Part shown: positions 1 through 64,000 of the stretch, in pieces | How the letters are laid out: every line of letters starts with the position of its first letter | Position numbering within the stretch: the first letter of the stretch is position 1 | IMG/VR virus record: IMGVR_UViG_3300015606_001334 | Span: 295,551 to 359,550 of that record | Length of the DNA stretch: 64,000 bases | Source: a virus | Taxonomy: Duplodnaviria > Caudoviricetes | Direction: 5' to 3' (one strand) | Translations under genes and position numbers: made by a program | The notes under the pieces: model-generated | What the model was told of the DNA's origin: nothing | Database searches by the model: none | The model's input: the letters and a program-made list of their open reading frames with translations, nothing else

Positions 1-3000
1 GTTCTACTTGGCTACAGATTCGGTTCCTTCATGAACACTGACACCCTACGTTTGAGCAGTGTTTTCGACATCCCATTGGGTATGTGCAACCTTATCACCA
101 AGATCAGCCCTTACTCAAGCAGCTCTTGGATCAACGCAATTCGTATCCAGCTTGTCAAGGTCGGAACAACCGTTCTCGACAATGGAATTTACAAGCCTGC
201 AAATCAAGGTGAAGATTGGGTATTCCGTATCGAGAACTATTTCGATCGTCACCCAGCAATTCACTACTACGACGTTGATACTGCTGAGAAGTTCTTCTTG
301 TACGACACCTTTACCACCGACGTTACCAAGATCGAAGTGAAGTGCTATGATGGCTCTCTAGAAGAAAGCCTACTATCTGAATATCGCATTTCATCAAGAA
401 TCGGAAACTTCATTCAGCTATCATACACTGAGTACAAGCGCTTCCATGATGGCAGCATCATTTACGACGAGCTAGGTAATCCTGTTGTCAAAAAGGTTCA
501 TACTGCAAATGTTGTAATCGTTTCAAATGAATCTCTCTTTGACACTCAATATCCAGAACGTTACTGTGTAGCAAAAACTCCTGCTGCATATTTGACCTTC
601 AAGGCATTGGAACTTCGTCGCTCTCCAGAAATTTGGAAGAACTACACTACAAACTTGAGTGTGAAGACCGCGACTACCCCATTCCTAATCGCAGGTATCC
701 AAAACGTCGTCAACTTCCTATTCGGTTATACCCGCTATCTAGAAGATTCAGGTTGGAGAATTAACCAGAATGAAGTTCCAGATATCGATGAAGAAACTGG
801 TCGTATCGTAACTTGGCAGCTTGAAATTGAAAAGTTCATCGATGCTGTTTACGACAACATGAATGCTGGTCAAGGCACCATCATTAACCCATTCATGGCA
901 AACCTCTGGTTCAACGCTCCTCAAGGTCTTGTTTCAAAATTCGAAACCATCAAGTTCCTAGACGTTTCTGCTTCGCAGTTCACGTTTGACATTCTTGGCG
1001 GCCAGATTCCTGTTGAGCAATTGAAGATTGTTCGTGAAGAAGATACCACCTCAATTAGCTCCGATACTCCAATGTTTGGTGCTCATGTTAACGTGGAATT
1101 CTATGAGCATTGTGTTCTATTCCCATACTACTTGGATAATGCTAAGAAGCAAAAGCTAATCTTTGACCCATTCTTGGGAATGAAGCTAAGCAAGATTCTT
1201 GTTGACGGTTCGCGTCAAGCAGTGCAGTCTGCTCGTCCATCGTTTGGCGGTTTCTATCTAAATAACAACCAAATGAAGAGAAACATCGTCTCTTCAATTG
1301 AAGATTTGGGTAAGATTTACGATTCTGAGGCTGCGTTCAACAACCCAACTATTTCTAAATACGCATTGTCCCTATTTGGCTTCTCCAATAAGGATTATTT
1401 CGATAAGCTTGGAACCTCTAAGAAGAATCAATTCAACTTCTGGAGAGGCATGATTCAAGCTAAGGGTACCAACTCTTCCGTTGACGCCTTCTTGAATAAC
1501 ACCGCTTATGAAGATGCAAAGATCGACGAATACTGGGCATTCAAAGTCGCAGAATACGGCGATGCTCGTCCTAAGTCGTTCCCAGAAATGAAGCTAAAAG
1601 TTGCAGATTGCTTGCTAGATAATGCTCGTTTCCAATTTGGAACAGGTATCGCTTCTCTACCAAGCTTCAACGGTGTTTTGGAAACTGACGAAGATCGTTG
1701 GGTTAATCTTGACGACCTAGAAGAATTGAAGGATCCAAATAAACCAGGCATGTATTTTGACGCTGAATCTGTCGGTATTTACCAGGTAGGCTCTAACATC
1801 CTAGACATTACTCCAGAAATCGGAAACCTTGTCCAAAAGGTCAATGGAGTTGTTTCATCACACCTAGTACGATTTGTAGATGAAGCCCAAAAGGTCAAGA
1901 AGCTTAACACCACTTATAACAAAATCAGAGTCATTATGCGAGGTGGAGAGAAGAGCGCAGACCCAGCTATTAACCCAGCTGGAGCATTTGCTGATGACCC
2001 AATTATCGAGAATTTCGACGTTTACAAGGTCCTACTAAATGGTGATCAACTTCTTGTTGAAAATCAAGCAAACGTTAATGGAACATATGGCATCCTAAAC
2101 GAGACATTTAAGTGCGACGATTTTGAATTCCAGTTGACTACCGACTATATTCAAATGACTTACCGTCCCGCTGTAACTAATCCATCTGCTCCTGGATTTG
2201 GCGTCGGTCCTAACCAAAACTCTTACGTTTTCGAGTTCAGCCTAATTACCGATTTCTACAATGAAGACACTGACACTTTCACTGTGTCTCGTTTCGTTAA
2301 ATTGCCGTTCGTTGCTGACAAGATCATTTTTGATTCACAGTACGCAAAGCAAATTTCTGCAAATGTTCTTCAGTTGAAGAAGGCTCAAGCATTTACCGTA
2401 GAAGGTTTCGGTCCTCAAAAGCCAAAGTTCAGCCCAATCAAGTTGTTTGACTATAAGAGCGACACCTTCATTGGTAATATCCCATACTGGAACCCAGCTC
2501 TTGGTCAGCATACTCCTGAAGCTTACGAAATCATTAACATGGTTTCCGTGGCAGACCCAGCGAAGTACAACCAAACTACCCAAGAACTCAACAATCCTAA
2601 TTACGACGTGTTGAAGCCATGGGGAAGCAAGGAAGTCGGTAAGGTTTGGTGGAACACCAAGAACTTGGACTACATCCCTTATTACGATCCAGTCTTCTAC
2701 CCAGACATGGAAAACCGTTTGTCTAAGTGGGGTGCATTGGCAGAATATTCCAACGTCGAAGTTTACGAATGGGTCGAATCTGACGTCCCTCCTGAAGAGT
2801 ATAACGCAAGAGTTCTCAGTGATGCTAAGAACCAAAACGTTCCTCAAAGTGAGAAAAAGTCAGGTGAAGTCGCAAAGACCAACTTGTTGACCAGATCAAG
2901 AACTTGGAACGTTCGTCCAATTGCTTGGAAAAAGAATGAAAAGACTGGAGACTCCGCGTTCTTCACCTCTTCTTTATTCAATAAGGTAAGAATCTCTTCT

Positions 3001-3438
3001 GAAACTGTCGGTGAATCAACCATGATTCTAAACTACGGCCGATTCAGCGATTTCTCTATCACCTCTGGCATGTCAATGTCTGCTTGGGATACTATAAATG
3101 ATGTTCCGGTCGGTCAAGCAACTCTAACCGGAACCTTGGACTATCGCATCGGTACTGAAGCAGAAATTATGAGCGTGCCAGGCGTAGTCCAAAGTTCAAA
3201 CTCAAATGTCACAGGTATTACAGTTTCTTCTTCGAATAAATCATCCTCTGCTGGTAAAGCAGTCGGAAAAATAAAAATGTCAAGTTATGAAGAAGATGGA
3301 ATTTATTACGTTAGGGCAACTGAGATAAATACAGGAAAATCGCAATCTCTTCCTGTAGCCGATGTAAACTCAGGAACCTCATTTGTTGATTACGATTTCA
3401 CTGAACTTGGATTCAAATTTAGATTGAGCTTGGCGTAA
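1..3438 (+). CDS. Giant virion structural protein (baseplate/tail), 5'-truncated by the window
   Basis: Frame is open from base 1 (GTT CTA CTT...), so the gene starts upstream of the window. >1135 aa, in the late structural module. Motifs DEYWAFKVAEYG, VGKVWWN and VYEWVES are recalled from very large jumbo-phage virion proteins. Confidence 0.7.
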   Translation, partial: VLLGYRFGSFMNTDTLRLSSVFDIPLGMCNLITKISPYSSSSWINAIRIQLVKVGTTVLDNGIYKPANQGEDWVFRIENYFDRHPAIHYYDVDTAEKFFLYDTFTTDVTKIEVKCYDGSLEESLLSEYRISSRIGNFIQLSYTEYKRFHDGSIIYDELGNPVVKKVHTANVVIVSNESLFDTQYPERYCVAKTPAAYLTFKALELRRSPEIWKNYTTNLSVKTATTPFLIAGIQNVVNFLFGYTRYLEDSGWRINQNEVPDIDEETGRIVTWQLEIEKFIDAVYDNMNAGQGTIINPFMANLWFNAPQGLVSKFETIKFLDVSASQFTFDILGGQIPVEQLKIVREEDTTSISSDTPMFGAHVNVEFYEHCVLFPYYLDNAKKQKLIFDPFLGMKLSKILVDGSRQAVQSARPSFGGFYLNNNQMKRNIVSSIEDLGKIYDSEAAFNNPTISKYALSLFGFSNKDYFDKLGTSKKNQFNFWRGMIQAKGTNSSVDAFLNNTAYEDAKIDEYWAFKVAEYGDARPKSFPEMKLKVADCLLDNARFQFGTGIASLPSFNGVLETDEDRWVNLDDLEELKDPNKPGMYFDAESVGIYQVGSNILDITPEIGNLVQKVNGVVSSHLVRFVDEAQKVKKLNTTYNKIRVIMRGGEKSADPAINPAGAFADDPIIENFDVYKVLLNGDQLLVENQANVNGTYGILNETFKCDDFEFQLTTDYIQMTYRPAVTNPSAPGFGVGPNQNSYVFEFSLITDFYNEDTDTFTVSRFVKLPFVADKIIFDSQYAKQISANVLQLKKAQAFTVEGFGPQKPKFSPIKLFDYKSDTFIGNIPYWNPALGQHTPEAYEIINMVSVADPAKYNQTTQELNNPNYDVLKPWGSKEVGKVWWNTKNLDYIPYYDPVFYPDMENRLSKWGALAEYSNVEVYEWVESDVPPEEYNARVLSDAKNQNVPQSEKKSGEVAKTNLLTRSRTWNVRPIAWKKNEKTGDSAFFTSSLFNKVRISSETVGESTMILNYGRFSDFSITSGMSMSAWDTINDVPVGQATLTGTLDYRIGTEAEIMSVPGVVQSSNSNVTGITVSSSNKSSSAGKAVGKIKMSSYEEDGIYYVRATEINTGKSQSLPVADVNSGTSFVDYDFTELGFKFRLSLA

Positions 3439-3439
3439 A

Positions 3440-5017
3440 ATGGCAAATACCGTGTTAATACCTGCTAATGAGATTGCCGCAATGATTGGCAATCCTAATC
3501 ATGACATTTTCATTAGAGAAACCATGTCAATGGAAGTCGAAATTGACTTCCCTGATCATACATTTGACAACAACTATGTTGACGACGGTAATGTGTCAAC
3601 ATACGGTTGGAGAACTTGGGAAAACCCAACTCAATCTGATCTTGACAATGACTTGAAAACACCTGATAATCTTTGGGAACCTGTTTACGGTGAGTACGTC
3701 CCTGTTCAAAATCTTACCCTTGAGTATCTTGACAAGATTAAGAAATATCAAAGCGCAAAATGGACTCTTAACTCTGGAACTGTTGTTGAAAAATTCAATC
3801 CTGTCTGGTCAGATTACAAGCAATTGACCGATATCGTAATGGAACGAATTTACGACGGCAAAGCTAATACAACAACATTCACCATTGGAACAGAAGAGAA
3901 GGTACTGTCAAAGGATCGTATCTTCGTTTACGTTGACGGCATCCTTCAACCATCCACTAACTTTACTGTTGCAAAGCTTGTAGTTTCGATTACTGCAACA
4001 ATCAATGTTGGTGCAAAGCTTGTCGTCATTTACAAGAAATATCAGCCTACCGCAGCAGAACTTTCATTTGACCCAGATACATCAGATGACATCTTGGTGA
4101 ACACGCAGTACAAGTATGGTTATGACTACACATCGTACAAAATCCGTGACACCAACGATCGTCTATCAGATTCTGTCTACTATTTCTGGGTAAAGAACAA
4201 GAACACTCCACCAGCTGGTCGTGGAATGTCTGTTCTACAGGCTAAGAACTTGCTTGCCTACGGTCCTTCATTGTACATGGTCTTCCAAAACATTACTGAA
4301 GCAAACGATCAGAAAAAGCTTCCTGTTCGTTATGACGCAATTACAGTGTACGGCTTAAACAAGTACGTGTCAAGAGACGACACTTACAAGCTACGATTTA
4401 CCCGCAATTTTACTCTTCGTGACGATCCAAACGAAATCGATTTCAAGACTGGAAGACCTTCTAGAGGAAGCTCTTCGAGCTTGAAGAACGTTCATACTGA
4501 GTGGACCCTCTTGAGACCTGCCCAAAACAAGAGAATTCCTTTAAATCTATGGAACAAGTTGGTAGAGTCCGCGCTTGGCCAAGACAGCATTGGCAACACT
4601 CTACCTTATACTTACCTTAAGGACTATGATCATCAGCACGGAACCTCAAACAGTTTCGGTCTAGATGTTGGTCAAATTCTTGCGGAACAAGCTCAAGTCA
4701 TTGCTTCAATTAAACATACCATTTTGAATACTACCTTGACAATCAATCTTGGTGGTACTAAAGTTCCTGACTACATTCAAAATCTTAAATTGTCTCAATT
4801 GGATAAATACTTTGATACACCGGAAAATATTAGAAAGACACTAGATCTTATTTGGCGAGAAGCTAAACCAAAACAAATCAATGAGATCTTCTTCGCTGTA
4901 ATTAACGATGCTCTTGCTAATAATTTCGAATTTAAGGATGTCTTTAAGACATCTAGGTTGTCAGTTTATTCAATTAAGACAGTGGGACAAATTTTGACAG
5001 GAACGAACGATGAGTAA
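3440..5017 (+). CDS. Virion structural protein (possibly the split C-terminal part of the upstream giant protein)
   Basis: 525 aa. YYFWVKNK motif and a 'VYVDGILQ' beta-repeat. Starts 1 nt after the upstream stop. Confidence 0.6.
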   Translation: MANTVLIPANEIAAMIGNPNHDIFIRETMSMEVEIDFPDHTFDNNYVDDGNVSTYGWRTWENPTQSDLDNDLKTPDNLWEPVYGEYVPVQNLTLEYLDKIKKYQSAKWTLNSGTVVEKFNPVWSDYKQLTDIVMERIYDGKANTTTFTIGTEEKVLSKDRIFVYVDGILQPSTNFTVAKLVVSITATINVGAKLVVIYKKYQPTAAELSFDPDTSDDILVNTQYKYGYDYTSYKIRDTNDRLSDSVYYFWVKNKNTPPAGRGMSVLQAKNLLAYGPSLYMVFQNITEANDQKKLPVRYDAITVYGLNKYVSRDDTYKLRFTRNFTLRDDPNEIDFKTGRPSRGSSSSLKNVHTEWTLLRPAQNKRIPLNLWNKLVESALGQDSIGNTLPYTYLKDYDHQHGTSNSFGLDVGQILAEQAQVIASIKHTILNTTLTINLGGTKVPDYIQNLKLSQLDKYFDTPENIRKTLDLIWREAKPKQINEIFFAVINDALANNFEFKDVFKTSRLSVYSIKTVGQILTGTNDE

Positions 5018-8000
5018 TTACCTCTATTCTTCAAACGCCGTAGATAGCTTGATCGCTTACATCAATGATGTCAAGCCGTTTCATAGTAAGCTATCTGAAA
5101 TTGTAGAGGAATATCAATTCTACGAGACAGTTAACGTCAAAATTAATGACGATAAGAGATTCACTCGTACAAAAATTGCAGGTATTTGGGATTCTGAAAT
5201 TTATTCAGACGGTCTCTATGCCCCGTATTTGAATCTTCCATTTGTAAAGCAGGCAAAATCATCCAAGTATTGGAATGGTGGCCTAGGCATTAACTTCACA
5301 GAATACGACAAGCAAATTCCAGGTTTGACAACTGCTTACCCACTAGGCAGCAACACTGGTGTTAGACATGTCAAAAAGAATGGAGCAACCCAAACTGAGG
5401 GTATCGACTTTCACTTGACTCACGGTGCATACACTGTCACCCTCGATGGTCAAAAGCAGAAATATGTCGAATCAATGCTCGATGTATCACCGCTTTCTGA
5501 TTCCTTGGTTAACACCCTGCAATCTGAACAAGATGCTGCATTAGAAAATACGGTTGACCCGCTAAATATTGACCCTAATCCAATAGTTTGGGAATCTGGA
5601 TTTAACCCTGCGCAAACTGTCGGCCTTCAGCTTCTAAACGAAGATAGCAGATTGGGCTATGACGATGTTACCGATGGTATCGGTTCTGTCATAAAAATTA
5701 CCCCAAATCTTGACGCTCCTAATTACGAAGAATGGACTCTTGAGTGTGTCAAGGTAAATAACACCTCAGACGGAACTCGCCTAAGCTTTGATTACTCTAC
5801 TGGTGAAGCTGCCTTGTCTCAATGGCAGATTCAACACGCTCTAGGAACAAAGGACGTTTTCATTCAGTGTTATGCTGAAGTGAACGGTGTAACTGTTCCA
5901 ATCAGCCCAAAAAGAATAGAGTTTACTGACGACAACACCATCAACGTATACTTTACTAAAGGCATGAAAGGCTTCGCGAAGGTAATTCGTTATGTCCGGT
6001 CAAGCCTTACTTATGCTGAAGATTTCCCTGTAAATTCCGCTGTTTGGGACGTTCAACACAACCTTGGTACCACCAGCTTAATCTTCTCAACCATGGTATT
6101 CCTTAATGGAACATCAAACCCGATTGAGAAGCTAAATCCTAAGCGAATCGAATTCGTAAATGACAATCGCGTAAGAGTTTATTTCACTAATCCTCAAGCT
6201 GGTAGAATCGTGATAGGAGCTGCGGGTGCATATACCTCCAATGTGTTTGAACAACCAGTTGCGTCAAAGCAGTGGTCTTTTGCTAACACCCTAAATCTTA
6301 CCAACGATGTTTTCCAGTTTATTCGTGCCGATGGCTCGATTATCTTCCCAAAAGACGTAATAATTGATGAAAGCTTTATCAACGTCACATTCTCTAGACC
6401 TACAGCTGGCAAGATGGTGTTCACCAAGTTGTTTGCCACTGGAAATGAAAACACCATCTTCTCTGTTTCAGGATCTGAAACAGGACTAATTGGTTTCGCT
6501 AAAGTAGGATTGACCTTCTCCTCCTCGTTGATTAGCTTCATTATTACTGCGGTCGATTCTTCTGCACATTTCTATCTTGGTCAGAAATTTGTTCTTACCC
6601 CGCACAATAGAATCGTTTCACACAAGAACTATACTGCAAAAGAGAAATGGTCCTTTATCAAGGTCAATCCAATCGCGCATAAAAAGCCAAGGTTCTCAAA
6701 GACCAATGGCATGCATATTATTGACTTCAGTTTCTCTGATCCTGGAGTAAGACCACAAAATTTGACCGCAACCTTCAACGGTTCAACCTTTGATGTTGTG
6801 AGTTCTCTAGATGGTTCTATCGGTACTGCGGATATCGGGTCAACCTTCTCAACCTCTGAGTATTCATTTAAGATTGTTGCTGGATCTATTAATCCAAGTG
6901 TTGGTGATTATTTCTACGTCACCATTGAAAATGATGATCCATACGCTGTAGGATTTGACCTAACCCTTGGATATGACGTTGATATTACTGCACAATCGAA
7001 AGTTCACAGCTATAGCCAATTCCTGTCAAAAAACCTAGCTCGCCCTGACGTAACCGCAAAGTATCCAACTGGTGAAGTTGTTTCTTATGACGTGGTAGAA
7101 TACGATGATCGCCTAATTGGCTTTGATCTATCTGTATTGAATTTGACTATCACCAATAAGCGAATTCAGAATTGCTATTTTGAGCTAGAGTATAATGGCA
7201 CCTACTTTACCGTTAAGAAATTTACTGATTCTGTAAATCGAATTCCATTGGCCGAATTCGCCTATATTTACCCAGGCGTTCCTTATACCTGTGTAGACTT
7301 TTCTATCAATCTTCCGTCGAATGTCGAATTCTTTGGAAATGATTCAGGTGGTGACCTATTCGTATTCTCAGTAATCAATCCTGATCCAGCTGTCGACGCA
7401 TTCGATTTCAGCATCGTCTCTCTAAACTTTGGTCATATCTCTCTGTATCCAAAGTCGTTTATCGATTCTCCAGCCAAAGATTGGCTGATTAGATTTACCG
7501 ACTCTACGAATTTTGAGGTGTTCGATCAGCATAATGCTGCGACTAAGTGGAATGGTAATGTGTATGAATCATTCGATAACGGATACATCCACTTCACGAT
7601 CTTTACAGACTCTGTTCCTTTTGAACAAAACGACTTGTTCAGAGTTACTATCAATGATGAGAAACCTTCATATTTGGTCCACAACGAAGTTACCGGATTC
7701 AGCAAACCACTAACTGTTGGCAAGTGGTATTGGAACGGCAAGATCGGTCTAAAGATTGACTTCCCAAAATATGTTGTTCCCCATACACAACAAATGATCT
7801 TCACTGATCACGATAATCCTTTGCACCAGTGGATTAAGGAAGTTGAAGTCCCACGAGTAGTAAAAGTCAATGAAGAGATTCCAGTCATCAAGCTTGATAG
7901 TGGTGGTAGCCCAATCGCAACCATTAAGTTTACCAAGCCACCAAGGTATGACTCGGCTTCGGATACTTACGATCTAAATCTTCTTGACCTTCACAAGACC

Positions 8001-9602
8001 GTCAATAATGTTGATGTGATCGAACAGCGTTTCGACGTTTTCTCATCCCACTTTGGTCACCAACGTGGTGCTGGTGTCGGACAAACTTATTATGACGACA
8101 TGAAGCATGGTTTATCCCGTGATGGCCTGGGACATCACGATGGTACGGTTGAGTTCATCATTAATGCTTCTAGTCAAATCCCGCAAAGAACCTCCGGTGC
8201 AACTGTAGTGTATCCTACTTTGCACTTTGAAGTTAGATCAAACGATCTTCCACTACATCATGCAAACGATTTGATCATCTTCAATAACGTTGAAGCAACC
8301 GACGATGTCTACCTAGAAAGAGCAACTTACGATCGTCTATATCTAAAGTCCTCATCTGAAAAGGCAGAAATCGCTTTTAATCCGTATAACGAAGCAGATC
8401 ACTGGTTCCCAATCTACACTAAGCCTGCGAAAATTTTCTCTGACGAATCGGATCTAATTGACGTTCACGTAGCAATAAATGACAAGAAGATTGGTACTAT
8501 CACAAGAACTATCGGAGCAATCAACGAATATCAACTCCGTGTTGACGGCACCGATGGTGGTTTCTTCTCAGAATACCTACCATTTAATACACGTCTAGCA
8601 TCGAAGGTCGTTCAGGACGAGCAAGAGAATGAATTCATTAATGCTCGCATTACTGAGAAAATGAAGTTCTTTGACCTTTATAGATTCTCAGATAAAGTCA
8701 ATATTAGTTTGCTAGAATCTAAGATTAAAACTATTGTACAAATACCAGTATTCGATTATGACAAAGATGGTAACATTATTGGTATTATAGGTTTCCACGA
8801 TAGACTAAACGTAAAGATCTTCGACAGCAACTTCAAGGGATTCTTCTCAGGCTATGACACTCAACCATACGATTTTGAGGTAGTCCATCCAAATGAGCCA
8901 ATCCATCCAGCTGATGAATCACATACTGTGGATTCTTACTATGAAGACTCTGGTGTAATTCAAACTGCACACTTTGGCGTTGTAGCTGGTGGCGCACCAG
9001 TTAATCCAAACACTGGTGCCGTTGAAGGTTACGGTGGCGTCGGTATGTATCTTCGCGATAATTCTCCTGAAACTCAGACCAGATCCAAGATTTCTGAAAT
9101 CATGGTGATCTATTCTAGACTCTCAGCTGACGCGATTGATTATGCACCAGCATTCGCTGATTCTGGCCTACCTCCACTTGACGCGGAAGGCTGGAATAAT
9201 GCAGACGTCTACGATGGTCTACCTTTAGTTGATCCATACGGTTGGGACAATGCTGTATTCGATATGCAGTATGGCCTAATTGAAACGATCGAAACTAACG
9301 TCACATTTGATTTAACTGCTTACGTTGGCTCAGTTAAAAAGCACGTTGACGACAATGGAGTTCCTGATGGCTCAGAACTTTCAACAACTCCATACGCTAG
9401 CGTTCCAAGCGCTCTCATCGCCGTGACTAGAACTATTGAGACCGCTACAATAATGTTGACAGGTCTTTCTGTAAATAACATAGTCATGTACTCAGACCTA
9501 CAGGCTGGAATTCAGATTCCAATCAATGTAGTAGAGCAAACTGCAGATTTTATCAAGATTCAATTAACAACTCCTTCTGTTGGTAAGATTGTGATTTTCT
9601 AA
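5010..9602 (+). CDS. Large virion (baseplate/tail) protein with three tandem W-x-I-x-H-x-L modules
   Basis: 1530 aa. N-terminal YINDVKPFHSK motif, GYD..YD motifs, overlaps the upstream stop. Confidence 0.65.
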   Translation: MSNYLYSSNAVDSLIAYINDVKPFHSKLSEIVEEYQFYETVNVKINDDKRFTRTKIAGIWDSEIYSDGLYAPYLNLPFVKQAKSSKYWNGGLGINFTEYDKQIPGLTTAYPLGSNTGVRHVKKNGATQTEGIDFHLTHGAYTVTLDGQKQKYVESMLDVSPLSDSLVNTLQSEQDAALENTVDPLNIDPNPIVWESGFNPAQTVGLQLLNEDSRLGYDDVTDGIGSVIKITPNLDAPNYEEWTLECVKVNNTSDGTRLSFDYSTGEAALSQWQIQHALGTKDVFIQCYAEVNGVTVPISPKRIEFTDDNTINVYFTKGMKGFAKVIRYVRSSLTYAEDFPVNSAVWDVQHNLGTTSLIFSTMVFLNGTSNPIEKLNPKRIEFVNDNRVRVYFTNPQAGRIVIGAAGAYTSNVFEQPVASKQWSFANTLNLTNDVFQFIRADGSIIFPKDVIIDESFINVTFSRPTAGKMVFTKLFATGNENTIFSVSGSETGLIGFAKVGLTFSSSLISFIITAVDSSAHFYLGQKFVLTPHNRIVSHKNYTAKEKWSFIKVNPIAHKKPRFSKTNGMHIIDFSFSDPGVRPQNLTATFNGSTFDVVSSLDGSIGTADIGSTFSTSEYSFKIVAGSINPSVGDYFYVTIENDDPYAVGFDLTLGYDVDITAQSKVHSYSQFLSKNLARPDVTAKYPTGEVVSYDVVEYDDRLIGFDLSVLNLTITNKRIQNCYFELEYNGTYFTVKKFTDSVNRIPLAEFAYIYPGVPYTCVDFSINLPSNVEFFGNDSGGDLFVFSVINPDPAVDAFDFSIVSLNFGHISLYPKSFIDSPAKDWLIRFTDSTNFEVFDQHNAATKWNGNVYESFDNGYIHFTIFTDSVPFEQNDLFRVTINDEKPSYLVHNEVTGFSKPLTVGKWYWNGKIGLKIDFPKYVVPHTQQMIFTDHDNPLHQWIKEVEVPRVVKVNEEIPVIKLDSGGSPIATIKFTKPPRYDSASDTYDLNLLDLHKTVNNVDVIEQRFDVFSSHFGHQRGAGVGQTYYDDMKHGLSRDGLGHHDGTVEFIINASSQIPQRTSGATVVYPTLHFEVRSNDLPLHHANDLIIFNNVEATDDVYLERATYDRLYLKSSSEKAEIAFNPYNEADHWFPIYTKPAKIFSDESDLIDVHVAINDKKIGTITRTIGAINEYQLRVDGTDGGFFSEYLPFNTRLASKVVQDEQENEFINARITEKMKFFDLYRFSDKVNISLLESKIKTIVQIPVFDYDKDGNIIGIIGFHDRLNVKIFDSNFKGFFSGYDTQPYDFEVVHPNEPIHPADESHTVDSYYEDSGVIQTAHFGVVAGGAPVNPNTGAVEGYGGVGMYLRDNSPETQTRSKISEIMVIYSRLSADAIDYAPAFADSGLPPLDAEGWNNADVYDGLPLVDPYGWDNAVFDMQYGLIETIETNVTFDLTAYVGSVKKHVDDNGVPDGSELSTTPYASVPSALIAVTRTIETATIMLTGLSVNNIVMYSDLQAGIQIPINVVEQTADFIKIQLTTPSVGKIVIF

Positions 9603-9616
9603 TCAGAAACCAATAG

Positions 9617-9624
9617 AATAAATA
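9617..9624 (+). promoter_or_regulatory. T4-like late promoter box (AATAAATA)
   Basis: ATAAATA core in the intergenic region 33 nt upstream of ATG 9658. Confidence 0.65.
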
Positions 9625-9657
9625 CCCCAAACCATCTAATTTACAAGGTGAGAACAC

Positions 9658-10233
9658 ATGGAAATTTCTACTAAAATCAAAGGTCACGTTCTAATCCAAG
9701 ACAAAGCTACTGGCGAAGTCTTGCTTGATAAGATGAATGCTGTTCATCCACAGAACATGGCAAGAATTATTGCCCGCGGCCTTGCTAATGAACCAAACCA
9801 ACAGATCTTCAAGATTGCTCTAGGTAACGGCGGAACCTATATCGGTTCCGATGCTAAGATTGTTTACAACAGTCCACACACCACCAACCCAACTACCAAA
9901 CTTTATAACCAAACTTATGAAGAAATCGTTGATGACAATGATTCACGAATCATTTCTTACCCAGGTAACTCGGTAATCAGTCAGCCTTCTCCATCTGATA
10001 CTTCATCTTTGGTGATCTGTACTATTCAGCTTTCAGCAATGGAGCCTTCTGGCCAAGCAGCGACTGATGGAGAAACCAAAGACACTGAATCTCCATTCAC
10101 TTTCGACGAGCTAGGTCTAATGACCGCCGATACTCCTCCACTATTGCTGTCACATATCATTTTCAACCCAATTGAAAAGAACCAACAGCGCGAGCTAATC
10201 ATCTCTTATACCCTGACCGTCTCGGTAAGTTAA
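9658..10233 (+). CDS. Virion structural protein (baseplate/tail-associated)
   Basis: 191 aa, late-promoter context. The KGHVLI..., FDELGL and HIIFNPIEK motifs are typical of large-phage structural proteins. Confidence 0.6.
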   Translation: MEISTKIKGHVLIQDKATGEVLLDKMNAVHPQNMARIIARGLANEPNQQIFKIALGNGGTYIGSDAKIVYNSPHTTNPTTKLYNQTYEEIVDDNDSRIISYPGNSVISQPSPSDTSSLVICTIQLSAMEPSGQAATDGETKDTESPFTFDELGLMTADTPPLLLSHIIFNPIEKNQQRELIISYTLTVSVS

Positions 10234-10247
10234 TCTACTCGATTATC

Positions 10248-10283
10248 TGGGCGGATGAAAGAATTTCATCCGCCCAATTCTTT
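10248..10283 (+). terminator. Rho-independent terminator
   Basis: TGGGCGGATGAAA-gaa-TTTCATCCGCCCA (13-bp stem) followed by ATTCTTT. Confidence 0.8.
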
Positions 10284-10290
10284 ATAAATA
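10283..10290 (+). promoter_or_regulatory. T4-like late promoter TATAAATA
   Basis: Exact T4 gp55 consensus directly after the terminator, ~30 nt before ATG 10320. Confidence 0.8.
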
Positions 10291-10319
10291 CACCAAGATA
10301 ACATTTGTAGATTAAGACC

Positions 10320-11285
10320 ATGGAACTTAATTTTAGGCAGGGTATTTTAAAGCGTCAAGCAGACCTCACAAATACTTCAATTTTCATCCAAAAGACCAGC
10401 CTCGACGGCCGTTATTTGGATTTGATCGTTTCGCCAGATCCGACAGTTTTTACTGTCTCACACTTTGCTGCAAACTACTTAGTTGAGGAAACTCGTACTG
10501 TAGAAAAAGCTTGGGGTCCGATGGAACCAACGGGTGATACCCAGTATTTGTATTGGGATGTCAGCCTACTAGACGCTTCCCTAACTCGTGGTTTTACCCT
10601 ACATCCTCCAATCGTCAGTGCTGCTGAGCCAGTCAATCCATTGAATGATCAGCATTGGTACGATACTGCGAATAATGTTTACAAAGTTTGGTTAAACAAT
10701 CGTTGGCAAACAAAGCTTAGAGTATTTGCTGCGATCTACGACCGTAATGCGAATATCGTTCCATATCCAGTTGGTTCCCAGGTTGGAATAAATGGCAACT
10801 TTACCGCAGGCAACATTGTTCTTGGTAAGAACAACAAACCACTAAGAGATTCTGACGGAACCTTCGTAACATCCGAATCGAATCTTATCATCGCTCGAAC
10901 TTCAGCAGAAGCAGTCAAATTTGACAGTGTTCTAGCATTTGCTGAAGCAGTAGAGAACATCCCAAAGTTCACTCTTGTTACTATTCTACCTCATCGTAAA
11001 GTAGTTTCGGCGTCCTTCCTAAGAACTGACCGTCACATTCACGGTCTAGTTACCAGTGATTTAAATCCTGGTGAGGTTGGTCAAATTGTTTCGAATGGTA
11101 TCATTAGAAATGAACAATGGAGTTTTTCAGACAACTCAATTGGTAAACCACTATTCTGTGGAGCAGCAGGAGAAGTTACTCTAACTCCTCCTATTTCAGG
11201 AATTCTTCAACAAGTCGGCTTCGTCTATGACGTTGACGCTATTTGTTTGAATTTCTATGCGCCAGTTGTTCTGACTAACAGCTAA
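10320..11285 (+). CDS. Virion fibre/decoration-associated protein
   Basis: 321 aa under a late promoter. Has a 'HWYDTANNVYKVW..NRW' fibre motif and a C-terminal cement-like beta domain. Confidence 0.5.
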   Translation: MELNFRQGILKRQADLTNTSIFIQKTSLDGRYLDLIVSPDPTVFTVSHFAANYLVEETRTVEKAWGPMEPTGDTQYLYWDVSLLDASLTRGFTLHPPIVSAAEPVNPLNDQHWYDTANNVYKVWLNNRWQTKLRVFAAIYDRNANIVPYPVGSQVGINGNFTAGNIVLGKNNKPLRDSDGTFVTSESNLIIARTSAEAVKFDSVLAFAEAVENIPKFTLVTILPHRKVVSASFLRTDRHIHGLVTSDLNPGEVGQIVSNGIIRNEQWSFSDNSIGKPLFCGAAGEVTLTPPISGILQQVGFVYDVDAICLNFYAPVVLTNS

Positions 11286-11308
11286 TATCATAAGAAATAG
11301 GATACATA

Positions 11309-12553
11309 ATGTCAGAAAACTTAATTTCAAAAGACATAGGAGCTCCAGAGAACGTTTACGTTCCTGTCTATGTTGATACTTCGGGTGTTTATAGACGAAC
11401 ACCTCGCACTGGCTTACTAGATATTGCAGGTATTTACGGATCCAATTTTACTATTGGTGGTAAAGCGGTCATGCTTGCTGACGGTTCATCGTCAGACGGC
11501 TCCGGAGCAATTGATCTACAGACAGTCTACTTTCATTCACAAGCTGTTAATGGTGCAGCAAAGATCAATCTTTCCGCAGGAAAAGACTTTGCAATTTGTG
11601 ACAGCCTTGGAAACTCATACATAACGGTTGACTCAGAAACCGGTAAGGTCACCATTAGCGGTGAAATGTCGGTTATTTCGTCAATTGTCAAATTCACTGG
11701 TGCATACCAAGAGTTTAACCACCTAAACATTCTATCTTCTGACGGAGGTAGAACAGCTCTTCTAGTTGAGCCGTTAAATGGTGTAAACTTTACGACAGAT
11801 GCGGTTCGAATCAGAACTTCAGCATCAGGTCCAGTCGATTTTTCTATCAACGCTCAAGGACAAACATACATCAGAGATTTGATCGTCGATTCTATCGATG
11901 CGAATCTAATTGATGGTGTAGACTTTGCAGCAATCTCTAACCATCTATCACCAACAGCGAGTCCATTTAAGCATTTTGCTTCAGAGATTCGTTATGTACC
12001 AAGCCAGCAAGCTGTTCAAGTATTGAACTTGAACGGTGGACTATCAGTCAATTCAGCACTTGATCAGATAATTGGCACTTTCTCAGGAAGACTTGATACC
12101 CTATCTGCAGCAATCGATTTGATTCTTGCTGATGAGCAATCAGAAACCAGTTTCTTCCAACGAATTGTCAACCTTGAAGGCAATGTCTTTAACATAAATC
12201 AGACATTGTCTACTCAGAGCCAGAGAATCGGCGCAGTTGAAACTGACGTAGCTCAGATCAAAACCCGATTAACTGAGATTGCAACCACCAACCTAACCGG
12301 TATTAATTTTGAACAGATTTCTCCAAGTACAGTTTGGTCGATTTATCACAACACTGGTTCGCCGTATATCCAATATTCGGTTTACGACAGTTCAAACAGA
12401 GCTATTTGGCCAGATGATGCATTTGCTTTAGACGACAATACTTTTGTAATCGTATTTTCAAATGAGCAAGTTGGTAGAGCAATTCTAACTTGTCTCGCTC
12501 CTCCATTAACAACAATCACCGGAGGAGAAATGCCTCCAGTGGCCCCTGCATAA
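11309..12553 (+). CDS. Tail/head fibre-like protein (beta-rich, coiled coil, C-terminal W-x-I-x-H module)
   Basis: 414 aa. Coiled-coil segment, then WSIYHNTG...WPDD...IVF..QVG. Ends PVAPA. Confidence 0.55.
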   Translation: MSENLISKDIGAPENVYVPVYVDTSGVYRRTPRTGLLDIAGIYGSNFTIGGKAVMLADGSSSDGSGAIDLQTVYFHSQAVNGAAKINLSAGKDFAICDSLGNSYITVDSETGKVTISGEMSVISSIVKFTGAYQEFNHLNILSSDGGRTALLVEPLNGVNFTTDAVRIRTSASGPVDFSINAQGQTYIRDLIVDSIDANLIDGVDFAAISNHLSPTASPFKHFASEIRYVPSQQAVQVLNLNGGLSVNSALDQIIGTFSGRLDTLSAAIDLILADEQSETSFFQRIVNLEGNVFNINQTLSTQSQRIGAVETDVAQIKTRLTEIATTNLTGINFEQISPSTVWSIYHNTGSPYIQYSVYDSSNRAIWPDDAFALDDNTFVIVFSNEQVGRAILTCLAPPLTTITGGEMPPVAPA

Positions 12554-12593
12554 GTGCAAAAGTGACAAATATAACTTTTGTAATACGATAAAC

Positions 12594-12624
12594 GTAGTCG
12601 AAAAATTTGATTTTTTTCGACTAC
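12594..12624. terminator. Inverted repeat / probable terminator
   Basis: GTAGTCGAAAAA...TTTTTCGACTAC between 12553 and 12675. Confidence 0.55.
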
Positions 12625-12626
12625 CC

Positions 12627-12634
12627 AATAAATA
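12627..12634 (+). promoter_or_regulatory. Late promoter box AATAAATA
   Basis: Follows the hairpin, 40 nt upstream of ATG 12675. Confidence 0.65.
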
Positions 12635-12674
12635 AGATTATCCTCAAAGGTAATAAACAAATAAGGTATATCAT

Positions 12675-12914
12675 ATGAGTAACACCCCTAGACAAACAAT
12701 TTCGACTAGTGATATAGTGTTAGCCGCAACATTGAAAGTTAAAGGCTTTGTTCTAAATAGAATAGAGAAGAATGGCAACAAGGGTATTTTTATATTCGAT
12801 GATGTTGAGGTCTCAGTTGTTGAAGACTATGATCTTGGTAAATGCCTAGTTGAACCGATTGCTTTCAACAATTCAATTAAAGCTCTCACTACAGCAACTC
12901 GAAGAATTATTTAA
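12675..12914 (+). CDS. Small phage protein, DUF5659-like
   Basis: 79 aa. TSDIVLAATL..KG....F.F pattern, AAGG RBS. Confidence 0.55.
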   Translation: MSNTPRQTISTSDIVLAATLKVKGFVLNRIEKNGNKGIFIFDDVEVSVVEDYDLGKCLVEPIAFNNSIKALTTATRRII

Positions 12915-12944
12915 TATTTTTGCAAAAATCAAGGAGATAAAAAC

Positions 12945-14990
12945 ATGCGTCTAAATGGTAATCTAGTTCTAAACGCAGGCGGCCTATCTGAAATCCAGAA
13001 TGCAGTCGTCGAACGCGTTTCCCAACTACCTTCTTTCTCTGCAGCAGAAAAAGGCCGTTTCGTCTTTCTAACCACCGAAGGTAAAATCTATTACAACGAC
13101 GGCGTTCAGTGGTCCACTCTAGCAACTGGTGGTAACGCAGCTAATCTACAAGCCGAAGTTGACCAACTAGAAGCTTCCCTAGGTAATCTATTTACCCAAG
13201 CTGGCGGTTTCGACAAGAACGGTGCTGCATTCCAACACGAATACACTGGTTCTTCCCTAACCCAACTTCTAGTTCAACTAGACCAGTATCTAGCAACTGC
13301 TGAAGCAGCTACTGCTTCCGAAGCAGATCGTGCAACCGCAGCAGAAGCAGCTCTATCTGCATCTCTAGCAGCTGAAGTTTCCGCACGTCAAGCAGCAGAT
13401 TCGTCCGCCGGCGCAGCTCTAGCAGCTGAAGCATCTGCACGTCAAGCCGCTGATGCAACCCTAACTTCTGATCTAGCATCTGAAGTTTCCCGTGCAACTT
13501 CCGCAGAATCCGCTCTAACTTCTAACCTAGCATCTGAAGTTTCCCGCGCTCAAACTGCTGAAGCAGCTCTACAAGCAGCAATCGATACCGAAGCTTCTGT
13601 TCGCGCAGCAGCAGACGCAGCAGAAACCACCAGCCGTCAAGCAGCTGACGCTTCTAACTACGCAGCTCTAACCGACCAAATCGCTACCGAGACTACCGCT
13701 CGTCTAGCAGGCGACGCAGCTCTAAACACTCGCGCTGATGGTCTACAAGCTGAACTAGATGTTACCCAACTAGGTGCAGGTCTAAACGTTGACGGTACTT
13801 ACACCGCTCCAGCAAACACCACCTACCTAGGCGATTCTACCTCCCTAAAGACCGCTGACGTCGCTCTAGACACCGCAATCAAGGCAGAAAAGGATCGTGC
13901 AGTTGCAGCTGAAGCTTCCCTAGCTTCTGGCCTAGCAAACGAAGCTCAACTTCGCGCTGATGGCGATGCAAACCTACAGTCTCAATTGACCGCATGGGTT
14001 AACACTCAGCTAACTTCTAACCAAGCTGCTGACATCGCAGAAACTTCCGCACGTATCGCAGCTGACGCTGCTCTACAAGCAGAACTAGACGCAACTCAAG
14101 CTTCTATCGGTCTAGATACCAACGGTAACATCATCCCTGTTACTGGTACCAACTACCTAGACGGCATCGCTTCTGTTTTCGCAGGCGCATTCGTTCTAGA
14201 CACCCAAATGAAGATCAACGCAGATGCAATCGCAGCAGAAACTACTGCTCGCCAAGCAGCTGACGCAATCTTCCAATCTAACCTAGATACCGAACGTGAT
14301 GCACGTATCGCTGGCGATCTAGCACTACAAACCGAATTGAATACTACTCAATCCGGCGCTGGTCTAGAAACCGACGGCACCTACGCTGCTCCAACTGGTT
14401 CTAACTATCTTGGTTCTGCAATTTCCCTAAAGGATGCTGATTACATCCTAGACGGCGCAATCAAGAACAACGCTGACGCAATCTCTGCTCTATCTGCATC
14501 TTCTGGTGCAGCTCTATCTGCAGAAACTTCTGCTCGCCAAGCAGCTGACGCAGCTCAAGCAGCTAACCTAGCAGCAGAAACCACCGCACGTCAAGCAGCT
14601 GACGCAGCTATCGCTGCTGATCTAGCAGCTGAAGTTTCCCGTGCTGGTACCGCAGAAGCAGCAATTGCAGCAGATCTAGCATCTGAAGTTACTCGTGCAA
14701 CCGGCGCAGAAGCAGCTATCGCAGCTGATCTAGCTGGTCTAACCACTCGTTTCGAAACCATCTACTTCTTGTACGATGGTGCTTCTGCAACTTCACACTC
14801 CGTTGCTCACGGTTTGAATCAGAAGTACGCAAACGTTACCGTGGTTGATGCAGCAACTGATGAAGTTATCATCCCACAAGCGATCGTCTTCGACGGTCCA
14901 AATGTACTAACTGTTACCCTAAACACCGCTTTGGCAATCAAAGTCGTTGTTATGGCAGTTGGTCCAGCAGCTCCAGTAGCACCAGCTTAA
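12945..14990 (+). CDS. Ala-rich coiled-coil fibre protein
   Basis: 681 aa, strong AAGGAG RBS, E-x-x-A-R-x-A-A-D repeats, extreme codon bias, terminator downstream. Confidence 0.75.
   Translation: MRLNGNLVLNAGGLSEIQNAVVERVSQLPSFSAAEKGRFVFLTTEGKIYYNDGVQWSTLATGGNAANLQAEVDQLEASLGNLFTQAGGFDKNGAAFQHEYTGSSLTQLLVQLDQYLATAEAATASEADRATAAEAALSASLAAEVSARQAADSSAGAALAAEASARQAADATLTSDLASEVSRATSAESALTSNLASEVSRAQTAEAALQAAIDTEASVRAAADAAETTSRQAADASNYAALTDQIATETTARLAGDAALNTRADGLQAELDVTQLGAGLNVDGTYTAPANTTYLGDSTSLKTADVALDTAIKAEKDRAVAAEASLASGLANEAQLRADGDANLQSQLTAWVNTQLTSNQAADIAETSARIAADAALQAELDATQASIGLDTNGNIIPVTGTNYLDGIASVFAGAFVLDTQMKINADAIAAETTARQAADAIFQSNLDTERDARIAGDLALQTELNTTQSGAGLETDGTYAAPTGSNYLGSAISLKDADYILDGAIKNNADAISALSASSGAALSAETSARQAADAAQAANLAAETTARQAADAAIAADLAAEVSRAGTAEAAIAADLASEVTRATGAEAAIAADLAGLTTRFETIYFLYDGASATSHSVAHGLNQKYANVTVVDAATDEVIIPQAIVFDGPNVLTVTLNTALAIKVVVMAVGPAAPVAPA
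13300..14750 (+). repeat. Intragenic coiled-coil repeats plus three LDxTQxGxGLxxxG...TNYL units
   Basis: Repeated GCTGAAGTTTCCCGTGCA / CGTCAAGCAGCTGACGCA-like DNA units. The longer units lie near 13755, 14085 and 14335. Confidence 0.75.
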
Positions 14991-15001
14991 TTTAAGCTCT
15001 G

Positions 15002-15039
15002 AAAATGGCCCGAAACCTTATGGTTCTCGGGCCATTTTT
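15002..15039 (+). terminator. Rho-independent terminator
   Basis: AAAATGGCCCGA...TCGGGCCATTTTT directly after the stop at 14990. Confidence 0.85.
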
Positions 15040-15040
15040 G

Positions 15041-15048
15041 TATAAATA
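15041..15048 (+). promoter_or_regulatory. T4-like late promoter TATAAATA
   Basis: Exact consensus immediately after the terminator. Confidence 0.8.
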
Positions 15049-15095
15049 GGATCATAAAGAAGATTTTCTTTTTCTCCACTAAAAGGGCAAAAATT

Positions 15096-15698
15096 ATGAG
15101 ACATTACGGTAACATCAACCTACAACAAAATGAATTGCAGAACGCAGTCATTCCTCTTGATACTTATTTCCCAGCAAATCCAAAAGTTGGTCAACTAGTT
15201 TTCAAGGCTAAGATTCTTTACATCTGCGTCGAGATCAACAATGGTCTTCCAATCTGGTGTCCATTGACCCAAGAGATTAACACCTACATCCACAATCAAA
15301 CTTTTGCTGCTTCTTCTTGGAACGTTGTTCACAATTTGAACTCCACCGTTCCTCACGTTCAAGTGTTTGGTCAAGATGGCAAGATGGTAATCCCTAACGA
15401 AATCATCGCTATTGACAATGACACTCTATCGATCGAATTTGGTATCCCATTTGCAGGTCGCGCAACTGTCATGATTGGTAATCTAGAAGGTTCAGAACGT
15501 CCTTCTTACGGTTTTGAATACGACCAAACTTCTCCATCTTCAACTTGGACCGTCAACCATGGCTTGGGTTACTACCCATTGGTTCGCGTCTTCGTTGGTA
15601 ACGAAGAAGTTCAGCCAGCTCAAATCATCCACGACTCTGTCAATACTACCCGAATCATCTTCTCTTCTCCATTCGTTGGCGTTGCTAAGTTCATGTAA
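15096..15698 (+). CDS. Virion protein: N-terminal domain paralogous to 12945 plus two W-x-V-x-H-x-L modules
   Basis: 200 aa. MRHYGNINL..NELQNAV resembles MRLNGNLVL...EIQNAV. Modules WNVVHNLN and WTVNHGLG. Confidence 0.6.
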   Translation: MRHYGNINLQQNELQNAVIPLDTYFPANPKVGQLVFKAKILYICVEINNGLPIWCPLTQEINTYIHNQTFAASSWNVVHNLNSTVPHVQVFGQDGKMVIPNEIIAIDNDTLSIEFGIPFAGRATVMIGNLEGSERPSYGFEYDQTSPSSTWTVNHGLGYYPLVRVFVGNEEVQPAQIIHDSVNTTRIIFSSPFVGVAKFM

Positions 15699-15706
15699 TT
15701 GGGAGA

Positions 15707-15937
15707 TTGATCATGTCTAGATACTTTCTTCCGAAGGAATTCATCTTCAATCAAGATACTCCAGCTAGTGTGTGGACTATCAAACATGCTCGTGGTTTTC
15801 CAAGCATTGACATCTACATTACCGAAAATGGTAAGGTTGAAAGAATTATTCCTTTCGAAATCAAATTTATCAGTGAGTCGGTAAGTGAAGTTCACTTCAC
15901 CCGTCCATTTGCTGGATTTGCAAAGATTGTAGGATAA
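15707..15937 (+). CDS. Single-module small virion protein (WTIKHARG); start probably ATG 15713
   Basis: About 74 aa, GGAG RBS, same module as its neighbours. Confidence 0.6.
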   Translation: MIMSRYFLPKEFIFNQDTPASVWTIKHARGFPSIDIYITENGKVERIIPFEIKFISESVSEVHFTRPFAGFAKIVG

Positions 15938-15946
15938 GGAGAAAAC

Positions 15947-16156
15947 ATGAGCTCAAAATCTTTTAGATTCGATACAGCAGCAACCGAGTGGACTGTTACT
16001 CACAATCTAACTCGCACTGTTTGCTCAGATGTTTACATTTTCGATAGTCAAGATCGTCCAGTAAAGGTTTTTCCTTTGGACATCATTAAGATCAGCGAAG
16101 ACGTAATCAAGATCACGTTCTCCAAACCTCAAAAAGGTATGGTGATGGTGTTCTGA
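15947..16156 (+). CDS. Single-module small virion protein (WTVTHNLT)
   Basis: 69 aa, AAGGAG RBS, same module. Confidence 0.65.
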   Translation: MSSKSFRFDTAATEWTVTHNLTRTVCSDVYIFDSQDRPVKVFPLDIIKISEDVIKITFSKPQKGMVMVF

Positions 16157-16176
16157 AACAGAACCCAACACTATGA

Positions 16177-16210
16177 AAAAGGCGATGAATTTTCATCGCC
16201 TTTTATTTTT
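16177..16210 (+). terminator. Rho-independent terminator
   Basis: AAAAGGCGATGA-attt-TCATCGCCTTTT followed by ATTTTT. Confidence 0.85.
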
Positions 16211-16218
16211 CTAAAGAG

Positions 16219-16226
16219 AATAAATA
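16219..16226 (+). promoter_or_regulatory. Late promoter box AATAAATA for the lysis cassette
   Basis: After the terminator and upstream of the AAGGAG RBS. Confidence 0.65.
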
Positions 16227-16229
16227 TCC

Positions 16230-16664
16230 TTGTCAACCTTAAAGGAGATGAGAATGTTTTCTCTACTTAGTTCATTAACTTCCAACGTGAAGCTTATCGT
16301 TGGTGCTGTTATCCTTGCAATCGTTCTAGCTGTCATTGGGACATTTGCTTGGAAGTACAATAGCGCTTTAAACGAAATCAAAGAAACCCAAAACAAAAAC
16401 GTAACTCTAGAAAAAGAAAAATCTGTCCTAGCCCAAGCGAACACTGTAAACCAGAAGACTATTGAGGATATGAAGACTGACTTGGCAGCTAAAGAAAAGA
16501 CAGTTACGGATTTCAGAATTCAAAAAGCTCGTGATGACAAAAAGATTTCCGATTTCCAAGAAATCATTAGGTCTTACTCATCCGATAAAGATGGCCCAAT
16601 TTCTATCGTGCTAAAAGACACCGTTCGTGAAATTCAAAAGGATAGAGAAGGAAGATTAAAATGA
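16230..16664 (+). CDS. i-spanin (Rz-like); true start probably ATG 16254
   Basis: N-terminal TM helix (LIVGAVILAIVLAVIGTFAW) followed by coiled coil. Overlaps the downstream lipoprotein gene. Confidence 0.7.
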   Translation: MSTLKEMRMFSLLSSLTSNVKLIVGAVILAIVLAVIGTFAWKYNSALNEIKETQNKNVTLEKEKSVLAQANTVNQKTIEDMKTDLAAKEKTVTDFRIQKARDDKKISDFQEIIRSYSSDKDGPISIVLKDTVREIQKDREGRLK

Positions 16665-16927
16665 AAAAACTTCTAATTTGTTTATCTGTGGTCTTTATTT
16701 CAGCCTGCACCTGCAATCCTGAAAAACCATCTGAGCCTACGACTACTCATGAGTTGATTACCAAGAAGATCCCTTCAGAACTTCTTGTTATTCCTTCAGC
16801 TCCTCAATCGCCAAATTTGGATGGAACACAAAAGGACATCTCTCTTTGGTTGCTTGAGAATGAGAAGAGAGTAAAGCAGCTAGAAAACCAAATCGATAAG
16901 ATTCGACAGTACAACGAAGGAAAATAA
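16661..16927 (+). CDS. o-spanin (Rz1-like lipoprotein)
   Basis: MKKLLICLSVVFISA-C lipobox signal, Pro-rich IPSELLVIP segment, ATGA overlap with the i-spanin. Confidence 0.7.
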   Translation: MKKLLICLSVVFISACTCNPEKPSEPTTTHELITKKIPSELLVIPSAPQSPNLDGTQKDISLWLLENEKRVKQLENQIDKIRQYNEGK

Positions 16928-16930
16928 GAT

Positions 16931-18580
16931 ATGGGTTGCGATTGCGGTTCAGTAGGTAAGTCTGACTTGTGGACATCAATCCCACAAAGCGCCCTTACCG
17001 AGATGCAATTAGGTGAAGACGTCGAGTGCTACGGCAAAAGAGCTCCAGAAGACACCGACAAGGCTGGACAACCAGAGATTGTTGACAAGATCCGAAATAA
17101 CGCAGTAGTTCCAGACTGTGAAATGAAGATTGACGTTCAATTTGAGCTGACACCTGGATCCCCGTCGTCTAAATTTACTGGGCCAGTAGTATGGAGCATG
17201 GTAGATCCTGATGATCAAACAGGATCCCGTGGAGCTTACACAATTAGTGTCTTGACCTTTACTTCGTCTGGTAAGTTGAGTGGAACAATGGACCCTCAAT
17301 CAGAGGGTAAGAAGTTCAACATTATGATCATTGCAAAGGATTCAAGTAATCCTCCAAAGATCATTGACTCGCGTTCTTATAATTTCAGTCCAAAGAAATG
17401 TACTCCGGGTGCTGACCTAAAATTTATTCATCCTCTACCAGGAGCGAGAACAACCAGTAAATTTGGGCCAAGAACTCCACCAGCGAATGGCGCAAGTAGT
17501 TTCCATAAAGGCGTCGACTTTGCCTATCCAGGCGGAGTCACTAAAGACGTTTTGGCTTCTTGCGACGGCAAAGTAACTAAAGCAGGTGTAGGATCAGGTT
17601 ATGGTAACGTTGTCTATATTCAACACGTTAACGGCTCAGGCAAACCAATGGCTGAAACCCGTTATGCCCACCTTGCTTCAATTTACGTGTCAGTAGGTCA
17701 GCAAGTTTCTGCAGGTCAGCCTGTCGGTAAGGAAGGAAACACCGGCATAGGTACAGGTTGCCATCTCCATTTTGAACTGAGATTGCCTGGCGATGTTGCA
17801 GTAGATCCACTTGAGTACATCAATGGCACGATAACTTCATCGAATTCGGGCACCACGACGAACTCAGACGGTGCTACAGTTCCGGATCCTGGTAATCCAA
17901 CAGGGCAAGCGTCCCAGCACGAGAACGTAAACAAAGCAGTAACAACCGCCAAAGTTGATGCAATCGCTGCAGGTTGTACACAACCGTTGCCAGCTCAGTC
18001 TGTTATTTCTCCAGCTAAAGAGCCAGCAAACGACAAGCCCGCTTTAGCATCATCTCGTGCTCCATGTAAACCTGAATCTGGTCAAAGCCCACCAGTATCT
18101 GAGGTAAAACAACGAATGAGAGCCGTCATGGACAAGCATCCTGAACTGGATGAGAATGACAAAAACTATTTGATGGCTATTGCAAAAATTGAGTCTTCAT
18201 ACGATCCATACGCAAAGAATAAAACTTCTTCGGCTACTGGATTGTTCCAAATGTTGGATTCAACCGCAAATGCTTATTACAAAAAGATCGGCCTTGAAGC
18301 GACTTGTGAAAATCGCTGTGATATCGAAAAGGCAACTGAAGCTGAAATCCTTTTCTACAAAGAAGGAAGCTTAAAGTACTATAATGAGTTCAAGAATAAG
18401 AGAACCCTTGAGCGCAAGAAGCTATCTCCAGATTTGATCGCTAAATACGACGCGCTAACCAAAGCGGAATTTTGCTACGGACTTATTCACCATGATGGAG
18501 TAGGCAATGCTGCAAATGGTGTCGATAAACAGGGCGTAGCAATTGCTAAAGCGAAATTAGGTGGAAGTGGCTTGGCGTAA
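16931..18580 (+). CDS. Peptidoglycan hydrolase: Ig-like + M23 peptidase + lytic transglycosylase (SLT)
   Basis: M23 motifs HKGVD, YAHL and HLHFE. SLT motif IAKIESSYDPYAKN..SSATGLFQ. Confidence 0.85.
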   Translation: MGCDCGSVGKSDLWTSIPQSALTEMQLGEDVECYGKRAPEDTDKAGQPEIVDKIRNNAVVPDCEMKIDVQFELTPGSPSSKFTGPVVWSMVDPDDQTGSRGAYTISVLTFTSSGKLSGTMDPQSEGKKFNIMIIAKDSSNPPKIIDSRSYNFSPKKCTPGADLKFIHPLPGARTTSKFGPRTPPANGASSFHKGVDFAYPGGVTKDVLASCDGKVTKAGVGSGYGNVVYIQHVNGSGKPMAETRYAHLASIYVSVGQQVSAGQPVGKEGNTGIGTGCHLHFELRLPGDVAVDPLEYINGTITSSNSGTTTNSDGATVPDPGNPTGQASQHENVNKAVTTAKVDAIAAGCTQPLPAQSVISPAKEPANDKPALASSRAPCKPESGQSPPVSEVKQRMRAVMDKHPELDENDKNYLMAIAKIESSYDPYAKNKTSSATGLFQMLDSTANAYYKKIGLEATCENRCDIEKATEAEILFYKEGSLKYYNEFKNKRTLERKKLSPDLIAKYDALTKAEFCYGLIHHDGVGNAANGVDKQGVAIAKAKLGGSGLA

Positions 18581-19138
18581 GTGTTCTATTAGAGGATAAT
18601 CCTCTTTCGATTTGAATCTCTTCCAATACTGCGGGTGGTAGAATGTTTTGCATTCCCACCCGTTTTCTTTTGCCCACTTTTCTGCTGTCTTCCCAAGGCA
18701 AATAACTTCTTTAGGATTAACCTCATTGACCATCGATGGATCATTTGGTGAATCGTCAAGATTGTACGCGTTTACCCAAAACAGTTTCGATTCGTCTATT
18801 TTAGCTTTCGCAAGTAGGCGATTCAGCCAACCTGAACAGCCATCGACATCACTGAAAGGATACGAACGCCTGAACGGAGAAGGACCCGCAGGTTTTTCTC
18901 CAATAATCACGATGATGGATCCATTGTTGTTGAAGTTTCCTGCGCAATTTTGAAATTTCTCAGGAATCGATCGGCTCAGGTCGATTCGATTGGATAATCG
19001 GGTGATTAACAGAATGTCGTCTTTGTAAACACTATGCCAATTTCCATCGTACATTAGGCGAGATAGGGCTGCAGCTCTACCGACTTTGAGCCCATTATCT
19101 TCAACGATCTTAAGGAGTTCGACTACTTTTGGGTGCAT
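18557..19138 (-). CDS. Uracil-DNA-glycosylase-superfamily protein
   Basis: IIGEKPAG..PF....G.WL, VICLGKTA and HPQY motifs resemble UDG family 4/5. Confidence 0.6.
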   Translation of the reverse strand: MHPKVVELLKIVEDNGLKVGRAAALSRLMYDGNWHSVYKDDILLITRLSNRIDLSRSIPEKFQNCAGNFNNNGSIIVIIGEKPAGPSPFRRSYPFSDVDGCSGWLNRLLAKAKIDESKLFWVNAYNLDDSPNDPSMVNEVNPKEVICLGKTAEKWAKENGWECKTFYHPQYWKRFKSKEDYPLIEHLRQATST

Positions 19139-19143
19139 ACAAG

Positions 19144-19175
19144 AAAAGAGGGTGATATTTAGTCACCCTCTTTTT
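19144..19175. terminator. Bidirectional-type hairpin terminator
   Basis: AAAAGAGGGTGA-tatttag-TCACCCTCTTTT. Confidence 0.8.
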
Positions 19176-19202
19176 AAACCATTTAGCACGAAACGTAAAC
19201 GA

Positions 19203-19859
19203 TTAGACGTGATCGCTAAACCAGCTTTCAATGAATCCTGCTTTACCTGCTGGATACTTCTTAGGATCATACATCCACATTGCTGAACCATCATCCGGGT
19301 TAATGCAAATGTTGATCTTAACTTGATAGAGCGAGCCAATCAAGATTGGGGAAATCGCGGTAATGAAGTGTGGTCCTGCTGGGAAGATTACCAAGGTACC
19401 AGCTTGAGGAGCAAAGCTAAAGTTGTAAGCTGGGAATTCAAGCTTACCACCATATACCTCTGAACGTGGATCAAGAGGAGCTGTGTCATTGTAGTCTTTT
19501 AACCAAAGAATACCAACCAAATCGATGTCTTTAACCTTTACCCATTTCTTACGCATGAACTTCGAGTTCTCGCAGCCAGGATTCTCAGCCGGAGCTTTTT
19601 GATTCTCTGGGTAATACTGGAAGATCATTTTCTCAGCGCCCTTGAAAGAGCCATCATAACGATCTTCAATTTCGGGAACGATGGTTTTCAGTTTGCTGTA
19701 AATGAAGTCTTCACCTTCCAAGAAGTGTCTTTCCATTTTGATTGGATTGCCGTCTTGATCATAGTTTGGACTCTTAATCTCTATGCTCTTGACCAGCTCT
19801 TGACACTTCTTTGGAGAAACGAATTCTGGATAAATCAAAAATGGGCTTCTAATCGTCAT
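19203..19859 (-). CDS. 2OG-Fe(II) oxygenase-fold protein (metal ligands appear degenerate)
   Basis: LKDYND...YGGKLEFP...PQAGTLVIFP matches the prolyl-hydroxylase-like pattern. The HxD position reads GCE. Confidence 0.6.
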   Translation of the reverse strand: MTIRSPFLIYPEFVSPKKCQELVKSIEIKSPNYDQDGNPIKMERHFLEGEDFIYSKLKTIVPEIEDRYDGSFKGAEKMIFQYYPENQKAPAENPGCENSKFMRKKWVKVKDIDLVGILWLKDYNDTAPLDPRSEVYGGKLEFPAYNFSFAPQAGTLVIFPAGPHFITAISPILIGSLYQVKINICINPDDGSAMWMYDPKKYPAGKAGFIESWFSDHV

Positions 19860-19899
19860 ATAGTGTTTCTTATGTGTTTGGTTATGGTAATGAAGTTAT

Positions 19900-21534
19900 T
19901 TATTCTTCTTCACCTTTATTTTCGGAGTGATCTTTTGCGTCAACAGTGTCGAGTGATTTAGTTGAGAGGTGGACCAACGCTGGATTGACTAGGACATTAG
20001 CTTGAGCAAGAGCACGACGACCTAGAAGAACGTCATAGTTTAGGCCACCGCGGTCATTGACAGTGAATTCCACATTGTGGAGAACGTTGCCATCAATCAC
20101 AATATCCAAGCGGATAATTGGACGCTTTTCTTTACCGTTTGCTGCAACAATCTTAACGCTCTTCAATAGGCTGAAGCGGTAGCGATAGTCGCCAAAGGTA
20201 AACGAAATAGTTTCGTCATTCATGTCGATATCAGAACCGTTGATTGAGCTGTATTCTGCGCCGGTGTCGATACGAACATCAATTGGCTTTTCGTCGTTGA
20301 AGTACTTGATGACGACCTTATCAACAGAACCAACTAGAGAGAAGTCATCATTGCTGATTTTCTCTTTTTCTGGCTCAATTACTTTTTGATGTTCAGCATC
20401 CTTGTTAGGAGTCTCTTTAGTGTGCTTTGGTTCTTCGTCCTCTTCGGTTTCATGACCATCGCTATCCTCTTCAGATTCGACTTCTTCCTCTTCCTCATTG
20501 GACTTTGGCTCAGAGTCTTCCTCAGTCTCGTGACCGTCTGGATCTTCCTCTGATTCGACTTCTTCTTCTTCCTCTTCAGGAGCAACCTCACCAGAGTTTA
20601 CAACCTTCTCAGTAGGAGTGTTTTCTTGTTTGTTGACCTCGGAGTTCTCGGTGGCACCGCCCATCATTGTTCCTACGAACTCAATGACCTTATCAGCGAT
20701 GTTGAATTCAATCACTTCCTGCATCGCCTCGAAACCAGGAGAGCCATTAACTTCTAGTAGGTAGATTTCCTTGTCAACAACGATGTAATCGACTGCGGCG
20801 AACTGGGTACCAACTAGCTTTGCGGCTTTAATACAAATTTCGGATTCTTCTGGAGTTGGGTCGTACTTCTTAAGTTCTGCACCTTGATGAGCATTAGAAC
20901 GGAAGTCGCCGTCTGGGATAGTGCGAACTACACCAGCAAGAGCTTGATCACCAAGAACTAGGATACGAGCAGATTCTTCGTGAGCAATATATTCTTGAAG
21001 CATGAACTCAACGTTAGTCTTAACCAATTGCTGGCAGATAGAACGAAGAGACGCAAGAGAATCAGCACGCATAACACCAACACCGTGAGTACCGAAAATG
21101 GTCTTGACGATGACTGGGAATTTACCACCAATTGATTCAAGAGCTTTGTCCAACTGCTCTTCATTGATGAACAATGCAGTCTTTGGTGTTTTGATTCCCT
21201 CATTGTTGAGGATAATTTGAGTCTCGATTTTGTTTGACGCGGTTCTCATCGAGGTGCCAGTATTCAGAACCTTTACCCCAATCTTTTCAAAGTGCTTCAT
21301 AATAGCAACTTTGTAGTCAAGATTGGTTTCGGAAAGTCGTGGAATGCAAGCATCTGCCTTTTCAAACTTAGTACCCTTATTTGCGAAATACGTATCGGTC
21401 GCTAAATAAATGTAGCATTCGTCCGGGTTGATGACTTCTAATTCGAAGCCAGCTTTCTCAGCGCTTTCTGTGAACTTTTCCTGAACGAAACTTTCTGGTT
21501 CAGTAGTAAAAAGGACTATCTTTTTCTTATCCAT
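19900..21534 (-). CDS. rimK: RimK-family ATP-grasp ligase fused via an acidic linker to a RimB-like retropepsin protease
   Basis: FPVIVKT.FGTHG.GV, LQEYI, DFRSNAHQG and LEVNGSPG (RimK). RIDTGAEYSSI ... LLGR (aspartyl protease, RimB/'ATP-dependent Zn protease' family). Confidence 0.85.
   Translation of the reverse strand: MDKKKIVLFTTEPESFVQEKFTESAEKAGFELEVINPDECYIYLATDTYFANKGTKFEKADACIPRLSETNLDYKVAIMKHFEKIGVKVLNTGTSMRTASNKIETQIILNNEGIKTPKTALFINEEQLDKALESIGGKFPVIVKTIFGTHGVGVMRADSLASLRSICQQLVKTNVEFMLQEYIAHEESARILVLGDQALAGVVRTIPDGDFRSNAHQGAELKKYDPTPEESEICIKAAKLVGTQFAAVDYIVVDKEIYLLEVNGSPGFEAMQEVIEFNIADKVIEFVGTMMGGATENSEVNKQENTPTEKVVNSGEVAPEEEEEEVESEEDPDGHETEEDSEPKSNEEEEEVESEEDSDGHETEEDEEPKHTKETPNKDAEHQKVIEPEKEKISNDDFSLVGSVDKVVIKYFNDEKPIDVRIDTGAEYSSINGSDIDMNDETISFTFGDYRYRFSLLKSVKIVAANGKEKRPIIRLDIVIDGNVLHNVEFTVNDRGGLNYDVLLGRRALAQANVLVNPALVHLSTKSLDTVDAKDHSENKGEEE
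20425..20578 (-). repeat. Tandem duplication (~78 nt x2) in the acidic linker
   Basis: EEEEEVESEEDPDGHETEEDSEPK / EEEEEVESEEDSDGHETEEDEEPK. Confidence 0.85.
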
Positions 21535-21547
21535 TGCTTGCTGCCTC

Positions 21548-22006
21548 TTAGCAGAAGGTGCGATTACCAGGAACGCCTGCTAGCTCTCTCATGGTATTTA
21601 GAAGTTTAGTATTGTCTTTCTTAACTTCAGGCTGTTTTGATTCAACAAAAGTAACTTGTTGACCGGAGGTTTGGTCTGCTAGGGATGCTTTGCAGAAGGA
21701 AATTGATTTTAGAACCTTCGCGTTCTTGTATTCACCAGAGGCTGGGCAAGTCCAACTTACGTTTAGTACAATATCAAAAACTGCTTGGCTTGGATCGTTT
21801 GATGAAGATGCTGAAATAGATTCTGCATAAACACTGACGTCTTGGAATGAAGGTTCTTGTTGTGGAGCAACAACTGGAACTTCAGGGGAGTATTCAGTAT
21901 TAGGTACGGTTGAAACAACTGGAGTGTCGAACGCTGCTCCAACGGTGTCAGCACTTTGAACTGGCACTTGGGAAAGTGGTGCTGAAAAATTCATGGTTGG
22001 TTCCAT
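21548..22006 (-). CDS. Hypothetical protein (probable start MEPT at 22006), possibly head-associated
   Basis: AAGGA RBS before ATG 22006. C-terminal MRELAG motif. Confidence 0.55.
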   Translation of the reverse strand: MEPTMNFSAPLSQVPVQSADTVGAAFDTPVVSTVPNTEYSPEVPVVAPQQEPSFQDVSVYAESISASSSNDPSQAVFDIVLNVSWTCPASGEYKNAKVLKSISFCKASLADQTSGQQVTFVESKQPEVKKDNTKLLNTMRELAGVPGNRTFC

Positions 22007-22016
22007 TTTAGATCCT

Positions 22017-22679
22017 TTATTCTGATAGAAGAATTTCGTAGAAACGCTGAACGCGCGCTTCAAGCTTATCGAAGTATTTATTCAAATCAACGCAAAACTC
22101 TAATGGGAACCCGTCTTTAGTCGCCATAATGATTACGCCATGATCAATATTTGTTCCATACATTTCATTATGGGCTTGGGCATAAAAGGCTAACTGATAT
22201 TTGTAATCCTCAATCATGTCATCTGACTTGATTTTAGATGATGTTTTCCAGTCAAGGATACTCGCTTTGCCCTTATAGACGCCAATGCAGTCACATCTTC
22301 CGGCAATTCTCAGCTTGGTAGAGAACAATGCGACTTCCTGACCCCATACTTCATTGATCTTTTTGAGGTATCCTTTTACGGATTTGAAGCTTTTAATCTG
22401 TTGCTCAGTGAATTTCGACTCATCAATTTCTTCACCTTTGAGGAACATTTCGATTAGCAAATGAACAGCAGTCCCATTGGTGGTTGCCTCAAGGCTGATT
22501 TCAGCAGCTTTTTCTTCACCAATAGAGGCTTTCCAATTTTCTAAACTCTGTCGAGTTTCCTCTGATTGGGTTTTACCCAGCATGCTTGTAATAGACGGAA
22601 ATGCCAGCTCTTCGTTGATTACATACCAACGAAGATTGAATTCCTCAATAGTTTGAACGTCTTTGTAGTCGAATTTCAT
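22017..22679 (-). CDS. PD-(D/E)xK exonuclease (start probably MKFDY at 22679)
   Basis: PSITS.L, GTAVH..IE, E..L....IAGRCD, LDWKTS and YQLAFYA motifs. Confidence 0.8.
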   Translation of the reverse strand: MKFDYKDVQTIEEFNLRWYVINEELAFPSITSMLGKTQSEETRQSLENWKASIGEEKAAEISLEATTNGTAVHLLIEMFLKGEEIDESKFTEQQIKSFKSVKGYLKKINEVWGQEVALFSTKLRIAGRCDCIGVYKGKASILDWKTSSKIKSDDMIEDYKYQLAFYAQAHNEMYGTNIDHGVIIMATKDGFPLEFCVDLNKYFDKLEARVQRFYEILLSE

Positions 22680-22686
22680 AAATGGA

Positions 22687-22710
22687 AATGGGGATCCTAG
22701 GATCCCCATT
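22687..22710. repeat. Perfect 24-bp palindrome
   Basis: AATGGGGATCCTAGGATCCCCATT. Confidence 0.9.
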
Positions 22711-22727
22711 GAATGTGGATAGTGTAT

Positions 22728-24608
22728 TTATCCTAAAATTTTCTTTACCGATTTGGCAGAAATTAGAACGCCAAATGGATACTTGTCATTTGCGGATGGC
22801 TTGACATATTTTACAACAAATTCTTTGCCGGATGCCAATGAAACAAGATTTATTTTACCCTTGTTTTCTGACTTAACGACACCAGATTTACCCTTGGATA
22901 GTAGAGTAGAGAACTTGGTAAAGTCCGCATCAGAAAACTCTAGTGAGAAGTCCTTAACCTTGATTGTTGTACCACCGACTTCACCCATAGAAACTACGGA
23001 GAAAGTACCTAGATCGGCAAATTTATCAGTCTTGGAAAAATCTTCTAGTAGGCCAGTGGACTTGAACTCTTCAACCTTAGCTACTTCTGCTTCCTTAGCT
23101 ACAACTTGCTCGTAACCTTCCTTTAGGGAACCTTTACGCTCTGCCTTTAGAAGATCATTTAGCATGTAAATGTAGGTCTTGATACGAGTCTGCTTGATAG
23201 CGATCTTGGATAGGTTCTTGATGCGGTTTCTGAAGTCAGTTTTCTTGTAAGTTAGCAAGAATTCTGGTACACCAAGAGCGATAATCAAGTCATAAATTTT
23301 CTTGGAGATTTCAGTAGATAGTTGATCCTTAATTGCACCAACAACCTTCTCGTCCTTACCATCCTTGTCATCCTCTTCCTTAGCTTCGGCGATCTTATGG
23401 ATCTGACCCTTCTTAGCAGCAAGTTCCTTACCTAGCTTGTTTAGGATGTTCTTGATCTGTGGATGGTTTTGGATCATAGTAGCAATGTCTTTAACGCTCT
23501 TACGAACCTTAAACTTACGAATACCGATTTGATCAGCGCTTACACCCAAAAGAAGAACTGTTCTGAAGATCAATTGCTGGACAGGAGTAGAGAAGATCTT
23601 AGAAAGTTCTGCTTCTTCACCAGAAAGAGCAACGTGGAAAACGTCGTCAGTCTTGACATCATCTTCCTTTGGTTCTTCTTTTTTGACTTCCTTCTTTGGT
23701 TCCTTCTTCACTGCTTGAGCCTTGTGTTGCTTAGCTTCGTTTAGAGAAACCAATTGCTGTAGCAATGATTTGCCTTCTTGTTTCATTTTGTCGTCTTCCT
23801 TCTTAGGTTTCTTTTTGTCCTTCTTTTTGTCCTTCTTATCTGGATCAGTCTCATCATCTTCTGGATCTTCTTCAGCGTCGTCCTCTGATTTGTCTTCGGT
23901 GTCTGCTTCATCCTCACCATCTTCAGGTTTATCTTCACCTTCAGAATCGGCTTCGTCGTCGAAGCTTAGACCATCGGCAGTATCTTCACCATCTTCAGGC
24001 TTGTCTTCGCCGTCGGTTTCTTCGGTATCATCTTCAGACTCATCATCCTTCTTATCCTTCTTGTCATCTTTCTTTTTACCATCTTCGTCAGCGATTAGAT
24101 CTTCGTCATCCATGTCTTGAACGATATCGTCGTCAGTCAATGGTTCGTCAAGTTGATTTTCAATACCTGCCTCAGTAGAATCCTCTTCACCTGGAATTGA
24201 TCCGATTTCTTGAGCATCCTCTTCACCTGGCTTAACGACATGAACGATGTCGAATTCGTCAGATAGTTCTTCGAGCGCTTGATCGATATCATCGACCTTA
24301 CCAAGAAGTTGCGACATTTTCTGTTCAAAAGCTTCTGCTTCTTCAGCGTTGACGTAGACCTTTACGATTTCGCCATCAGTTGTTTCTAGGCCAAACGCTA
24401 CAGTGTCTACAGCGTCATCGGCTGCATCAACCGCTTGAAGATGATTGGTTACATCACCAGTGGTTAGTTCACTGCCGTGGATGTTCTTCAAAAGAGAGAA
24501 TTGGTTTGAAGCTGCATTTTGTGGGGTAGCCGCGATGTGTTGATCGTCTTCCTTGACGATACCCTTCGCTGCTAAAAAGTGTTTAAGTAGTGACATGTGG
24601 ATTTTCAC
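22728..24608 (-). CDS. Highly acidic protein, probable internal head protein
   Basis: 626 aa with a long D/E/K low-complexity tract. (L/I/V)-x-E motifs (VKED, LNEA, IAEA, LKEG, LLED) resemble T4 gp21 protease sites. Confidence 0.5.
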   Translation of the reverse strand: MKIHMSLLKHFLAAKGIVKEDDQHIAATPQNAASNQFSLLKNIHGSELTTGDVTNHLQAVDAADDAVDTVAFGLETTDGEIVKVYVNAEEAEAFEQKMSQLLGKVDDIDQALEELSDEFDIVHVVKPGEEDAQEIGSIPGEEDSTEAGIENQLDEPLTDDDIVQDMDDEDLIADEDGKKKDDKKDKKDDESEDDTEETDGEDKPEDGEDTADGLSFDDEADSEGEDKPEDGEDEADTEDKSEDDAEEDPEDDETDPDKKDKKKDKKKPKKEDDKMKQEGKSLLQQLVSLNEAKQHKAQAVKKEPKKEVKKEEPKEDDVKTDDVFHVALSGEEAELSKIFSTPVQQLIFRTVLLLGVSADQIGIRKFKVRKSVKDIATMIQNHPQIKNILNKLGKELAAKKGQIHKIAEAKEEDDKDGKDEKVVGAIKDQLSTEISKKIYDLIIALGVPEFLLTYKKTDFRNRIKNLSKIAIKQTRIKTYIYMLNDLLKAERKGSLKEGYEQVVAKEAEVAKVEEFKSTGLLEDFSKTDKFADLGTFSVVSMGEVGGTTIKVKDFSLEFSDADFTKFSTLLSKGKSGVVKSENKGKINLVSLASGKEFVVKYVKPSANDKYPFGVLISAKSVKKILG

Positions 24609-24625
24609 CTTTATGTGTAATTCTC

Positions 24626-26365
24626 TTATTTATGAGATTTTTTCTTTGGGAAATAATTTCTCTTGACTCGTTTCAATACCTTACCGTTGAACATACGGAC
24701 TGGTACTGGAGCGATCATACTTGAGGTGGTTGCTCCATCTGTAGCTCCAGCCACGGCAGCACTTGTAGTCGCAGGGGCCGCAACATCTCCACCTTCACCA
24801 TCTTCAACTAAAGAAGTTACGGTTTTAAGCAATGATAGATTTTCTGACATTTGTTTTCCTTTTGTCTTAAGAGACTCTTCAACTTTACTGTGGACGTCGG
24901 AAATGAATTTTCCGTAGATTGCCAAAATTAGGTCTTCAGTTCGTTTAGCCTTCTTAGTGGATTGAATGAGCTTATCGAGTTCCTTATTCAATTCAGCAAA
25001 TGCTAATAGAGTTCTCTTCTTAGATTCTTCCGAATATTGAATAGTCTTTCCGTTCTTCAACTCGACTTTGTAATCGCCTGATTCTCTCTTGAAGATGTCG
25101 AGTCGTTCATTTAGGTCGTTTCTAGTATCTTGTAAGATTGCGAGTATCTTATTCTTGTACATGTCGAAGTCTTTAATTTTCAACGACTTTACGAAATGTT
25201 CTGCAGTTTCCTCTACTGAATTACCTCTATAGCTAGCGAAGATCTTCTTTGCCTTCGCGGATCTAGCGAGTTCTTTGATATCGAATAGGTTTGCAATTCG
25301 TAGCTTGCAATTTCCGAATACTCCGCCCTTATTCAACAGTGGAGCTTCCATATCATCAGACATTACAGCACCGTTCAATTCATTTCTGATTTTGAAATTG
25401 AACTCATTGATCGCGGTAAAGAGGTCTCTATCAACAATCTTGATTTGATTGTCGCCATCGGACAGAACGAAACCTTCTAGGTCGCTTCTCTCTTTAGATT
25501 TGATGGTGGAGCTGAGGAATTCACCATTGTCAAGAAGATCTGCAAATAGTTGCTTCTTGATTGGTAATTTAAATTGGGTTAGAACTTGTTGATTTAGAAC
25601 GTCTTTCTCGCTCTTAATCACTTCTTTTGCGGCTGCTGGAATACCAACTAAACGCATAGTCATCGCTTCAAAATTCGATACCTCTCTATTGAGAGCTTTA
25701 GAAACTACATCGTTGCGGTCCTTAAGGAAGCTTTCTAGCTTTCCGACGATCTTCAACACCGACTTATGAGAGATTAAGCTTGACGAAACCTTCTCAGAAA
25801 CGTTCTTCACAATCTTCCATTTGAATGGTGATTTAGATGTGACTAGGTGTTGTCCATCAAGTGTGTCAATGATATTTGATTGGACAGTAGTTTCTTTTCC
25901 GTTGAGTGCATCCGCTAGCTTGTCAAAATGTGCTTGAGAAGTTCCGTCGACTGGACGTAGAAGGACGATGTAGTTAGTACCGTCTTCAGAATACTTTACC
26001 ACGTTTGGTTGTTTGCCGAAAACGACTTCAATTTCAATCTTATCGCCTGGGTGTAGATGACCTCGATACTTTCCAAGCTTCATGAAAGATTCGAGCGCAT
26101 CGTGCGCGGATCGGAATCCATTGTACGCGGCAACTTTGCTATAATCACCAGAAGCATATTTGCGATCTTTGTCGCCGGACTTTTGTTCACGAGTAGTATA
26201 GAAAATATCAGAGTCGTCTAAGCCAAACCACAAGTTTGCCCCGTCAATCTTTTCAGATACACGGAAGTTGAAGATGTTCTTGATGATTTCTATGAACTTG
26301 TCAATTGACAAATCTTCAATGTGGGTGATGCCTTCGTTAAGTCTGATGAGTCTCATGGTGGTCAC
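24626..26365 (-). CDS. Ligase/nucleotidyltransferase-like protein (KxDG; DUF6267-like); start probably ATG 26356
   Basis: EKIDG (motif I), EIEVV, EGFVL (IV) and IKIVDR (V). N-terminal LNEG. Under a TATAAATA promoter. Confidence 0.6.
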   Translation of the reverse strand: MTTMRLIRLNEGITHIEDLSIDKFIEIIKNIFNFRVSEKIDGANLWFGLDDSDIFYTTREQKSGDKDRKYASGDYSKVAAYNGFRSAHDALESFMKLGKYRGHLHPGDKIEIEVVFGKQPNVVKYSEDGTNYIVLLRPVDGTSQAHFDKLADALNGKETTVQSNIIDTLDGQHLVTSKSPFKWKIVKNVSEKVSSSLISHKSVLKIVGKLESFLKDRNDVVSKALNREVSNFEAMTMRLVGIPAAAKEVIKSEKDVLNQQVLTQFKLPIKKQLFADLLDNGEFLSSTIKSKERSDLEGFVLSDGDNQIKIVDRDLFTAINEFNFKIRNELNGAVMSDDMEAPLLNKGGVFGNCKLRIANLFDIKELARSAKAKKIFASYRGNSVEETAEHFVKSLKIKDFDMYKNKILAILQDTRNDLNERLDIFKRESGDYKVELKNGKTIQYSEESKKRTLLAFAELNKELDKLIQSTKKAKRTEDLILAIYGKFISDVHSKVEESLKTKGKQMSENLSLLKTVTSLVEDGEGGDVAAPATTSAAVAGATDGATTSSMIAPVPVRMFNGKVLKRVKRNYFPKKKSHK

Positions 26366-26384
26366 AATTATTGCGATAATGTTC

Positions 26385-26392
26385 TATTTATA
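26385..26392 (-). promoter_or_regulatory. T4-like late promoter TATAAATA
   Basis: TATTTATA on +, between the terminator and the start of the 579-aa gene. Confidence 0.8.
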
Positions 26393-26393
26393 G

Positions 26394-26425
26394 AAACAAA
26401 AATAGGGAGACCATGGTCTCCCTAT
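26394..26425 (-). terminator. Rho-independent terminator
   Basis: Perfect palindrome ATAGGGAGACCATGGTCTCCCTAT (26402-26425) with a U-tract on the - strand. Confidence 0.85.
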
Positions 26426-26441
26426 GTTATTTAGAGTCTAA

Positions 26442-26687
26442 TTAGACTGATTCTGCTGGGGCTGGAACTTCGCCTTCAGTCTTGTAGAGCTCCTTCTTGA
26501 TCAACTCGGTAATTTCGCGATTTGCTTCACGAAGAGCTGCTTCAGTCTTAGCAGCAGCGACACGTTGATCTTGTAGCTCACGTTCCCAAGTCATGATAAT
26601 TTGGGTAAGGCGTTGGACTGGGGCAGAGAACATCGATAGATCGTATTCTTGACCGTCGATGATGATAGTTTGAAGTTGGTTTTCCAT
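26442..26687 (-). CDS. Small coiled-coil phage protein
   Basis: 81 aa, AAGGA RBS, IIIDGQEYDL motif. Confidence 0.65.
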   Translation of the reverse strand: MENQLQTIIIDGQEYDLSMFSAPVQRLTQIIMTWERELQDQRVAAAKTEAALREANREITELIKKELYKTEGEVPAPAESV

Positions 26688-26705
26688 TTTGATTTTCCTT
26701 ATTTG

Positions 26706-28076
26706 TTATTTTCCGGTTTCGGATATTTCATTAACCATATCGAGAACTCCCAATAGGTTGCTTCGACGTGATTTATTTATCTTATCGAGAACGGTACCAC
26801 CGTCATGCTGAACGTCACCTGATCCTCGACGCTCTTTTTTGACATTCAAACCTTTATCTTTCGCACCATCATTGTTTGATACTCGGAGAGAGATAGGGTT
26901 CCAATGCAATAAAGTCTTTTTTCCTACGCCATTCGAGTTACGAGTTTTTGCGTACTCTAAGATGTATTCGCCTGCTGCTCGCATTTGCTCTGTTTGAATA
27001 ATCGGTAGGAAGTTGTCACAAGTGTTGACCTTCGAAATACCGCCTTGAATGTGACCTTGGTGAACGTTATCGGCTTCAAGAGCTGCTCTACCTAGCTGAG
27101 AAGCAGAGATTACCAAGCAGTCAAAATCGTGACCAAGTGCTCGAGCTTCTTCAGCTACATACTTGTCCTTGATGAAGAGGTTATCAAGAGCAATCTTATG
27201 GTTTGTCGTCATAAGATCAAGATAGTCGATCACGATGAAGTCTGGTAGGAATCCATGGACTGATTCGAATTCCTTAATGTACGCGCGAAGATGATTGGCG
27301 TTAGTGGAGCTTTCTGGGAAACGCTTCACATAGAACTTACCCATCATTGCCCGAGCTTCTTCAAGATCGTGAGAAATCTTGTGGATGTTCTTGAAGATGT
27401 CTTGCTGGCCGATACCAGTGATCATTGAGTCGAGACGTTTTGCAACGACCTCTTCACTCAATTCCAAGGTAAAGTAGATACCATTTAGACCTTGGGTAAG
27501 TAGGTTGCAAGCCAAGTTCAACATGAAGATGGACTTACCTACACCTGAGTTTGCACCAAACAATAGCAATTCTTGACGGCCTACTCCACCACCAAGAACC
27601 TCATCAACGTCTCTCCATCCGGTTGGGATGAGTCGAGTGTTGTCAAGAAGCTTCTTTAGGCGAAGTTCTGGATTTCCAAAGTAATCGGTACCAAGGTCTC
27701 GATTAAGGCTGACACCAATAGCTTGCTTGAGGTTTGTTTCGATCTTGCCGAAATCACCTTCACCTAGAAGCTTAGGAGCTCCCAAGATTGCAGCCTCAAT
27801 CGCCTTGTTCTTACAGAATTGCTCGACTTGGTCAGCAACATACTTGACTTCAGCTTTAGTGATTTGTTTTTTCTCAATAGCCATTCCTGTCTCAGCTTTG
27901 ATGACATCTGGAGCTGGAATGTTCTTGTACTTTTCGAAGTACTCTTGAGCAAAGTTGACGACCCGTTTAATGGATGGGTCGAAGTAGGATGATTTGATGA
28001 TACTGTGACAAGTCGCGAACAGATCATGATCGCTCAATAGACTCGTCACAAGCAATTTCTGCTTGTCAATTTCCAT
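26706..28076 (-). CDS. gp41: Replicative DNA helicase (T4 gp41/DnaB-like)
   Basis: Walker A GANSGVGKS, TLELSEE, IVIDYLDLM, SASQLGR, KTRNS. Confidence 0.92.
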   Translation of the reverse strand: MEIDKQKLLVTSLLSDHDLFATCHSIIKSSYFDPSIKRVVNFAQEYFEKYKNIPAPDVIKAETGMAIEKKQITKAEVKYVADQVEQFCKNKAIEAAILGAPKLLGEGDFGKIETNLKQAIGVSLNRDLGTDYFGNPELRLKKLLDNTRLIPTGWRDVDEVLGGGVGRQELLLFGANSGVGKSIFMLNLACNLLTQGLNGIYFTLELSEEVVAKRLDSMITGIGQQDIFKNIHKISHDLEEARAMMGKFYVKRFPESSTNANHLRAYIKEFESVHGFLPDFIVIDYLDLMTTNHKIALDNLFIKDKYVAEEARALGHDFDCLVISASQLGRAALEADNVHQGHIQGGISKVNTCDNFLPIIQTEQMRAAGEYILEYAKTRNSNGVGKKTLLHWNPISLRVSNNDGAKDKGLNVKKERRGSGDVQHDGGTVLDKINKSRRSNLLGVLDMVNEISETGK

Positions 28077-28094
28077 TATACACCTTTGTTGTTA

Positions 28095-28289
28095 TTATTT
28101 TGGCGAAAAAATACCAAGCAAACTCCTTAGCCTGATTTGGCAATAGGCGTAGGCGTCTGCATTACCTTGACTTTTGGCTCTTAATTCATCACTTCGCAAT
28201 AAATCATTAGCTCTTAACTGAGCGCTGTTCTTTAATTCTTCGAGCTCAGTATTTACAAGGTCAAAAATATCCGATTCTTTGATACACAA
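28095..28289 (-). CDS. Hypothetical protein
   Basis: 64-aa ORF filling the primase-helicase gap. Confidence 0.4.
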   Translation of the reverse strand: MCIKESDIFDLVNTELEELKNSAQLRANDLLRSDELRAKSQGNADAYAYCQIRLRSLLGIFSPK

Positions 28290-28311
28290 TGCTTAATCCT
28301 TTTTGATTTTG

Positions 28312-29304
28312 TTATCGTGAGCAGTTTAGCTCAATAAGCATCTTAGCTTCAAATTCGTTTTTGGGAATTTGATTGAACAATTGAAAAATTGTCCAGCACT
28401 TACCATACGTTATTATACTCTTATTTACGTCTTCTGTAAACTGTGGGGCAAAAGTAATTTTCCACCCATGTTCGAGAGCTTTCTCTGCCACCATTCGGCC
28501 ATTCTTGTCCTTATCAATGACGAAGATCAACTCTCTTCTGCTCTTCTTGAGCAGCTCAATTTTTGCTTCATTGATCTTTGAACCAATGAGTGCAACTCCA
28601 TTCAGCGGAAGGGCATCAAAGATCCCTTCAGTCACGAACAATGGAGACGTACCTCCCCTAAACAACTCATCAAAATTGAACAAGATGTTCTCTTTAGGCT
28701 CGGTACAATTGTCCCAACGATCCTTCTTACTGGCTCCATTCGTATAGTTTCGACCTTGCCAATAGATGATCTTCCCGTTGCGATAGAACGGAATGATCAC
28801 ATAGTTGAGATACTTCGGATCAAGAGAAAAGTAGAAAGGATAATCAAATGGGTCGATCTTCCGACTCATGAGATAGTCAATGATCCTCTCTTGAACTTCT
28901 ACCCCACGTTCATCCCCTAACTGAAAGCAGCTTTTAGGCAGAGCAACTTCCGGAGTGAACAGGTAATTCTTTTTCTCTTTGGTTGGTGTAACATCAGCTA
29001 GAGAGATTGTGTCACTCTCGGCATTGTTCTTGAAAAAGGCCTTACCAATCTCTTGATCTAGATCCTCATTGGAGATGCCAAACGAGTTGAGGACCTTTCT
29101 GAACTTGCGAGACAGTTCTCCACTGTTCTCGACATATCGTCCAGCCGTCCCACAGTTAAAGCAGTTGTAACCGACTTCGCCGCCCTGGAATTTGAAGCCA
29201 CCACGATCGGTGTGATCGTGGCAAACCTCACAAACACAATGATGGAAGCCGGTGCGGGCCACTCGGGTAAAGTGGACCCTCTGCCGGATCAGATCTTCAA
29301 GCAT
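28312..29304 (-). CDS. gp61: DNA primase (T4 gp61-like)
   Basis: Zn finger CEVC...YNCFNC, IIPFY...YWQGR, TOPRIM VTEGIFDA...DKDKNG. Confidence 0.9.
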   Translation of the reverse strand: MLEDLIRQRVHFTRVARTGFHHCVCEVCHDHTDRGGFKFQGGEVGYNCFNCGTAGRYVENSGELSRKFRKVLNSFGISNEDLDQEIGKAFFKNNAESDTISLADVTPTKEKKNYLFTPEVALPKSCFQLGDERGVEVQERIIDYLMSRKIDPFDYPFYFSLDPKYLNYVIIPFYRNGKIIYWQGRNYTNGASKKDRWDNCTEPKENILFNFDELFRGGTSPLFVTEGIFDALPLNGVALIGSKINEAKIELLKKSRRELIFVIDKDKNGRMVAEKALEHGWKITFAPQFTEDVNKSIITYGKCWTIFQLFNQIPKNEFEAKMLIELNCSR

Positions 29305-29307
29305 TCG

Positions 29308-29955
29308 TTATTTTATATTTTTGATGTGTTGCTTAACTTTTTGGACGTAGCCTAGCCCACTAGGGTTAGCGACTTCTCTTACGCCGCCTGGTCCCTTGTT
29401 GTAAGCTGCAACAAGTTTGTCGCCTTCGTACCCATAATCGTCAGATAGAATCTTCAGATATCGAGTAGAAATCTCAACGTTGAACATGTCGTTCATGATG
29501 AGATTGGCGATGACTTCTTCGTCAGTGTGGGTATGGAAATCATACTTGTCCCACAACTGAGGAAAACGATTCAACACAGCTTTACAAGCTGAGAGCTTTA
29601 CTTGGCCGATACCGTAGTAACGCTCATTAGTTTTCAAGCCAAATTCTTGACCTGCAACCTTGTATGAATCAAGTCCACCAGCCTTAGATTCTTGGATGAG
29701 AATACCTTGAGCAAGCTCAGGCTTCTTTAAACCAATTGCCTTACCGATAGTGTAGGCGAAATCTAAAATGCGGTGTTGCTTCTCAGAAAGATTCTCTGGG
29801 ACAGCAAAGGTTAATGGATTACCGCCGATTGCTTTGTCAAATTTCGGAGAAATGACAGATGTGCCAACCTTTGGTTGTGTAATTTGATAAAAGTTGCCTA
29901 GAACTCCTACCGACATGACTGAAACGACAGCCAATATAGACAGTGTTAATCGCAC
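29308..29955 (-). CDS. Lytic transglycosylase (SLT) with N-terminal signal/anchor
   Basis: ILIQES, YGIGQVK and AAYNKGPG motifs. Hydrophobic N-terminus. AAGGAG RBS before GTG. Confidence 0.8.
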   Translation of the reverse strand: MRLTLSILAVVSVMSVGVLGNFYQITQPKVGTSVISPKFDKAIGGNPLTFAVPENLSEKQHRILDFAYTIGKAIGLKKPELAQGILIQESKAGGLDSYKVAGQEFGLKTNERYYGIGQVKLSACKAVLNRFPQLWDKYDFHTHTDEEVIANLIMNDMFNVEISTRYLKILSDDYGYEGDKLVAAYNKGPGGVREVANPSGLGYVQKVKQHIKNIK

Positions 29956-30041
29956 TGAATACTCCTTTCTTGTTGTTGAGACAATAGAGAGTGCTCTATA
30001 AGTAAAGCATCAATCTTCGTATGTATCGGTATAGCTATGCT

Positions 30042-30050
30042 ATTATAACA
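30042..30050 (-). promoter_or_regulatory. Extended -10 promoter TGTTATAAT
   Basis: TGnTATAAT upstream of the SLT-primase-helicase operon. Confidence 0.55.
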
Positions 30051-30071
30051 TATTTCCTGCTCTAAATAAAC

Positions 30072-30102
30072 AAAAAGGATAAATGACCTAAGCCATTTAT
30101 CC
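30072..30102 (-). terminator. Rho-independent terminator
   Basis: GGATAAATG...CATTTATCC stem with a U-tract on the - strand. Confidence 0.7.
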
Positions 30103-30129
30103 CATTTGACTTTTGCAGTTTTTTATTTA

Positions 30130-30561
30130 TTAGCCGAAGACTTTAGTTGTCTTGTCTAGTTGTGCTTCTGCTGGGTTGGTAAAGTCGGAACCGATCATCT
30201 TGTCGGAAACCTTAGTAGTGACTGAACCAAGAGTGTCACGAGAAGCCAATGCGCCCTTTGGACGCTTGGTCTTAACGCAGTTGAAGTGGAAGAAATCCAA
30301 TGCATTCATACCATTACTTAGGGTAGCCTGGGATAGTAGCTCCCATAGTGGGTATTTGTCTGCGTGGATTGAGGTAACGATCTTCTTTAGACGTTGCTTA
30401 TCGATGTTGTGTAGTGGGGAAATTGGGATGTAGTAGATGGTACCATCATCTTCTTCCTTTACGATTGCAACTTCTTGAAGAAGGCCTGAGTCATCAACGT
30501 CAACACGGAAAATGTGTGGTAGATCAGTTGCCTGCTTCGCGATGGTTTCTTTGATTGCCAT
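30130..30561 (-). CDS. Hypothetical protein (late gene)
   Basis: 143 aa, AAGGAG RBS, TATAAATA upstream, biased codon usage. Confidence 0.75.
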   Translation of the reverse strand: MAIKETIAKQATDLPHIFRVDVDDSGLLQEVAIVKEEDDGTIYYIPISPLHNIDKQRLKKIVTSIHADKYPLWELLSQATLSNGMNALDFFHFNCVKTKRPKGALASRDTLGSVTTKVSDKMIGSDFTNPAEAQLDKTTKVFG

Positions 30562-30644
30562 TAACTTGCTCCTTATTGGTATGGAAATATAAATTTTGTG
30601 ATTTGGTTATAAATACATCTAGAACCAAATCATTTCACTCAAAT

Positions 30645-30652
30645 TATTTATA
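30645..30652 (-). promoter_or_regulatory. T4-like late promoter TATAAATA
   Basis: TATTTATA on +, 84 nt upstream of ATG 30561. Confidence 0.75.
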
Positions 30653-30681
30653 CCTCCGAAAAGAGCTTTTTCGGCCAGTTA

Positions 30682-31065
30682 TTACCGACCTCCGTTAAGG
30701 AACCATTGAGTAGACTTTTCTATTGACTCTGACGGACCCGTTCCGCTTTTAACGGTTGAGTCATCAGTATCTCCATACACGAGAATGAAGCGTTTCCCTT
30801 CTTGAGGAAGCTCAATGATTCGAACCTTCGCGTAATACTCACGCTCTCGTTCAATCCATTCATCGATCATTCTGTCGATATGCAATCCACCATCAGGAAC
30901 TCTCGACCAAAAGTGAGTAGTTCCTTCTAGTTTTGCTTGCTCGTACAAAGCTAGGGATCGCTGAGCCTGGGCTTTCATGTTAACTCGATGGTGCTCATAC
31001 TCAGCAATTTTCTTTTCAACTTGGGCTTTAACCAAATCAGCATCAATCTCGTGTCGGATATTCAT
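30682..31065 (-). CDS. Hypothetical protein
   Basis: 127 aa, tightly coupled to the RNase H gene. Confidence 0.6.
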   Translation of the reverse strand: MNIRHEIDADLVKAQVEKKIAEYEHHRVNMKAQAQRSLALYEQAKLEGTTHFWSRVPDGGLHIDRMIDEWIEREREYYAKVRIIELPQEGKRFILVYGDTDDSTVKSGTGPSESIEKSTQWFLNGGR

Positions 31066-31066
31066 C

Positions 31067-32032
31067 TTAGAAAGAAATCAGTCCAGAAGTTTTGGTCTTC
31101 TTCAAGTCTTTTTGATTCTCATGTAGACTGAAGATTTCATTGTAATTCATGGATTCGTCAGCGACTGCCTTAAGCTGATACTTGCCCAAGAACTTCATGA
31201 AATGGAAGTAGGAGAATTGCGCCCGATTCTGGATGGCATTGTCGATTGTTTCCTGAATGAGCTGCTTGATTTCTTCAGGTTGACATTCAAGATCCATCAG
31301 AAGCTTGTTCTCTTCAAACAGGTCTTTCACGACGAATGTCTGAGTGATTTCGCCAGTCTCAGGATCCTTGACGCTCCAAGTATCGTTCATCAAGTTTGCT
31401 CGCTCGTATGGGTCCTTGTAGGCCTTTTCGATTCGAGTAGAACGAACTCGTGGGTATGCCGTCATGACGTTGTCGCCTCCGTCTCCACGAATACATTTCT
31501 CAAAGATGAAGTAATCGGGATCGTCACAAGTGCGCTCTTTACCCTTGTCTGGGTTGATGAGTCGAACATTCTTATAGCGAAGGAGCTGAGTAAAGTCTTT
31601 GTCGCCAGATAGAACGATGATTTCGTCGCCCGCTTCAGAGAATCGCTTGGTAAAACCAGCAACTAGGTCGTCACCTTCAACACGATCTGCATGGAGGACC
31701 GTTGCGGTAGTGTGAAGTTTCAAGAATTCCTTAAAGGAATCAACTAGTTGGAAGAATAGCTCATTCGTCGCGGTATAAACTCGGTTGCCCTTGTAAAGAC
31801 GCTTCGAAACACAAGCATCACTTTTCGTGTATTCCTTACGCCAGTTATTACGACCTTCAAACGCAAACGCTACCTGATCCGGCTTATGCTTCTTGTAGTG
31901 AGACAAGACTGTGCGAAAGCACATGTGCATTGCAAGACCGGCGTTGAGTTCGTCATCGTCAGTCTTGATTTTCTGGTTTGCAGAATGAACTCGGAACAGG
32001 AGGTTCGGAGTATCAATAATCAAACGTTTCAT
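31067..32032 (-). CDS. rnh: 5'-3' exonuclease / T4 RNase H (FEN-like)
   Basis: LIID..N, WRK.Y...YKGNR, EGDDL, SGDKDFTQL and GDGGDNV motifs. Confidence 0.9.
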   Translation of the reverse strand: MKRLIIDTPNLLFRVHSANQKIKTDDDELNAGLAMHMCFRTVLSHYKKHKPDQVAFAFEGRNNWRKEYTKSDACVSKRLYKGNRVYTATNELFFQLVDSFKEFLKLHTTATVLHADRVEGDDLVAGFTKRFSEAGDEIIVLSGDKDFTQLLRYKNVRLINPDKGKERTCDDPDYFIFEKCIRGDGGDNVMTAYPRVRSTRIEKAYKDPYERANLMNDTWSVKDPETGEITQTFVVKDLFEENKLLMDLECQPEEIKQLIQETIDNAIQNRAQFSYFHFMKFLGKYQLKAVADESMNYNEIFSLHENQKDLKKTKTSGLISF

Positions 32033-32349
32033 TGGTTGACAATCTCAATCTTTTCTGGATCTAGCGAAGAAAGAAGTTCGAGCTTTTCTACGAAGCCAGT
32101 AGAGAAAGGTTCGGCAAGGCCCAATAGGAATTCCTTTTGTTCCTCGTTTACCTTCATTTTTGCACCGTCACGAATCAACTCGAAGGCGACAGAAGCGAAC
32201 ACCGAACCCATGCAGAAAGCTAGATCGCCAACAGTAGGTTCTGCCTTAGCAGCCTGCTCATCGACAGCTTCAATTGCTTCGTGAATCTTATTTTGGAGAC
32301 TAATTTGCAGGGCACGATAGAAATCGGCCAAATTCTTTTCGTCAGACAT
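32029..32349 (-). CDS. Hypothetical protein
   Basis: 106 aa, ATGA overlap with rnh, AGGA RBS. Confidence 0.6.
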   Translation of the reverse strand: MSDEKNLADFYRALQISLQNKIHEAIEAVDEQAAKAEPTVGDLAFCMGSVFASVAFELIRDGAKMKVNEEQKEFLLGLAEPFSTGFVEKLELLSSLDPEKIEIVNQ

Positions 32350-32360
32350 TTGTCTTTCCT

Positions 32361-32630
32361 TTAAACTTGTATGGTTGTGGAGTTTAGATCTTCTTTTGAT
32401 ATTTCTTCAGGCTTCGACAAGTCGAAGGGACGAAGTTTGGAATATTCACCATAATAGCCTTGGATTTCTCCAATCCCATGGTAAACATTGAGTTCTGTCA
32501 GGCCTCCGCCTGGGGTCAAGACAGCAAGAACCACTTTGATTTCTTGTGCGTCCTGATGATTGATGGCATTCCGCATTGCAAAAATGCCAGGCTCAGTTGG
32601 GAGTTGCTCCCACTTTTCATTAAGTGACAA
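32361..32630 (-). CDS. Hypothetical protein
   Basis: 89 aa, in the operon. Confidence 0.5.
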   Translation of the reverse strand: MSLNEKWEQLPTEPGIFAMRNAINHQDAQEIKVVLAVLTPGGGLTELNVYHGIGEIQGYYGEYSKLRPFDLSKPEEISKEDLNSTTIQV

Positions 32631-33276
32631 TTACCTTCTCCAACTGAGGAATGTAGGCGCGAACAAAGGTGTTCTGGCTCTTAAGCACAAACTTGATGTT
32701 CTCGTAAGCGGCTTCTTGGTCGAAGAACTTGCGACGAGCAATCTTCAACATTGGAAGAACGAAGTTCTCTGTTTCGTCGACATAGCTCATTTGCTTGGTG
32801 GTAGTAAACACGTGAGCCATGCTGCTTTGGTTGTGGATACGGTCGCCACCTTTAGCAATACTGCCATGAGGAGTTTTTGCGAGATTCGCGTAATACTCTT
32901 CAGTTGAAAGCTTCTTACCTTTGTACTCTTTGCTGATGACCATGATTTCATCGGCCATTTCGCAGCCAACTACACCACAAACTTGTTCAAAGGTAACGAA
33001 TGGAGCCTTCGCACTGTAATCTTCGAGGATGTCATGACCAAGAGCGAGACCGATAACCAATGCAGGATTTCGGAGGTCGCTCAAGGTTCGCATGAAGTGG
33101 GCAATTTCCAATTGGTGTTGGAATTCTGGTGTGCTACCGTCTTTGCGAGTACCAACATGGACATCCTTCGCAAATTCCAGCATGTTTAGAGCTGGAACAT
33201 ATGACTTGTCAAACTTTGCAGCCGAGATCAAGTAATAGCGAAGGGAAAGATACAGCTTTTCGAAGGTTGTTGCCAT
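32620..33276 (-). CDS. HD-domain (p)ppGpp hydrolase-like protein (SpoT/Mesh1-type small alarmone hydrolase)
   Basis: H.GTRKDGSTP...H, GHDILED and K..DRIHN motifs. Confidence 0.8.
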   Translation of the reverse strand: MATTFEKLYLSLRYYLISAAKFDKSYVPALNMLEFAKDVHVGTRKDGSTPEFQHQLEIAHFMRTLSDLRNPALVIGLALGHDILEDYSAKAPFVTFEQVCGVVGCEMADEIMVISKEYKGKKLSTEEYYANLAKTPHGSIAKGGDRIHNQSSMAHVFTTTKQMSYVDETENFVLPMLKIARRKFFDQEAAYENIKFVLKSQNTFVRAYIPQLEKVIVT

Positions 33277-33423
33277 TTTGTTGCCCCTTGTTTATAGTTC
33301 AATTCCACATCTTGTACAACACCAAGATGTTTTTCCATTCTTATCGGTGAAGCGTATTTGTACGTGCCGTTTGTTGAACCAACAAATAATCCATTTGAAA
33401 ATATTCATTTGCGACTTTCTTAA

Positions 33424-33432
33424 ATTATATCA
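33424..33432 (-). promoter_or_regulatory. Extended -10 promoter TGATATAAT
   Basis: TGnTATAAT ~150 nt upstream of the HD gene, with GTTTCA near the -35 position. Confidence 0.55.
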
Positions 33433-33439
33433 CAAATTT

Positions 33440-33739
33440 TCAACTTCTGAAACGATTTCTCTCAGATGTCATAGTTGGGGCAGCAAGAGAGTCATCTGAG
33501 ACGGCCTCATTTAAACCATCCGCTTTTGGAATGATCAAGCTGCCTAGAAAGAAATTTTCAACAATCTCCTGCTCATTATGACCAGTGAAGCCAGCTCTTT
33601 TCAAGTTATCAAGAAAAGCAGGATTCCATGCCATGTCGTAACGAACTGAGCCATCAACTACACCGTTAGTGTTGAAGCGGGCCCAAGGGGTTTTGCTACG
33701 CTGCTGTAGCTTTTCTTCCATCCATGAAAAGAAACTCAT
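33440..33739 (-). CDS. Hypothetical phage protein
   Basis: 99 aa, PW...WN..F...L...G..G..E.EIV pattern. Confidence 0.6.
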   Translation of the reverse strand: MSFFSWMEEKLQQRSKTPWARFNTNGVVDGSVRYDMAWNPAFLDNLKRAGFTGHNEQEIVENFFLGSLIIPKADGLNEAVSDDSLAAPTMTSERNRFRS

Positions 33740-34134
33740 AGCGCACGTCCTTGCTTCTGAATCATTCGATTCTTAACGATTGCGGCAATGTCTTCAACGA
33801 TGACGTCAGTGAAGACTTGACGGTATGGCTCAACCAAAATATCGAGCATATCATTCATCAAATGCGCGACAGGTTCAGAACTTGACAGATAGTAATCGAT
33901 ATCGTTAGGCTTGAAGTTTACCTTCTTGACCTTGCCATTCAACTCAACTGAAACTTCGGTCTCATGAGTGTTTGGGTTGGTAACAACCACGATATTTGAT
34001 TTGTGTTTTTTCAACTCAGCTTCGGTTTCAGCTAGCTTTTCTGAGAGCTCTTTGATCTGCAGTTCTAGCTTAAGCTGAGTTGAAAGGCGATCGGCAATAG
34101 TAATGTCGGTCGCTACTTTCAACCCAGTAGTCAT
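33736..34134 (-). CDS. Hypothetical coiled-coil protein
   Basis: 132 aa, ATGA overlap. Confidence 0.6.
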   Translation of the reverse strand: MTTGLKVATDITIADRLSTQLKLELQIKELSEKLAETEAELKKHKSNIVVVTNPNTHETEVSVELNGKVKKVNFKPNDIDYYLSSSEPVAHLMNDMLDILVEPYRQVFTDVIVEDIAAIVKNRMIQKQGRAL

Positions 34135-34138
34135 TGGT

Positions 34139-34918
34139 TTAATCTCCTTGAGTGTTAGTTTGCGGGACTAGGATAATCACATGGTTATTTATGATCAGCC
34201 GAAGTGTACCGCCCTTGCCAACAATCATGGGGAAAGAGGTCTCGGTTTCTGGAAGAGCGTCGTTGATCTTGCGGATTAGGGCAAGGAAGACATCAGTGAT
34301 GTAGTAGTAGACGAAGGTTGCAGGCTCATCAACGAACTGGACATTGTCGGAAACCTTGATAGAGAAGACGTCCTGATTGGTGTCGTAATATTCGATGAAG
34401 GCTTCGTACTTGTCACCATTCTGCTTGCACATGAGGGTAAAGGTCTTTGCACCCATAGCCTTGGCAGCAGAATTCAAAGTAGGAACATCGGTCTTACCGA
34501 TTTCGACAACTGCTAGTTCTTCATCATTGACAGCCTTAGGTGCCTTGATGATGGAAGGAGAAGCGCAACGGAATTGAGTCTTTGCCTTGCTGTTCTTTAG
34601 GCCAAGAACAGAAACTTCGTTCTTGTTGTTCACTTCGACAGAAACTTCGAAGGAATCATCACCATTAAGAACGTTCATACGCGAACGAAGAATGTTCATG
34701 CGTGATAGGCCGAGCACCTTACCTTCTTTGCCAAGGGTTGGAACGTCGTTGTTGGATAGAATCAAACATGTGCGGTCATCATTGATGCCGCGGATTACTG
34801 CTTGACCCACATCACCATCTGGATCATTTTCAATTAGAACGTTCTCGATACCTGCAAGCATACAGGTTTCGATGACCTTGCTCAGTTGCGTAACGCTTTC
34901 TTTGCTCAAACTAGACAT
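34139..34918 (-). CDS. Probable DNA polymerase sliding clamp (gp45/PCNA-like)
   Basis: 259 aa directly after polB. Two alpha/beta halves with a Pro-containing linker (ASPSIIKAPK). Inferred from size and context. Confidence 0.45.
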   Translation of the reverse strand: MSSLSKESVTQLSKVIETCMLAGIENVLIENDPDGDVGQAVIRGINDDRTCLILSNNDVPTLGKEGKVLGLSRMNILRSRMNVLNGDDSFEVSVEVNNKNEVSVLGLKNSKAKTQFRCASPSIIKAPKAVNDEELAVVEIGKTDVPTLNSAAKAMGAKTFTLMCKQNGDKYEAFIEYYDTNQDVFSIKVSDNVQFVDEPATFVYYYITDVFLALIRKINDALPETETSFPMIVGKGGTLRLIINNHVIILVPQTNTQGD

Positions 34919-34930
34919 AAACTTCTCTCC

Positions 34931-37654
34931 TTAAAACTCGATAATTGTTTTGATAAATTGACCTTGAACCGTTGGCACTTCATGACCCCAAGCTTCAAAT
35001 ATTCCTTCAAGCTTCGCATCGATCATCTTCTCTTCAGTAAGTGCGACGTCAACCTTGAAGTTGTCTTCGAACCAACGAGGGAATTTGGAAATATCAGCGG
35101 GGAAGGCGATGCTCGTAATCTTATGTGGATTACCACGAAGGTAGAACACCTTCACTTTATCGCCTGATTGAATCAGCTTTGCGCCAGCACCTTCATGTTC
35201 CAACGCTTGTTGGTTATACATGACTGCTGCACGAATGTGGCCAGGAAGTCTAACCTTCTTCTTACCAGTCAATTCATACTTCTTGTACTCTTCGTACTGG
35301 TTGTCAAGGTTATTTGCGGCTCTCGCTACACCAAGTTGAATTATATCATGATATGCGCTCTTTGAAAACAGTTTTTTGCGCTGAACATTCACAAATTCTT
35401 CAATCTTTTCATACTGATCACCGTTCAAGATCATCTCAACGGTTTCCTTCAAAAAACCTTGAATTGGTTTTGGTGTATCAGCCTTCTTGATTTCGGATCC
35501 CATGGTCTTAAGCTTGTCGGTTGCAACACCTTCAAGGTCGACGACTTTGATGAGATACTTCTTCTTGGCTTGGAAAAGACCACGAACGCCGACGATTTCT
35601 CGACCTGCCTTGATGAGGTCATGGAAGTCTGGTTCTTGACAATTGAAGGCTTCCTTCATGAAACCTGGGAAGGAATCATTCACGCCTTCTGCGATAGTGT
35701 CAGCAATCTCGACTGCTTCTTCCTTATTGGTCGCATAGGTCAAGAAGTATGAGGAGTCAGTATCTCCATAGATGACAGGAGAATCTTCGTCGGTCTCGTA
35801 GAACTTTGATGTCGTGCCGTCTTTGTTGATTTCAGTCCAAGACGTTAGCTTGGAATATTTGCCAGTCAGGAGTTCACCAATGGTTCCCATCATGTGGGTC
35901 GTAATTTGACGACCTGTTGCGGTAACAGAGGCTCCCATCTCGACTCGGAAATAACGGAAGAAGGCGTTCAGTAGAGCACCATAACAGGAGTTCAACTGGA
36001 TCTTGCGTGTAAGCTGTAGAAGGTCGAAGTATTCTTCTTGTGTCTTAGCCTCAATGAACTTAGCAGAGGTAGTATCACCAGAGTCTTCAATTTCTTTACG
36101 GATCTTGGTCCACTTCTTCTTTTCTGCCTGAAGTTTCTTACGACCGAAGTACCAATCTTCAAGAACAGTTGGGATCAAACCCTTACCAGACGATTGGTCA
36201 AAGACTGTACCATAAGCAGATAGAGCCCACTTCTGTTCCTTGAGCATTTCTGCCCATTGTTCACCGGTTAGACCGACTTCTTCTCCATCTTCCAAGGTTA
36301 GGAAGTGCATCTTGTCATCCTTAGCTCGGATGCCCGCCCAATCAGATTCACCATTGACAAATTGTCCAATGATCTTTTCTGGGGAGATGTTCAAGCTTCG
36401 AATAACCGAAGGATATAGAGAGTTGATGTCGACAGATCCGACCCATTCGTGGAGACCGATCTTAGGAGTCAGAACGATGGCGCCTTCAACCTTGTCAGTA
36501 TCCATTGGGGGACGCTTGTCGCCAACGATCTTACCAAGAACTCGGTGAGCATAGTTGGAGAAACCTGTCTCGACGTACTTCACTGTACCTAGAACTGCGT
36601 CGAGAAGAACTGTGTTCTCATGCGACATCATGTTTGCTAGGTTGATGAACTTGAACTTGTCGTCCAATCGGTGTAGAATTTCGACGTCTCGTACGTTGTA
36701 CTTGATGAAGTGTAGGAAGTCGTTATTGTACAGGTCGTACAAAGTACCTTCATAGTCCAACTTTGGAATGTCGAGCTCTTCTTCAGCGATTGCAGCCAAA
36801 GAGTAGGAAGAACGACCTTCAAAGGTAAACTTCTTGAACAATCTCAGATAGTCAAGGTGGTTACGACCTGAGATATTCACGGTGACTTTCTCAGATCCGA
36901 ACTGCTCAACAGAACCGAATCTTGGCTCTTCTGCGCCAAGGAAGCTCCACTTACGCATACCCTTGTTACCAAGAACTTCACGAGTTCTTTCAACCAGGTA
37001 TGGCATATCGTAGAACTCTGAGTTCCAGCCGCTTAGTACGTCGGTATTTTCAATCTCCTTGAGAGTTTCCTCAAGAAGTATCGTTTCATTGGCAACCACT
37101 CGAAGGTCAGTGATGACATCGGAACCGATATCTTCGAGTGACAGCTTACGAGGTAGCTTGTCGACGAATCCCTTTGGTGGGACTACGATCGTGATGTATT
37201 CTCCAAGCCATTGTTTGTAAATGGTGATTGCGTTGATTGGGCGCTTACCATTTCCTGGTCTTGCAGTTTCAAAGCCTTCTTCTGGGTCGTAATCGACCTC
37301 AATATCTATGAAGGCATAGTTGAGTTTTGGGATTGGAGCCCCATAGTAATGGTTCATCAGGATTCGGTCCAAAGGACTGAAGTCTGATTCAAATCGAGTC
37401 TTATGCTTCTTACAAGCTGCATAGTGTTCACTCTTATCGGCGAAGACCAATTTTTTGACTCGATCGTTGAAGAGGGTTATGTGTTCACCATTTGGATCTG
37501 GAACGAACATGTAGTAGGGAGCATCGTAAACGTAGGGTCTACGAGTTCCTTCGGAATCTCGCTCCCATACGATTACCTTTTGCTGGTCCTGGTCAAAGAC
37601 CGCCCCCACATAACCTGCTTGAGGAACATGCTTCTCATTTTTGACAATTATCAT
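34931..37654 (-). CDS. gp43: Family B DNA polymerase (T4 gp43-like)
   Basis: Exo motifs DIEVD, GWNSEFYD and YNVRDV. Pol motifs DINSLYPS, KIQLNSCYG, YGDTDS and KKKY. Confidence 0.95.
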   Translation of the reverse strand: MIIVKNEKHVPQAGYVGAVFDQDQQKVIVWERDSEGTRRPYVYDAPYYMFVPDPNGEHITLFNDRVKKLVFADKSEHYAACKKHKTRFESDFSPLDRILMNHYYGAPIPKLNYAFIDIEVDYDPEEGFETARPGNGKRPINAITIYKQWLGEYITIVVPPKGFVDKLPRKLSLEDIGSDVITDLRVVANETILLEETLKEIENTDVLSGWNSEFYDMPYLVERTREVLGNKGMRKWSFLGAEEPRFGSVEQFGSEKVTVNISGRNHLDYLRLFKKFTFEGRSSYSLAAIAEEELDIPKLDYEGTLYDLYNNDFLHFIKYNVRDVEILHRLDDKFKFINLANMMSHENTVLLDAVLGTVKYVETGFSNYAHRVLGKIVGDKRPPMDTDKVEGAIVLTPKIGLHEWVGSVDINSLYPSVIRSLNISPEKIIGQFVNGESDWAGIRAKDDKMHFLTLEDGEEVGLTGEQWAEMLKEQKWALSAYGTVFDQSSGKGLIPTVLEDWYFGRKKLQAEKKKWTKIRKEIEDSGDTTSAKFIEAKTQEEYFDLLQLTRKIQLNSCYGALLNAFFRYFRVEMGASVTATGRQITTHMMGTIGELLTGKYSKLTSWTEINKDGTTSKFYETDEDSPVIYGDTDSSYFLTYATNKEEAVEIADTIAEGVNDSFPGFMKEAFNCQEPDFHDLIKAGREIVGVRGLFQAKKKYLIKVVDLEGVATDKLKTMGSEIKKADTPKPIQGFLKETVEMILNGDQYEKIEEFVNVQRKKLFSKSAYHDIIQLGVARAANNLDNQYEEYKKYELTGKKKVRLPGHIRAAVMYNQQALEHEGAGAKLIQSGDKVKVFYLRGNPHKITSIAFPADISKFPRWFEDNFKVDVALTEEKMIDAKLEGIFEAWGHEVPTVQGQFIKTIIEF

Positions 37655-38676
37655 TTTTTGGCTTTGCTTTTTCTTATTAGCTCTCGAACGAATTCAACAT
37701 CCATGTATTGATTTCGGTCTACCATATCCTTGTAGATGTGGCAAATTGAACATGCATTATCGCCTTTGTCTGGAACCAAACCCATCAACTGTAGGCGAGC
37801 ATACTGCATCTCTTCACTATTTATCGACTCAAGAACACCATCAGTGAAAGCATTAACCGACCCAAATTCTTTTCTCATGAAACGGCAGCAACCAAACATT
37901 CTGCCATCTGAGTTGATCTGAGGAGCATGCCACATTAGGAAGCAAAGGCTCTTCATGTAAAAGACTTGTTCGCCATTCTGAGCGAGATGCTCGTCTGGAG
38001 TCAACGCAGTAAATCCAGTAGCTTTTTCAACTAGCTCACGATCTCGAATTGGGCTATAGTCAGGGTTCCAATTGATCTTTGGTAGGAAAGACATCTTCAA
38101 CTCTTTGGCGAGCTCTCGTGCTTTACTGATTTCATGCTCATTGTGACCAAAGATAATGTAAGTCCAGTTCAAACGAGGGTAGATAGACTTATGCTTTTCC
38201 TTCATTTGGTTGATGTACTTGACGTTAGCAATTACGTTGTCAAAGTTTCCACCAACTCGATAGATCTTGTAGGTACCTTGGCTGGCGCCGTCAATCGAGA
38301 CCTTCATGCTCTTCAATTGATACATGACCAATGCTTCGAGAACTTCTGGTTTTGCGTGATTGAGGTTGACGCCGACGTCTGCAGTTAGGTAGATCCCTTT
38401 CTCGTATCCATACTTCAGGATAGGGATCAAGTCTGGGTTCAAGAAAATTTCACCGTGACTGCATAGTTCGATTTCTTCGATCCATGGGTTCTCGTCAATG
38501 ACCTTCTTGAATGTTTCGAAATGAACGTAGCCCCGCTTTTCTTCCTTCGACTTGTAGGTCATTGGGCATGCAGGACACTTCAGTTGGCACATTGAAGTAA
38601 GATCGATTCTTACCTTCTTAGGCTTGACAATCGTTAGTTCTTTGATTTCTTCGGGTGAAAGATCTTTTAATTCCAT
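37651..38676 (-). CDS. Radical SAM protein with SPASM/twitch domain
   Basis: CQLKCPAC, SIDGA, C-terminal C..W....DGR.FGCC...CSIC. ATGA overlap with polB. Confidence 0.85.
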   Translation of the reverse strand: MELKDLSPEEIKELTIVKPKKVRIDLTSMCQLKCPACPMTYKSKEEKRGYVHFETFKKVIDENPWIEEIELCSHGEIFLNPDLIPILKYGYEKGIYLTADVGVNLNHAKPEVLEALVMYQLKSMKVSIDGASQGTYKIYRVGGNFDNVIANVKYINQMKEKHKSIYPRLNWTYIIFGHNEHEISKARELAKELKMSFLPKINWNPDYSPIRDRELVEKATGFTALTPDEHLAQNGEQVFYMKSLCFLMWHAPQINSDGRMFGCCRFMRKEFGSVNAFTDGVLESINSEEMQYARLQLMGLVPDKGDNACSICHIYKDMVDRNQYMDVEFVRELIRKSKAKK

Positions 38677-38683
38677 ATGTTTT

Positions 38684-38703
38684 TGGGACGGTTTCCCGTC
38701 CCA
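38684..38703. other. GC-rich hairpin (GAAA tetraloop on - strand)
   Basis: TGGGACGG-tttc-CCGTCCCA, 7 nt upstream of the rSAM ATG. Confidence 0.7.
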
Positions 38704-38708
38704 TTCCT

Positions 38709-39017
38709 TTACTCGTTGTCGTCGCCATCTTCACCATGAATGGTGAACATCATTTCAATGGCGTTCTCTAGGCTTTCTGCTTCTGCGAGTTTTTCGACTG
38801 CGTTGTTCTTTTGGGTGATGTTTGCAAGGATCTTGAAGAGCTTAGGATCAATGTCGATCTTTTCCTTGATGTCATCAACGATAACCTTCATGCTTTCCTT
38901 CTTGTCCTTGATGCTATCAAGAAGCTTCACATACTCATCAATGCTGTTGTTCAGCTTGGTACGGTCAGCGGAGTTATTCATGATGTCTTCAATACGGCGG
39001 TGATTACCTTTTGCCAT
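38709..39017 (-). CDS. Small dsDNA-binding protein (T4 DsbA/GapR-like)
   Basis: 102 aa, helical. IKEKIDIDPKLFK pattern and acidic tail. AAGGA RBS. Confidence 0.5.
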   Translation of the reverse strand: MAKGNHRRIEDIMNNSADRTKLNNSIDEYVKLLDSIKDKKESMKVIVDDIKEKIDIDPKLFKILANITQKNNAVEKLAEAESLENAIEMMFTIHGEDGDDNE

Positions 39018-39018
39018 T

Positions 39019-39414
39019 TTAGTTTTCCTTTTCGTATGGTTTTGATAAAATTGAGACTACAAACTTTGTGAGAAATACACCTGAGGCGTCTTTGTTAGAC
39101 TTGCTCATAACGTACAGCCTAAGGAGTTCATTGTTCGCCCAACGGTTTAGGGCGCCCGTTGATTGCATGCCTGAAGGATCTTCACCAAATTCTGGATTGA
39201 CGCCAGTTTGGATAAAGAACTCATCGGGTTTGGAAGCGTTTAGTTGGCTAACAACGTCAGCGGTAAAGGATTGCGCGGTGTCTAGGCATTCCTTATAGCC
39301 GTTGAATAGCTTAGAGCGGATTTTTGCTTCGTTGAACTTTGCCAGATTCTTAAAAATGGGCAAAGAACTCAACTCAGCGTCCGAGGTATTGACACTAACG
39401 AAATATGCGAACAT
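39019..39414 (-). CDS. Hypothetical protein
   Basis: 131 aa, in the operon. Confidence 0.6.
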   Translation of the reverse strand: MFAYFVSVNTSDAELSSLPIFKNLAKFNEAKIRSKLFNGYKECLDTAQSFTADVVSQLNASKPDEFFIQTGVNPEFGEDPSGMQSTGALNRWANNELLRLYVMSKSNKDASGVFLTKFVVSILSKPYEKEN

Positions 39415-39420
39415 GTTATT

Positions 39421-39879
39421 TTAATTCAAAAGGGATTTTTCTGTAACTGTATGCTTTGAAAAATGTCTTGGATCTTCATCAGAAAGTAAAGCTTCAAGAG
39501 TGTTCTTACTATCTTTCGGTCTAACGCATACAGCAATTTGACCCTGACGATCCTTGTCCTCGTCGACGATGTTGATTCGTTTGACGAAGTACTCATCTTC
39601 GATTCTTTGGGCTTGATCTTCTATTTCGTCCTCATCATAGGAGAAGGTGAAGTCTTCCTTAAGATGTGGGAAATACCTTGCGTTGTATTTTCGTTCTACT
39701 TCGAAACCTTCAATGTTGTCAGCTAAAGCACTAGCGACACCGATCAACTCAATGTCACTAATTTGATGGTTGGTCATAGCGAACACGGAATCAAACCCAT
39801 ATTTGTCTCCTCCAACCAAAATTTGGCTGCAAAGCTTTGGGTTTGATAGTTCAACAGTTGCGAAGTATTTTTCTGTCAT
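39421..39879 (-). CDS. Hypothetical protein
   Basis: 152 aa, ATGA overlap. Confidence 0.6.
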   Translation of the reverse strand: MTEKYFATVELSNPKLCSQILVGGDKYGFDSVFAMTNHQISDIELIGVASALADNIEGFEVERKYNARYFPHLKEDFTFSYDEDEIEDQAQRIEDEYFVKRINIVDEDKDRQGQIAVCVRPKDSKNTLEALLSDEDPRHFSKHTVTEKSLLN

Positions 39880-40958
39880 ATTGGCCCTAGAACGAATTTA
39901 TTATTTTTAGTTAGATTTGCGTTTACGGCGGTGTCGTCACCAGACGCAAGAGAAGATTTCGCGAACTCTTTATCTCGGCTAAACACTGATTCTATTGAGA
40001 TAGCTGGAAATACATCAACCAGCGATTCAGACGTGACACGTAGGGTTTTAACCTTGTTTGGTGCTTCATAACGCAAGTGACGTGTCGAAGTATCCAAGTC
40101 ACTAGCAAAAATCAATCGAGAAAAAATTCTATCTGCAATAGTGAATGGTTCTGCGGCTAGAATGATCGCAGATTCTGAAGTTGGATACTCAACACCATCT
40201 ACCTTAATCGATTTGATTGTCAATCGAGTATTTAGGTCGATGGTAGTCAAATCAGTACAGGTGAACAATGAGTAAAATTCATTGTTGATCTTCACATCTT
40301 GAACGTTTGACCAAGCACTTGTAGAAAGGCCAGGAACATTACGATCAAAAGAAAGAGTACGAATTACTTCGGTTGCTGCAGTAAAAACTAGAATTTTAAC
40401 AAAGATGCTAGACGTTCCAAAAGTCGCGTAAATGATTGGCGAGTTGAAACGAATGATGTTGTTTTCAGCTGTGTACAATGACGAATCGTATTCTTGACCA
40501 TTGATGTAGATAGAGATGTCTGATGTCTCATCAAAGGTCAAAATTTTCTGTTGAGCTGAATTGTCTTTTCCAGAAATCGCGCTGACTGGGATCGTGATAT
40601 TGTAGACGTATTCTACGTATTCAACTTCCTTTGTCAGAATTTCGGTAAGTGTTACAACCGCATTGGATGCCGACATGAACAACCCTTTGACAGCAAGGGT
40701 AATTTCATTTGAGGTTCCGCTACATGGACTGATGTACTCAGGAATGGAAGTATCTTCCTTAGTCCCAATAACAGAACTTTGTACGGCGGTCGTATAGTTT
40801 AGAATGTTGTCTTTGACATTCTTATCTTCTACGAACCTCAATCTGCCTAGACAACCTTTAGTTAGGTTGCAGCGATCGATGAATGCGTGAGTTAAATCGT
40901 TGTCAACGTCTACTTCTTTTCCACAAGTATCACATTTGTAATGTCTAAATTTGCTCAT
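39876..40958 (-). CDS. Hypothetical protein with N-terminal Zn ribbon
   Basis: CDTC...C....GC.G, beta-rich body with IYINGQE motif. Confidence 0.6.
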   Translation of the reverse strand: MSKFRHYKCDTCGKEVDVDNDLTHAFIDRCNLTKGCLGRLRFVEDKNVKDNILNYTTAVQSSVIGTKEDTSIPEYISPCSGTSNEITLAVKGLFMSASNAVVTLTEILTKEVEYVEYVYNITIPVSAISGKDNSAQQKILTFDETSDISIYINGQEYDSSLYTAENNIIRFNSPIIYATFGTSSIFVKILVFTAATEVIRTLSFDRNVPGLSTSAWSNVQDVKINNEFYSLFTCTDLTTIDLNTRLTIKSIKVDGVEYPTSESAIILAAEPFTIADRIFSRLIFASDLDTSTRHLRYEAPNKVKTLRVTSESLVDVFPAISIESVFSRDKEFAKSSLASGDDTAVNANLTKNNKFVLGPI

Positions 40959-41197
40959 TGATTCTTTACTTTCCTGTAACGGCGTAGAATTACGTCAACG
41001 TCGTTGCAGGTAAATGCATGACCATTTTCGAAATTCACTACCTTAACACATTTGTCGTCGTCAGCTGAGACATAAACCTCAGGCAAGAGACGATATTGAT
41101 TAACGTAGTTATTTATTCCGATTAGACTTGAGGTGATAATGCTTACCAGGACGGCAAAGAGAAAAAGCTGTTTACCAGAAACGCTATACAAAGTCAT
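40955..41197 (-). CDS. Small membrane-anchored protein
   Basis: N-terminal TM helix, two Cys. Confidence 0.55.
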   Translation of the reverse strand: MTLYSVSGKQLFLFAVLVSIITSSLIGINNYVNQYRLLPEVYVSADDDKCVKVVNFENGHAFTCNDVDVILRRYRKVKNQ

Positions 41198-41559
41198 GAT
41201 TCTTCCTTTTCAGTGTTGATCTTTTGCTTAACTAGCCAGGCGGCTCGGTTCAAAACGTCGCCAAGAGTTTCATCCATATAGTCGCTTCCCCAATAGTTTT
41301 GTAGGGCGCCTATCTCAACGTAGTTAAGCAGTTGTTTACCTGTCAGGTGAATTGAGACGTATTCGATCTGCTCGGGAATTCCACGAAGCTTGTAATTGAT
41401 GATCACGTCAAAATCTTTTGGTGTGAGAATATTCAGCTCTTCACTGCCGAGCGGCGGACCGAATGGAGGATCGGTTATCACGCCATCATTGCAATGAGCG
41501 CAATACCCAAATCCACAACCACATTCTTCATAAGTTCCTGCACAATACCGACAGAGCAT
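41194..41559 (-). CDS. Cys-rich (Zn-finger-like) hypothetical protein; start revised to ATG 41559
   Basis: MLCRYC...CGCGFGYCAHC. TAATG coupling with the upstream 58-aa ORF. Confidence 0.55.
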   Translation of the reverse strand: MLCRYCAGTYEECGCGFGYCAHCNDGVITDPPFGPPLGSEELNILTPKDFDVIINYKLRGIPEQIEYVSIHLTGKQLLNYVEIGALQNYWGSDYMDETLGDVLNRAAWLVKQKINTEKEES

Positions 41560-41735
41560 TAAGTTCCTCTCACTGTATAGAGATCTTCTGGGCGAACCCA
41601 TTTCTTCCAATCGAACGTCGTATCGACTGGAGTTACCTCTATCAATTTTAGTTCTTTGTTCTTGATAGGAAGGATTTTCACCGCTTCTCTACCAGTTTTC
41701 TTTACTTCGGTGCCTTCAAATACAAAGGTTTCCAT
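41559..41735 (-). CDS. 58-aa hypothetical protein missing from the ORF track
   Basis: METFVFEGTEVKKTGREAVK...WKKWVRPEDLYTVRGT*. GGAG RBS, fills the gap exactly. Confidence 0.7.
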   Translation of the reverse strand: METFVFEGTEVKKTGREAVKILPIKNKELKLIEVTPVDTTFDWKKWVRPEDLYTVRGT

Positions 41736-42063
41736 CTTTACTCCTGAACTCCAAATAGCTATTTAATAGCTCCTTGATGTTCTTTGCGCCAACTGGATTT
41801 TGGCTGTGAACGTCAAAGCTGAAGTTCTCAGGAATAAATGGCAAGCCAAGCAGGCACCCGTTGATGTCGATGTCAATCAACCATTTTACGACCTTCATTG
41901 CGGTGTCTTCGCCACCTAGGTCATGGTCAAAAGAGATAAATTCAGGACAACCATTCTTGTGGATGATGTCTATGCTTTCGTTACTCGACCGGGCAATCAC
42001 AAATGCCTTGACGGAATAATCCGAAGGGTATCGTTCATCATCGATAAACAGGTTGTAAGCCAT
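41716..42063 (-). CDS. Receiver-like 'cyclic-phosphate processing' domain protein
   Basis: LFIDDER.P, ISFDHDLG and VHSQNPVG motifs. Confidence 0.7.
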   Translation of the reverse strand: MAYNLFIDDERYPSDYSVKAFVIARSSNESIDIIHKNGCPEFISFDHDLGGEDTAMKVVKWLIDIDINGCLLGLPFIPENFSFDVHSQNPVGAKNIKELLNSYLEFRSKDGNLCI

Positions 42064-42086
42064 AATTTGCTCCTTTACGTTTTTGA

Positions 42087-42115
42087 ATTATAACACAAAG
42101 GAGCAAATTTGTAAA
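42087..42115 (-). promoter_or_regulatory. Early sigma70-type promoter TTTACA-N17-TATAAT
   Basis: - strand TTTACA aatttgctcctttgtgt TATAAT, with extended TG. Confidence 0.85.
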
Positions 42116-42586
42116 TCAGGATTGCTTCAACAATTTTGCCATCTTGTCTTCATGCTTTGCCAAGACAACGACGGAGCGATCAAGATCCATTTCCGCGTCT
42201 ACATGGGAAGGACATCTAGGAGAAATCCAACCATTGTTCGTCATCGAACCTTTATCCCCGCAGAAGATGCATGTTTTTGCTGATTTGGCTTCTGCTTCTT
42301 CTATTGGACCTTTAAACAGGAACAATCTTTCGTCTGGAATTCCAATGGTGCCAAAGTGTAGTCGAAGTCTTCCGAACTTCTCTTTCACCTGCACTATCTG
42401 AATTCGCTCGTTATTTCCAAGTCGTCCTTGGAGTTCACAAAGCAATTCATCTACCAAAGTTATCCACCCTGGTAGAATCGAAATATCGTATGCGTTGTGG
42501 CTGAAGAGATTGCTGTGCTTCTTAACTATCTCATAAATGTTGTTTAGTGCTTTTTCATAAGTCATTACTTTCACCATAGAACTCAT
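42116..42586 (-). CDS. Hypothetical protein (QVKEKFGRLR motif, C-terminal Zn site)
   Basis: GW..L, QVKEKFG.LR and S.KTCIFCG...GW....C..H motifs. Confidence 0.65.
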   Translation of the reverse strand: MSSMVKVMTYEKALNNIYEIVKKHSNLFSHNAYDISILPGWITLVDELLCELQGRLGNNERIQIVQVKEKFGRLRLHFGTIGIPDERLFLFKGPIEEAEAKSAKTCIFCGDKGSMTNNGWISPRCPSHVDAEMDLDRSVVVLAKHEDKMAKLLKQS

Positions 42587-43187
42587 TCATTGCAAAGGAG
42601 GTTAGTCCTTTGATAATTTTGCAGGTTTCTAGGGTCATAAGAATGTCTTCCAAAGCATTGTGGGCTCCGCGCTTGTCAAAACCGAGGCGTTCGAACAGCA
42701 TATCGGACTTGTACAGGCCAAGGGTAATAAAACCGCAGGCAGACGTGTCGAGTACGACGTGATGTAGCTTCAATTTCGGCAAGCCATGATCCATAAGCAG
42801 TTGGTTCGTGAACTTGATGTCGAAGTCCGCGTTGTGGCCGAGGAAAATAGGCTTTCCTTCTGGACCCCAATACTTAAGGATCAATTCGCCAAGGTCCACA
42901 CAGGCCTCATCTCGAGCAACACCATGCTTTTGCAGATGTTCTTGAGACAGTCCATGAATTGCTTCGGCTTCTTTTGACCATTTGTATTTATCTGTATCGA
43001 AGTGTAACTCACGATACATGGTCTCAATTGGTTCAAAAGTGTCAGCGTCGAAGACAACTGCGCCGAAAGAGATGCCTTGGTACTTTTTGTGGGAACCATC
43101 AGGATCGTCCCAATCAGAGCCAGTGGTTTCCCAGTCAATGCCCAGACCGAACTTCGGATGATTTTTTGGTTTTTTGGTGATAGCCAT
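42555..43187 (-). CDS. DEDDh 3'-5' exonuclease (DnaQ-like)
   Basis: DWETTG, GHNADFD, LDT and HNALED motifs. Confidence 0.85.
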   Translation of the reverse strand: MAITKKPKNHPKFGLGIDWETTGSDWDDPDGSHKKYQGISFGAVVFDADTFEPIETMYRELHFDTDKYKWSKEAEAIHGLSQEHLQKHGVARDEACVDLGELILKYWGPEGKPIFLGHNADFDIKFTNQLLMDHGLPKLKLHHVVLDTSACGFITLGLYKSDMLFERLGFDKRGAHNALEDILMTLETCKIIKGLTSFAMNEFYGESNDL

Positions 43188-43218
43188 TTTATTGTTCTTA
43201 TAAGAGGATGACAGTCAA

Positions 43219-44562
43219 TTATAAACCAACTTCACCTTGTTGTAAACAAGTTTTTGCGATGATCGGTTCGAGTTCGGGGAACAAAGAAAGATAGTTCGTT
43301 CCCTTACGCTGGTCACTTTGCTCGATGAAATCTTGAAGTTGAGCAATGAAGAAGTCCTTCTTCTCCATGTCCTTGTTCATCACATCGATCAATCGTTTGA
43401 GTTGTTCTACCTCTAGTTCGGTGAAAATGTCCTTGTGTTTCTCGATCTGTCGAATGATGCCATCGGACATGATCTTCTTGCAGGTCTCGGGGAGAAGGCG
43501 AAGATCGAAATACTCAGGTCCTCTGATGAAGATGAACAGGATGTTGACTCGACCAGGGAAGCGAACCTTCAAGTCAGCATACCATTCCACGAAGTCTTCG
43601 AAAGAGTTGTAGCAGAGTAGATTGACTGTGGTCGAGAAGAACAAAGAAGACTTGCTGCCAGTATTCTGCAGGAATCGTTCAATATTAGACTTGAACAAAG
43701 TAAAATCCATTCCAGCTCGAATGTATTCCTGATGAGAACCATAGGCTTCAGCGCTGGCGTACAATACGAAATTCTTCAATTGCGGCTCTATGAGGTTGAC
43801 TTCCTCTATGAACTTATCGATGATTCGTTCAGTAAGGGAGAAATTGGAATTGACACCAAACAACAGCTTAGGGTTTGCCAACTCCTTCATTTGATCCAAC
43901 ATCTTCCATAGATGCTTTGACTTCAATGGCTCGCCACCTGTAACTCTAAGTACCTCAAGGTTAGGGAACAAGTCAGGCCACCATTCCCAAAAAGCTTTGA
44001 TGAACGGATTGGTCTCTTCAGGGATCAACTTGACTGGATGATGTTGCTCTTTGCCTGCCAGTTTGTATGGTCCGAATTTTTCAACCTCGTCTTGCCAAAC
44101 GGTTGACGCCCAAGGGGTGCAATACAAACACTTCAAATTACAGACTGAATCGAATGAAACTTCTACATAGGATGGGGTGATAGTCTCTCCTAGACCTGAG
44201 GCAACTACCTCATCAAATCTCGATCTAGCAAAATCACCAGAGGACTTCAGAATACGGTCGCTTATGTATTCCCCATCACCAAGTTTCTCTACGGTCCAGC
44301 AATAGTCACATTCCTTAGGATATTTGCCTGCTCGCATGTCTTCTCGGTTCATCATCTTGATTGGTGTATTGTGCAAGGCCGAAGGATTGTTCTTAATCGC
44401 TGGAACAGAGATGTTATGAGAAGGACAAAGAGTGCAGGAGTGGGTCGTACCTCGATTCAGGTAGATAATGGTTTGAAGCCATTTTGCTAAGCAGAATGAA
44501 GGTGATACTTCTTGCAGTCTAAGCTTGGTCTCTTGCAGGATAGGTTTGGATTTGAGTTTCAT
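43219..44562 (-). CDS. Radical SAM protein with N-terminal twitch-like Cys cluster
   Basis: FCLAKW...HSC...ECDYCW, CNLKCLYC, TGGEP. Confidence 0.85.
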   Translation of the reverse strand: MKLKSKPILQETKLRLQEVSPSFCLAKWLQTIIYLNRGTTHSCTLCPSHNISVPAIKNNPSALHNTPIKMMNREDMRAGKYPKECDYCWTVEKLGDGEYISDRILKSSGDFARSRFDEVVASGLGETITPSYVEVSFDSVCNLKCLYCTPWASTVWQDEVEKFGPYKLAGKEQHHPVKLIPEETNPFIKAFWEWWPDLFPNLEVLRVTGGEPLKSKHLWKMLDQMKELANPKLLFGVNSNFSLTERIIDKFIEEVNLIEPQLKNFVLYASAEAYGSHQEYIRAGMDFTLFKSNIERFLQNTGSKSSLFFSTTVNLLCYNSFEDFVEWYADLKVRFPGRVNILFIFIRGPEYFDLRLLPETCKKIMSDGIIRQIEKHKDIFTELEVEQLKRLIDVMNKDMEKKDFFIAQLQDFIEQSDQRKGTNYLSLFPELEPIIAKTCLQQGEVGL

Positions 44563-46430
44563 TTCTGAACGAAGACGTTTCTTCTTAGGTTATTACGTAC
44601 GCAAATGTAGGTAAGAAGGTGAAGGTTGAATGAGCAGGATTTGTCACCAAAGAACTTGTAAAACTCGATATGATCAGTGAATCTAAAGCGAACATTGAAT
44701 TGAGTTTCATCTGTAGATTCATTCTTCTCAACACTATCAAAGTTGGCAGAGAAGTACGAATGGATTCGCTCGAAATAATCTGTTAGCTCTCCTGCTAAGG
44801 AATCAGTAATTTGACCTGTTAGGCTTATCACTAGGTCGATTGGATGGGCAATCTCATTGTTTGAGTAATTGACCAACGTAGATTTATCTACCTTCATCTT
44901 TAAGCTCTCTTCTTTATCGGTGGATAGCACTGCATCTTTAGCTGAAATCAATTGCTCGTAATGCTCAGTTCCTTTGACGATGTTTAGTAACTCTTCTACC
45001 AAATCGTCTCGGCCCATGGTTACAAAGTAGAAAAGATAGCGGCGCAGGTACCAACCTGGAAATTCGTGGAACTTGCCTGGCTTGATGTATTTCTCATAGC
45101 ATTCCATCATCCCTTCAGTGTTGCACTCATTTGCTAGGATGTCGATATAGAAGAAGAGATAGTGGTAGATTGCTGCGTAATCGTCTTTAGCTTCAGCCTC
45201 TTTAAAACATTCTGTTATGATGCTTGAATATCGTTGCTTCTTCTCAAGGGTCTGAATTCTTTCGCTCTCTAGATGAAGCAAATAGAATGGTACCTGCATC
45301 AAAGGACGATGCCAAACTTCTTCCTCTACAAATCGATGTTGCTCATGGATTTGGTACACCCAGTAGCCAGGATCAGCAGACCTAAAAATTCTTTGTAGGT
45401 TGAATGGTGGAGAACCACTAATGTCTTGACGAGTAATCTCAAATGCGCTATAGTCACGGTCACTATTCGCCAGGAATCGTTTCAGGGTATCTATGCTGCA
45501 ACGTTCATACATTGGAGATTCATCGATGTCTACCCAGAAAATGAAGTCATAATCATCTAGCTTATCCTTTATCAGCTCCATCAACTTGGATCTAAAGTCT
45601 CCGTAATGGACCTTCTCAAATTGATTGGTAAACACTTCAACCTTGTTCTCAAAATCAACATCTCGGATTAGGTTGATTGTTTCATCTGTAGAGCCAGTGT
45701 CAAGCAAGAAGATCTTATCAAACTCAAGATGATCCTGAACATAACGCTGAATATGTCTCTCTTCGTTCTTCATGATCCCTAGTATGGCGACCTTGAAGTA
45801 TTGCTTGTAGTATAGATCGTCTAGCAAGTCATTCATCTTCTTGCTGGAAATCATTACGTCAAGGTTGAACTTGGTAATGTTCGACAGGACGACGTCACAA
45901 ATTCGTTTACTTCTTGGGTGACATTTCCAATCGTTCAATTGCTCATGATTTCCCCAGAAATAGAGCTTCACTATCTCTTTAGCGACAACTTTGAACTCTA
46001 AGTAATTGCTTTCGTCGAAAGAATGACGACTATAAGCGACATCATCCTTTACAGGAAGATTCATATGGACTGAAAGGTCATGCTCAGTCTTAGTAAGCAT
46101 GAGACTATTATTCAAATGGTCTGCAGTAAGGATCTTTATTCCACCATGGCAGGCTTTAAAGCCGTATGGAGACTCTGCAAATACCTTGCAGCAAGAATCG
46201 TAGCCAATCAGGTCAACAAAGTTCTCAAATACCCAATTGTCTCCTTCGACGATAATGAACTTCTCATCTTTCTTTTCGAAAGAATCTGCGACAGCCTTGA
46301 ATGACTCTCTTTTTGTTCTTCCCTTTGCGTCGAATGGGATGATGTTTGTTCTATTCCCTACGACAGTCCTGAGATTGAGGAGATTCTTTTCCCAATGCTT
46401 CTCATTTGAATATAAAAATATGATGTCCAT
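44559..46430 (-). CDS. Two-domain glycosyltransferase (N-terminus paralogous to 57392; GT2 domain; helical C-terminus)
   Basis: IMKNEERHI, LDTGSTDET, WVDIDE and W...IHE motifs. N-terminal VEGDN...HGGIKI. Confidence 0.75.
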   Translation of the reverse strand: MDIIFLYSNEKHWEKNLLNLRTVVGNRTNIIPFDAKGRTKRESFKAVADSFEKKDEKFIIVEGDNWVFENFVDLIGYDSCCKVFAESPYGFKACHGGIKILTADHLNNSLMLTKTEHDLSVHMNLPVKDDVAYSRHSFDESNYLEFKVVAKEIVKLYFWGNHEQLNDWKCHPRSKRICDVVLSNITKFNLDVMISSKKMNDLLDDLYYKQYFKVAILGIMKNEERHIQRYVQDHLEFDKIFLLDTGSTDETINLIRDVDFENKVEVFTNQFEKVHYGDFRSKLMELIKDKLDDYDFIFWVDIDESPMYERCSIDTLKRFLANSDRDYSAFEITRQDISGSPPFNLQRIFRSADPGYWVYQIHEQHRFVEEEVWHRPLMQVPFYLLHLESERIQTLEKKQRYSSIITECFKEAEAKDDYAAIYHYLFFYIDILANECNTEGMMECYEKYIKPGKFHEFPGWYLRRYLFYFVTMGRDDLVEELLNIVKGTEHYEQLISAKDAVLSTDKEESLKMKVDKSTLVNYSNNEIAHPIDLVISLTGQITDSLAGELTDYFERIHSYFSANFDSVEKNESTDETQFNVRFRFTDHIEFYKFFGDKSCSFNLHLLTYICVRNNLRRNVFVQK

Positions 46431-46683
46431 TGTCTTCTTGTATTTCCCAATCTAGGCTTTCGCAGTTCAAAAGGATTTGAAGGTCAGCTGCTCTATCTGC
46501 GTTTAGCTTGTAGGCGATTAGGCTTGTTCCTGTTTCTGTGTCATAAATGATTGCTCTTGGGGAAGATAAAGCAAAGTACTCACGGAGATAATGAAATAGG
46601 TTGAACTTCATTTCTCCGTTTTTCATTTTAGAGATGTCAAGTATGATGTTAAAATAGCTTGACACTAAAGTAGAGTACATCAA
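46402..46683 (-). CDS. Hypothetical protein
   Basis: 93 aa, overlaps both neighbours. Confidence 0.45.
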   Translation of the reverse strand: MMYSTLVSSYFNIILDISKMKNGEMKFNLFHYLREYFALSSPRAIIYDTETGTSLIAYKLNADRAADLQILLNCESLDWEIQEDNGHHIFIFK

Positions 46684-48170
46684 AATACCTTCACGCCGTA
46701 AGTCTTAGCAAATCGAAGAGCATCTTCCCAAGTATCTACCAATGGTTGTCCCTTGATATTCAAGCTGGTGTTGAGTAGGATAGGGCAACCAGTCTTTAGG
46801 TAGAATCCTTTGAGTAGGTTGTAGATGTTCTCGTTCTGTTCCTTATTTACTGTTTGAACTCTAGAGGATCCGTCAAAGTGACAAATAGCAGGGAACAATT
46901 CAGGGAACTTACACTTTGCGGTGAATTGCATGTAAGGGGAAGACTCAACAGGAAGCTCAAAGAACTCATGAGCATATTCTTCCATGATCATAGGAGCAAA
47001 TGGACGAAAACGTTGACGCTTCTTGATGTCATTTACCTGATCCTTGATGGTACCACCTCTTGGGTCTGCAATCAATGAACGATTACCAAGAGCTCTTGGG
47101 CCAAACTCAGCCCTACCATTAGCAATCGCAAGGATCTTATCGGATTCTAATGCTCTCAGGATGCCATCCTTATCGAAGTCTCGATCAATGTTTGTGCCAA
47201 GGTAAGGATGCTCCCAATTGAGGTGTTCATGCTTGTAGGCAGCAATCGCGCCTAATGAGGATCCAGCATCTCCTGGGTTGGGCATAATCCAAACGGTATC
47301 GAAGAATTTTTTACCAAACTTTGACATTGCTGCAATCTTTTCATTAGCGACGCAGTTCAAAGCGACACCACCAGAAATGACGAGATTCTTAGAAGGAAGT
47401 CTCATCGCAATCCACATTGCACAACCTAGCATGTAGTCTTCGACGATTTGTTGAGCAGATGCTGCCAAGTCGTAATGATCTTGTTCAGTCTTAATCACAT
47501 CAGCCAACCAATCCATACAGCCCATATGAAGGTTACGCTTTAGCTCAAAATGAGGAGGATGATCGATGTTGATTAGATCCTTTCTCATTTGATCGTAGAA
47601 CTTTGGAGTACCGTAGGCGGCCATCCCCATAAGGATGAACTCTTCCTCATTAGGCTTCAAGCCAACTCGGTGTGTAATCGCTGAGTAGAACAAACCAATC
47701 GAATGAGGGTAACTTTGGTCAAACACCTTTTTCATGTTCAACCCTTCAGCCTGCCAAATCGAAGTCGTAATGAATTCTCCAATGGCGTCCACGACTAGGA
47801 TGCTAGCATGAGGAAGGCCTGAGGTAAAGTATCCGCCTGCAGCATGGGACATGTGGTGATCCACATACTCAATAGGAACATGGCCTAGTCCGCATCCTTT
47901 CAAATACTCTTTAGGAGAAGTTGCTTTGACCTCACCCCATTCTCCAGTCAATGCTTGACGAAGCTTCTTCTTTAAAGGCTTCTCAAACCAGACAATTTTC
48001 TCAGGTGCTCCGTGATGTGCGGCTGCACTGACAATTTCTGAGTTGAGAAACTTATCATTCTTCTTTTTTGAGTAGCGCTCTGAGTGCGCGGCAAACTGGA
48101 TATTGTTGTCACCGTCTACGACAGTAATTGACGCGTCATGGCTTAAGGCGGATATTCCCCAAATAGTCAT
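46680..48170 (-). CDS. Carbamoyltransferase (NodU/CmcH family)
   Basis: HDAS...ERYSKKKND, HHMSHAA, DAIGE, GGVALNC, GRAEFGPRALGNRS, FRPFAP and LLNTSLN motifs. Confidence 0.93.
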   Translation of the reverse strand: MTIWGISALSHDASITVVDGDNNIQFAAHSERYSKKKNDKFLNSEIVSAAAHHGAPEKIVWFEKPLKKKLRQALTGEWGEVKATSPKEYLKGCGLGHVPIEYVDHHMSHAAGGYFTSGLPHASILVVDAIGEFITTSIWQAEGLNMKKVFDQSYPHSIGLFYSAITHRVGLKPNEEEFILMGMAAYGTPKFYDQMRKDLINIDHPPHFELKRNLHMGCMDWLADVIKTEQDHYDLAASAQQIVEDYMLGCAMWIAMRLPSKNLVISGGVALNCVANEKIAAMSKFGKKFFDTVWIMPNPGDAGSSLGAIAAYKHEHLNWEHPYLGTNIDRDFDKDGILRALESDKILAIANGRAEFGPRALGNRSLIADPRGGTIKDQVNDIKKRQRFRPFAPMIMEEYAHEFFELPVESSPYMQFTAKCKFPELFPAICHFDGSSRVQTVNKEQNENIYNLLKGFYLKTGCPILLNTSLNIKGQPLVDTWEDALRFAKTYGVKVF

Positions 48171-48179
48171 AGAAACCTC

Positions 48180-48281
48180 TTAGTGGTAGATGAAAGGGTC
48201 GCCCTTTTTCATGTTCTTGATGCGTTTGCGGGTCTCGAAATAGTTCTTGACTAGGAAAATCCAGTAGCGAATAGTAGACAT
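48180..48281 (-). CDS. 33-aa basic/aromatic peptide missing from the ORF track
   Basis: MSTIRYWIFLVKNYFETRKRIKNMKKGDPFIYH*. GAGG RBS, ATAAATA upstream, stop 10 nt before the carbamoyltransferase start. Confidence 0.7.
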   Translation of the reverse strand: MSTIRYWIFLVKNYFETRKRIKNMKKGDPFIYH

Positions 48282-48290
48282 TTTGTCCTC

Positions 48291-48320
48291 ATAAATAGGA
48301 AGGTTAACAGACATATTTAT
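48291..48320. promoter_or_regulatory. Face-to-face late promoter boxes (ATAAATA + at 48291-48297; - at 48314-48320)
   Basis: Both lie in the 50-nt divergent intergenic region. Confidence 0.6.
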
Positions 48321-48331
48321 CCAATTGAAAA

Positions 48332-48769
48332 ATGATCAAGATCGCACACCGTGGAAACTACAAAGGCATCAACCGTCAACTCGAAAATACCGTCCCTTAC
48401 CTAAGAGAAGCAATCAAGGCTGGGTATGATGTGGAAGTCGATATCTGGAAGATTGATGGTCAATACTTACTAGGTCATGATGGTCCTCAACACCCAATTT
48501 CCATCTCCGAAATTCTTGAAATCCAAGAAAAAGCTTGGTTCCACGCCAAAAACTATGAGGCATTAGAGGGAATGTTGAAGTTTGAGGCCCATGTTTTCTT
48601 CCATGATCAAGATGAATACACCTTGACCTCTAATGGAATCATATGGGCCTACTCTGGAAAGTATGTTGGTAGTCTAGCGATTGCTTGTATGCCAGAAATG
48701 ACTGAAGGTTTTGTAGTTCCTAAGAATGCCTTAGGAGTTTGCTCAGATAATCTTGAAAGTTTTGAATAA
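48332..48769 (+). CDS. Glycerophosphodiester phosphodiesterase (GDPD)-like protein, short
   Basis: IAHRGN...ENT, GYDVEVD, LGHD, HAKN and GVCSD motifs. Confidence 0.8.
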   Translation: MIKIAHRGNYKGINRQLENTVPYLREAIKAGYDVEVDIWKIDGQYLLGHDGPQHPISISEILEIQEKAWFHAKNYEALEGMLKFEAHVFFHDQDEYTLTSNGIIWAYSGKYVGSLAIACMPEMTEGFVVPKNALGVCSDNLESFE

Positions 48770-49690
48770 GATGTACCAAATATTAGTGCATTCTGTTACA
48801 CCATTATAGAATTCATCTGAAACTGGGAAAGTTTTTTCAGGATGCTCAAGATAATATTGGTAGTCATACTTACCTCTTATCTTCATATTGCGAACTATTT
48901 GCCAAGTGGGGCAAAAATCATTAATGATGATTCCGTATTTTGAAAGATACTGGAAAATTGTCGCATGAGGGAAAACATCAGGATTCTTTTTCTCTTTAAC
49001 AAACTTATAGCACTCAGAAACTACATCAATAACCTGAGATTTCCCAAAGAAAACGATGTCATTAGCTGGTGGAATATCTGCCGCGACAGTATTGAACAAC
49101 GGATCAAGAAAAACAGAGCTAAATTGTCTTACATGCTTTATCTCTGAAATCTTTTTCTCATAGTTTAGGACGTAATGATCCTTTGACTCAATTACCGATT
49201 CTCTGAAATAATCTAATCCATATCGATAGTCGTCTGGATTATGAAACACCGAATGTTCTATGAATTTGTAAATGACATCTGGACGAATTTGTACTACGAC
49301 ATCATAGCGAGAGTTAGTGCATAATTCTCTTGAACGCTTAGAGATATTTGAGAGATAAACTAGCTTCATAAACGATTCAGCAGGACTTAACTCAGCATCA
49401 AACTTATGGAAGTTTATTGTAACGAGATTGCGATTTGCCTCTCTGAAATCGGCCCATAATTGATCGCTTAACGTCTTAGTATCTAGAGGAGCAATAACTC
49501 TTTCAGCTTTAGCTTCTTTTGTCTCAGGATCTATATCGTAATAAGTGTAGCCATCAGTATCCCACGCATCAAAGAACCAATCTACTTGGACATCTGAATA
49601 TTTTGAGAAATCAAAGTGATAGAAAATAGATTTTTTGCAAACATCCCAAGTTCGTAGGGAGCCCCGCATACAAATTGCAATTCTTGTCAT
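48743..49690 (-). CDS. Putative glycosyltransferase-like protein (IA-x-x-RG-x-x-R ... YD-x-V-x-x-RPD family)
   Basis: IAICMRGSLRTW, YDVVVQIRPD, NDIVFFG. Paralog of 52921. Confidence 0.55.
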   Translation of the reverse strand: MTRIAICMRGSLRTWDVCKKSIFYHFDFSKYSDVQVDWFFDAWDTDGYTYYDIDPETKEAKAERVIAPLDTKTLSDQLWADFREANRNLVTINFHKFDAELSPAESFMKLVYLSNISKRSRELCTNSRYDVVVQIRPDVIYKFIEHSVFHNPDDYRYGLDYFRESVIESKDHYVLNYEKKISEIKHVRQFSSVFLDPLFNTVAADIPPANDIVFFGKSQVIDVVSECYKFVKEKKNPDVFPHATIFQYLSKYGIIINDFCPTWQIVRNMKIRGKYDYQYYLEHPEKTFPVSDEFYNGVTECTNIWYILFKTFKII

Positions 49691-50337
49691 TTTATCTTAC
49701 TCAAAAACGTATAGTCGTGGGCATTCATACGATTCAAATACTTCTTTACGTAGAAATGGTAATCGTATCCTTCAAAAAACTTCTCATTATGTTTTGACGT
49801 AAGGTACGCAATTACATTTTGTAGCATTGAAAAACGTTGTTCGCAACCTGTTGAGAAATAACCAAGGATGTAATCATCTGGACTATTATAAAACTCATTG
49901 AAAAATAGAATGAGTTCTGGATTTAGCTTAGGATTTTGGTCAAGTATCTTGAAAGAAACAATATCTTCTTTAGTGAATGTCTTATGAGAGTCAATCTGAT
50001 AATACCAAGAGTAATTCAAAATACCTCTGAGTTGTTGATTCACTTCTCTGAAGTTATTACCAAAGGTCATCAGCTGAACATGAGACAATTTTCCAGCAGA
50101 AACGTTGAATTGAATAGGATTGATATTCCTAATCTTACCTAATTGCTGCATTTCATCCAAAAACTTATTCAAAGGCGAGGCATAAAATGCTTTAATATCT
50201 ACAGTAGAGATGTAAACATCAAAAAACTTCTGATAAGGGGTAATTCTCAGGACGGTATCTATCCAAGAAAGATACGAATCGCTATACTTGTTCTCTAGAT
50301 CATTGATGCAGATACAAGCGATGTCAGATAAGATCAT
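49687..50337 (-). CDS. Hypothetical protein
   Basis: 216 aa, overlapped within the operon, AT-rich. Confidence 0.5.
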   Translation of the reverse strand: MILSDIACICINDLENKYSDSYLSWIDTVLRITPYQKFFDVYISTVDIKAFYASPLNKFLDEMQQLGKIRNINPIQFNVSAGKLSHVQLMTFGNNFREVNQQLRGILNYSWYYQIDSHKTFTKEDIVSFKILDQNPKLNPELILFFNEFYNSPDDYILGYFSTGCEQRFSMLQNVIAYLTSKHNEKFFEGYDYHFYVKKYLNRMNAHDYTFLSKIK

Positions 50338-51298
50338 TTAAACCCTCAAAGATAGACATTCTGATAAACTCTCCATCAACTAAAGGAAGTTTCGTATTAG
50401 CCTTTACTTCCCAGTCTTCAGGTAATTGAGTGTATTTATCCATAGGTAGGTGGATCCAATTGCCATAATAGACATGCTCAAATCGTTTTGCTAATTTGTT
50501 TCGCTCAGTTACAATTTTCGAAACATATTCATCCTTTATGAAAGGATTTTCAAGCAAAAACATTGCAAACTTTTGGCTAATTGCTGGGGTTTCACAGATT
50601 TGTCGATACTTTTCAAGCAAAGAGACAATCTTTTCATTAGCGACGCAATAACCTACTCTAGCTCCTGCTGCTCCCCACCCTTTACTGAAGGTATTAACGA
50701 TGACGACATTCTTCTCAATCATCTCTATAGGGATTTCTGTCTTTCCGAATTCGCCGTACGCTTGGTCGACTACTAAAGGAATACAATAAGAAGACAATTC
50801 CTCTATCTGAGAAAGAGATAGCACATCGCCTACAGGAGAATTGGGATTTCCTATCACTATCATTCGAGTATTTTCATTCAATTCAAATGAAGTGTTTAGC
50901 TTTAGTTGATTGTTGATGAGCTCATACTTCAAGTTTTTAGAAACACCCTCGTTCTGAGCTAAGAAAACGTCATACATTGGGAATCTCGCCTCAGGCATGA
51001 CCACCTCTGAGCCTCTCTCAATGAATGCATTAAAGAGGCAATTCAACACATACACTGAGCCTTGACCAATAAAGATGTTTTCAGAAGAAACGTCATGCAA
51101 TTTAGCAAGTTTATCTCGCAAATCCCTAGTATCGTTGTAATAAAGGAAATCGCTTTGTGAAATAGTTGACAAAAACTCCTGAAAAACGTAATCACTAAAG
51201 GGTTGATTGCGCTCTGACATATGAAGACGTCTCTTATGAGGATCTACTAATGCAGGACGAGTTCGCTTTATGTCATCTAGGAAGGTTTTGTATTTCAT
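50324..51298 (-). CDS. PLP-dependent class I/II aminotransferase/decarboxylase (HisC/CobD-like)
   Basis: NPNSPVG, DQAY and TFSKGWGAAGARVGY motifs. Confidence 0.85.
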   Translation of the reverse strand: MKYKTFLDDIKRTRPALVDPHKRRLHMSERNQPFSDYVFQEFLSTISQSDFLYYNDTRDLRDKLAKLHDVSSENIFIGQGSVYVLNCLFNAFIERGSEVVMPEARFPMYDVFLAQNEGVSKNLKYELINNQLKLNTSFELNENTRMIVIGNPNSPVGDVLSLSQIEELSSYCIPLVVDQAYGEFGKTEIPIEMIEKNVVIVNTFSKGWGAAGARVGYCVANEKIVSLLEKYRQICETPAISQKFAMFLLENPFIKDEYVSKIVTERNKLAKRFEHVYYGNWIHLPMDKYTQLPEDWEVKANTKLPLVDGEFIRMSIFEGLNDLI

Positions 51299-52203
51299 AT
51301 TAGCTGAGAAAGTATTTCATTGAGCTCAAAATAAGAGCAATTTTTGCAATGGCCTGTTGGAGTATTCGACTCGCAACCTGATTTGATGGCAATGAACGGT
51401 TTAGATCGTTGAAGTTCACTCACACTCAATGATGTCACTACATTGCCTATCGCCTTAGCAGAGGTATTCATGCAACAAACTTTCATTTCACCTAAAGCCG
51501 TAATGTAAATCCCATTCTTTACCCAAAAACATTCTGAGAAGTCCCAGTTTTTCTTGCCTTTTATCAGGTGCTGGTAAGTTTTTAGGAAATCGATTTGATT
51601 TTTGCTGAAGCCATTGATAGTTTTTTCGACTGATTTGTTTTCTGACCAGTCTTGAACAATATTAAGGCGCAATTCAGGAATATCAAATCGTTCTAATAGC
51701 TCTTCCATCTTAGGAATGTCATAAACATTCTCTGGATTAACGGTGAAATTGATTGCTGTTCGATTTTTGTTCTCAACTTTTTTCAGATCAAACAAAAACT
51801 TCTTAAGCTTATCCCATTTAGCAGGGAACCTGAACTTTTCATAATTGTCTTTGTATCCGTCTATAGAGATATACAATAGGTCGATAAAGGGTAATGCCTT
51901 CTTTATGCCCGAAGTTAATCGAATTTGACAATTAGTTGAGCTTATAATGAACGCATTAGGGAATGCTTCCCTAGTCAATCGACAAATCTCATGAAACTTA
52001 GGATGCATGAAGGGTTCTCCCATTCCCATGAGCTTTATCTCAGAAATAGGGTGCCCCTTTAGCTTAGACAAAATGACTTTGTAGTCTTCTACAGTCATAT
52101 TTGTCGGAGTTTTTACGACCTCATCTCTATTACAGAAAGAACATTCCAAATTGCAATAGGATGAGGTCTCAATATAGGCGTAAGTGATGTGTTTATTGAC
52201 CAT
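51295..52203 (-). CDS. Radical SAM protein with SPASM/twitch domain
   Basis: CNLECSFC, GMGEPF, SIDG, C.W...G.MKVCC...IGN...CKNC. Confidence 0.88.
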   Translation of the reverse strand: MVNKHITYAYIETSSYCNLECSFCNRDEVVKTPTNMTVEDYKVILSKLKGHPISEIKLMGMGEPFMHPKFHEICRLTREAFPNAFIISSTNCQIRLTSGIKKALPFIDLLYISIDGYKDNYEKFRFPAKWDKLKKFLFDLKKVENKNRTAINFTVNPENVYDIPKMEELLERFDIPELRLNIVQDWSENKSVEKTINGFSKNQIDFLKTYQHLIKGKKNWDFSECFWVKNGIYITALGEMKVCCMNTSAKAIGNVVTSLSVSELQRSKPFIAIKSGCESNTPTGHCKNCSYFELNEILSQLI

Positions 52204-52921
52204 CAGTTTCGTGGGCTGAAGCTTTTCTTTCGAGATACTCGTTAAGTTCTTCAGGAGTTCCTACCTGATCTACATGAAGGACGTATTCTATGCCAATACG
52301 CTTATCAACGGCATAGTTGTAGACAGGAGCAACATAAAATTCGTTGTTGGTACGGTCATTAGCAGCAATCATAGCATTCGCAGCATCCATGAAGTATTGC
52401 CATTTCGTCCAATAGTACATTCCACTAGTCGCATGCTCACTGATTTGTTTCTTTTCAGCGACTTCAGCAACTAATCCATCATTGTCAAGTCTAGCATAAG
52501 ACCATTTAGGACCTTCTCCTTTGAAGCAATAGATCAAACCTCCAAGGTTTTTCTCATTCACGGCTTCAATTGAATCGCGGTCCCAATGAACTAATTGATC
52601 ACTATTGACTAACATCACCTGATCATCAGGGTTCAAAACGGAATCAGCTAGCATGACAGTACAAGCCGCACCTTGAGTCAAACCATCCACCTCAACGATC
52701 TTGAAGTTCTTTAGGAATGAGGCAAATAGCTCATACAGTTTGTACTTTTCAATATGAGTCTTTTGGCATAGGAAGATATGCTCATTCTCCATCATCCCTA
52801 CATGCTCAACTACATGTTGAATCATTGGTTTGCCTAAGAATTGAATGAGTGGCTTAGGATCTTCGTAACCTTGAGTGGAAAATCTGCTGCCTAGTCCTGC
52901 CATTGGTATAACGATCTTCAT
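52193..52921 (-). CDS. Sugar-phosphate nucleotidyltransferase (NTP_transferase family)
   Basis: IPMAGLGSRF...PKPLI, VAEKKQIS..ATSGMYY and NNEFYVAPVYN motifs. Confidence 0.85.
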   Translation of the reverse strand: MKIVIPMAGLGSRFSTQGYEDPKPLIQFLGKPMIQHVVEHVGMMENEHIFLCQKTHIEKYKLYELFASFLKNFKIVEVDGLTQGAACTVMLADSVLNPDDQVMLVNSDQLVHWDRDSIEAVNEKNLGGLIYCFKGEGPKWSYARLDNDGLVAEVAEKKQISEHATSGMYYWTKWQYFMDAANAMIAANDRTNNEFYVAPVYNYAVDKRIGIEYVLHVDQVGTPEELNEYLERKASAHETDGQ

Positions 52922-53793
52922 TATTTTGGTTCCATTTCTTTAGTTTTTTGGAATACTTCATTCGCCTTAGTAATTTGTTTGATAGTTCCTAAGGAAATGT
53001 CTTTGAAATCTGGGATAAGAATGAAAAACTTCTGCGCCCTAACGATTTCTAGCTCATGAATGATGTGTTTAAGTATTTCTGTATTTACTAATGCCTTCTG
53101 GAGAAGGTGAGTTGAAATCAGGTCATGAGGGAAGCTGACTTCTTGTACTTCTTCTGACAAATCTTTGAGAAAATAATACTCACTATTGATCAGGTCTGAA
53201 GTAAAGCTGTTGGAGATAAAGATGAGGTCTGAAATCCAGAGTGAAGAGAAGCTGACAATCCCTTTGTTTTTGTCTTTGCTATAAGCTCTCTGAAATATAG
53301 GAGAGAAAGCAGAATAAGAGAAGTCCTCGAATACTAAATTGCCTAAGTCGTGAGTGATGGTGCTATAAGGGACGATAAACAGGTCTGGACGTAGCTCAAT
53401 GACTAAGTCAAAAACCATGTCATTTTCAATTTCATAGTTCTGTTTTTCAAGATTTGCCAATAAACGTAGATAAGCTATTTGGTCATACTCTTCAACCAAC
53501 CCAGTTTTTGGGAGTTTTGCCTTAATTTCTTCGCTATTGAAGATCTTTATAGTGACATTCTTTTCGCCGAAGCTATCTTTAATCTTTTGAGGATTAGAAT
53601 TGTTAGCATGGTCGAATTGAAAGCTCTTTCTGTCTTTAAAGTTGGATATAGTAGAGTACGATTGGTCCCAAGTAATGAAGAAATAGTGGACATCATAATG
53701 AGCTTCAAACAACTTAGCAAAATTGAAGATGCTATGCTTAGCGTTTTCCCACTCTCTTACCTGTCCTCTAATAACAAATGCTAAGGTTTTCAT
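52921..53793 (-). CDS. Putative glycosyltransferase-like protein, paralog of 48743
   Basis: LAFVIRGQVREW, FDLVIELRPD, SDLIFI, FPH. Confidence 0.55.
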   Translation of the reverse strand: MKTLAFVIRGQVREWENAKHSIFNFAKLFEAHYDVHYFFITWDQSYSTISNFKDRKSFQFDHANNSNPQKIKDSFGEKNVTIKIFNSEEIKAKLPKTGLVEEYDQIAYLRLLANLEKQNYEIENDMVFDLVIELRPDLFIVPYSTITHDLGNLVFEDFSYSAFSPIFQRAYSKDKNKGIVSFSSLWISDLIFISNSFTSDLINSEYYFLKDLSEEVQEVSFPHDLISTHLLQKALVNTEILKHIIHELEIVRAQKFFILIPDFKDISLGTIKQITKANEVFQKTKEMEPK

Positions 53794-54281
53794 TTTGCTA
53801 ACTTCTCGGTAATTCTTAAACGATGGGTTATATAGCTTAATCTGCTGACGTGGGCAGAAAGTAAATGAGACCGTTGGAAATATCCAGAAATGTCTCTAAA
53901 CGTATTGAAGGTAGTGAACAAAAGGAATGGCTTAAATCTCGCGTTCTTTACGTTTGGTAGTTTTCTAGCGAATTTGACTATTTCGTTTGGTGAAATGTCT
54001 GCTACGCCATACTTCAATTGTTTGAAGAACGCAAACTTCCTTACTTGGAGTAGATTGTATCGCTCTGAATCATTTAGGATCATAACGTAATCAACGCGCT
54101 TTTGCTCATTGATTTCGAGATCATTCAGATATTTACGTGCAGACTTAAATGCTTCGTAAAGGACAACTTCCCTTATTGTGAAAACTTCGAACCCTTCTGA
54201 TAGTTCTTTCTCTATTGCCTCAAACTCACTCGACGTTTCTTCCGTCTTCTGAATAATAACTAAAAGAATGCTGCTTTTCAT
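53790..54281 (-). CDS. Hypothetical protein
   Basis: 163 aa, in the operon. Confidence 0.45.
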   Translation of the reverse strand: MKSSILLVIIQKTEETSSEFEAIEKELSEGFEVFTIREVVLYEAFKSARKYLNDLEINEQKRVDYVMILNDSERYNLLQVRKFAFFKQLKYGVADISPNEIVKFARKLPNVKNARFKPFLLFTTFNTFRDISGYFQRSHLLSAHVSRLSYITHRLRITEKLAK

Positions 54282-54891
54282 GAATCGCTTTCACTAACTC
54301 TAAAGATAAATCACAATTCGTATTTATCTGAATCACATTAGCGAGCGATCGTTGGGCTGCCTCTAGTCCGATACAGCTATCTTCAAAGATGACGCAATTT
54401 CTAGGGCTTGCATTGAAATAGTCGATGACGAAATTGTACATGTCTGGATGAGGTTTTGTCTTTAATCCAAAATCATTGCCAACAAATATGTCGACTAATC
54501 CAGAAACTCCCAGTTCCTCGATGATTTTTTCGATGTACACCTTTCTTGCGTTAGAAACCATGGCAATTTTGTAGCCTTGTTCCTTAAGAAAGGTAAAAAT
54601 GTCCTTCACCTCTGGATTTAGAGTGATTTGATCAAAACAATCAAGTAGCTCAATAAATTTCAGCTTAAGGAACTGTTGCTTTTTCTCTTCAGAAACGGTC
54701 AAAGAGTATTTCTCTACGATATACTCAAGCTTTTTGAAGGTTGGAATAGGGCCGAGTGTATGCTCTTCTTGCTCAGTATAATCAACAGCGAACATTTTTT
54801 CAATTGCTCTCTTAAGAGAAATGAAATTAGCATGTTCGCTGTCTACTAAAACCCCATCAATGTCAAAAATAAAGGCTTTCAGCTTTTCCAT
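54226..54891 (-). CDS. HAD-family phosphatase (beta-PGM/CbbY-like)
   Basis: FDIDGVLVD, VSNA, KPHPD and FEDS..G motifs. Confidence 0.88.
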   Translation of the reverse strand: MEKLKAFIFDIDGVLVDSEHANFISLKRAIEKMFAVDYTEQEEHTLGPIPTFKKLEYIVEKYSLTVSEEKKQQFLKLKFIELLDCFDQITLNPEVKDIFTFLKEQGYKIAMVSNARKVYIEKIIEELGVSGLVDIFVGNDFGLKTKPHPDMYNFVIDYFNASPRNCVIFEDSCIGLEAAQRSLANVIQINTNCDLSLELVKAIHEKQHSFSYYSEDGRNVE

Positions 54892-55835
54892 TTTTCAATA
54901 AGCGCTTTAATATCGTCTTTATTTGAAACATGGCTATGCAATTGTTTTGCAAAGTTCCAATTGTCATTTGGACCTGGGTGGGCGCCATCTCTGCCAATGT
55001 TATGAGGAAATTTTCTTTCAAACCAAGGTGGTAGCATTCCAGCGAATTGGTAAATCATGTTGACATCTACGAAATGATCTCTCACTGCAGAAGGGCAATA
55101 AGTTCTCAAAGCTTCGTAGAAAGTAATGATTTTCTTATCAACTTGGATGTCACTGCATTGATCGTCCCAAGTAGAGAAATAGAATGGGATACCGTTTAGA
55201 GTTAGGAACTCAGTGATGAATACCAAGCTCTTAAAGGCGTCATGCAAACGCTGAATTCCAGTAATGCTCTTAATGTGCTTATCATGAGTCAACCTAATTT
55301 CTGGTAAGGTGTAACCATTGAAATTAGGAATGAAATCATACATGGCAAAATTGCCAGATTCCTGGATAGTAAATGGAATCTCTGTTCTCATGCAGGATGG
55401 GAACAAAGCAAACACTGCGTCAGGCTTGAAGATTTGTTTTTTGACAGTGATGTAGATGTAGCGAACGATTGCATCAATAGAAGCGCCACCAACTCCTATG
55501 TTGTAGAAGTTAATTGGCTTGCCAATCTGTTCTGAGAAACGATCATTGAGAAAGCTTCCCCACATATGCTCTTGAGGAATACCTACGCCCTCAGTGTACG
55601 AGCATCCTGCGTAAAGGATTTTTACTGGATCGTTATTGTCAAACTCTGATGATCTAAAGCCGTAGGAATTTCTTTTGTAGTCAAAATCCTCAAGATCGTA
55701 GGTAATCTTTCGAGGATCCTTCTTTACCTTTTCGTAGGTTTCGAAGCAATCAGGACCAGACCAACGGTTGGTCTGGTTTCTCTGACCGTAAATCATCCAA
55801 TTGTTGTAGTTGTCCCAAAAATTAGGAGAAGACAT
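54879..55835 (-). CDS. SGNH/GDSL-like hydrolase or acyltransferase
   Basis: NSYGFRS.EF, AGCSYTEGVG, NIGVGGAS and RDGAHPG (D-x-x-H) motifs. Confidence 0.65.
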   Translation of the reverse strand: MSSPNFWDNYNNWMIYGQRNQTNRWSGPDCFETYEKVKKDPRKITYDLEDFDYKRNSYGFRSSEFDNNDPVKILYAGCSYTEGVGIPQEHMWGSFLNDRFSEQIGKPINFYNIGVGGASIDAIVRYIYITVKKQIFKPDAVFALFPSCMRTEIPFTIQESGNFAMYDFIPNFNGYTLPEIRLTHDKHIKSITGIQRLHDAFKSLVFITEFLTLNGIPFYFSTWDDQCSDIQVDKKIITFYEALRTYCPSAVRDHFVDVNMIYQFAGMLPPWFERKFPHNIGRDGAHPGPNDNWNFAKQLHSHVSNKDDIKALIEKWKS

Positions 55836-55862
55836 TATTGAAATCCAAAAATCGTTAAAATC

Positions 55863-57392
55863 TTATTTATTGTCAACGAAATCTTTGGATCCGGGATTAG
55901 CTCCTTGAGGATTCAATACCCATCCTTCTCTCTTAGCCTTTTCCTTTAGCTCTTGTTTCAACTGTTCTACATAGACACCTGAGTCGCCGTTGACTAGAGT
56001 TTGGGTAACTCCTAGATCGGTAGCTGGAATTTGCTCGTACCATTCTAGCAGGTCAGCTTCATCCTTAAAGGTCTCCCTGAAGTTCTTACCGCGACGAATA
56101 TCGTATTGGGTAAAGAATGACTTGAAGTCTCTTTCGCGGGATTCAATGCTGGATGTACTGGAGTGACCGGTTTTAATTTCACGGATGTACGCAATTGTTC
56201 TCTTTAGCCCGTCCTTTTCGAATCCCTGGAGCTTAGGATGTGAATCGTTGGCAATTAACCATGCATCTAGCTTGTCAGCAAGACGGATGCGAATATGGTC
56301 AGGTAGGGTAACGATTGACATGAAGCTTGGGAAACGAAGGATGTTGAAGCTCAACATTGGGAATGGGGAGTTGTACTTCGTCTTAATCTCTAGCACCTTG
56401 TCGAGGAACTCGTCCATCTTGAACAGACAGAGGGAGTTGATCGTCATCATGATGTGGATGCCCTTGAAGTTGCCCTTCTCAAACATCATCTCGACATTGC
56501 CTAGCCAGCTATCCCAATCCATACCGTCACGGATGTATTCAGCATGGGAATAAACCGTTTCGTTGGAGGTGAATAGCTCGATATGTTCGAAGGAATGAGA
56601 TGCATCACATAGGCGTTCAATGAGAGCTTTCTTAGCACCAAGGTTAGAGTTGACTGCAAGCTTTACCTTACATTCTGGATTTGCCTTCCACCAATCAAGT
56701 AGCTTCCAGAAGTCTTGAGACATGGTTGCTTCACCACCAGTAATTCTCAACTCCTGTAGGGAGTATTGTAGCTCGCCTTCCCACCACTTCCAGAATGCCT
56801 CGATGTAAGGGTTACCTTCATTCTTTAGACCGTAAGGGATAGTCCAGGAACCGTCTTGTTGGAATGCTGCTGCACCATCACTGACTAGGTTTTGGTAAGG
56901 ACCATTTGCCTTAACATCGCCTTGCCAAGAAGTAGAGAACGACGGATTGCAATAGGAGCAAGCAAAGTTGCAGTTGGCGTCAAACGCTATTTCCATCGTC
57001 TTGAGGTCAACGTCAGCAAATGCACCAATATCCTTACAGGCTAGGACATCTTCATCCTTGTAGATGAATGTCTTGTAGACTCGATCGCTAACGTTGGTCG
57101 CATTAAGGTCTTCGATTCTCCAGCAATAGTCGCATTCCTTTGGACGAACACCATCCAACATTTCCTTGCGAACTAACTTTTTGTATTCGGTATTGTGTAG
57201 AGCCTTAGCACTCTTCTTTAGCTCTTCAAGAGGGATCTTATGAGCGGGAGGGTGGTGACAGCTTGTCGTCATCCCGTTGTTTAGCCAAATTGACGCATTG
57301 TACCATTTAGCTGCACAAAAGGATGGGGAGATTGCGTCAATAAACTTGAGCTGATACTCCTTTGGGGAATCGAAATTCTTAAACTTTGCCAT
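55863..57392 (-). CDS. Radical SAM protein with N-terminal twitch-like Cys cluster, paralog of 43219
   Basis: FCAAKW...SCHH...ECDYCW, CNFACSYC, TGGE. Confidence 0.87.
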   Translation of the reverse strand: MAKFKNFDSPKEYQLKFIDAISPSFCAAKWYNASIWLNNGMTTSCHHPPAHKIPLEELKKSAKALHNTEYKKLVRKEMLDGVRPKECDYCWRIEDLNATNVSDRVYKTFIYKDEDVLACKDIGAFADVDLKTMEIAFDANCNFACSYCNPSFSTSWQGDVKANGPYQNLVSDGAAAFQQDGSWTIPYGLKNEGNPYIEAFWKWWEGELQYSLQELRITGGEATMSQDFWKLLDWWKANPECKVKLAVNSNLGAKKALIERLCDASHSFEHIELFTSNETVYSHAEYIRDGMDWDSWLGNVEMMFEKGNFKGIHIMMTINSLCLFKMDEFLDKVLEIKTKYNSPFPMLSFNILRFPSFMSIVTLPDHIRIRLADKLDAWLIANDSHPKLQGFEKDGLKRTIAYIREIKTGHSSTSSIESRERDFKSFFTQYDIRRGKNFRETFKDEADLLEWYEQIPATDLGVTQTLVNGDSGVYVEQLKQELKEKAKREGWVLNPQGANPGSKDFVDNK

Positions 57393-58363
57393 TATTCGTT
57401 CTCTAGAGCGAGTGGGTTCTTGGATTTTCTAACACTGTTGGATAGGGAGAATTTGAAGAAACGACTTTGCTCCTCGTCGAGGTCGGCCAGGTCGACACCT
57501 AGGCCCTTATTCAAAAGGTCCTTTAGTCGAGCTGACTCTTCACGAAGTCTACCCTCATGATAAACAACACCAGAGCGAAGGCACGATCTAGATAACATGC
57601 TGGTTGGGGCTGCTACGAATGGTGGCAGAACTTCTTCATGGAAATACTTCTTGAACCAATCATAGTCGCTGATGTTCGACATTACGAAGTCATCGGTCAA
57701 ATTAGTTAAGTACATGCCTAGACGGGTTCCGTAGATAGACCATAGACCATTCTCAACATCAGCACCGACCGAAGCCCAAATCAATAGACGGCGAAGGTTT
57801 TCTCTCCAAATGAAGTTCTTCATTTTGGTTGGGTCGATCTTATTGCCACGATCCAAGGTCATCTTGACGCCTTCACGGAAACCAGCACGGAAGGCTTGGA
57901 ATGGGGAACCATTTGGGAGAGTATCAGAGAAGGTATTTTGAAGTTGGACGTACTTGTCCTTCCAGCAGAAATCGAGCTTTTCATCTTCAGAATCTGCATT
58001 CTCATGTGTGCGCATACCTAGAACAAAGTCTTTTGTCCATAGCTTTAGACCACCATTGCCATATGCTAGGCCATTGATGACGTTAACGCTGTTCCAACTG
58101 AGAACGCAATCCTCATATTTCTCAGGAATGTCAAGCTCAAGCTCAAGGAACTCTGGATAGATAATGTTGTCACCATCGACGGTAATGAATCGATCGGTTT
58201 CTGATGCGTTCGCTGCAGCCTTATGGGCAGAGTCGAAACCCTTTACCCCATCGACTCGTTTTGCCCAAGGAGCAATGTCAAGCAGCTTAGCCCAGAACTC
58301 TTCCTTTCTTGGCTCGTCATAGGAAATATAGAAGATGTCAAATTCTGAAATCTGTTGTTTCAT
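57392..58363 (-). CDS. Putative glycosyltransferase (GT-A-like)
   Basis: ISYDEP, RVDGVKG.D.AH, VDGDN (DxD), YGNGGLK and AFRAGFREG motifs. Confidence 0.6.
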   Translation of the reverse strand: MKQQISEFDIFYISYDEPRKEEFWAKLLDIAPWAKRVDGVKGFDSAHKAAANASETDRFITVDGDNIIYPEFLELELDIPEKYEDCVLSWNSVNVINGLAYGNGGLKLWTKDFVLGMRTHENADSEDEKLDFCWKDKYVQLQNTFSDTLPNGSPFQAFRAGFREGVKMTLDRGNKIDPTKMKNFIWRENLRRLLIWASVGADVENGLWSIYGTRLGMYLTNLTDDFVMSNISDYDWFKKYFHEEVLPPFVAAPTSMLSRSCLRSGVVYHEGRLREESARLKDLLNKGLGVDLADLDEEQSRFFKFSLSNSVRKSKNPLALENE

Positions 58364-59406
58364 TTTTTTCTCGTAACGTTGATGAATTTCTTGGAAATAT
58401 TGATTGGTTCGACTTCAATCTGGGCAGGATCAATATTGCCGAGGTTGAATACTCGTTTATCTTGGGTCTCCAACTTAATGGTCCGATAAACTCTTGTCTT
58501 GTCATATTTATCTCTAAGAATAATCACTGCCTCGGGGAAGTCAAGACTAAACTTAAGATCATTCAAAACAATTAGCTTTTTGCCCTTAAATGACATGTCA
58601 ATCGAACCTGAGAAATAGTTCTTTACCATAATCTCAGTGTTTCGTAGATGGAAACGACTGGAAAAGAATGACATTTCTTTGAGGTGCCGACGGGAGAAAC
58701 GAAGATGAATAGTCTTCCCAGGCTGCATTGTAATCATCTTGATCAGGTAAGATGGATCATTCTTATTGGTGATAGCAATAAAGAAGTCAGCGTAAAAGCT
58801 TGGATCCATGTTTGGGGTCTTGATCAATACGACATTTGCTGCATAGTCGATTTCAACCTCAGCCAAACGTGGTAGATTCTTCTCTGCAGCCTTATAAGTT
58901 GAAGTGTCGATTTCCGACAGAGAAGTAAAGTCAATCCGATTCTTAAACAGATTAGATACTTGACCGCTCTTTGGTGTAAATCTAACAATCGTTTTACCTT
59001 CTGTGTTAGATGAAATATCCCAATCGTCTAGATTTGAATCACCTGATAGAATCGAATAAGCTATTCTGCTATCAACCTCGATCTGATCCAACTTCTCTTT
59101 TGACAATACCGCTGGGTCTGAACGCTTAGCAGAAATTTTAACGGCAGCCAAAGTTTCTGTGTTGAAGATCAGGTGGAAGGTTGCGTCCTTAGGGAATAAA
59201 TTCTTGTCAATAGCGTATGGAGGATCGGCATACTTGTTGACGATCACTTCTGAAGCAGACATTTCTCCATTCAGTAGCTTTTTAGACAATTCCTCTGGAA
59301 GCTCGATATTAATTGCGTAAAGGTGACCCTCAATCGGGTTCCGATCTACACCTAATACCAGATCTTCTTTAGTGTCGTAGTGAAGGTAAAACTGTGGGAA
59401 GCTCAT
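58360..59406 (-). CDS. Hypothetical protein of the glycosyltransferase operon
   Basis: 348 aa. ITNKNDPSYL motif with a similar C-terminal repeat (RDKYDKT). Confidence 0.55.
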   Translation of the reverse strand: MSFPQFYLHYDTKEDLVLGVDRNPIEGHLYAINIELPEELSKKLLNGEMSASEVIVNKYADPPYAIDKNLFPKDATFHLIFNTETLAAVKISAKRSDPAVLSKEKLDQIEVDSRIAYSILSGDSNLDDWDISSNTEGKTIVRFTPKSGQVSNLFKNRIDFTSLSEIDTSTYKAAEKNLPRLAEVEIDYAANVVLIKTPNMDPSFYADFFIAITNKNDPSYLIKMITMQPGKTIHLRFSRRHLKEMSFFSSRFHLRNTEIMVKNYFSGSIDMSFKGKKLIVLNDLKFSLDFPEAVIILRDKYDKTRVYRTIKLETQDKRVFNLGNIDPAQIEVEPINISKKFINVTRKK

Positions 59407-59407
59407 A

Positions 59408-60286
59408 TCAAATTCCTAGCTTTCGCTCCATTTGGTAAATCATATCGTCAGTCAAGAAGTCCTTAACGAAATAATGGAATGGTAGGGTTTGAAGATAATT
59501 GCCGATCTTTAGCTGACAATCATTATTGTAGTACACTGGAATCATCTTAGTCCAGTCTTCGTTCATTAGATGATCTTCGGGCCAATGTTGCAAATGGCTC
59601 TTCATGTGAACAAAGGTTGGGAAATCTTCCTTCAATGAGCGGTGAATGTTCAGATCTTCGGTACCAAGAATCTTGGCTGCAAGGCCGAACACGACGTCGG
59701 TACTCACATAGTTTGGACGATGCTCATACTTGAAGTAATCAAAGAAGAAACGTTCCCAGTTGTTGAAGATCAATTCGGATAGCTTAAAGAATTCGTGAGC
59801 TTCGTCTGATTTGTCAAAATAGAAATATGCTGAGTAGACATTAGGAAGCTCATTGTCAGTGAACACCTTACGGTAATAGTCACTTGTTACGGTCTCGCCT
59901 CGATAGGTCTTAGCTTCAGTTGCAAAGACCATTTTCGAACCCTTCATGTAGTCGAACCAGTATGACTTGTCTGAAAGAAATAACATATCAGCATCAAGCT
60001 TTACCGTATGATCGAATGGAGACATGTAAATTGCCTTCCATTCGTTCTCCAACTTCCAGGTAGAATTCTTTGCGTGATCCTTCCAAGGGATCTCGATGAT
60101 GTTCTCAGCACCAATTAAATTTCTAATTTTTGGAGAGACTAGGGTCTTCTCTTCTTTAGTTACCCCGATGGCAAGAGAGTTTCTACCCTTAGGCTGAGTA
60201 AGCTGCAATGAAAGGGCGAGCGCATACGCCATTCGTTGGTATTCTTTACCCTGAGCAATGGTGAAATATCCGTACGTTTCACTCAT
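59408..60286 (-). CDS. Putative glycosyltransferase (GT8-like)
   Basis: AYALALS, SPFDHTVKLDADM (DxD), HMK and PFHY..K motifs. Confidence 0.65.
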   Translation of the reverse strand: MSETYGYFTIAQGKEYQRMAYALALSLQLTQPKGRNSLAIGVTKEEKTLVSPKIRNLIGAENIIEIPWKDHAKNSTWKLENEWKAIYMSPFDHTVKLDADMLFLSDKSYWFDYMKGSKMVFATEAKTYRGETVTSDYYRKVFTDNELPNVYSAYFYFDKSDEAHEFFKLSELIFNNWERFFFDYFKYEHRPNYVSTDVVFGLAAKILGTEDLNIHRSLKEDFPTFVHMKSHLQHWPEDHLMNEDWTKMIPVYYNNDCQLKIGNYLQTLPFHYFVKDFLTDDMIYQMERKLGI

Positions 60287-61215
60287 TTTAGGATCTCCAA
60301 TGATTCGTCGAATTTGTTAAGGATGGACAGCTTGTTCAAAGAGTGAACGTTCACGCCTTTGATTTTCGAGACATAGAATTTGTATGATGCTACCGTGTCG
60401 TTTAGGTAGAATTTAGTCGTGGTTTTGTCAACAAACCCGATAAATTGATCAGTGTCAACTGCAGTAAGGATTGCTGGATCAGGCAACGATTTAACGAATT
60501 CTTCGTCGTCAACAAAGCCGTTAAGCATGTGAATTGCGATCGAGAAGGCAAAGTCGTTTCGATACAAGATACCTGAGAAATCATACACATGCTTGTAGTA
60601 ATGCCAAGCTTCTTTGATATGATCAACTAGATTGAAAATCAATTTAGCCTTTTCACTCTTCTTGAAATAGATCACTGTTGCCCAATACATTCGAATACCA
60701 AATGGATTGAGCCTAAACTCTGGACCAGTTAGAATCTTGTGGTCAAGGGTCTTCGCATTTTTGTTGATCAAGAAATCTTCATTACATCCCCAAACTGCGT
60801 TAAGGCTAGAATTCATGACGAAGTAATCGGCGTCAATCAATAACGTTTCGTCGTATGGGGATAGCTCGTATGCGCTTGATCGGGATTTATTTAGGAACCT
60901 TGAAGAGACATGGTAGTATTGGGTGTCTCTAAAAATTCGAGTATTGTCAGCACCAATGGCAGAGTACTCTTTTTCCCAATCATCCTTTAGGATAACTTTG
61001 TCGAAGAGCTTGTAAATGTATGCCTTCTCTTCGTCAGAGAACCAACCGAGAGAGCTACTATTCGTGATCACAGATACCTTGGTATCTTTGCCCATATTGT
61101 TCTTAACGCAAAGGGCAGAAAGAATAGCAATCTTTAGATAATTAAGGGTCGAGTTGTTCTCGGCAAACATCAAGACCCCTTTCGAGGTTTGAGTGCTCAT
61201 TTTACCAGTCGACAA
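60283..61215 (-). CDS. Putative glycosyltransferase (GT8-like), paralog of 59408; start probably ATG 61200
   Basis: SPYDETLLIDADY (DxD), WATVIYFKK and RNDFAFSIA motifs. Confidence 0.65.
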   Translation of the reverse strand: MSTGKMSTQTSKGVLMFAENNSTLNYLKIAILSALCVKNNMGKDTKVSVITNSSSLGWFSDEEKAYIYKLFDKVILKDDWEKEYSAIGADNTRIFRDTQYYHVSSRFLNKSRSSAYELSPYDETLLIDADYFVMNSSLNAVWGCNEDFLINKNAKTLDHKILTGPEFRLNPFGIRMYWATVIYFKKSEKAKLIFNLVDHIKEAWHYYKHVYDFSGILYRNDFAFSIAIHMLNGFVDDEEFVKSLPDPAILTAVDTDQFIGFVDKTTTKFYLNDTVASYKFYVSKIKGVNVHSLNKLSILNKFDESLEILK

Positions 61216-61585
61216 CCTTAGAGGTGGTTCTTAGCTTTTTGAATTTTTCGAACTCTACTAGGTACTCGTTCATACCTTCTTGGTAGATGCTGAGTACGTC
61301 TTCGTAGAAAGATTCAAGATCATCGATTTTGACTGGGTTCTCATTCGAATCTAGGATGATTGCGGATGTCTTAGACTGAGACAATGCATAAATGAATGAG
61401 ATGAAATCCTGATTGATCTTGAAGATACCGCCGTTTTGCGAGATTACCAGATGATTCTTCAGCTTAAGCTTGGAATTTTCACGCTGAATGTTTAGGGTGA
61501 TTCGGTAATTGGAAGCTTCCAACGCTTTTGCAAGACGTTCATCGACTATGTCCTCAATGACCGCAGTTTCTGTGTTGTTTGCCAT
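61202..61585 (-). CDS. Hypothetical protein, first gene of the GT operon
   Basis: 127 aa, GGAG RBS. GG.F.I...I.F and ILD.N.NP motifs. Confidence 0.65.
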   Translation of the reverse strand: MANNTETAVIEDIVDERLAKALEASNYRITLNIQRENSKLKLKNHLVISQNGGIFKINQDFISFIYALSQSKTSAIILDSNENPVKIDDLESFYEDVLSIYQEGMNEYLVEFEKFKKLRTTSKVVDW

Positions 61586-61667
61586 GGGGTTCTCCGTGTT
61601 GTTATGTTTTATAGTCTAATTTATAGTTCGCCGAAAAGACAATGGCAACGCCATTTCTAGCATTGCC

Positions 61668-61696
61668 ATTATATCACACTTCAGTGAAGTTGTAAA
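61668..61696 (-). promoter_or_regulatory. Early sigma70-type promoter TTTACA-N17-TATAAT
   Basis: - strand TTTACA acttcactgaagtgtga TATAAT, with extended TG. Confidence 0.85.
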
Positions 61697-63088
61697 TTAC
61701 GCAGCAGGATTTGTTATAAAGGTACCAGTCTGAGTTGCTGTTGGAAGAGCAATCTCATTGTTGCCGAGATAGAGTTCCGAAGCCTTAGAGCTAGCAACTG
61801 AAGAAACGGTAGAACCACTTGCTGAAGAGTTGCTTGAGTAGTACGCACTGTTGTAGATGGTGTTAACACCTTCTGGTGCAAATGCGATCTTGAAGCGAAT
61901 AGAAACTGCAGGAGCAGCAGTCTGTTCCAATCTAGCTTGAATGGAATACTTTGCGCCTCTGGATCCAGCAATTTGAGAAACGCTAGAGAAGATCGTAACA
62001 TACGCACCACCAAGAGCCAAGTTGTAGAAACCAGGTGTTCCAGCAGCTGCACCAGAATAATGGGTTCCCTTAGCATCAAAGGTGATAGTTCCCAAAGAGC
62101 TAATGAAGGTTTGCCATGAAGTATTGAAACTTGTAGACTGGCTTGGGGTGAAGCTTGCAGAAATTCTAAAGTTACCACCTGCGTTGAAATACGCTCTTGC
62201 ATGATTGATGTCGTTAAAGGAGATGACGACTTCGTGGTCTTTCTCGTAGAAGTATGGCTGAGTTCTAGTAGTAGACGCATTTGCCAAGGCAACTAGTTCC
62301 AAAGATAGTGGGTTAACGTTCCATCTATTTGCCTCGATTTGAGAAACAGCTCCCAAGAATGAAGTGTATTCAGAAAGAGCAGTCACTACGCCATGCTGGG
62401 TAGACTTGTCAAGAATGAAACCTCTTGAAGGAATACCAGAAGTTGAAGTACCTTGGTGATTTGCTAGAGCAATGTACTTGTTGATCAAATCCATCCACTT
62501 AGCATTGGTCATATCTAAGACTGTTGCGTAAGATAGAGGAAGTTGACCATAACCAGACCAGTTGGTGTAGGTAGTTGCGGCACCTGCTTGATACTGGTTT
62601 GGGGTTGCTGCTATTGTATTGTAGCGATCGACTAGCTTATTGTACTCTTCAACATAAGCAACTGGGACGATGCTCATTGAAGGCCAAACTTGTTGCCAAG
62701 CAGAGCCATCATAAACAGAAAGAGTCTTATCGCCAGTTTTCCACCAAAGATCGCCCTCAAACATGTTAGCAACTGGGCCTGGACCGACGGTAATACCACC
62801 AACTCGTTTCCAATCATTTATCACCTTATCGAAAACGTATAGAGCGCTTTCTGTGGTGTTAAACCAAAGCTGACCAACTGTTGGCTTTTGCGGAGCAAGA
62901 TCTCTGTTGCTGCTTGCAAAGTTTTCTAGCAAGCGAATGAAGTTCTGTTGATGATATTCGCCGTAGTATGGAGTACCCTTACCTGTTAGGATAAGTGAGG
63001 TGCTATCTCTATCAACTTGTAGCGGTGAAAGATCGATCGATGGTTTGCCATTTGGGCCTGATTCAGACCATTGTAGAATGTAAGTCAT
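61697..63088 (-). CDS. Virion structural / tail-fibre-like protein (Ser/Thr-rich)
   Basis: LTGKG...YGE..QQNFIRLLENFAS, P.VGQLWFN and EGDLWW fibre motifs. Under TATAAATA. Confidence 0.7.
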   Translation of the reverse strand: MTYILQWSESGPNGKPSIDLSPLQVDRDSTSLILTGKGTPYYGEYHQQNFIRLLENFASSNRDLAPQKPTVGQLWFNTTESALYVFDKVINDWKRVGGITVGPGPVANMFEGDLWWKTGDKTLSVYDGSAWQQVWPSMSIVPVAYVEEYNKLVDRYNTIAATPNQYQAGAATTYTNWSGYGQLPLSYATVLDMTNAKWMDLINKYIALANHQGTSTSGIPSRGFILDKSTQHGVVTALSEYTSFLGAVSQIEANRWNVNPLSLELVALANASTTRTQPYFYEKDHEVVISFNDINHARAYFNAGGNFRISASFTPSQSTSFNTSWQTFISSLGTITFDAKGTHYSGAAAGTPGFYNLALGGAYVTIFSSVSQIAGSRGAKYSIQARLEQTAAPAVSIRFKIAFAPEGVNTIYNSAYYSSNSSASGSTVSSVASSKASELYLGNNEIALPTATQTGTFITNPAA

Positions 63089-63169
63089 TGTTAAGTTCTC
63101 CTGTGCCGGTTCACATATTAAAAAGCCATTGCCCCGGTATTGATGACAATGGCGTGTCTAACTTCTAGG

Positions 63170-63177
63170 TATTTATA
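63170..63177 (-). promoter_or_regulatory. T4-like late promoter TATAAATA
   Basis: TATTTATA on +, just past the phoH stop. A GCCATTG...CAATGGC hairpin lies in the leader. Confidence 0.8.
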
Positions 63178-63180
63178 AAG

Positions 63181-63990
63181 TTAGTGGGTTGTTGCGAATC
63201 TTTCCCTTGGGACCGCATTTCTACCATTTACCTTCATTTCGAAGGATTCGTCTCTTGCGTCAGGAGCATCAAGATAAGTTAGGATCTTGGTGATCAACGC
63301 GTTTCTTACGATGTCCTTAGAAGAGAACTCAATGATTGCAATTTCAGGAACATTACCACGAAGCTTATTGGTTGCCCACTGTAGACCATGACCGCCGGGT
63401 TTCTTAAGGACCAAGTCACATTGTGAATTGTCACCGTTAATACAGAATGCTGCGTTGAAACCTAGACGAGTTAGGAACATTCTCATTTGTTCTTGAGTAG
63501 TGTTCTGCGCTTCATCAAGGATAACGAATGCATTGTTGAACGTTCTACCACGCATGAACGCTAGAGGAGCAATTTCAATCTTTCCTGCTTCCATTAGCTT
63601 CTTAGCCATGATTGGACCGACGTGATCTTCAATAGCATCTAGTAGTGGAAGCAAGTATGGATGCAGCTTTTCAGTTAGATCGCCTGGTAGGAAACCGAGG
63701 TTTTCGCCAGCTTCAACGACTGGGCGGGTAAGGACAATTCTGTCAATCTCGTTGTTCATGAGTTTTTCGAGAGCGACATAGGTTACCAAATAAGTTTTGC
63801 CACTGCCCGCTGGACCATTACACAGAGTGATTGTATTTTCGCGAAGAGATTCCAGATACATTTCCTGAGAATAGTTCTTTGGTTTCATCTTTGACTTCAG
63901 TGAGAAGCCTGTCTTTGCGACTGCTGGAACGTCTTGCGGATACTTCTGTTTAGACTTTAGCGGAGGTGTTGCTTGGGCACGTCTTGGCAT
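63181..63990 (-). CDS. phoH: PhoH family ATPase
   Basis: GPAGSGKT, TRPVVEAGENLGFLPG, FMRGRT, LDEAQN and TRLG motifs. Confidence 0.95.
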   Translation of the reverse strand: MPRRAQATPPLKSKQKYPQDVPAVAKTGFSLKSKMKPKNYSQEMYLESLRENTITLCNGPAGSGKTYLVTYVALEKLMNNEIDRIVLTRPVVEAGENLGFLPGDLTEKLHPYLLPLLDAIEDHVGPIMAKKLMEAGKIEIAPLAFMRGRTFNNAFVILDEAQNTTQEQMRMFLTRLGFNAAFCINGDNSQCDLVLKKPGGHGLQWATNKLRGNVPEIAIIEFSSKDIVRNALITKILTYLDAPDARDESFEMKVNGRNAVPRERFATTH

Positions 63991-64000
63991 TGTGATTGTA

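Follow-up and report, generated by a model that had tools for sequence, protein, structure and literature searches.

We report a jumbo-phage gene whose product is predicted to unite a RimK-family α-L-glutamate ligase and a RimB/RloA-type protease in one polypeptide and which, like most of its homologues, ends in three glutamates. The fusion itself is already known, and the conserved three-Glu end appears to be a new, undescribed feature. We favor, at a probability of roughly 55%, the reading that the protein is a self-primed write/trim enzyme, which would lengthen and reset the tail that it carries, besides acting on an outside target, for example the host ribosomal protein S6; within this reading we infer the enzymatic activity, the use of the tail as acceptor, the release of polymer and the host target.

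Results

The fusion gene lies on the minus strand at positions 19,900-21,534 of the 64,000-nt stretch of DNA analysed here (the window), and encodes 544 amino acids, as identified from its open reading frame and from Pfam and NCBIfam matches. Its source is a complete 359,550-base virus record, an approximately 360-kb jumbo phage similar to Ralstonia phage RsoM2USA, which is the closest isolate by DNA polymerase (49% identity). The gene is confirmed as real and intact; an identical fusion protein occurs on 11 contigs, so it is not an assembly artefact. Pfam places Rimk_N at residues 5-94 (E 3.6e-14), RimK at 99-286 (E 8.2e-42) and PF05618 at 404-523 (E 1.1e-11; 45.3 bits against a gathering score of 27), the translation ends in ...KGEEE, and most of the ligase and protease domains are modeled in the predicted monomer at a pLDDT above 90. 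These results bear out the sequence-only reading, which had seen an intact RimK ATP-grasp domain, a DTG retropepsin domain and a ...GEEE end in one open reading frame; its view that a writer and an eraser share one polypeptide is supported by active sites that appear intact in both domains. The order RimK then PF05618, here with the acidic linker between them, is that by which phage fusions were defined (Monier et al. 2008), and is the reverse of the bacterial RimBK order, in which RimB is N-terminal to RimK. A GTDB scan for a cellular donor of the same architecture returned RimK-domain matches only, the scan being pattern-limited and the absence thus not proven. One clade member (P0026) is filed at NCBI under a Candidatus Nitrosotenuis MAG, on a 107-kb contig that is probably a mis-binned phage contig.

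Across dozens of jumbo-phage contigs the gene order around the fusion is fixed: a primase-like gene, a helicase, a 579-aa gene, an acidic 626-aa gene, an exonuclease, a small gene with a RELAG motif, the fusion, and a 2OG-Fe(II) oxygenase-like gene. The motif ATAAATA behaves as a late promoter, as 84 of its 133 genomic copies lie near gene starts, including those of head and tail genes, against 10 expected. The nearest copy upstream of the fusion (22,075-22,081, minus strand) precedes a 152-aa gene with a C-terminal RELAG-type motif (21,548-22,006, minus strand), which lies directly upstream of the fusion in many relatives. Only 13 nt separate the end of this gene from the fusion start, and no minus-strand terminator was found between them; because the promoter motif precedes the 152-aa gene, it probably drives both genes as one transcript. 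A second copy (19,897-19,903, minus strand) overlaps the stop codon of the fusion, in front of the oxygenase-like gene.

For the 152-aa protein neither a family nor an ESM Atlas match was found, and in another subgroup its place is taken by another small protein, whose RLAG motif is similar, together with a gene of 270-280 aa. The 579-aa late gene (24,626-26,365, minus strand) has a weak DUF6267 match, is kept in the whole clade and in PA5oct-like phages, and is split into two open reading frames in one subgroup. The very acidic 626-aa late protein (22,728-24,608, minus strand) contains several L/I-x-E sites and keeps its position in more than 30 loci; at one locus (L031) its homologue ends in EEE, whereas the RimK fusion there ends in DDEK. 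Downstream of the fusion in 31 loci lies the 218-aa gene with a weak 2OG-Fe(II) oxygenase match (19,203-19,859, minus strand), which is kept in RsoM2USA. A 193-aa protein with a weak Pfam match to the uracil-DNA-glycosylase superfamily (18,557-19,138, minus strand) occurs in few relatives only, and in one relative (L006, 9569 onward) a 2112-aa open reading frame is inserted right after the fusion. RsoM2USA carries the gene block without the fusion, so the fusion is dispensable in at least one lineage. The phage genome has 45 tRNA calls and a tmRNA, and no ribosomal protein S6 gene was found in it. ARAGORN reports one CUA-anticodon (amber, 'Pyl') tRNA in each of four complete related genomes (G000-G003), among 46-53 tRNA/tmRNA calls.

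The ligase part comprises a RimK pre-ATP-grasp domain (aa 5-94; 21,253-21,522, minus strand), with T10 and R66 in the acceptor groove and the clade-specific residues E12, E69 and K75, and a RimK ATP-grasp domain (aa 99-287; 20,674-21,240, minus strand) recognized by Pfam, alignment and fold match. The conserved residues of the latter are K102, K144, E181, R190, R204, R212, N214, D249, E261 and N263, of which K102, K144, R190, R212, N214, D249, E261 and N263 do not vary within the clade, while R204, like R66, is nearly invariant. The S7, R64, R189 and N262 of P. aeruginosa RimK that contact the Glu chain (PMC10092738) map to conserved positions in the phage protein, and the mapping covers the ADP-binding core and the proximal Glu-chain contacts. 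The ligase domain can be aligned over its whole length to RimK of E. coli and Pseudomonas (E 5e-41), and the protein passes the TIGR00768 family cut-off (194.6 bits against 143.4). It scores below the cut-off of the LysX model (118.9 against 275.6) and far below that of the S6--L-glutamate ligase equivalog (NF007764; 154 against 331 bits), and for the latter reason is not classed here as a strict S6 ligase. The best fold match of the predicted ligase model is RimK (Z 34.2, against 31.3 for ArgX), with a TM of 0.88-0.92 depending on the target.

The phage ligase departs from the other RimK sequences of the alignment at a residue of the core: the Asp of the D-I-R motif, invariant in all 99 other rows, is Ser188 in the phage protein and Ser (52), Ala or Gly in the EEE clade. 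This Asp contacts the nucleotide, so ligase activity or nucleotide choice may differ in the clade. The equivalent of R8 is also absent from the EEE clade, in which the position is not basic, and H185, K75 and Q272 are invariant there; at residues 185-188 (20,971-20,982, minus strand) the clade-wide Asp-to-Ser change thus stands three residues after an invariant His. With Ser188 as the one exception, the profile, the modeled fold and the ATP, metal and Glu residues argue for a RimK-family α-L-glutamate ligase.

The RimB/RloA-type retropepsin domain (aa 401-523; 19,966-20,334, minus strand) was recognized by Pfam, NCBIfam, fold match and alignment. It carries DTG at residues 423-425, with D423 as the catalytic Asp, and D423-T-G-A is essentially invariant across the clade. 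Its predicted model is matched by RloA2 (9G59) at Z 17.1, with an rmsd of 2.2 across 124 residues, and by Lpg0085 at Z 16.7. The best NCBIfam match is RloA3 (E 2e-13), with structure matches to 9G58 and 9G59, and the scores lie below the equivalog cut-offs of both RimB (NF052261; 35.5 against 200) and RloA3 (NF052264; 50.4 against 210). RloA holds poly-Glu by K46, R114 and R137, and the substitutions R114A and R137A impair cleavage (PMC12239564); in our alignment these residues correspond to the clade-conserved R421, R471 and R495 of the phage protein. Taken with D423 and the RloA-like fold of the model, these three arginines indicate that the domain is most likely a Glu-specific endopeptidase rather than a generic protease.

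The C-terminal Glu-Glu-Glu (19,903-19,911, minus strand), the proposed built-in acceptor, follows a variable tail. Among the first 89 homologues (28-99% identity, 87 complete), 75 of the 87 complete proteins end in EEE, against a mean of 1.3 and a maximum of 6 when the last 20 residues were shuffled; conservation of the terminal EE(E), a check named in advance, is thereby strongly upheld. Positions -4 to -8 before the EEE are variable, 52 of 55 dereplicated tails have three terminal Glu, neither more nor fewer, and Asp rarely replaces Glu, which is strongly preferred. The specificity of RimB likewise favors Glu over Asp (PMC11957791). The tails of 19 of 37 distinct sequences depart from GAA-GAA-GAA-TAA in synonymous codons, in the stop codon or, in one case, in an Asp; GAA and GAG are mixed, all three stop codons are used, and the gap to the next gene varies, so the constraint acts on the protein. 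Owing to this variation of codons, stops and spacing, and to the occurrence of ATAAATA over the stop codon in just four of the loci checked, a DNA-level cause of the EEE, such as overlap with a promoter or ribosome-binding site, was rejected.

Among the roughly 500 genes of the genome, the fusion is the only one with an EEE end. Genes ending in EE stand at the background level (1-7 per genome), and in a comparison of six related genomes the fusion was the one conserved family with an EE end. The suggestion that other phage proteins are targets found no support here, and phage-encoded acceptor proteins were rejected as an explanation. A 75-aa gene (L196; G000:C1:9762-9989, minus strand) has a late promoter upstream, a basic first half and an acidic VEE end, and is a weak candidate acceptor only, because it has no homologue in five related genomes.

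The tail is absent from 21 of 76 dereplicated clade members, through several losses, and both active sites are kept in these proteins, some of which may be truncated gene calls. Only L67, L260 and V262 stood out among residues that change on tail loss, in a comparison confounded by long branches. At its shortest, the tail extends about 10 residues beyond the protease fold. Its pLDDT is below 50 in two AlphaFold2 monomer models, a level uninformative on docking, and co-modeling of two RimK domains with the C-terminal 32 residues scored 0.00 and was kept out of the evidence. We found no mention of the conserved EEE end, nor of RimK together with auto-glutamylation, in the papers searched, which cover the literature incompletely.

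In the RimK-domain tree, a quick IQ-TREE run rooted at the midpoint, every EEE protein belongs to a single supported group (SH-aLRT 99 for 81 rows, 96 for 78), inside which the tail-less members are scattered. A second group of phage fusions, T4-like and including Mosig, forms a separate clade. None of its 56 fusions ends in EE, and neither does any of the 43 cellular RimK/RimBK rows sampled, a sample that does not include the fusions of ligase and protease in haloarchaea to which Monier et al. (2008, PMC2530865) refer. The N-terminal extension has a median of 38 aa in the T4-like clade against 1 aa in the EEE proteins, and a leader-like start, by a rough capsid-targeting pattern, was found in 21 of 56 T4-like fusions against none of 55 EEE proteins. 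Between the two motifs, the linker has a median of 112 residues and an acidic fraction of 0.34 in the EEE group, against 65 residues and 0.13 in the tail-less T4-like clade. In a related 345-kb phage a further RimB-like protease is encoded on its own (L223; G003:C1:147613-148521), by a gene whose start is of the capsid-targeting type and whose first half may hold a frameshift or a fusion.

The linker (aa 291-400; 20,335-20,664, minus strand), acidic in composition and predicted to be disordered, contains 36 Glu and 9 Asp in 110 residues, with Glu runs at 320-325 and 347-351, and no other of the roughly 500 genes encodes a run of at least five Glu. The six-Glu run (20,560-20,577, minus strand) is five in the nearest variant (P0002), its length not being conserved. 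The Glu-rich linker of about 110 residues noted at the outset is thus present, but its length and its second Glu run stem from a recent 78-nt tandem duplication (20,414-20,569; 72% identity); most close relatives have a linker of about 85 aa with one Glu run. In nearly all clade members the linker is acidic, at lengths from 20 to 110 aa, and its longest Glu run among 88 homologues ranges from 1 to 10. RimB needs 5-6 contiguous Glu and leaves four or fewer uncut (PMC11957791 Table 1), and RloA needs 8 and does not cut six (PMC12239564). Since a run of at least six occurs in just 18 of the 88 homologues, the idea of the linker as a cleavage substrate finds no support as a feature of the family. 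The linker reads instead as a flexible tether, through which the protease and the tail could be brought to the active site of the ligase; it does not look like a cleavage site kept across the family, although a few lineages with at least eight contiguous Glu could be cut.

Discussion

Phage RimK homologues with a C-terminal DUF785/PF05618 domain were described from ocean metagenomes, and an action on translation was suggested for them (Monier et al. 2008, PMC2530865). These fusions, Pelagibacter phage Mosig_00005 and Yersinia phage YerA41_066/g112 are phage-encoded and share the ligase-then-protease order of the protein studied here. However, fusions of the Mosig/YerA41 type carry an N-terminal extension, in many cases leader-like, and a short neutral linker, and they lack a terminal EE; the EEE clade differs from them in each of these respects. 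The YerA41 fusion, matched here by gene order, has been detected in purified particles and has its peak in the middle phase (PMC7354516). Among cellular proteins, RimBK hybrids are known from Desulfotalea psychrophila (DP2392), Flavobacteriales and Rhodobacterales (Little et al. 2025, PMC11957791); like the phage fusion they are one chain, but they have the opposite domain order. The RimB part of the hybrid cuts poly-Glu, and D. psychrophila RimBK showed no ligase activity on RpsF (PMC11957791). Pseudomonas RimABK and E. coli RimK with RpsF have in common with the phage protein the RimK fold, the catalytic set, the RimB motif, and writing or trimming on an acidic C-terminus (PMC7343187, PMC4741518, PMC10092738). 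Unlike the phage fusion, they are separate chains that act on host S6 as acceptor under the control of RimA and c-di-GMP. RloA of the RloABC operon (Lormand et al. 2025, PMC12239564) shares its poly-Glu-binding residues with the phage protease domain, but is secreted, stand-alone, and works with the membrane protein RloB, and nothing alike was seen at the phage locus.

LysW is a separate protein that takes one amino acid on its γ-carboxyl, for biosynthesis. In the LysX/ArgX systems, a RimK-family ligase acts on the C-terminal Glu of this dedicated acidic carrier (3VPB, Z 31.3).

How could a ligase, a protease and a three-Glu end work together? The enzyme, expressed late, would be a bifunctional poly-α-L-glutamate enzyme carrying its own acceptor. 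Using ATP, the RimK domain would add Glu to the acidic C-terminus, and the retropepsin domain, as a dimer, would cut Glu runs beyond about 5-8 residues. The acceptor of RimK needs an acidic penultimate residue, RpsF D139K being left unmodified (PMC4741518); given this and the RimB (5-6 Glu) and RloA (8 Glu) thresholds, a three-Glu end should be writable and not erasable. The encoded EEE may then be the resting state of a write/trim cycle, long enough to extend and too short to cut. Through the long flexible linker, the tail could cycle in cis or between subunits, and the cycle would release free oligo-Glu; it would also stand in competition with the modification of an outside target, for instance host S6, or determine how far that modification goes. 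The step from the RimK and RimB thresholds to self-priming is one that we infer.

Several points count against self-priming. The Asp of the D-I-R motif is replaced and the R8 equivalent lost in the clade, which may bear on activity; the D. psychrophila RimBK showed no ligase activity on RpsF; RimB leaves 4-5 Glu, not three (PMC7343187); the papers searched do not mention RimK together with auto-glutamylation; and RsoM2USA, the closest isolate, has the gene block without the fusion. Moreover, as 21 of 76 clade members lack the tail and keep both active sites, the tail is not the sole reason for the enzyme, and an outside substrate or free-polymer synthesis matters as well.

The persistence of both active sites after tail loss, and throughout the tail-less T4-like clade, implies that an outside substrate exists, and this also suits a different role for the tail, which we regard as possible at well below even odds. 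The EEE would here be a pseudo-substrate or product mimic that is not extended; bound in the basic groove of one of the two domains, protease or ligase, it would damp an enzyme whose actual task is to add and trim Glu on host S6 or other host proteins with acidic ends, late in infection or after injection. Tails down to about 10 residues past the protease fold, and the finding of neither a conserved EE-ending phage substrate nor a phage S6, agree with such a role; the virion-associated YerA41 homologue and the 45 tRNA calls and tmRNA agree with a host target. On the other hand, in chemical terms a free C-terminal EE beside an intact RimK site is just the kind of end that RimK lengthens, and the T4-like clade does without a damping tail.

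Together, RimK and RimB yield free poly-α-Glu (PMC11957791). It is conceivable, if doubtful, that the phage protein is a self-contained α-poly-glutamate synthase, with ligase, release protease and primer in one chain, which would make free poly-α-glutamate late and would not need a host ribosomal protein. If this were true, the polymer could serve as a head polyanion, a decoy, or a glutamate/ATP sink.

That the EEE has nothing to do with glutamylation, and instead marks the protein for docking, head packaging or protection from degradation in place of the capsid-targeting leader at the N-terminus of the T4-like proteins, seems unlikely to us. Leader and tail are mutually exclusive (21 of 56 against none of 55 leader-like starts), and the gene belongs to a late block whose 579-aa member is homologous to RsoM2USA ORF438, one of ten virion bands (PMC8504454). 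As in T4-type head-packaged internal proteins, a late promoter is present, at 22,075-22,081 ahead of the upstream gene, but by the rough pattern none of the 55 EEE proteins has a capsid-targeting leader; packaging of the EEE-clade protein in the virion is conceivable although it carries no leader, the proteomic evidence for presence in a virion being that for the distant YerA41 homologue. However, an EEE end is not seen in any further late or head protein family of these phages, so the EEE is not a general packaging signal. Either acidic residue protects a C-terminal end from tail-specific proteases, and yet Asp is rare in the tail. An EEE confined to a Glu ligase/Glu protease would, for any unrelated signal, be a coincidence.

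Programmed self-processing, by which the protease would cut the poly-Glu linker and separate the two domains, is improbable: although the one six-Glu run here is at the RimB threshold, RimB can cut an internal eight-Glu linker (PMC11957791) and 12 of 88 homologues have at least eight contiguous Glu, the runs are of four or fewer in 55 of 88, the nearest variant has one of five, six Glu are not enough for RloA, and the linker length here is due to the recent duplication.

In the papers cited here, the roles of RimK and RimB beyond S6, and the priming and release of free poly-α-glutamate, are open questions. The strictly three-Glu end on the enzyme itself is a specific feature that is testable on one protein. 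Should the tail not be an acceptor, the gene would be a widespread candidate, conserved in position, for phage editing of host ribosomes. Should the tail be the acceptor, as the self-primed write/trim reading proposes, the phage protein would be a self-glutamylating enzyme of a kind absent from the papers searched, and poly-α-Glu might then be obtained from a single gene.

Follow-up and report, generated by a model that had tools for sequence, protein, structure and literature searches.

The gene cluster at positions 43219-61585 of the window (the whole stretch of 64,000 nt that was analysed), which belongs to a 360-kb T4-like jumbo phage from wastewater, encodes, with a probability of about 0.55, a system for the cytoplasmic glycosylation of a virion protein, in which a fixed core is combined with an exchangeable tailoring cassette. 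An earlier note on this DNA had described glycan building and tailoring with a link to the virion; this part was supported, the linkage even more strongly than first thought, but self-containment and the argument from Ser/Thr content fell away. The cluster is not one self-contained pathway but a fixed core plus a variable cassette, since the core is invariant among relatives, each accessory gene occurs within 10 kb in 1-5 of 28 loci, and the gene set of the cultured Ralstonia phage RsoM2USA is divided between two sites. What is established for the cluster are the folds or families of its products, the intactness of their motifs, the order of the genes and the linkage to a virion gene.

The cluster comprises 20 intact ORFs of at least 80 aa, 19 of them on the minus strand, and an extra 33-codon ORF (48281-48180). 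Fifteen of the 18 minus-strand junctions overlap and the others leave gaps of 1, 27 and 572 nt, the last being the site of the inverted GDPD-like gene; the arrangement of mostly overlapping genes reported before is thus real. It is bounded by phoH-61697 on one side and by an exonuclease on the other, with baseplate genes about 30 kb off. The whole stretch is covered by one Logan contig, which may be the source sample. The features are as follows, genes being named by their lower coordinate:

63170..63176, minus: late promoter box of 61697, about 88 nt upstream of the gene
61697..63088, minus: virion protein, 463 aa; family profile against PA5oct virion proteins (MS-detected), E 6e-48
61668..61696, minus: sigma-70-type promoter TTTACA-17-TATAAT with extended -10
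61202..61585, minus: core protein, 127 aa
60283..61215, minus: core GT8/glycogenin-like GT-A protein 1; DxD 128-130 invariant
59408..60286, minus: core GT8/GT24-like GT-A protein 2; DxD 98-100, His227 and His271 invariant
58360..59406, minus: core protein, a longer version, in part duplicated, of a 150-230-aa family (HMM E 9e-18)
57392..58363, minus: core protein, GT-A fold in residues 1-160 and a helical C-terminal part; no Pfam family
55863..57392, minus: twitch radical SAM (NF033640), near-core; score above the family cut-off
55864..55870, minus: late box, 35 nt upstream of the SGNH-like gene
54879..55835, minus: SGNH-like protein; Pfam GDSL E 2e-4 (weak), Ser and His motifs
54226..54891, minus: HAD phosphatase/phosphomutase; family match
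53790..54281, minus: 163-aa protein; no family match
52921..53793, minus: DUF7796-like putative transferase; Atlas features 0.96, TM 0.71
52193..52921, minus: NTP transferase, putative activator of a sugar- or polyol-phosphate; family match
51295..52203, minus: radical SAM-SPASM/twitch enzyme; family match
50324..51298, minus: HisC/CobD-like PLP enzyme, class I/II family; catalytic Lys motif present
49687..50337, minus: 216-aa protein
48743..49690, minus: second DUF7796-like protein, paralogue of 52921
48332..48769, plus: putative GDPD-like phosphodiesterase, inverted; PHROG 34507 (no function annotated) and motifs
48314..48320, minus: late box for the peptide-carbamoyltransferase-GT-radical SAM run
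48291-48297: late box of the inverted GDPD-like gene
48180..48281, minus: 33-codon ORF before the carbamoyltransferase; no family
46680..48170, minus: NodU/TobZ-family O-carbamoyltransferase; Pfam E 5e-53
46402..46683, minus: 93-aa protein
44559..46430, minus: protein in two parts; N-terminus a degenerate version of 57392, middle domain GT2-like
43219..44562, minus: second twitch radical SAM (NF033640), paralogue of 55863

Conservation of the cluster was determined in 43 independent phage loci (<90% identical), with per-gene counts taken only over loci with room. The core (61202, 60283/59408, 58360 and 57392) follows a 61697 homologue in every locus with room (36-42 per gene): the virion gene was upstream in 36/36, and 61202 was found in 41/41, 60283 in 42/42, the 58360 family in 42/42 and 57392 in 41/41. 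This synteny with a virion gene favours glycosylation of a virion protein. The core order is repeated in distant matches chosen from the profile search, the gene set is widespread among uncultured giant phages, and RsoM2USA has the full core (ORF354-349) behind ORF355. A twitch radical SAM gene follows the core in 23 of 28 loci. Clustered at 90% identity, the 57392 family comprises no fewer than 7,989 sequence clusters, and the 59408 profile found 235 clusters at 50% identity with E <1e-30.

The model of 59408 (pLDDT 93) matched UGGT and glycogenin in Foldseek (E 4e-7 to 1e-6); these closest solved folds both act on glycoproteins, again in favour of a glycosylated virion protein, although GT8 folds typify LPS enzymes as well, which weakens the point. 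As for CAZy GT8 proper, no Pfam GT8 match was obtained, and the profile match to glycogenin (E 0.003) was restricted to the first 115 positions. The GT-A fold of 60283 was assigned by profile homology to 59408, and DxD and the C-terminal His are conserved in 42-44 of 43-44 sequences of the two. For 57392 (model pLDDT 94), VIA against B4GALNT1 gave Z 9.8 and rmsd 3.3 with 144 aligned; GT2 enzymes, STIV A197, the PBCV-1 capsid GT and nucleotidyltransferases scored similarly. The protein has a GT-A fold and a DxD, invariant in 59 sequences, but nucleotidyltransferase folds score almost equally well. Natural 59408-57392 and 57392-57392 fusions were found and point to enzymes acting sequentially. 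For 61202 the nearest named cluster is DUF4376 (Atlas score 0.90, a lead only); a Pfam search gave no match, genome searches for DUF4376 found nothing, nor did their controls, and the 61202 profile had no similarity to one suspected DUF4376 protein. PDB sequence searches with the 57392, 61202 and 61697 profiles returned no credible match. The three GT paralogue pairs proposed before fared differently: 60283/59408 is firm (hhalign 99.4%), 52921/48743 is firm as a pair (E 9e-8) but not as GTs, with matches confined to clusters that are DUF7796-like or annotated as capsule (Atlas model pLDDT 0.59; 52921 lacks a DxD), and 57392/44559-N is weak (E 6e-4, probability 28%, DxD altered).

The three radical SAM enzymes were confirmed as two twitch enzymes and one radical SAM-SPASM enzyme. 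Against the NF033640 cut-off of 170 bits, 55863 and 43219 scored 304 and 279 bits; both keep seven invariant cysteines, with the N-terminal twitch cysteines and CxxxCxxC present. No paper assigning NF033640 a reaction was found in the literature. The carbamoyltransferase, NTP-transferase, HAD, SGNH-like and GDPD-like families were likewise upheld; the SGNH-like protein probably catalyses O-acyl transfer or hydrolysis. The PLP enzyme belongs to class I/II, with HisC and CobD as best matches; assignment as a DegT/DnrJ sugar aminotransferase was rejected, there being no DegT match. In the Atlas cluster nearest to 52921, 11% of members carry DUF7796; homologues of 52921/48743 adjoin NTP transferases, a homologue search with 52921 returned a single near-identical copy, and no paper on DUF7796 was found. 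With the NTP transferase as query, GTDB yielded nothing beyond short matches at chance level. The low-GC NTP-transferase/HAD/GDPD/DUF7796-like block is also found in O-antigen loci of bacteria and in loci of cyanophages; in one contig from wastewater, 4.3 kb of the block are missing. Since none of the 20 cluster genes was recognised as an epimerase, a dehydratase or a UDP-sugar dehydrogenase, the sugar donors of the core are probably host-supplied. Hydropathy predicted no transmembrane segment in any cluster product, and the lack of a hydrophobic segment >1.52 favours glycosylation of virion proteins. A Gtr-type serotype-conversion cassette was rejected, its membrane flippase and membrane transferase being absent and no transmembrane segment being seen.

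The 61697 protein is a candidate acceptor, or a neighbour of the acceptor. Its N-terminal domain is common to tail-fibre/baseplate-pin proteins and is followed by a C-terminal domain of about 320 aa. The family lies after tail tube or baseplate/fibre genes and was detected by MS in PA5oct virions, which argues for glycosylation of virion proteins; these virions contain it without a detectable core, which argues against. Ser/Thr richness, remarked on before for 61697, turned out to be a family trait: the PA5oct homologue has 22% S+T, and the GT core had no match in PA5oct. Ser/Thr richness and NxS/T counts were dropped as acceptor evidence, the richness not being diagnostic.

The promoter proposed at the cluster head was confirmed; the sigma-70 site, at 61696-61668, scores highest in the region (11/12), and the closest relative, L002, has the same site at the core head. 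A hairpin overlaps it and may terminate the upstream late transcript; terminator-like matches in the region were at chance level and were discarded. The internal ATAAATA boxes are also present. ATAAATA is the late box of the phage: of its 133 sites, 71 fall 20-60 nt upstream of a start, compared with a share of ≤0.17 for permutations without its TAAA core. Late boxes inside the cluster, and elsewhere in the genome before a 57392-like gene and a twitch radical SAM gene directly upstream of the terminase, favour a virion target. The sigma-70 type of the head promoter weakens it, a late box taking its place in only 10 of 45 relatives.

In the proposed mechanism, the GT8-like pair and the 57392 enzyme would use host nucleotide sugars in the cytoplasm to start a short glycan and lengthen it. 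The carrier would be a protein associated with the baseplate or a fibre, either 61697 or a neighbour of it, and 61202 and 58360 may serve as adaptors or chaperones. The twitch radical SAM enzymes could oxidise, epimerise or decarboxylate sugars. The imported block (HAD, PLP enzyme, NTP transferase) would activate a phospho-sugar or an amino-alcohol phosphate, the DUF7796-like proteins may attach the activated substituent, and the SGNH-like protein and the carbamoyltransferase would contribute O-acyl and O-carbamoyl groups. Such a variable coat might alter adhesion, host recognition or protease resistance.

Three other explanations were weighed. Host-surface conversion, in which soluble phage enzymes would modify undecaprenyl- or lipid A-linked intermediates and a changed LPS/O-antigen would block superinfection, is unlikely but is the published reading of similar islands, among them the pelagimyophage host recognition cluster with its GT8 dominance and radical-SAM cassettes (PMC7029224) and cyanophage sugar clusters (PMC7824862). 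The enzymes would work on the cytoplasmic side of the inner membrane. The sigma-70 promoter fits, and so do the NTP-transferase, HAD and GDPD-like genes, which in bacteria are found alongside genes for WavE, O-antigen ligase and ABC transporters; the likeness of the accessory block to O-antigen loci also counts against virion glycosylation. But the core is invariant over very different phages, yet host surfaces differ; the cluster encodes no membrane protein, flippase or ligase; the late boxes would turn on part of the cassette too late for much use in a lytic cycle; and the published reading is itself an assumption. Chemistry centred on the radical SAM enzymes, which would cross-link or rewrite virion residues or else produce a glycosylated metabolite that diffuses, the GT folds serving as auxiliary transferases, is quite unlikely. 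It would explain why some relatives have four or more twitch genes per locus and why the genome has six radical SAM genes, two of them among structural or packaging genes, and it agrees with the nucleotidyltransferase-like score of 57392 and with a secondary metabolite suggested for a cyanophage cluster (PMC7824862). However, the GT set is invariant and the radical SAM genes are not, 5 of 28 loci having no twitch gene within 10 kb, and neither a conserved precursor peptide nor an exporter was seen.

DNA hypermodification, with the carbamoyltransferase or a GT decorating hydroxymethylcytosine, is also quite unlikely. The statement that there is no base-hydroxymethylase holds within the window but not genome-wide: an Asp177 thymidylate-synthase paralogue (dCMP-hydroxymethylase-like) is encoded in the phage genome and in five close relatives. 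Furthermore, 5hmC can serve as a substrate for phage carbamoyltransferases (PMC8670742), DNA can be modified by enzymes of the GT-A type (10.1101/2023.12.21.572611), and arabinosyl-DNA in RB69 is fed by an NTP transferase and HAD (PMC13326640). The Asp177 gene, however, lies about 55 kb from the cluster, whereas cytosine-modifying carbamoyltransferases adjoin the synthase and GT-flanked ones occur in unmodified contigs (PMC8670742); clustering of a transferase with an Asp177 synthase or 5mYOX, the mark of cytosine hypermodification, is not seen here; for 5mYOX, the genome search (Tet_JBP) gave no match, nor did its control. Synthases near the cluster in relatives are of the ordinary Asn177 type, and a separate inositol/base-transferase locus exists elsewhere in the genome (its base-transferase was not found in five relatives, in a search without positive control). 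In three complete relatives the core and the carbamoyltransferase were present and no Asp177 synthase was found, which speaks for virion glycosylation.

For glycosylation of virion proteins there is a precedent in the related jumbo myophage XacN1 (Xanthomonas), with Schiff-positive virion proteins and GT and carbamoyltransferase genes beside baseplate genes (PMC5852040); its support is weakened because the XacN1 GTs are of other families (annotated GT9, PF11397), which leaves the carbamoyltransferase as the sole homologue. The cluster, too, shows linkage of virus-encoded GTs with structural genes. Hypervariable islands often adjoin tail genes whatever their function (PMC7029224), which counts against. 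Weak fold likeness (E 1e-3) was seen to the GT of Che8, one of the small mycobacterial siphophages. Radical-SAM tailoring is not known from mycobacteriophage virion glycosylation. Mycobacteriophage GTs glycosylate capsid and tail proteins according to Freeman 2023 as cited in PMC12619734; no match of the Moraphage core GTs (PMC12619734) to the cluster families was obtained. The likeness of 57392 to the PBCV-1 capsid GT and STIV A197, virus GT-A folds among its top structural matches, is confined to the fold (identity about 10%) and is no greater than that to unrelated GT-A enzymes. The 5hmC carbamoyltransferase (PMC8670742) and DNA GTs share enzyme families with the cluster, but their genes cluster with a synthase or 5mYOX and those described here with virion genes.

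The view that the system is undescribed stands for the biochemistry but not for the kind of island, which is published: pelagimyophage and cyanomyophage islands (PMC7029224, PMC7824862) also lie beside tail-fibre genes in T4-like myophages, are variable and combine GT8 enzymes with radical-SAM cassettes, and cyanophage S-CAM9 has the same NTP/HAD/GDPD/DUF7796-like block. In content and variability (fibre genes, GTs, radical-SAM cassettes) the cluster resembles the host recognition cluster, but it does not occupy the position of that cluster, which lies in the structural module and is flanked by VrlC and neck gp14 (PMC7029224). The invariant six-gene order sets it apart, since the two papers describe no such core and propose O-antigen change; tblastn with 59408, 57392 and 55863 gave no match in any cultured cyano- or pelagiphage. 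No paper combining jumbo phage, GT, radical SAM and carbamoyltransferase was found.

It is conceivable, as a tentative extension, that many uncultured jumbo myophages carry a tail/baseplate glycan made by an unclassified GT family, rewritten by an uncharacterised family of radical SAM enzymes and bearing swapped decorations, giving heritable surface serotypes. Such swapping is likened to that of bacterial O-antigen genes. To account for the many GT and radical-SAM genes of marine and soil myophages, papers assume host LPS change; the 57392 and 59408 families are large, yet neither has a Pfam family or known reaction. If virion glycosylation is true, both large enzyme families would gain substrates, and there would be a bearing on host range and on immune recognition of therapeutic jumbo phages. 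As a cultured phage with the full core, RsoM2USA makes the hypotheses separable by experiment.

The virus record (G000; 359,550 bp, its final 64 kb being the window) is rated 100% complete and carries PolB and T4-like capsid, portal, sheath, tube and baseplate genes, the structural genes being named by gene order and sequence likeness. Possible source aside, the virus was found in wastewater metagenomes from three studies. Ter stress-response-like genes (TerD, TerC, TelA-like), assessed on N-terminal sequence alone, lie at G000:29727-35000. Positions 43219-61585 were filled by 20 intact ORFs with overlaps at 15 of the 18 minus-strand junctions, in agreement with the ~19 mostly stop/start-overlapping genes of the earlier note. 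Catalytic motifs were seen in the radical SAMs, HAD, NTP transferase, PLP enzyme, SGNH-like protein and carbamoyltransferase, and two radical SAMs exceeded the NF033640 cut-off. The PLP enzyme (50324) resembles HisC/CobD. In Campylobacter capsule loci, PLP enzymes yield serinol- or ethanolamine-phosphate and a HAD takes the phosphate off (PMC11800397); the likeness of the PLP and HAD proteins here is one of analogy and does not imply homology.

The system is real and widespread, its role in glycosylation being putative. Co-occurrence across related jumbo phages had been proposed as a check and, indeed, among 59 IMG/VR loci (43 of them <90% identical in 59408) the order virion gene, 61202, 60283, 59408, 58360 family, 57392 was kept in every locus with sufficient flanking DNA, with 61202 shifted downstream in one locus. 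The same order was found in distant matches of two independent protein searches, which included natural fusions of 59408 with 57392 and of two 57392 domains. Within 10 kb after the core, 23 of 28 loci had a twitch radical SAM gene, 5 a carbamoyltransferase, 5 an SGNH-like, 4 a DUF7796-like, 3 an NTP transferase and HAD, 2 a GDPD and 1 a PLP enzyme gene, counts which describe companions of 59408 and not the frequency of the core, since the loci were retrieved using 59408. The Ralstonia phage RsoM2USA, the only cultured phage matching the core genes (~50% identity), has the core at 215-223 kb, with a second radical SAM/SGNH-like/carbamoyltransferase group lying apart from it at 123-129 kb. Stray paralogues in the genome are a 57392-like gene, an SGNH-like gene and a twitch radical SAM gene adjoining the terminase gene. 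Three radical SAM genes outside the cluster lie at:

G000:218083-219453, directly upstream of terminase
G000:239719-240744, adjoining the tail tube gene
window 37651-38676, overlapping the DNA polymerase start

A gene family with members at G000:242329-242991 and L001:24440-25123, which comes after 57392 paralogues in many relatives, sits here between the tail tube and sheath genes. Fatty-acid desaturase and ketoacyl-synthase genes come after distant cluster versions in three loci (L063, L066, L089), hinting at lipid decoration.

Of the ~6 GT-like proteins claimed, good support exists for three as GT-A proteins, a fourth is probable and two (52921 and 48743) are unproven, being alike only to DUF7796-containing and capsule-annotated clusters; this tally follows from the fold and homology results per protein. 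The model of 59408 (pLDDT 93), of which 60283 is a paralogue, resembles the UGGT and glycogenin catalytic domains. Residues 1-160 of 57392 form a GT-A domain in the model (pLDDT 94) with an invariant DxD, and the fold cannot name the reaction because GT2 enzymes, viral capsid glycosyltransferases and nucleotidyltransferases have scores no more than ~1.5 Z apart. The N-terminus of 44559 is a degenerate 57392-like copy, followed by a GT2-like domain.

The middle block (54891 to 48743) is an import. Its genes have a GC content of 33-41%, whereas 57392, 55863, 46680 and 43219 have 44-45%. Cyanophage S-CAM9 has NTP transferase, HAD and GDPD-like genes grouped likewise, as do Azospirillum, Tropicibacter and Scandinavium in surface-polysaccharide loci; in two cases DUF7796-like genes accompany them. 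In one sequencing run (X5), a single contig of depth 5 links 48368 to 52692 with 5 bases of microhomology, omitting 4,323 bases over which cover in that run was almost nil, pointing to a possible natural deletion (4.3 kb) in the low-GC block.

The identification of 61697 as a virion protein was borne out: its family profile matches three consecutive proteins of phage PA5oct (best E 6e-48), marked in the record as ESI-MS/MS-detected, and in relatives its homologue comes after tail tube or baseplate and fibre genes. Its Ser/Thr richness, remarked on in the earlier note, is no guide to the acceptor, because the PA5oct homologue is equally rich (22%, 61697 20%), yet the core genes were not matched in PA5oct.

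We read the cluster as a virion-protein glycosylation system with a probability of about 0.55, and separate cluster genes may have separate targets. Conversion of the host surface is considerably less probable, and a radical-based modification of protein or of some metabolite is unlikely. Action of the cluster genes on DNA is the least favoured reading. The missing base-hydroxymethylase, cited against it, holds for the window, but the genome encodes elsewhere (G000:39643-40545) a thymidylate-synthase paralogue with Asp177, the dCMP-selecting position (PMC8670742), adjoining two nucleotide-kinase-like genes and shared with five close relatives (RsoM2USA and four uncultured). G000:256115-261936 (L082), with an inositol-1-phosphate synthase gene and a base-transferase-like gene with an HMUDK_hel domain, is a candidate separate DNA-modification locus. 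Judged from these two loci, the phage probably has modified cytosine, on which the carbamoyltransferase could act. However, three complete genomes (453-608 kb) have core and carbamoyltransferase, with no Asp177 synthase found, and published cytosine carbamoyltransferases adjoin the synthase, GT-flanked ones standing on unmodified contigs (PMC8670742). Cytosine might nevertheless be modified by a post-replicative route. The synthase of RsoM2USA predicts modified cytosine in its DNA.

Virion-protein glycosylation by this cluster would be akin to that encoded by mycobacteriophages, chloroviruses and probably the Xanthomonas jumbo phage XacN1, which has no GT family in common with the cluster. In XacN1 (L062:18552-25509), ORF334 matches PF11397 (E 3e-77). 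One member of that family is a GlcNAc transferase that modifies protein, and ORF334 is a candidate for the enzyme behind the XacN1 virion glycoproteins. In marine myophages, the host recognition cluster is alike in content but unlike in position. No description of the invariant core was found in the literature searched. New from the window are the core/accessory split, the accessory block's origin, a correction to the argument on DNA and, in RsoM2USA, a cultured phage in which the system can be tested.

ATAAATA is the late box, standing before the genes for capsid, sheath, tube and terminase. In line with the early promoter and internal ATAAATA boxes of the earlier note, the core starts at a strong sigma-70 site and such boxes lie inside the cluster, ahead of the SGNH-like and GDPD-like genes and of the run of a 33-codon peptide ORF and the carbamoyltransferase, as well as ahead of 61697; in 10 of 45 relatives a late box replaces the sigma-70 site. 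The timing signals are thus mixed. At window 48291-48320, two late boxes on opposite strands face each other, 17 nt apart, one for the GDPD-like gene, which is inverted, and the other for the carbamoyltransferase run. A hairpin at window 61641-61670, with counterparts at the same place in many relatives, overlaps the predicted sigma-70 start site and may terminate the late transcript coming from upstream, or attenuate it.
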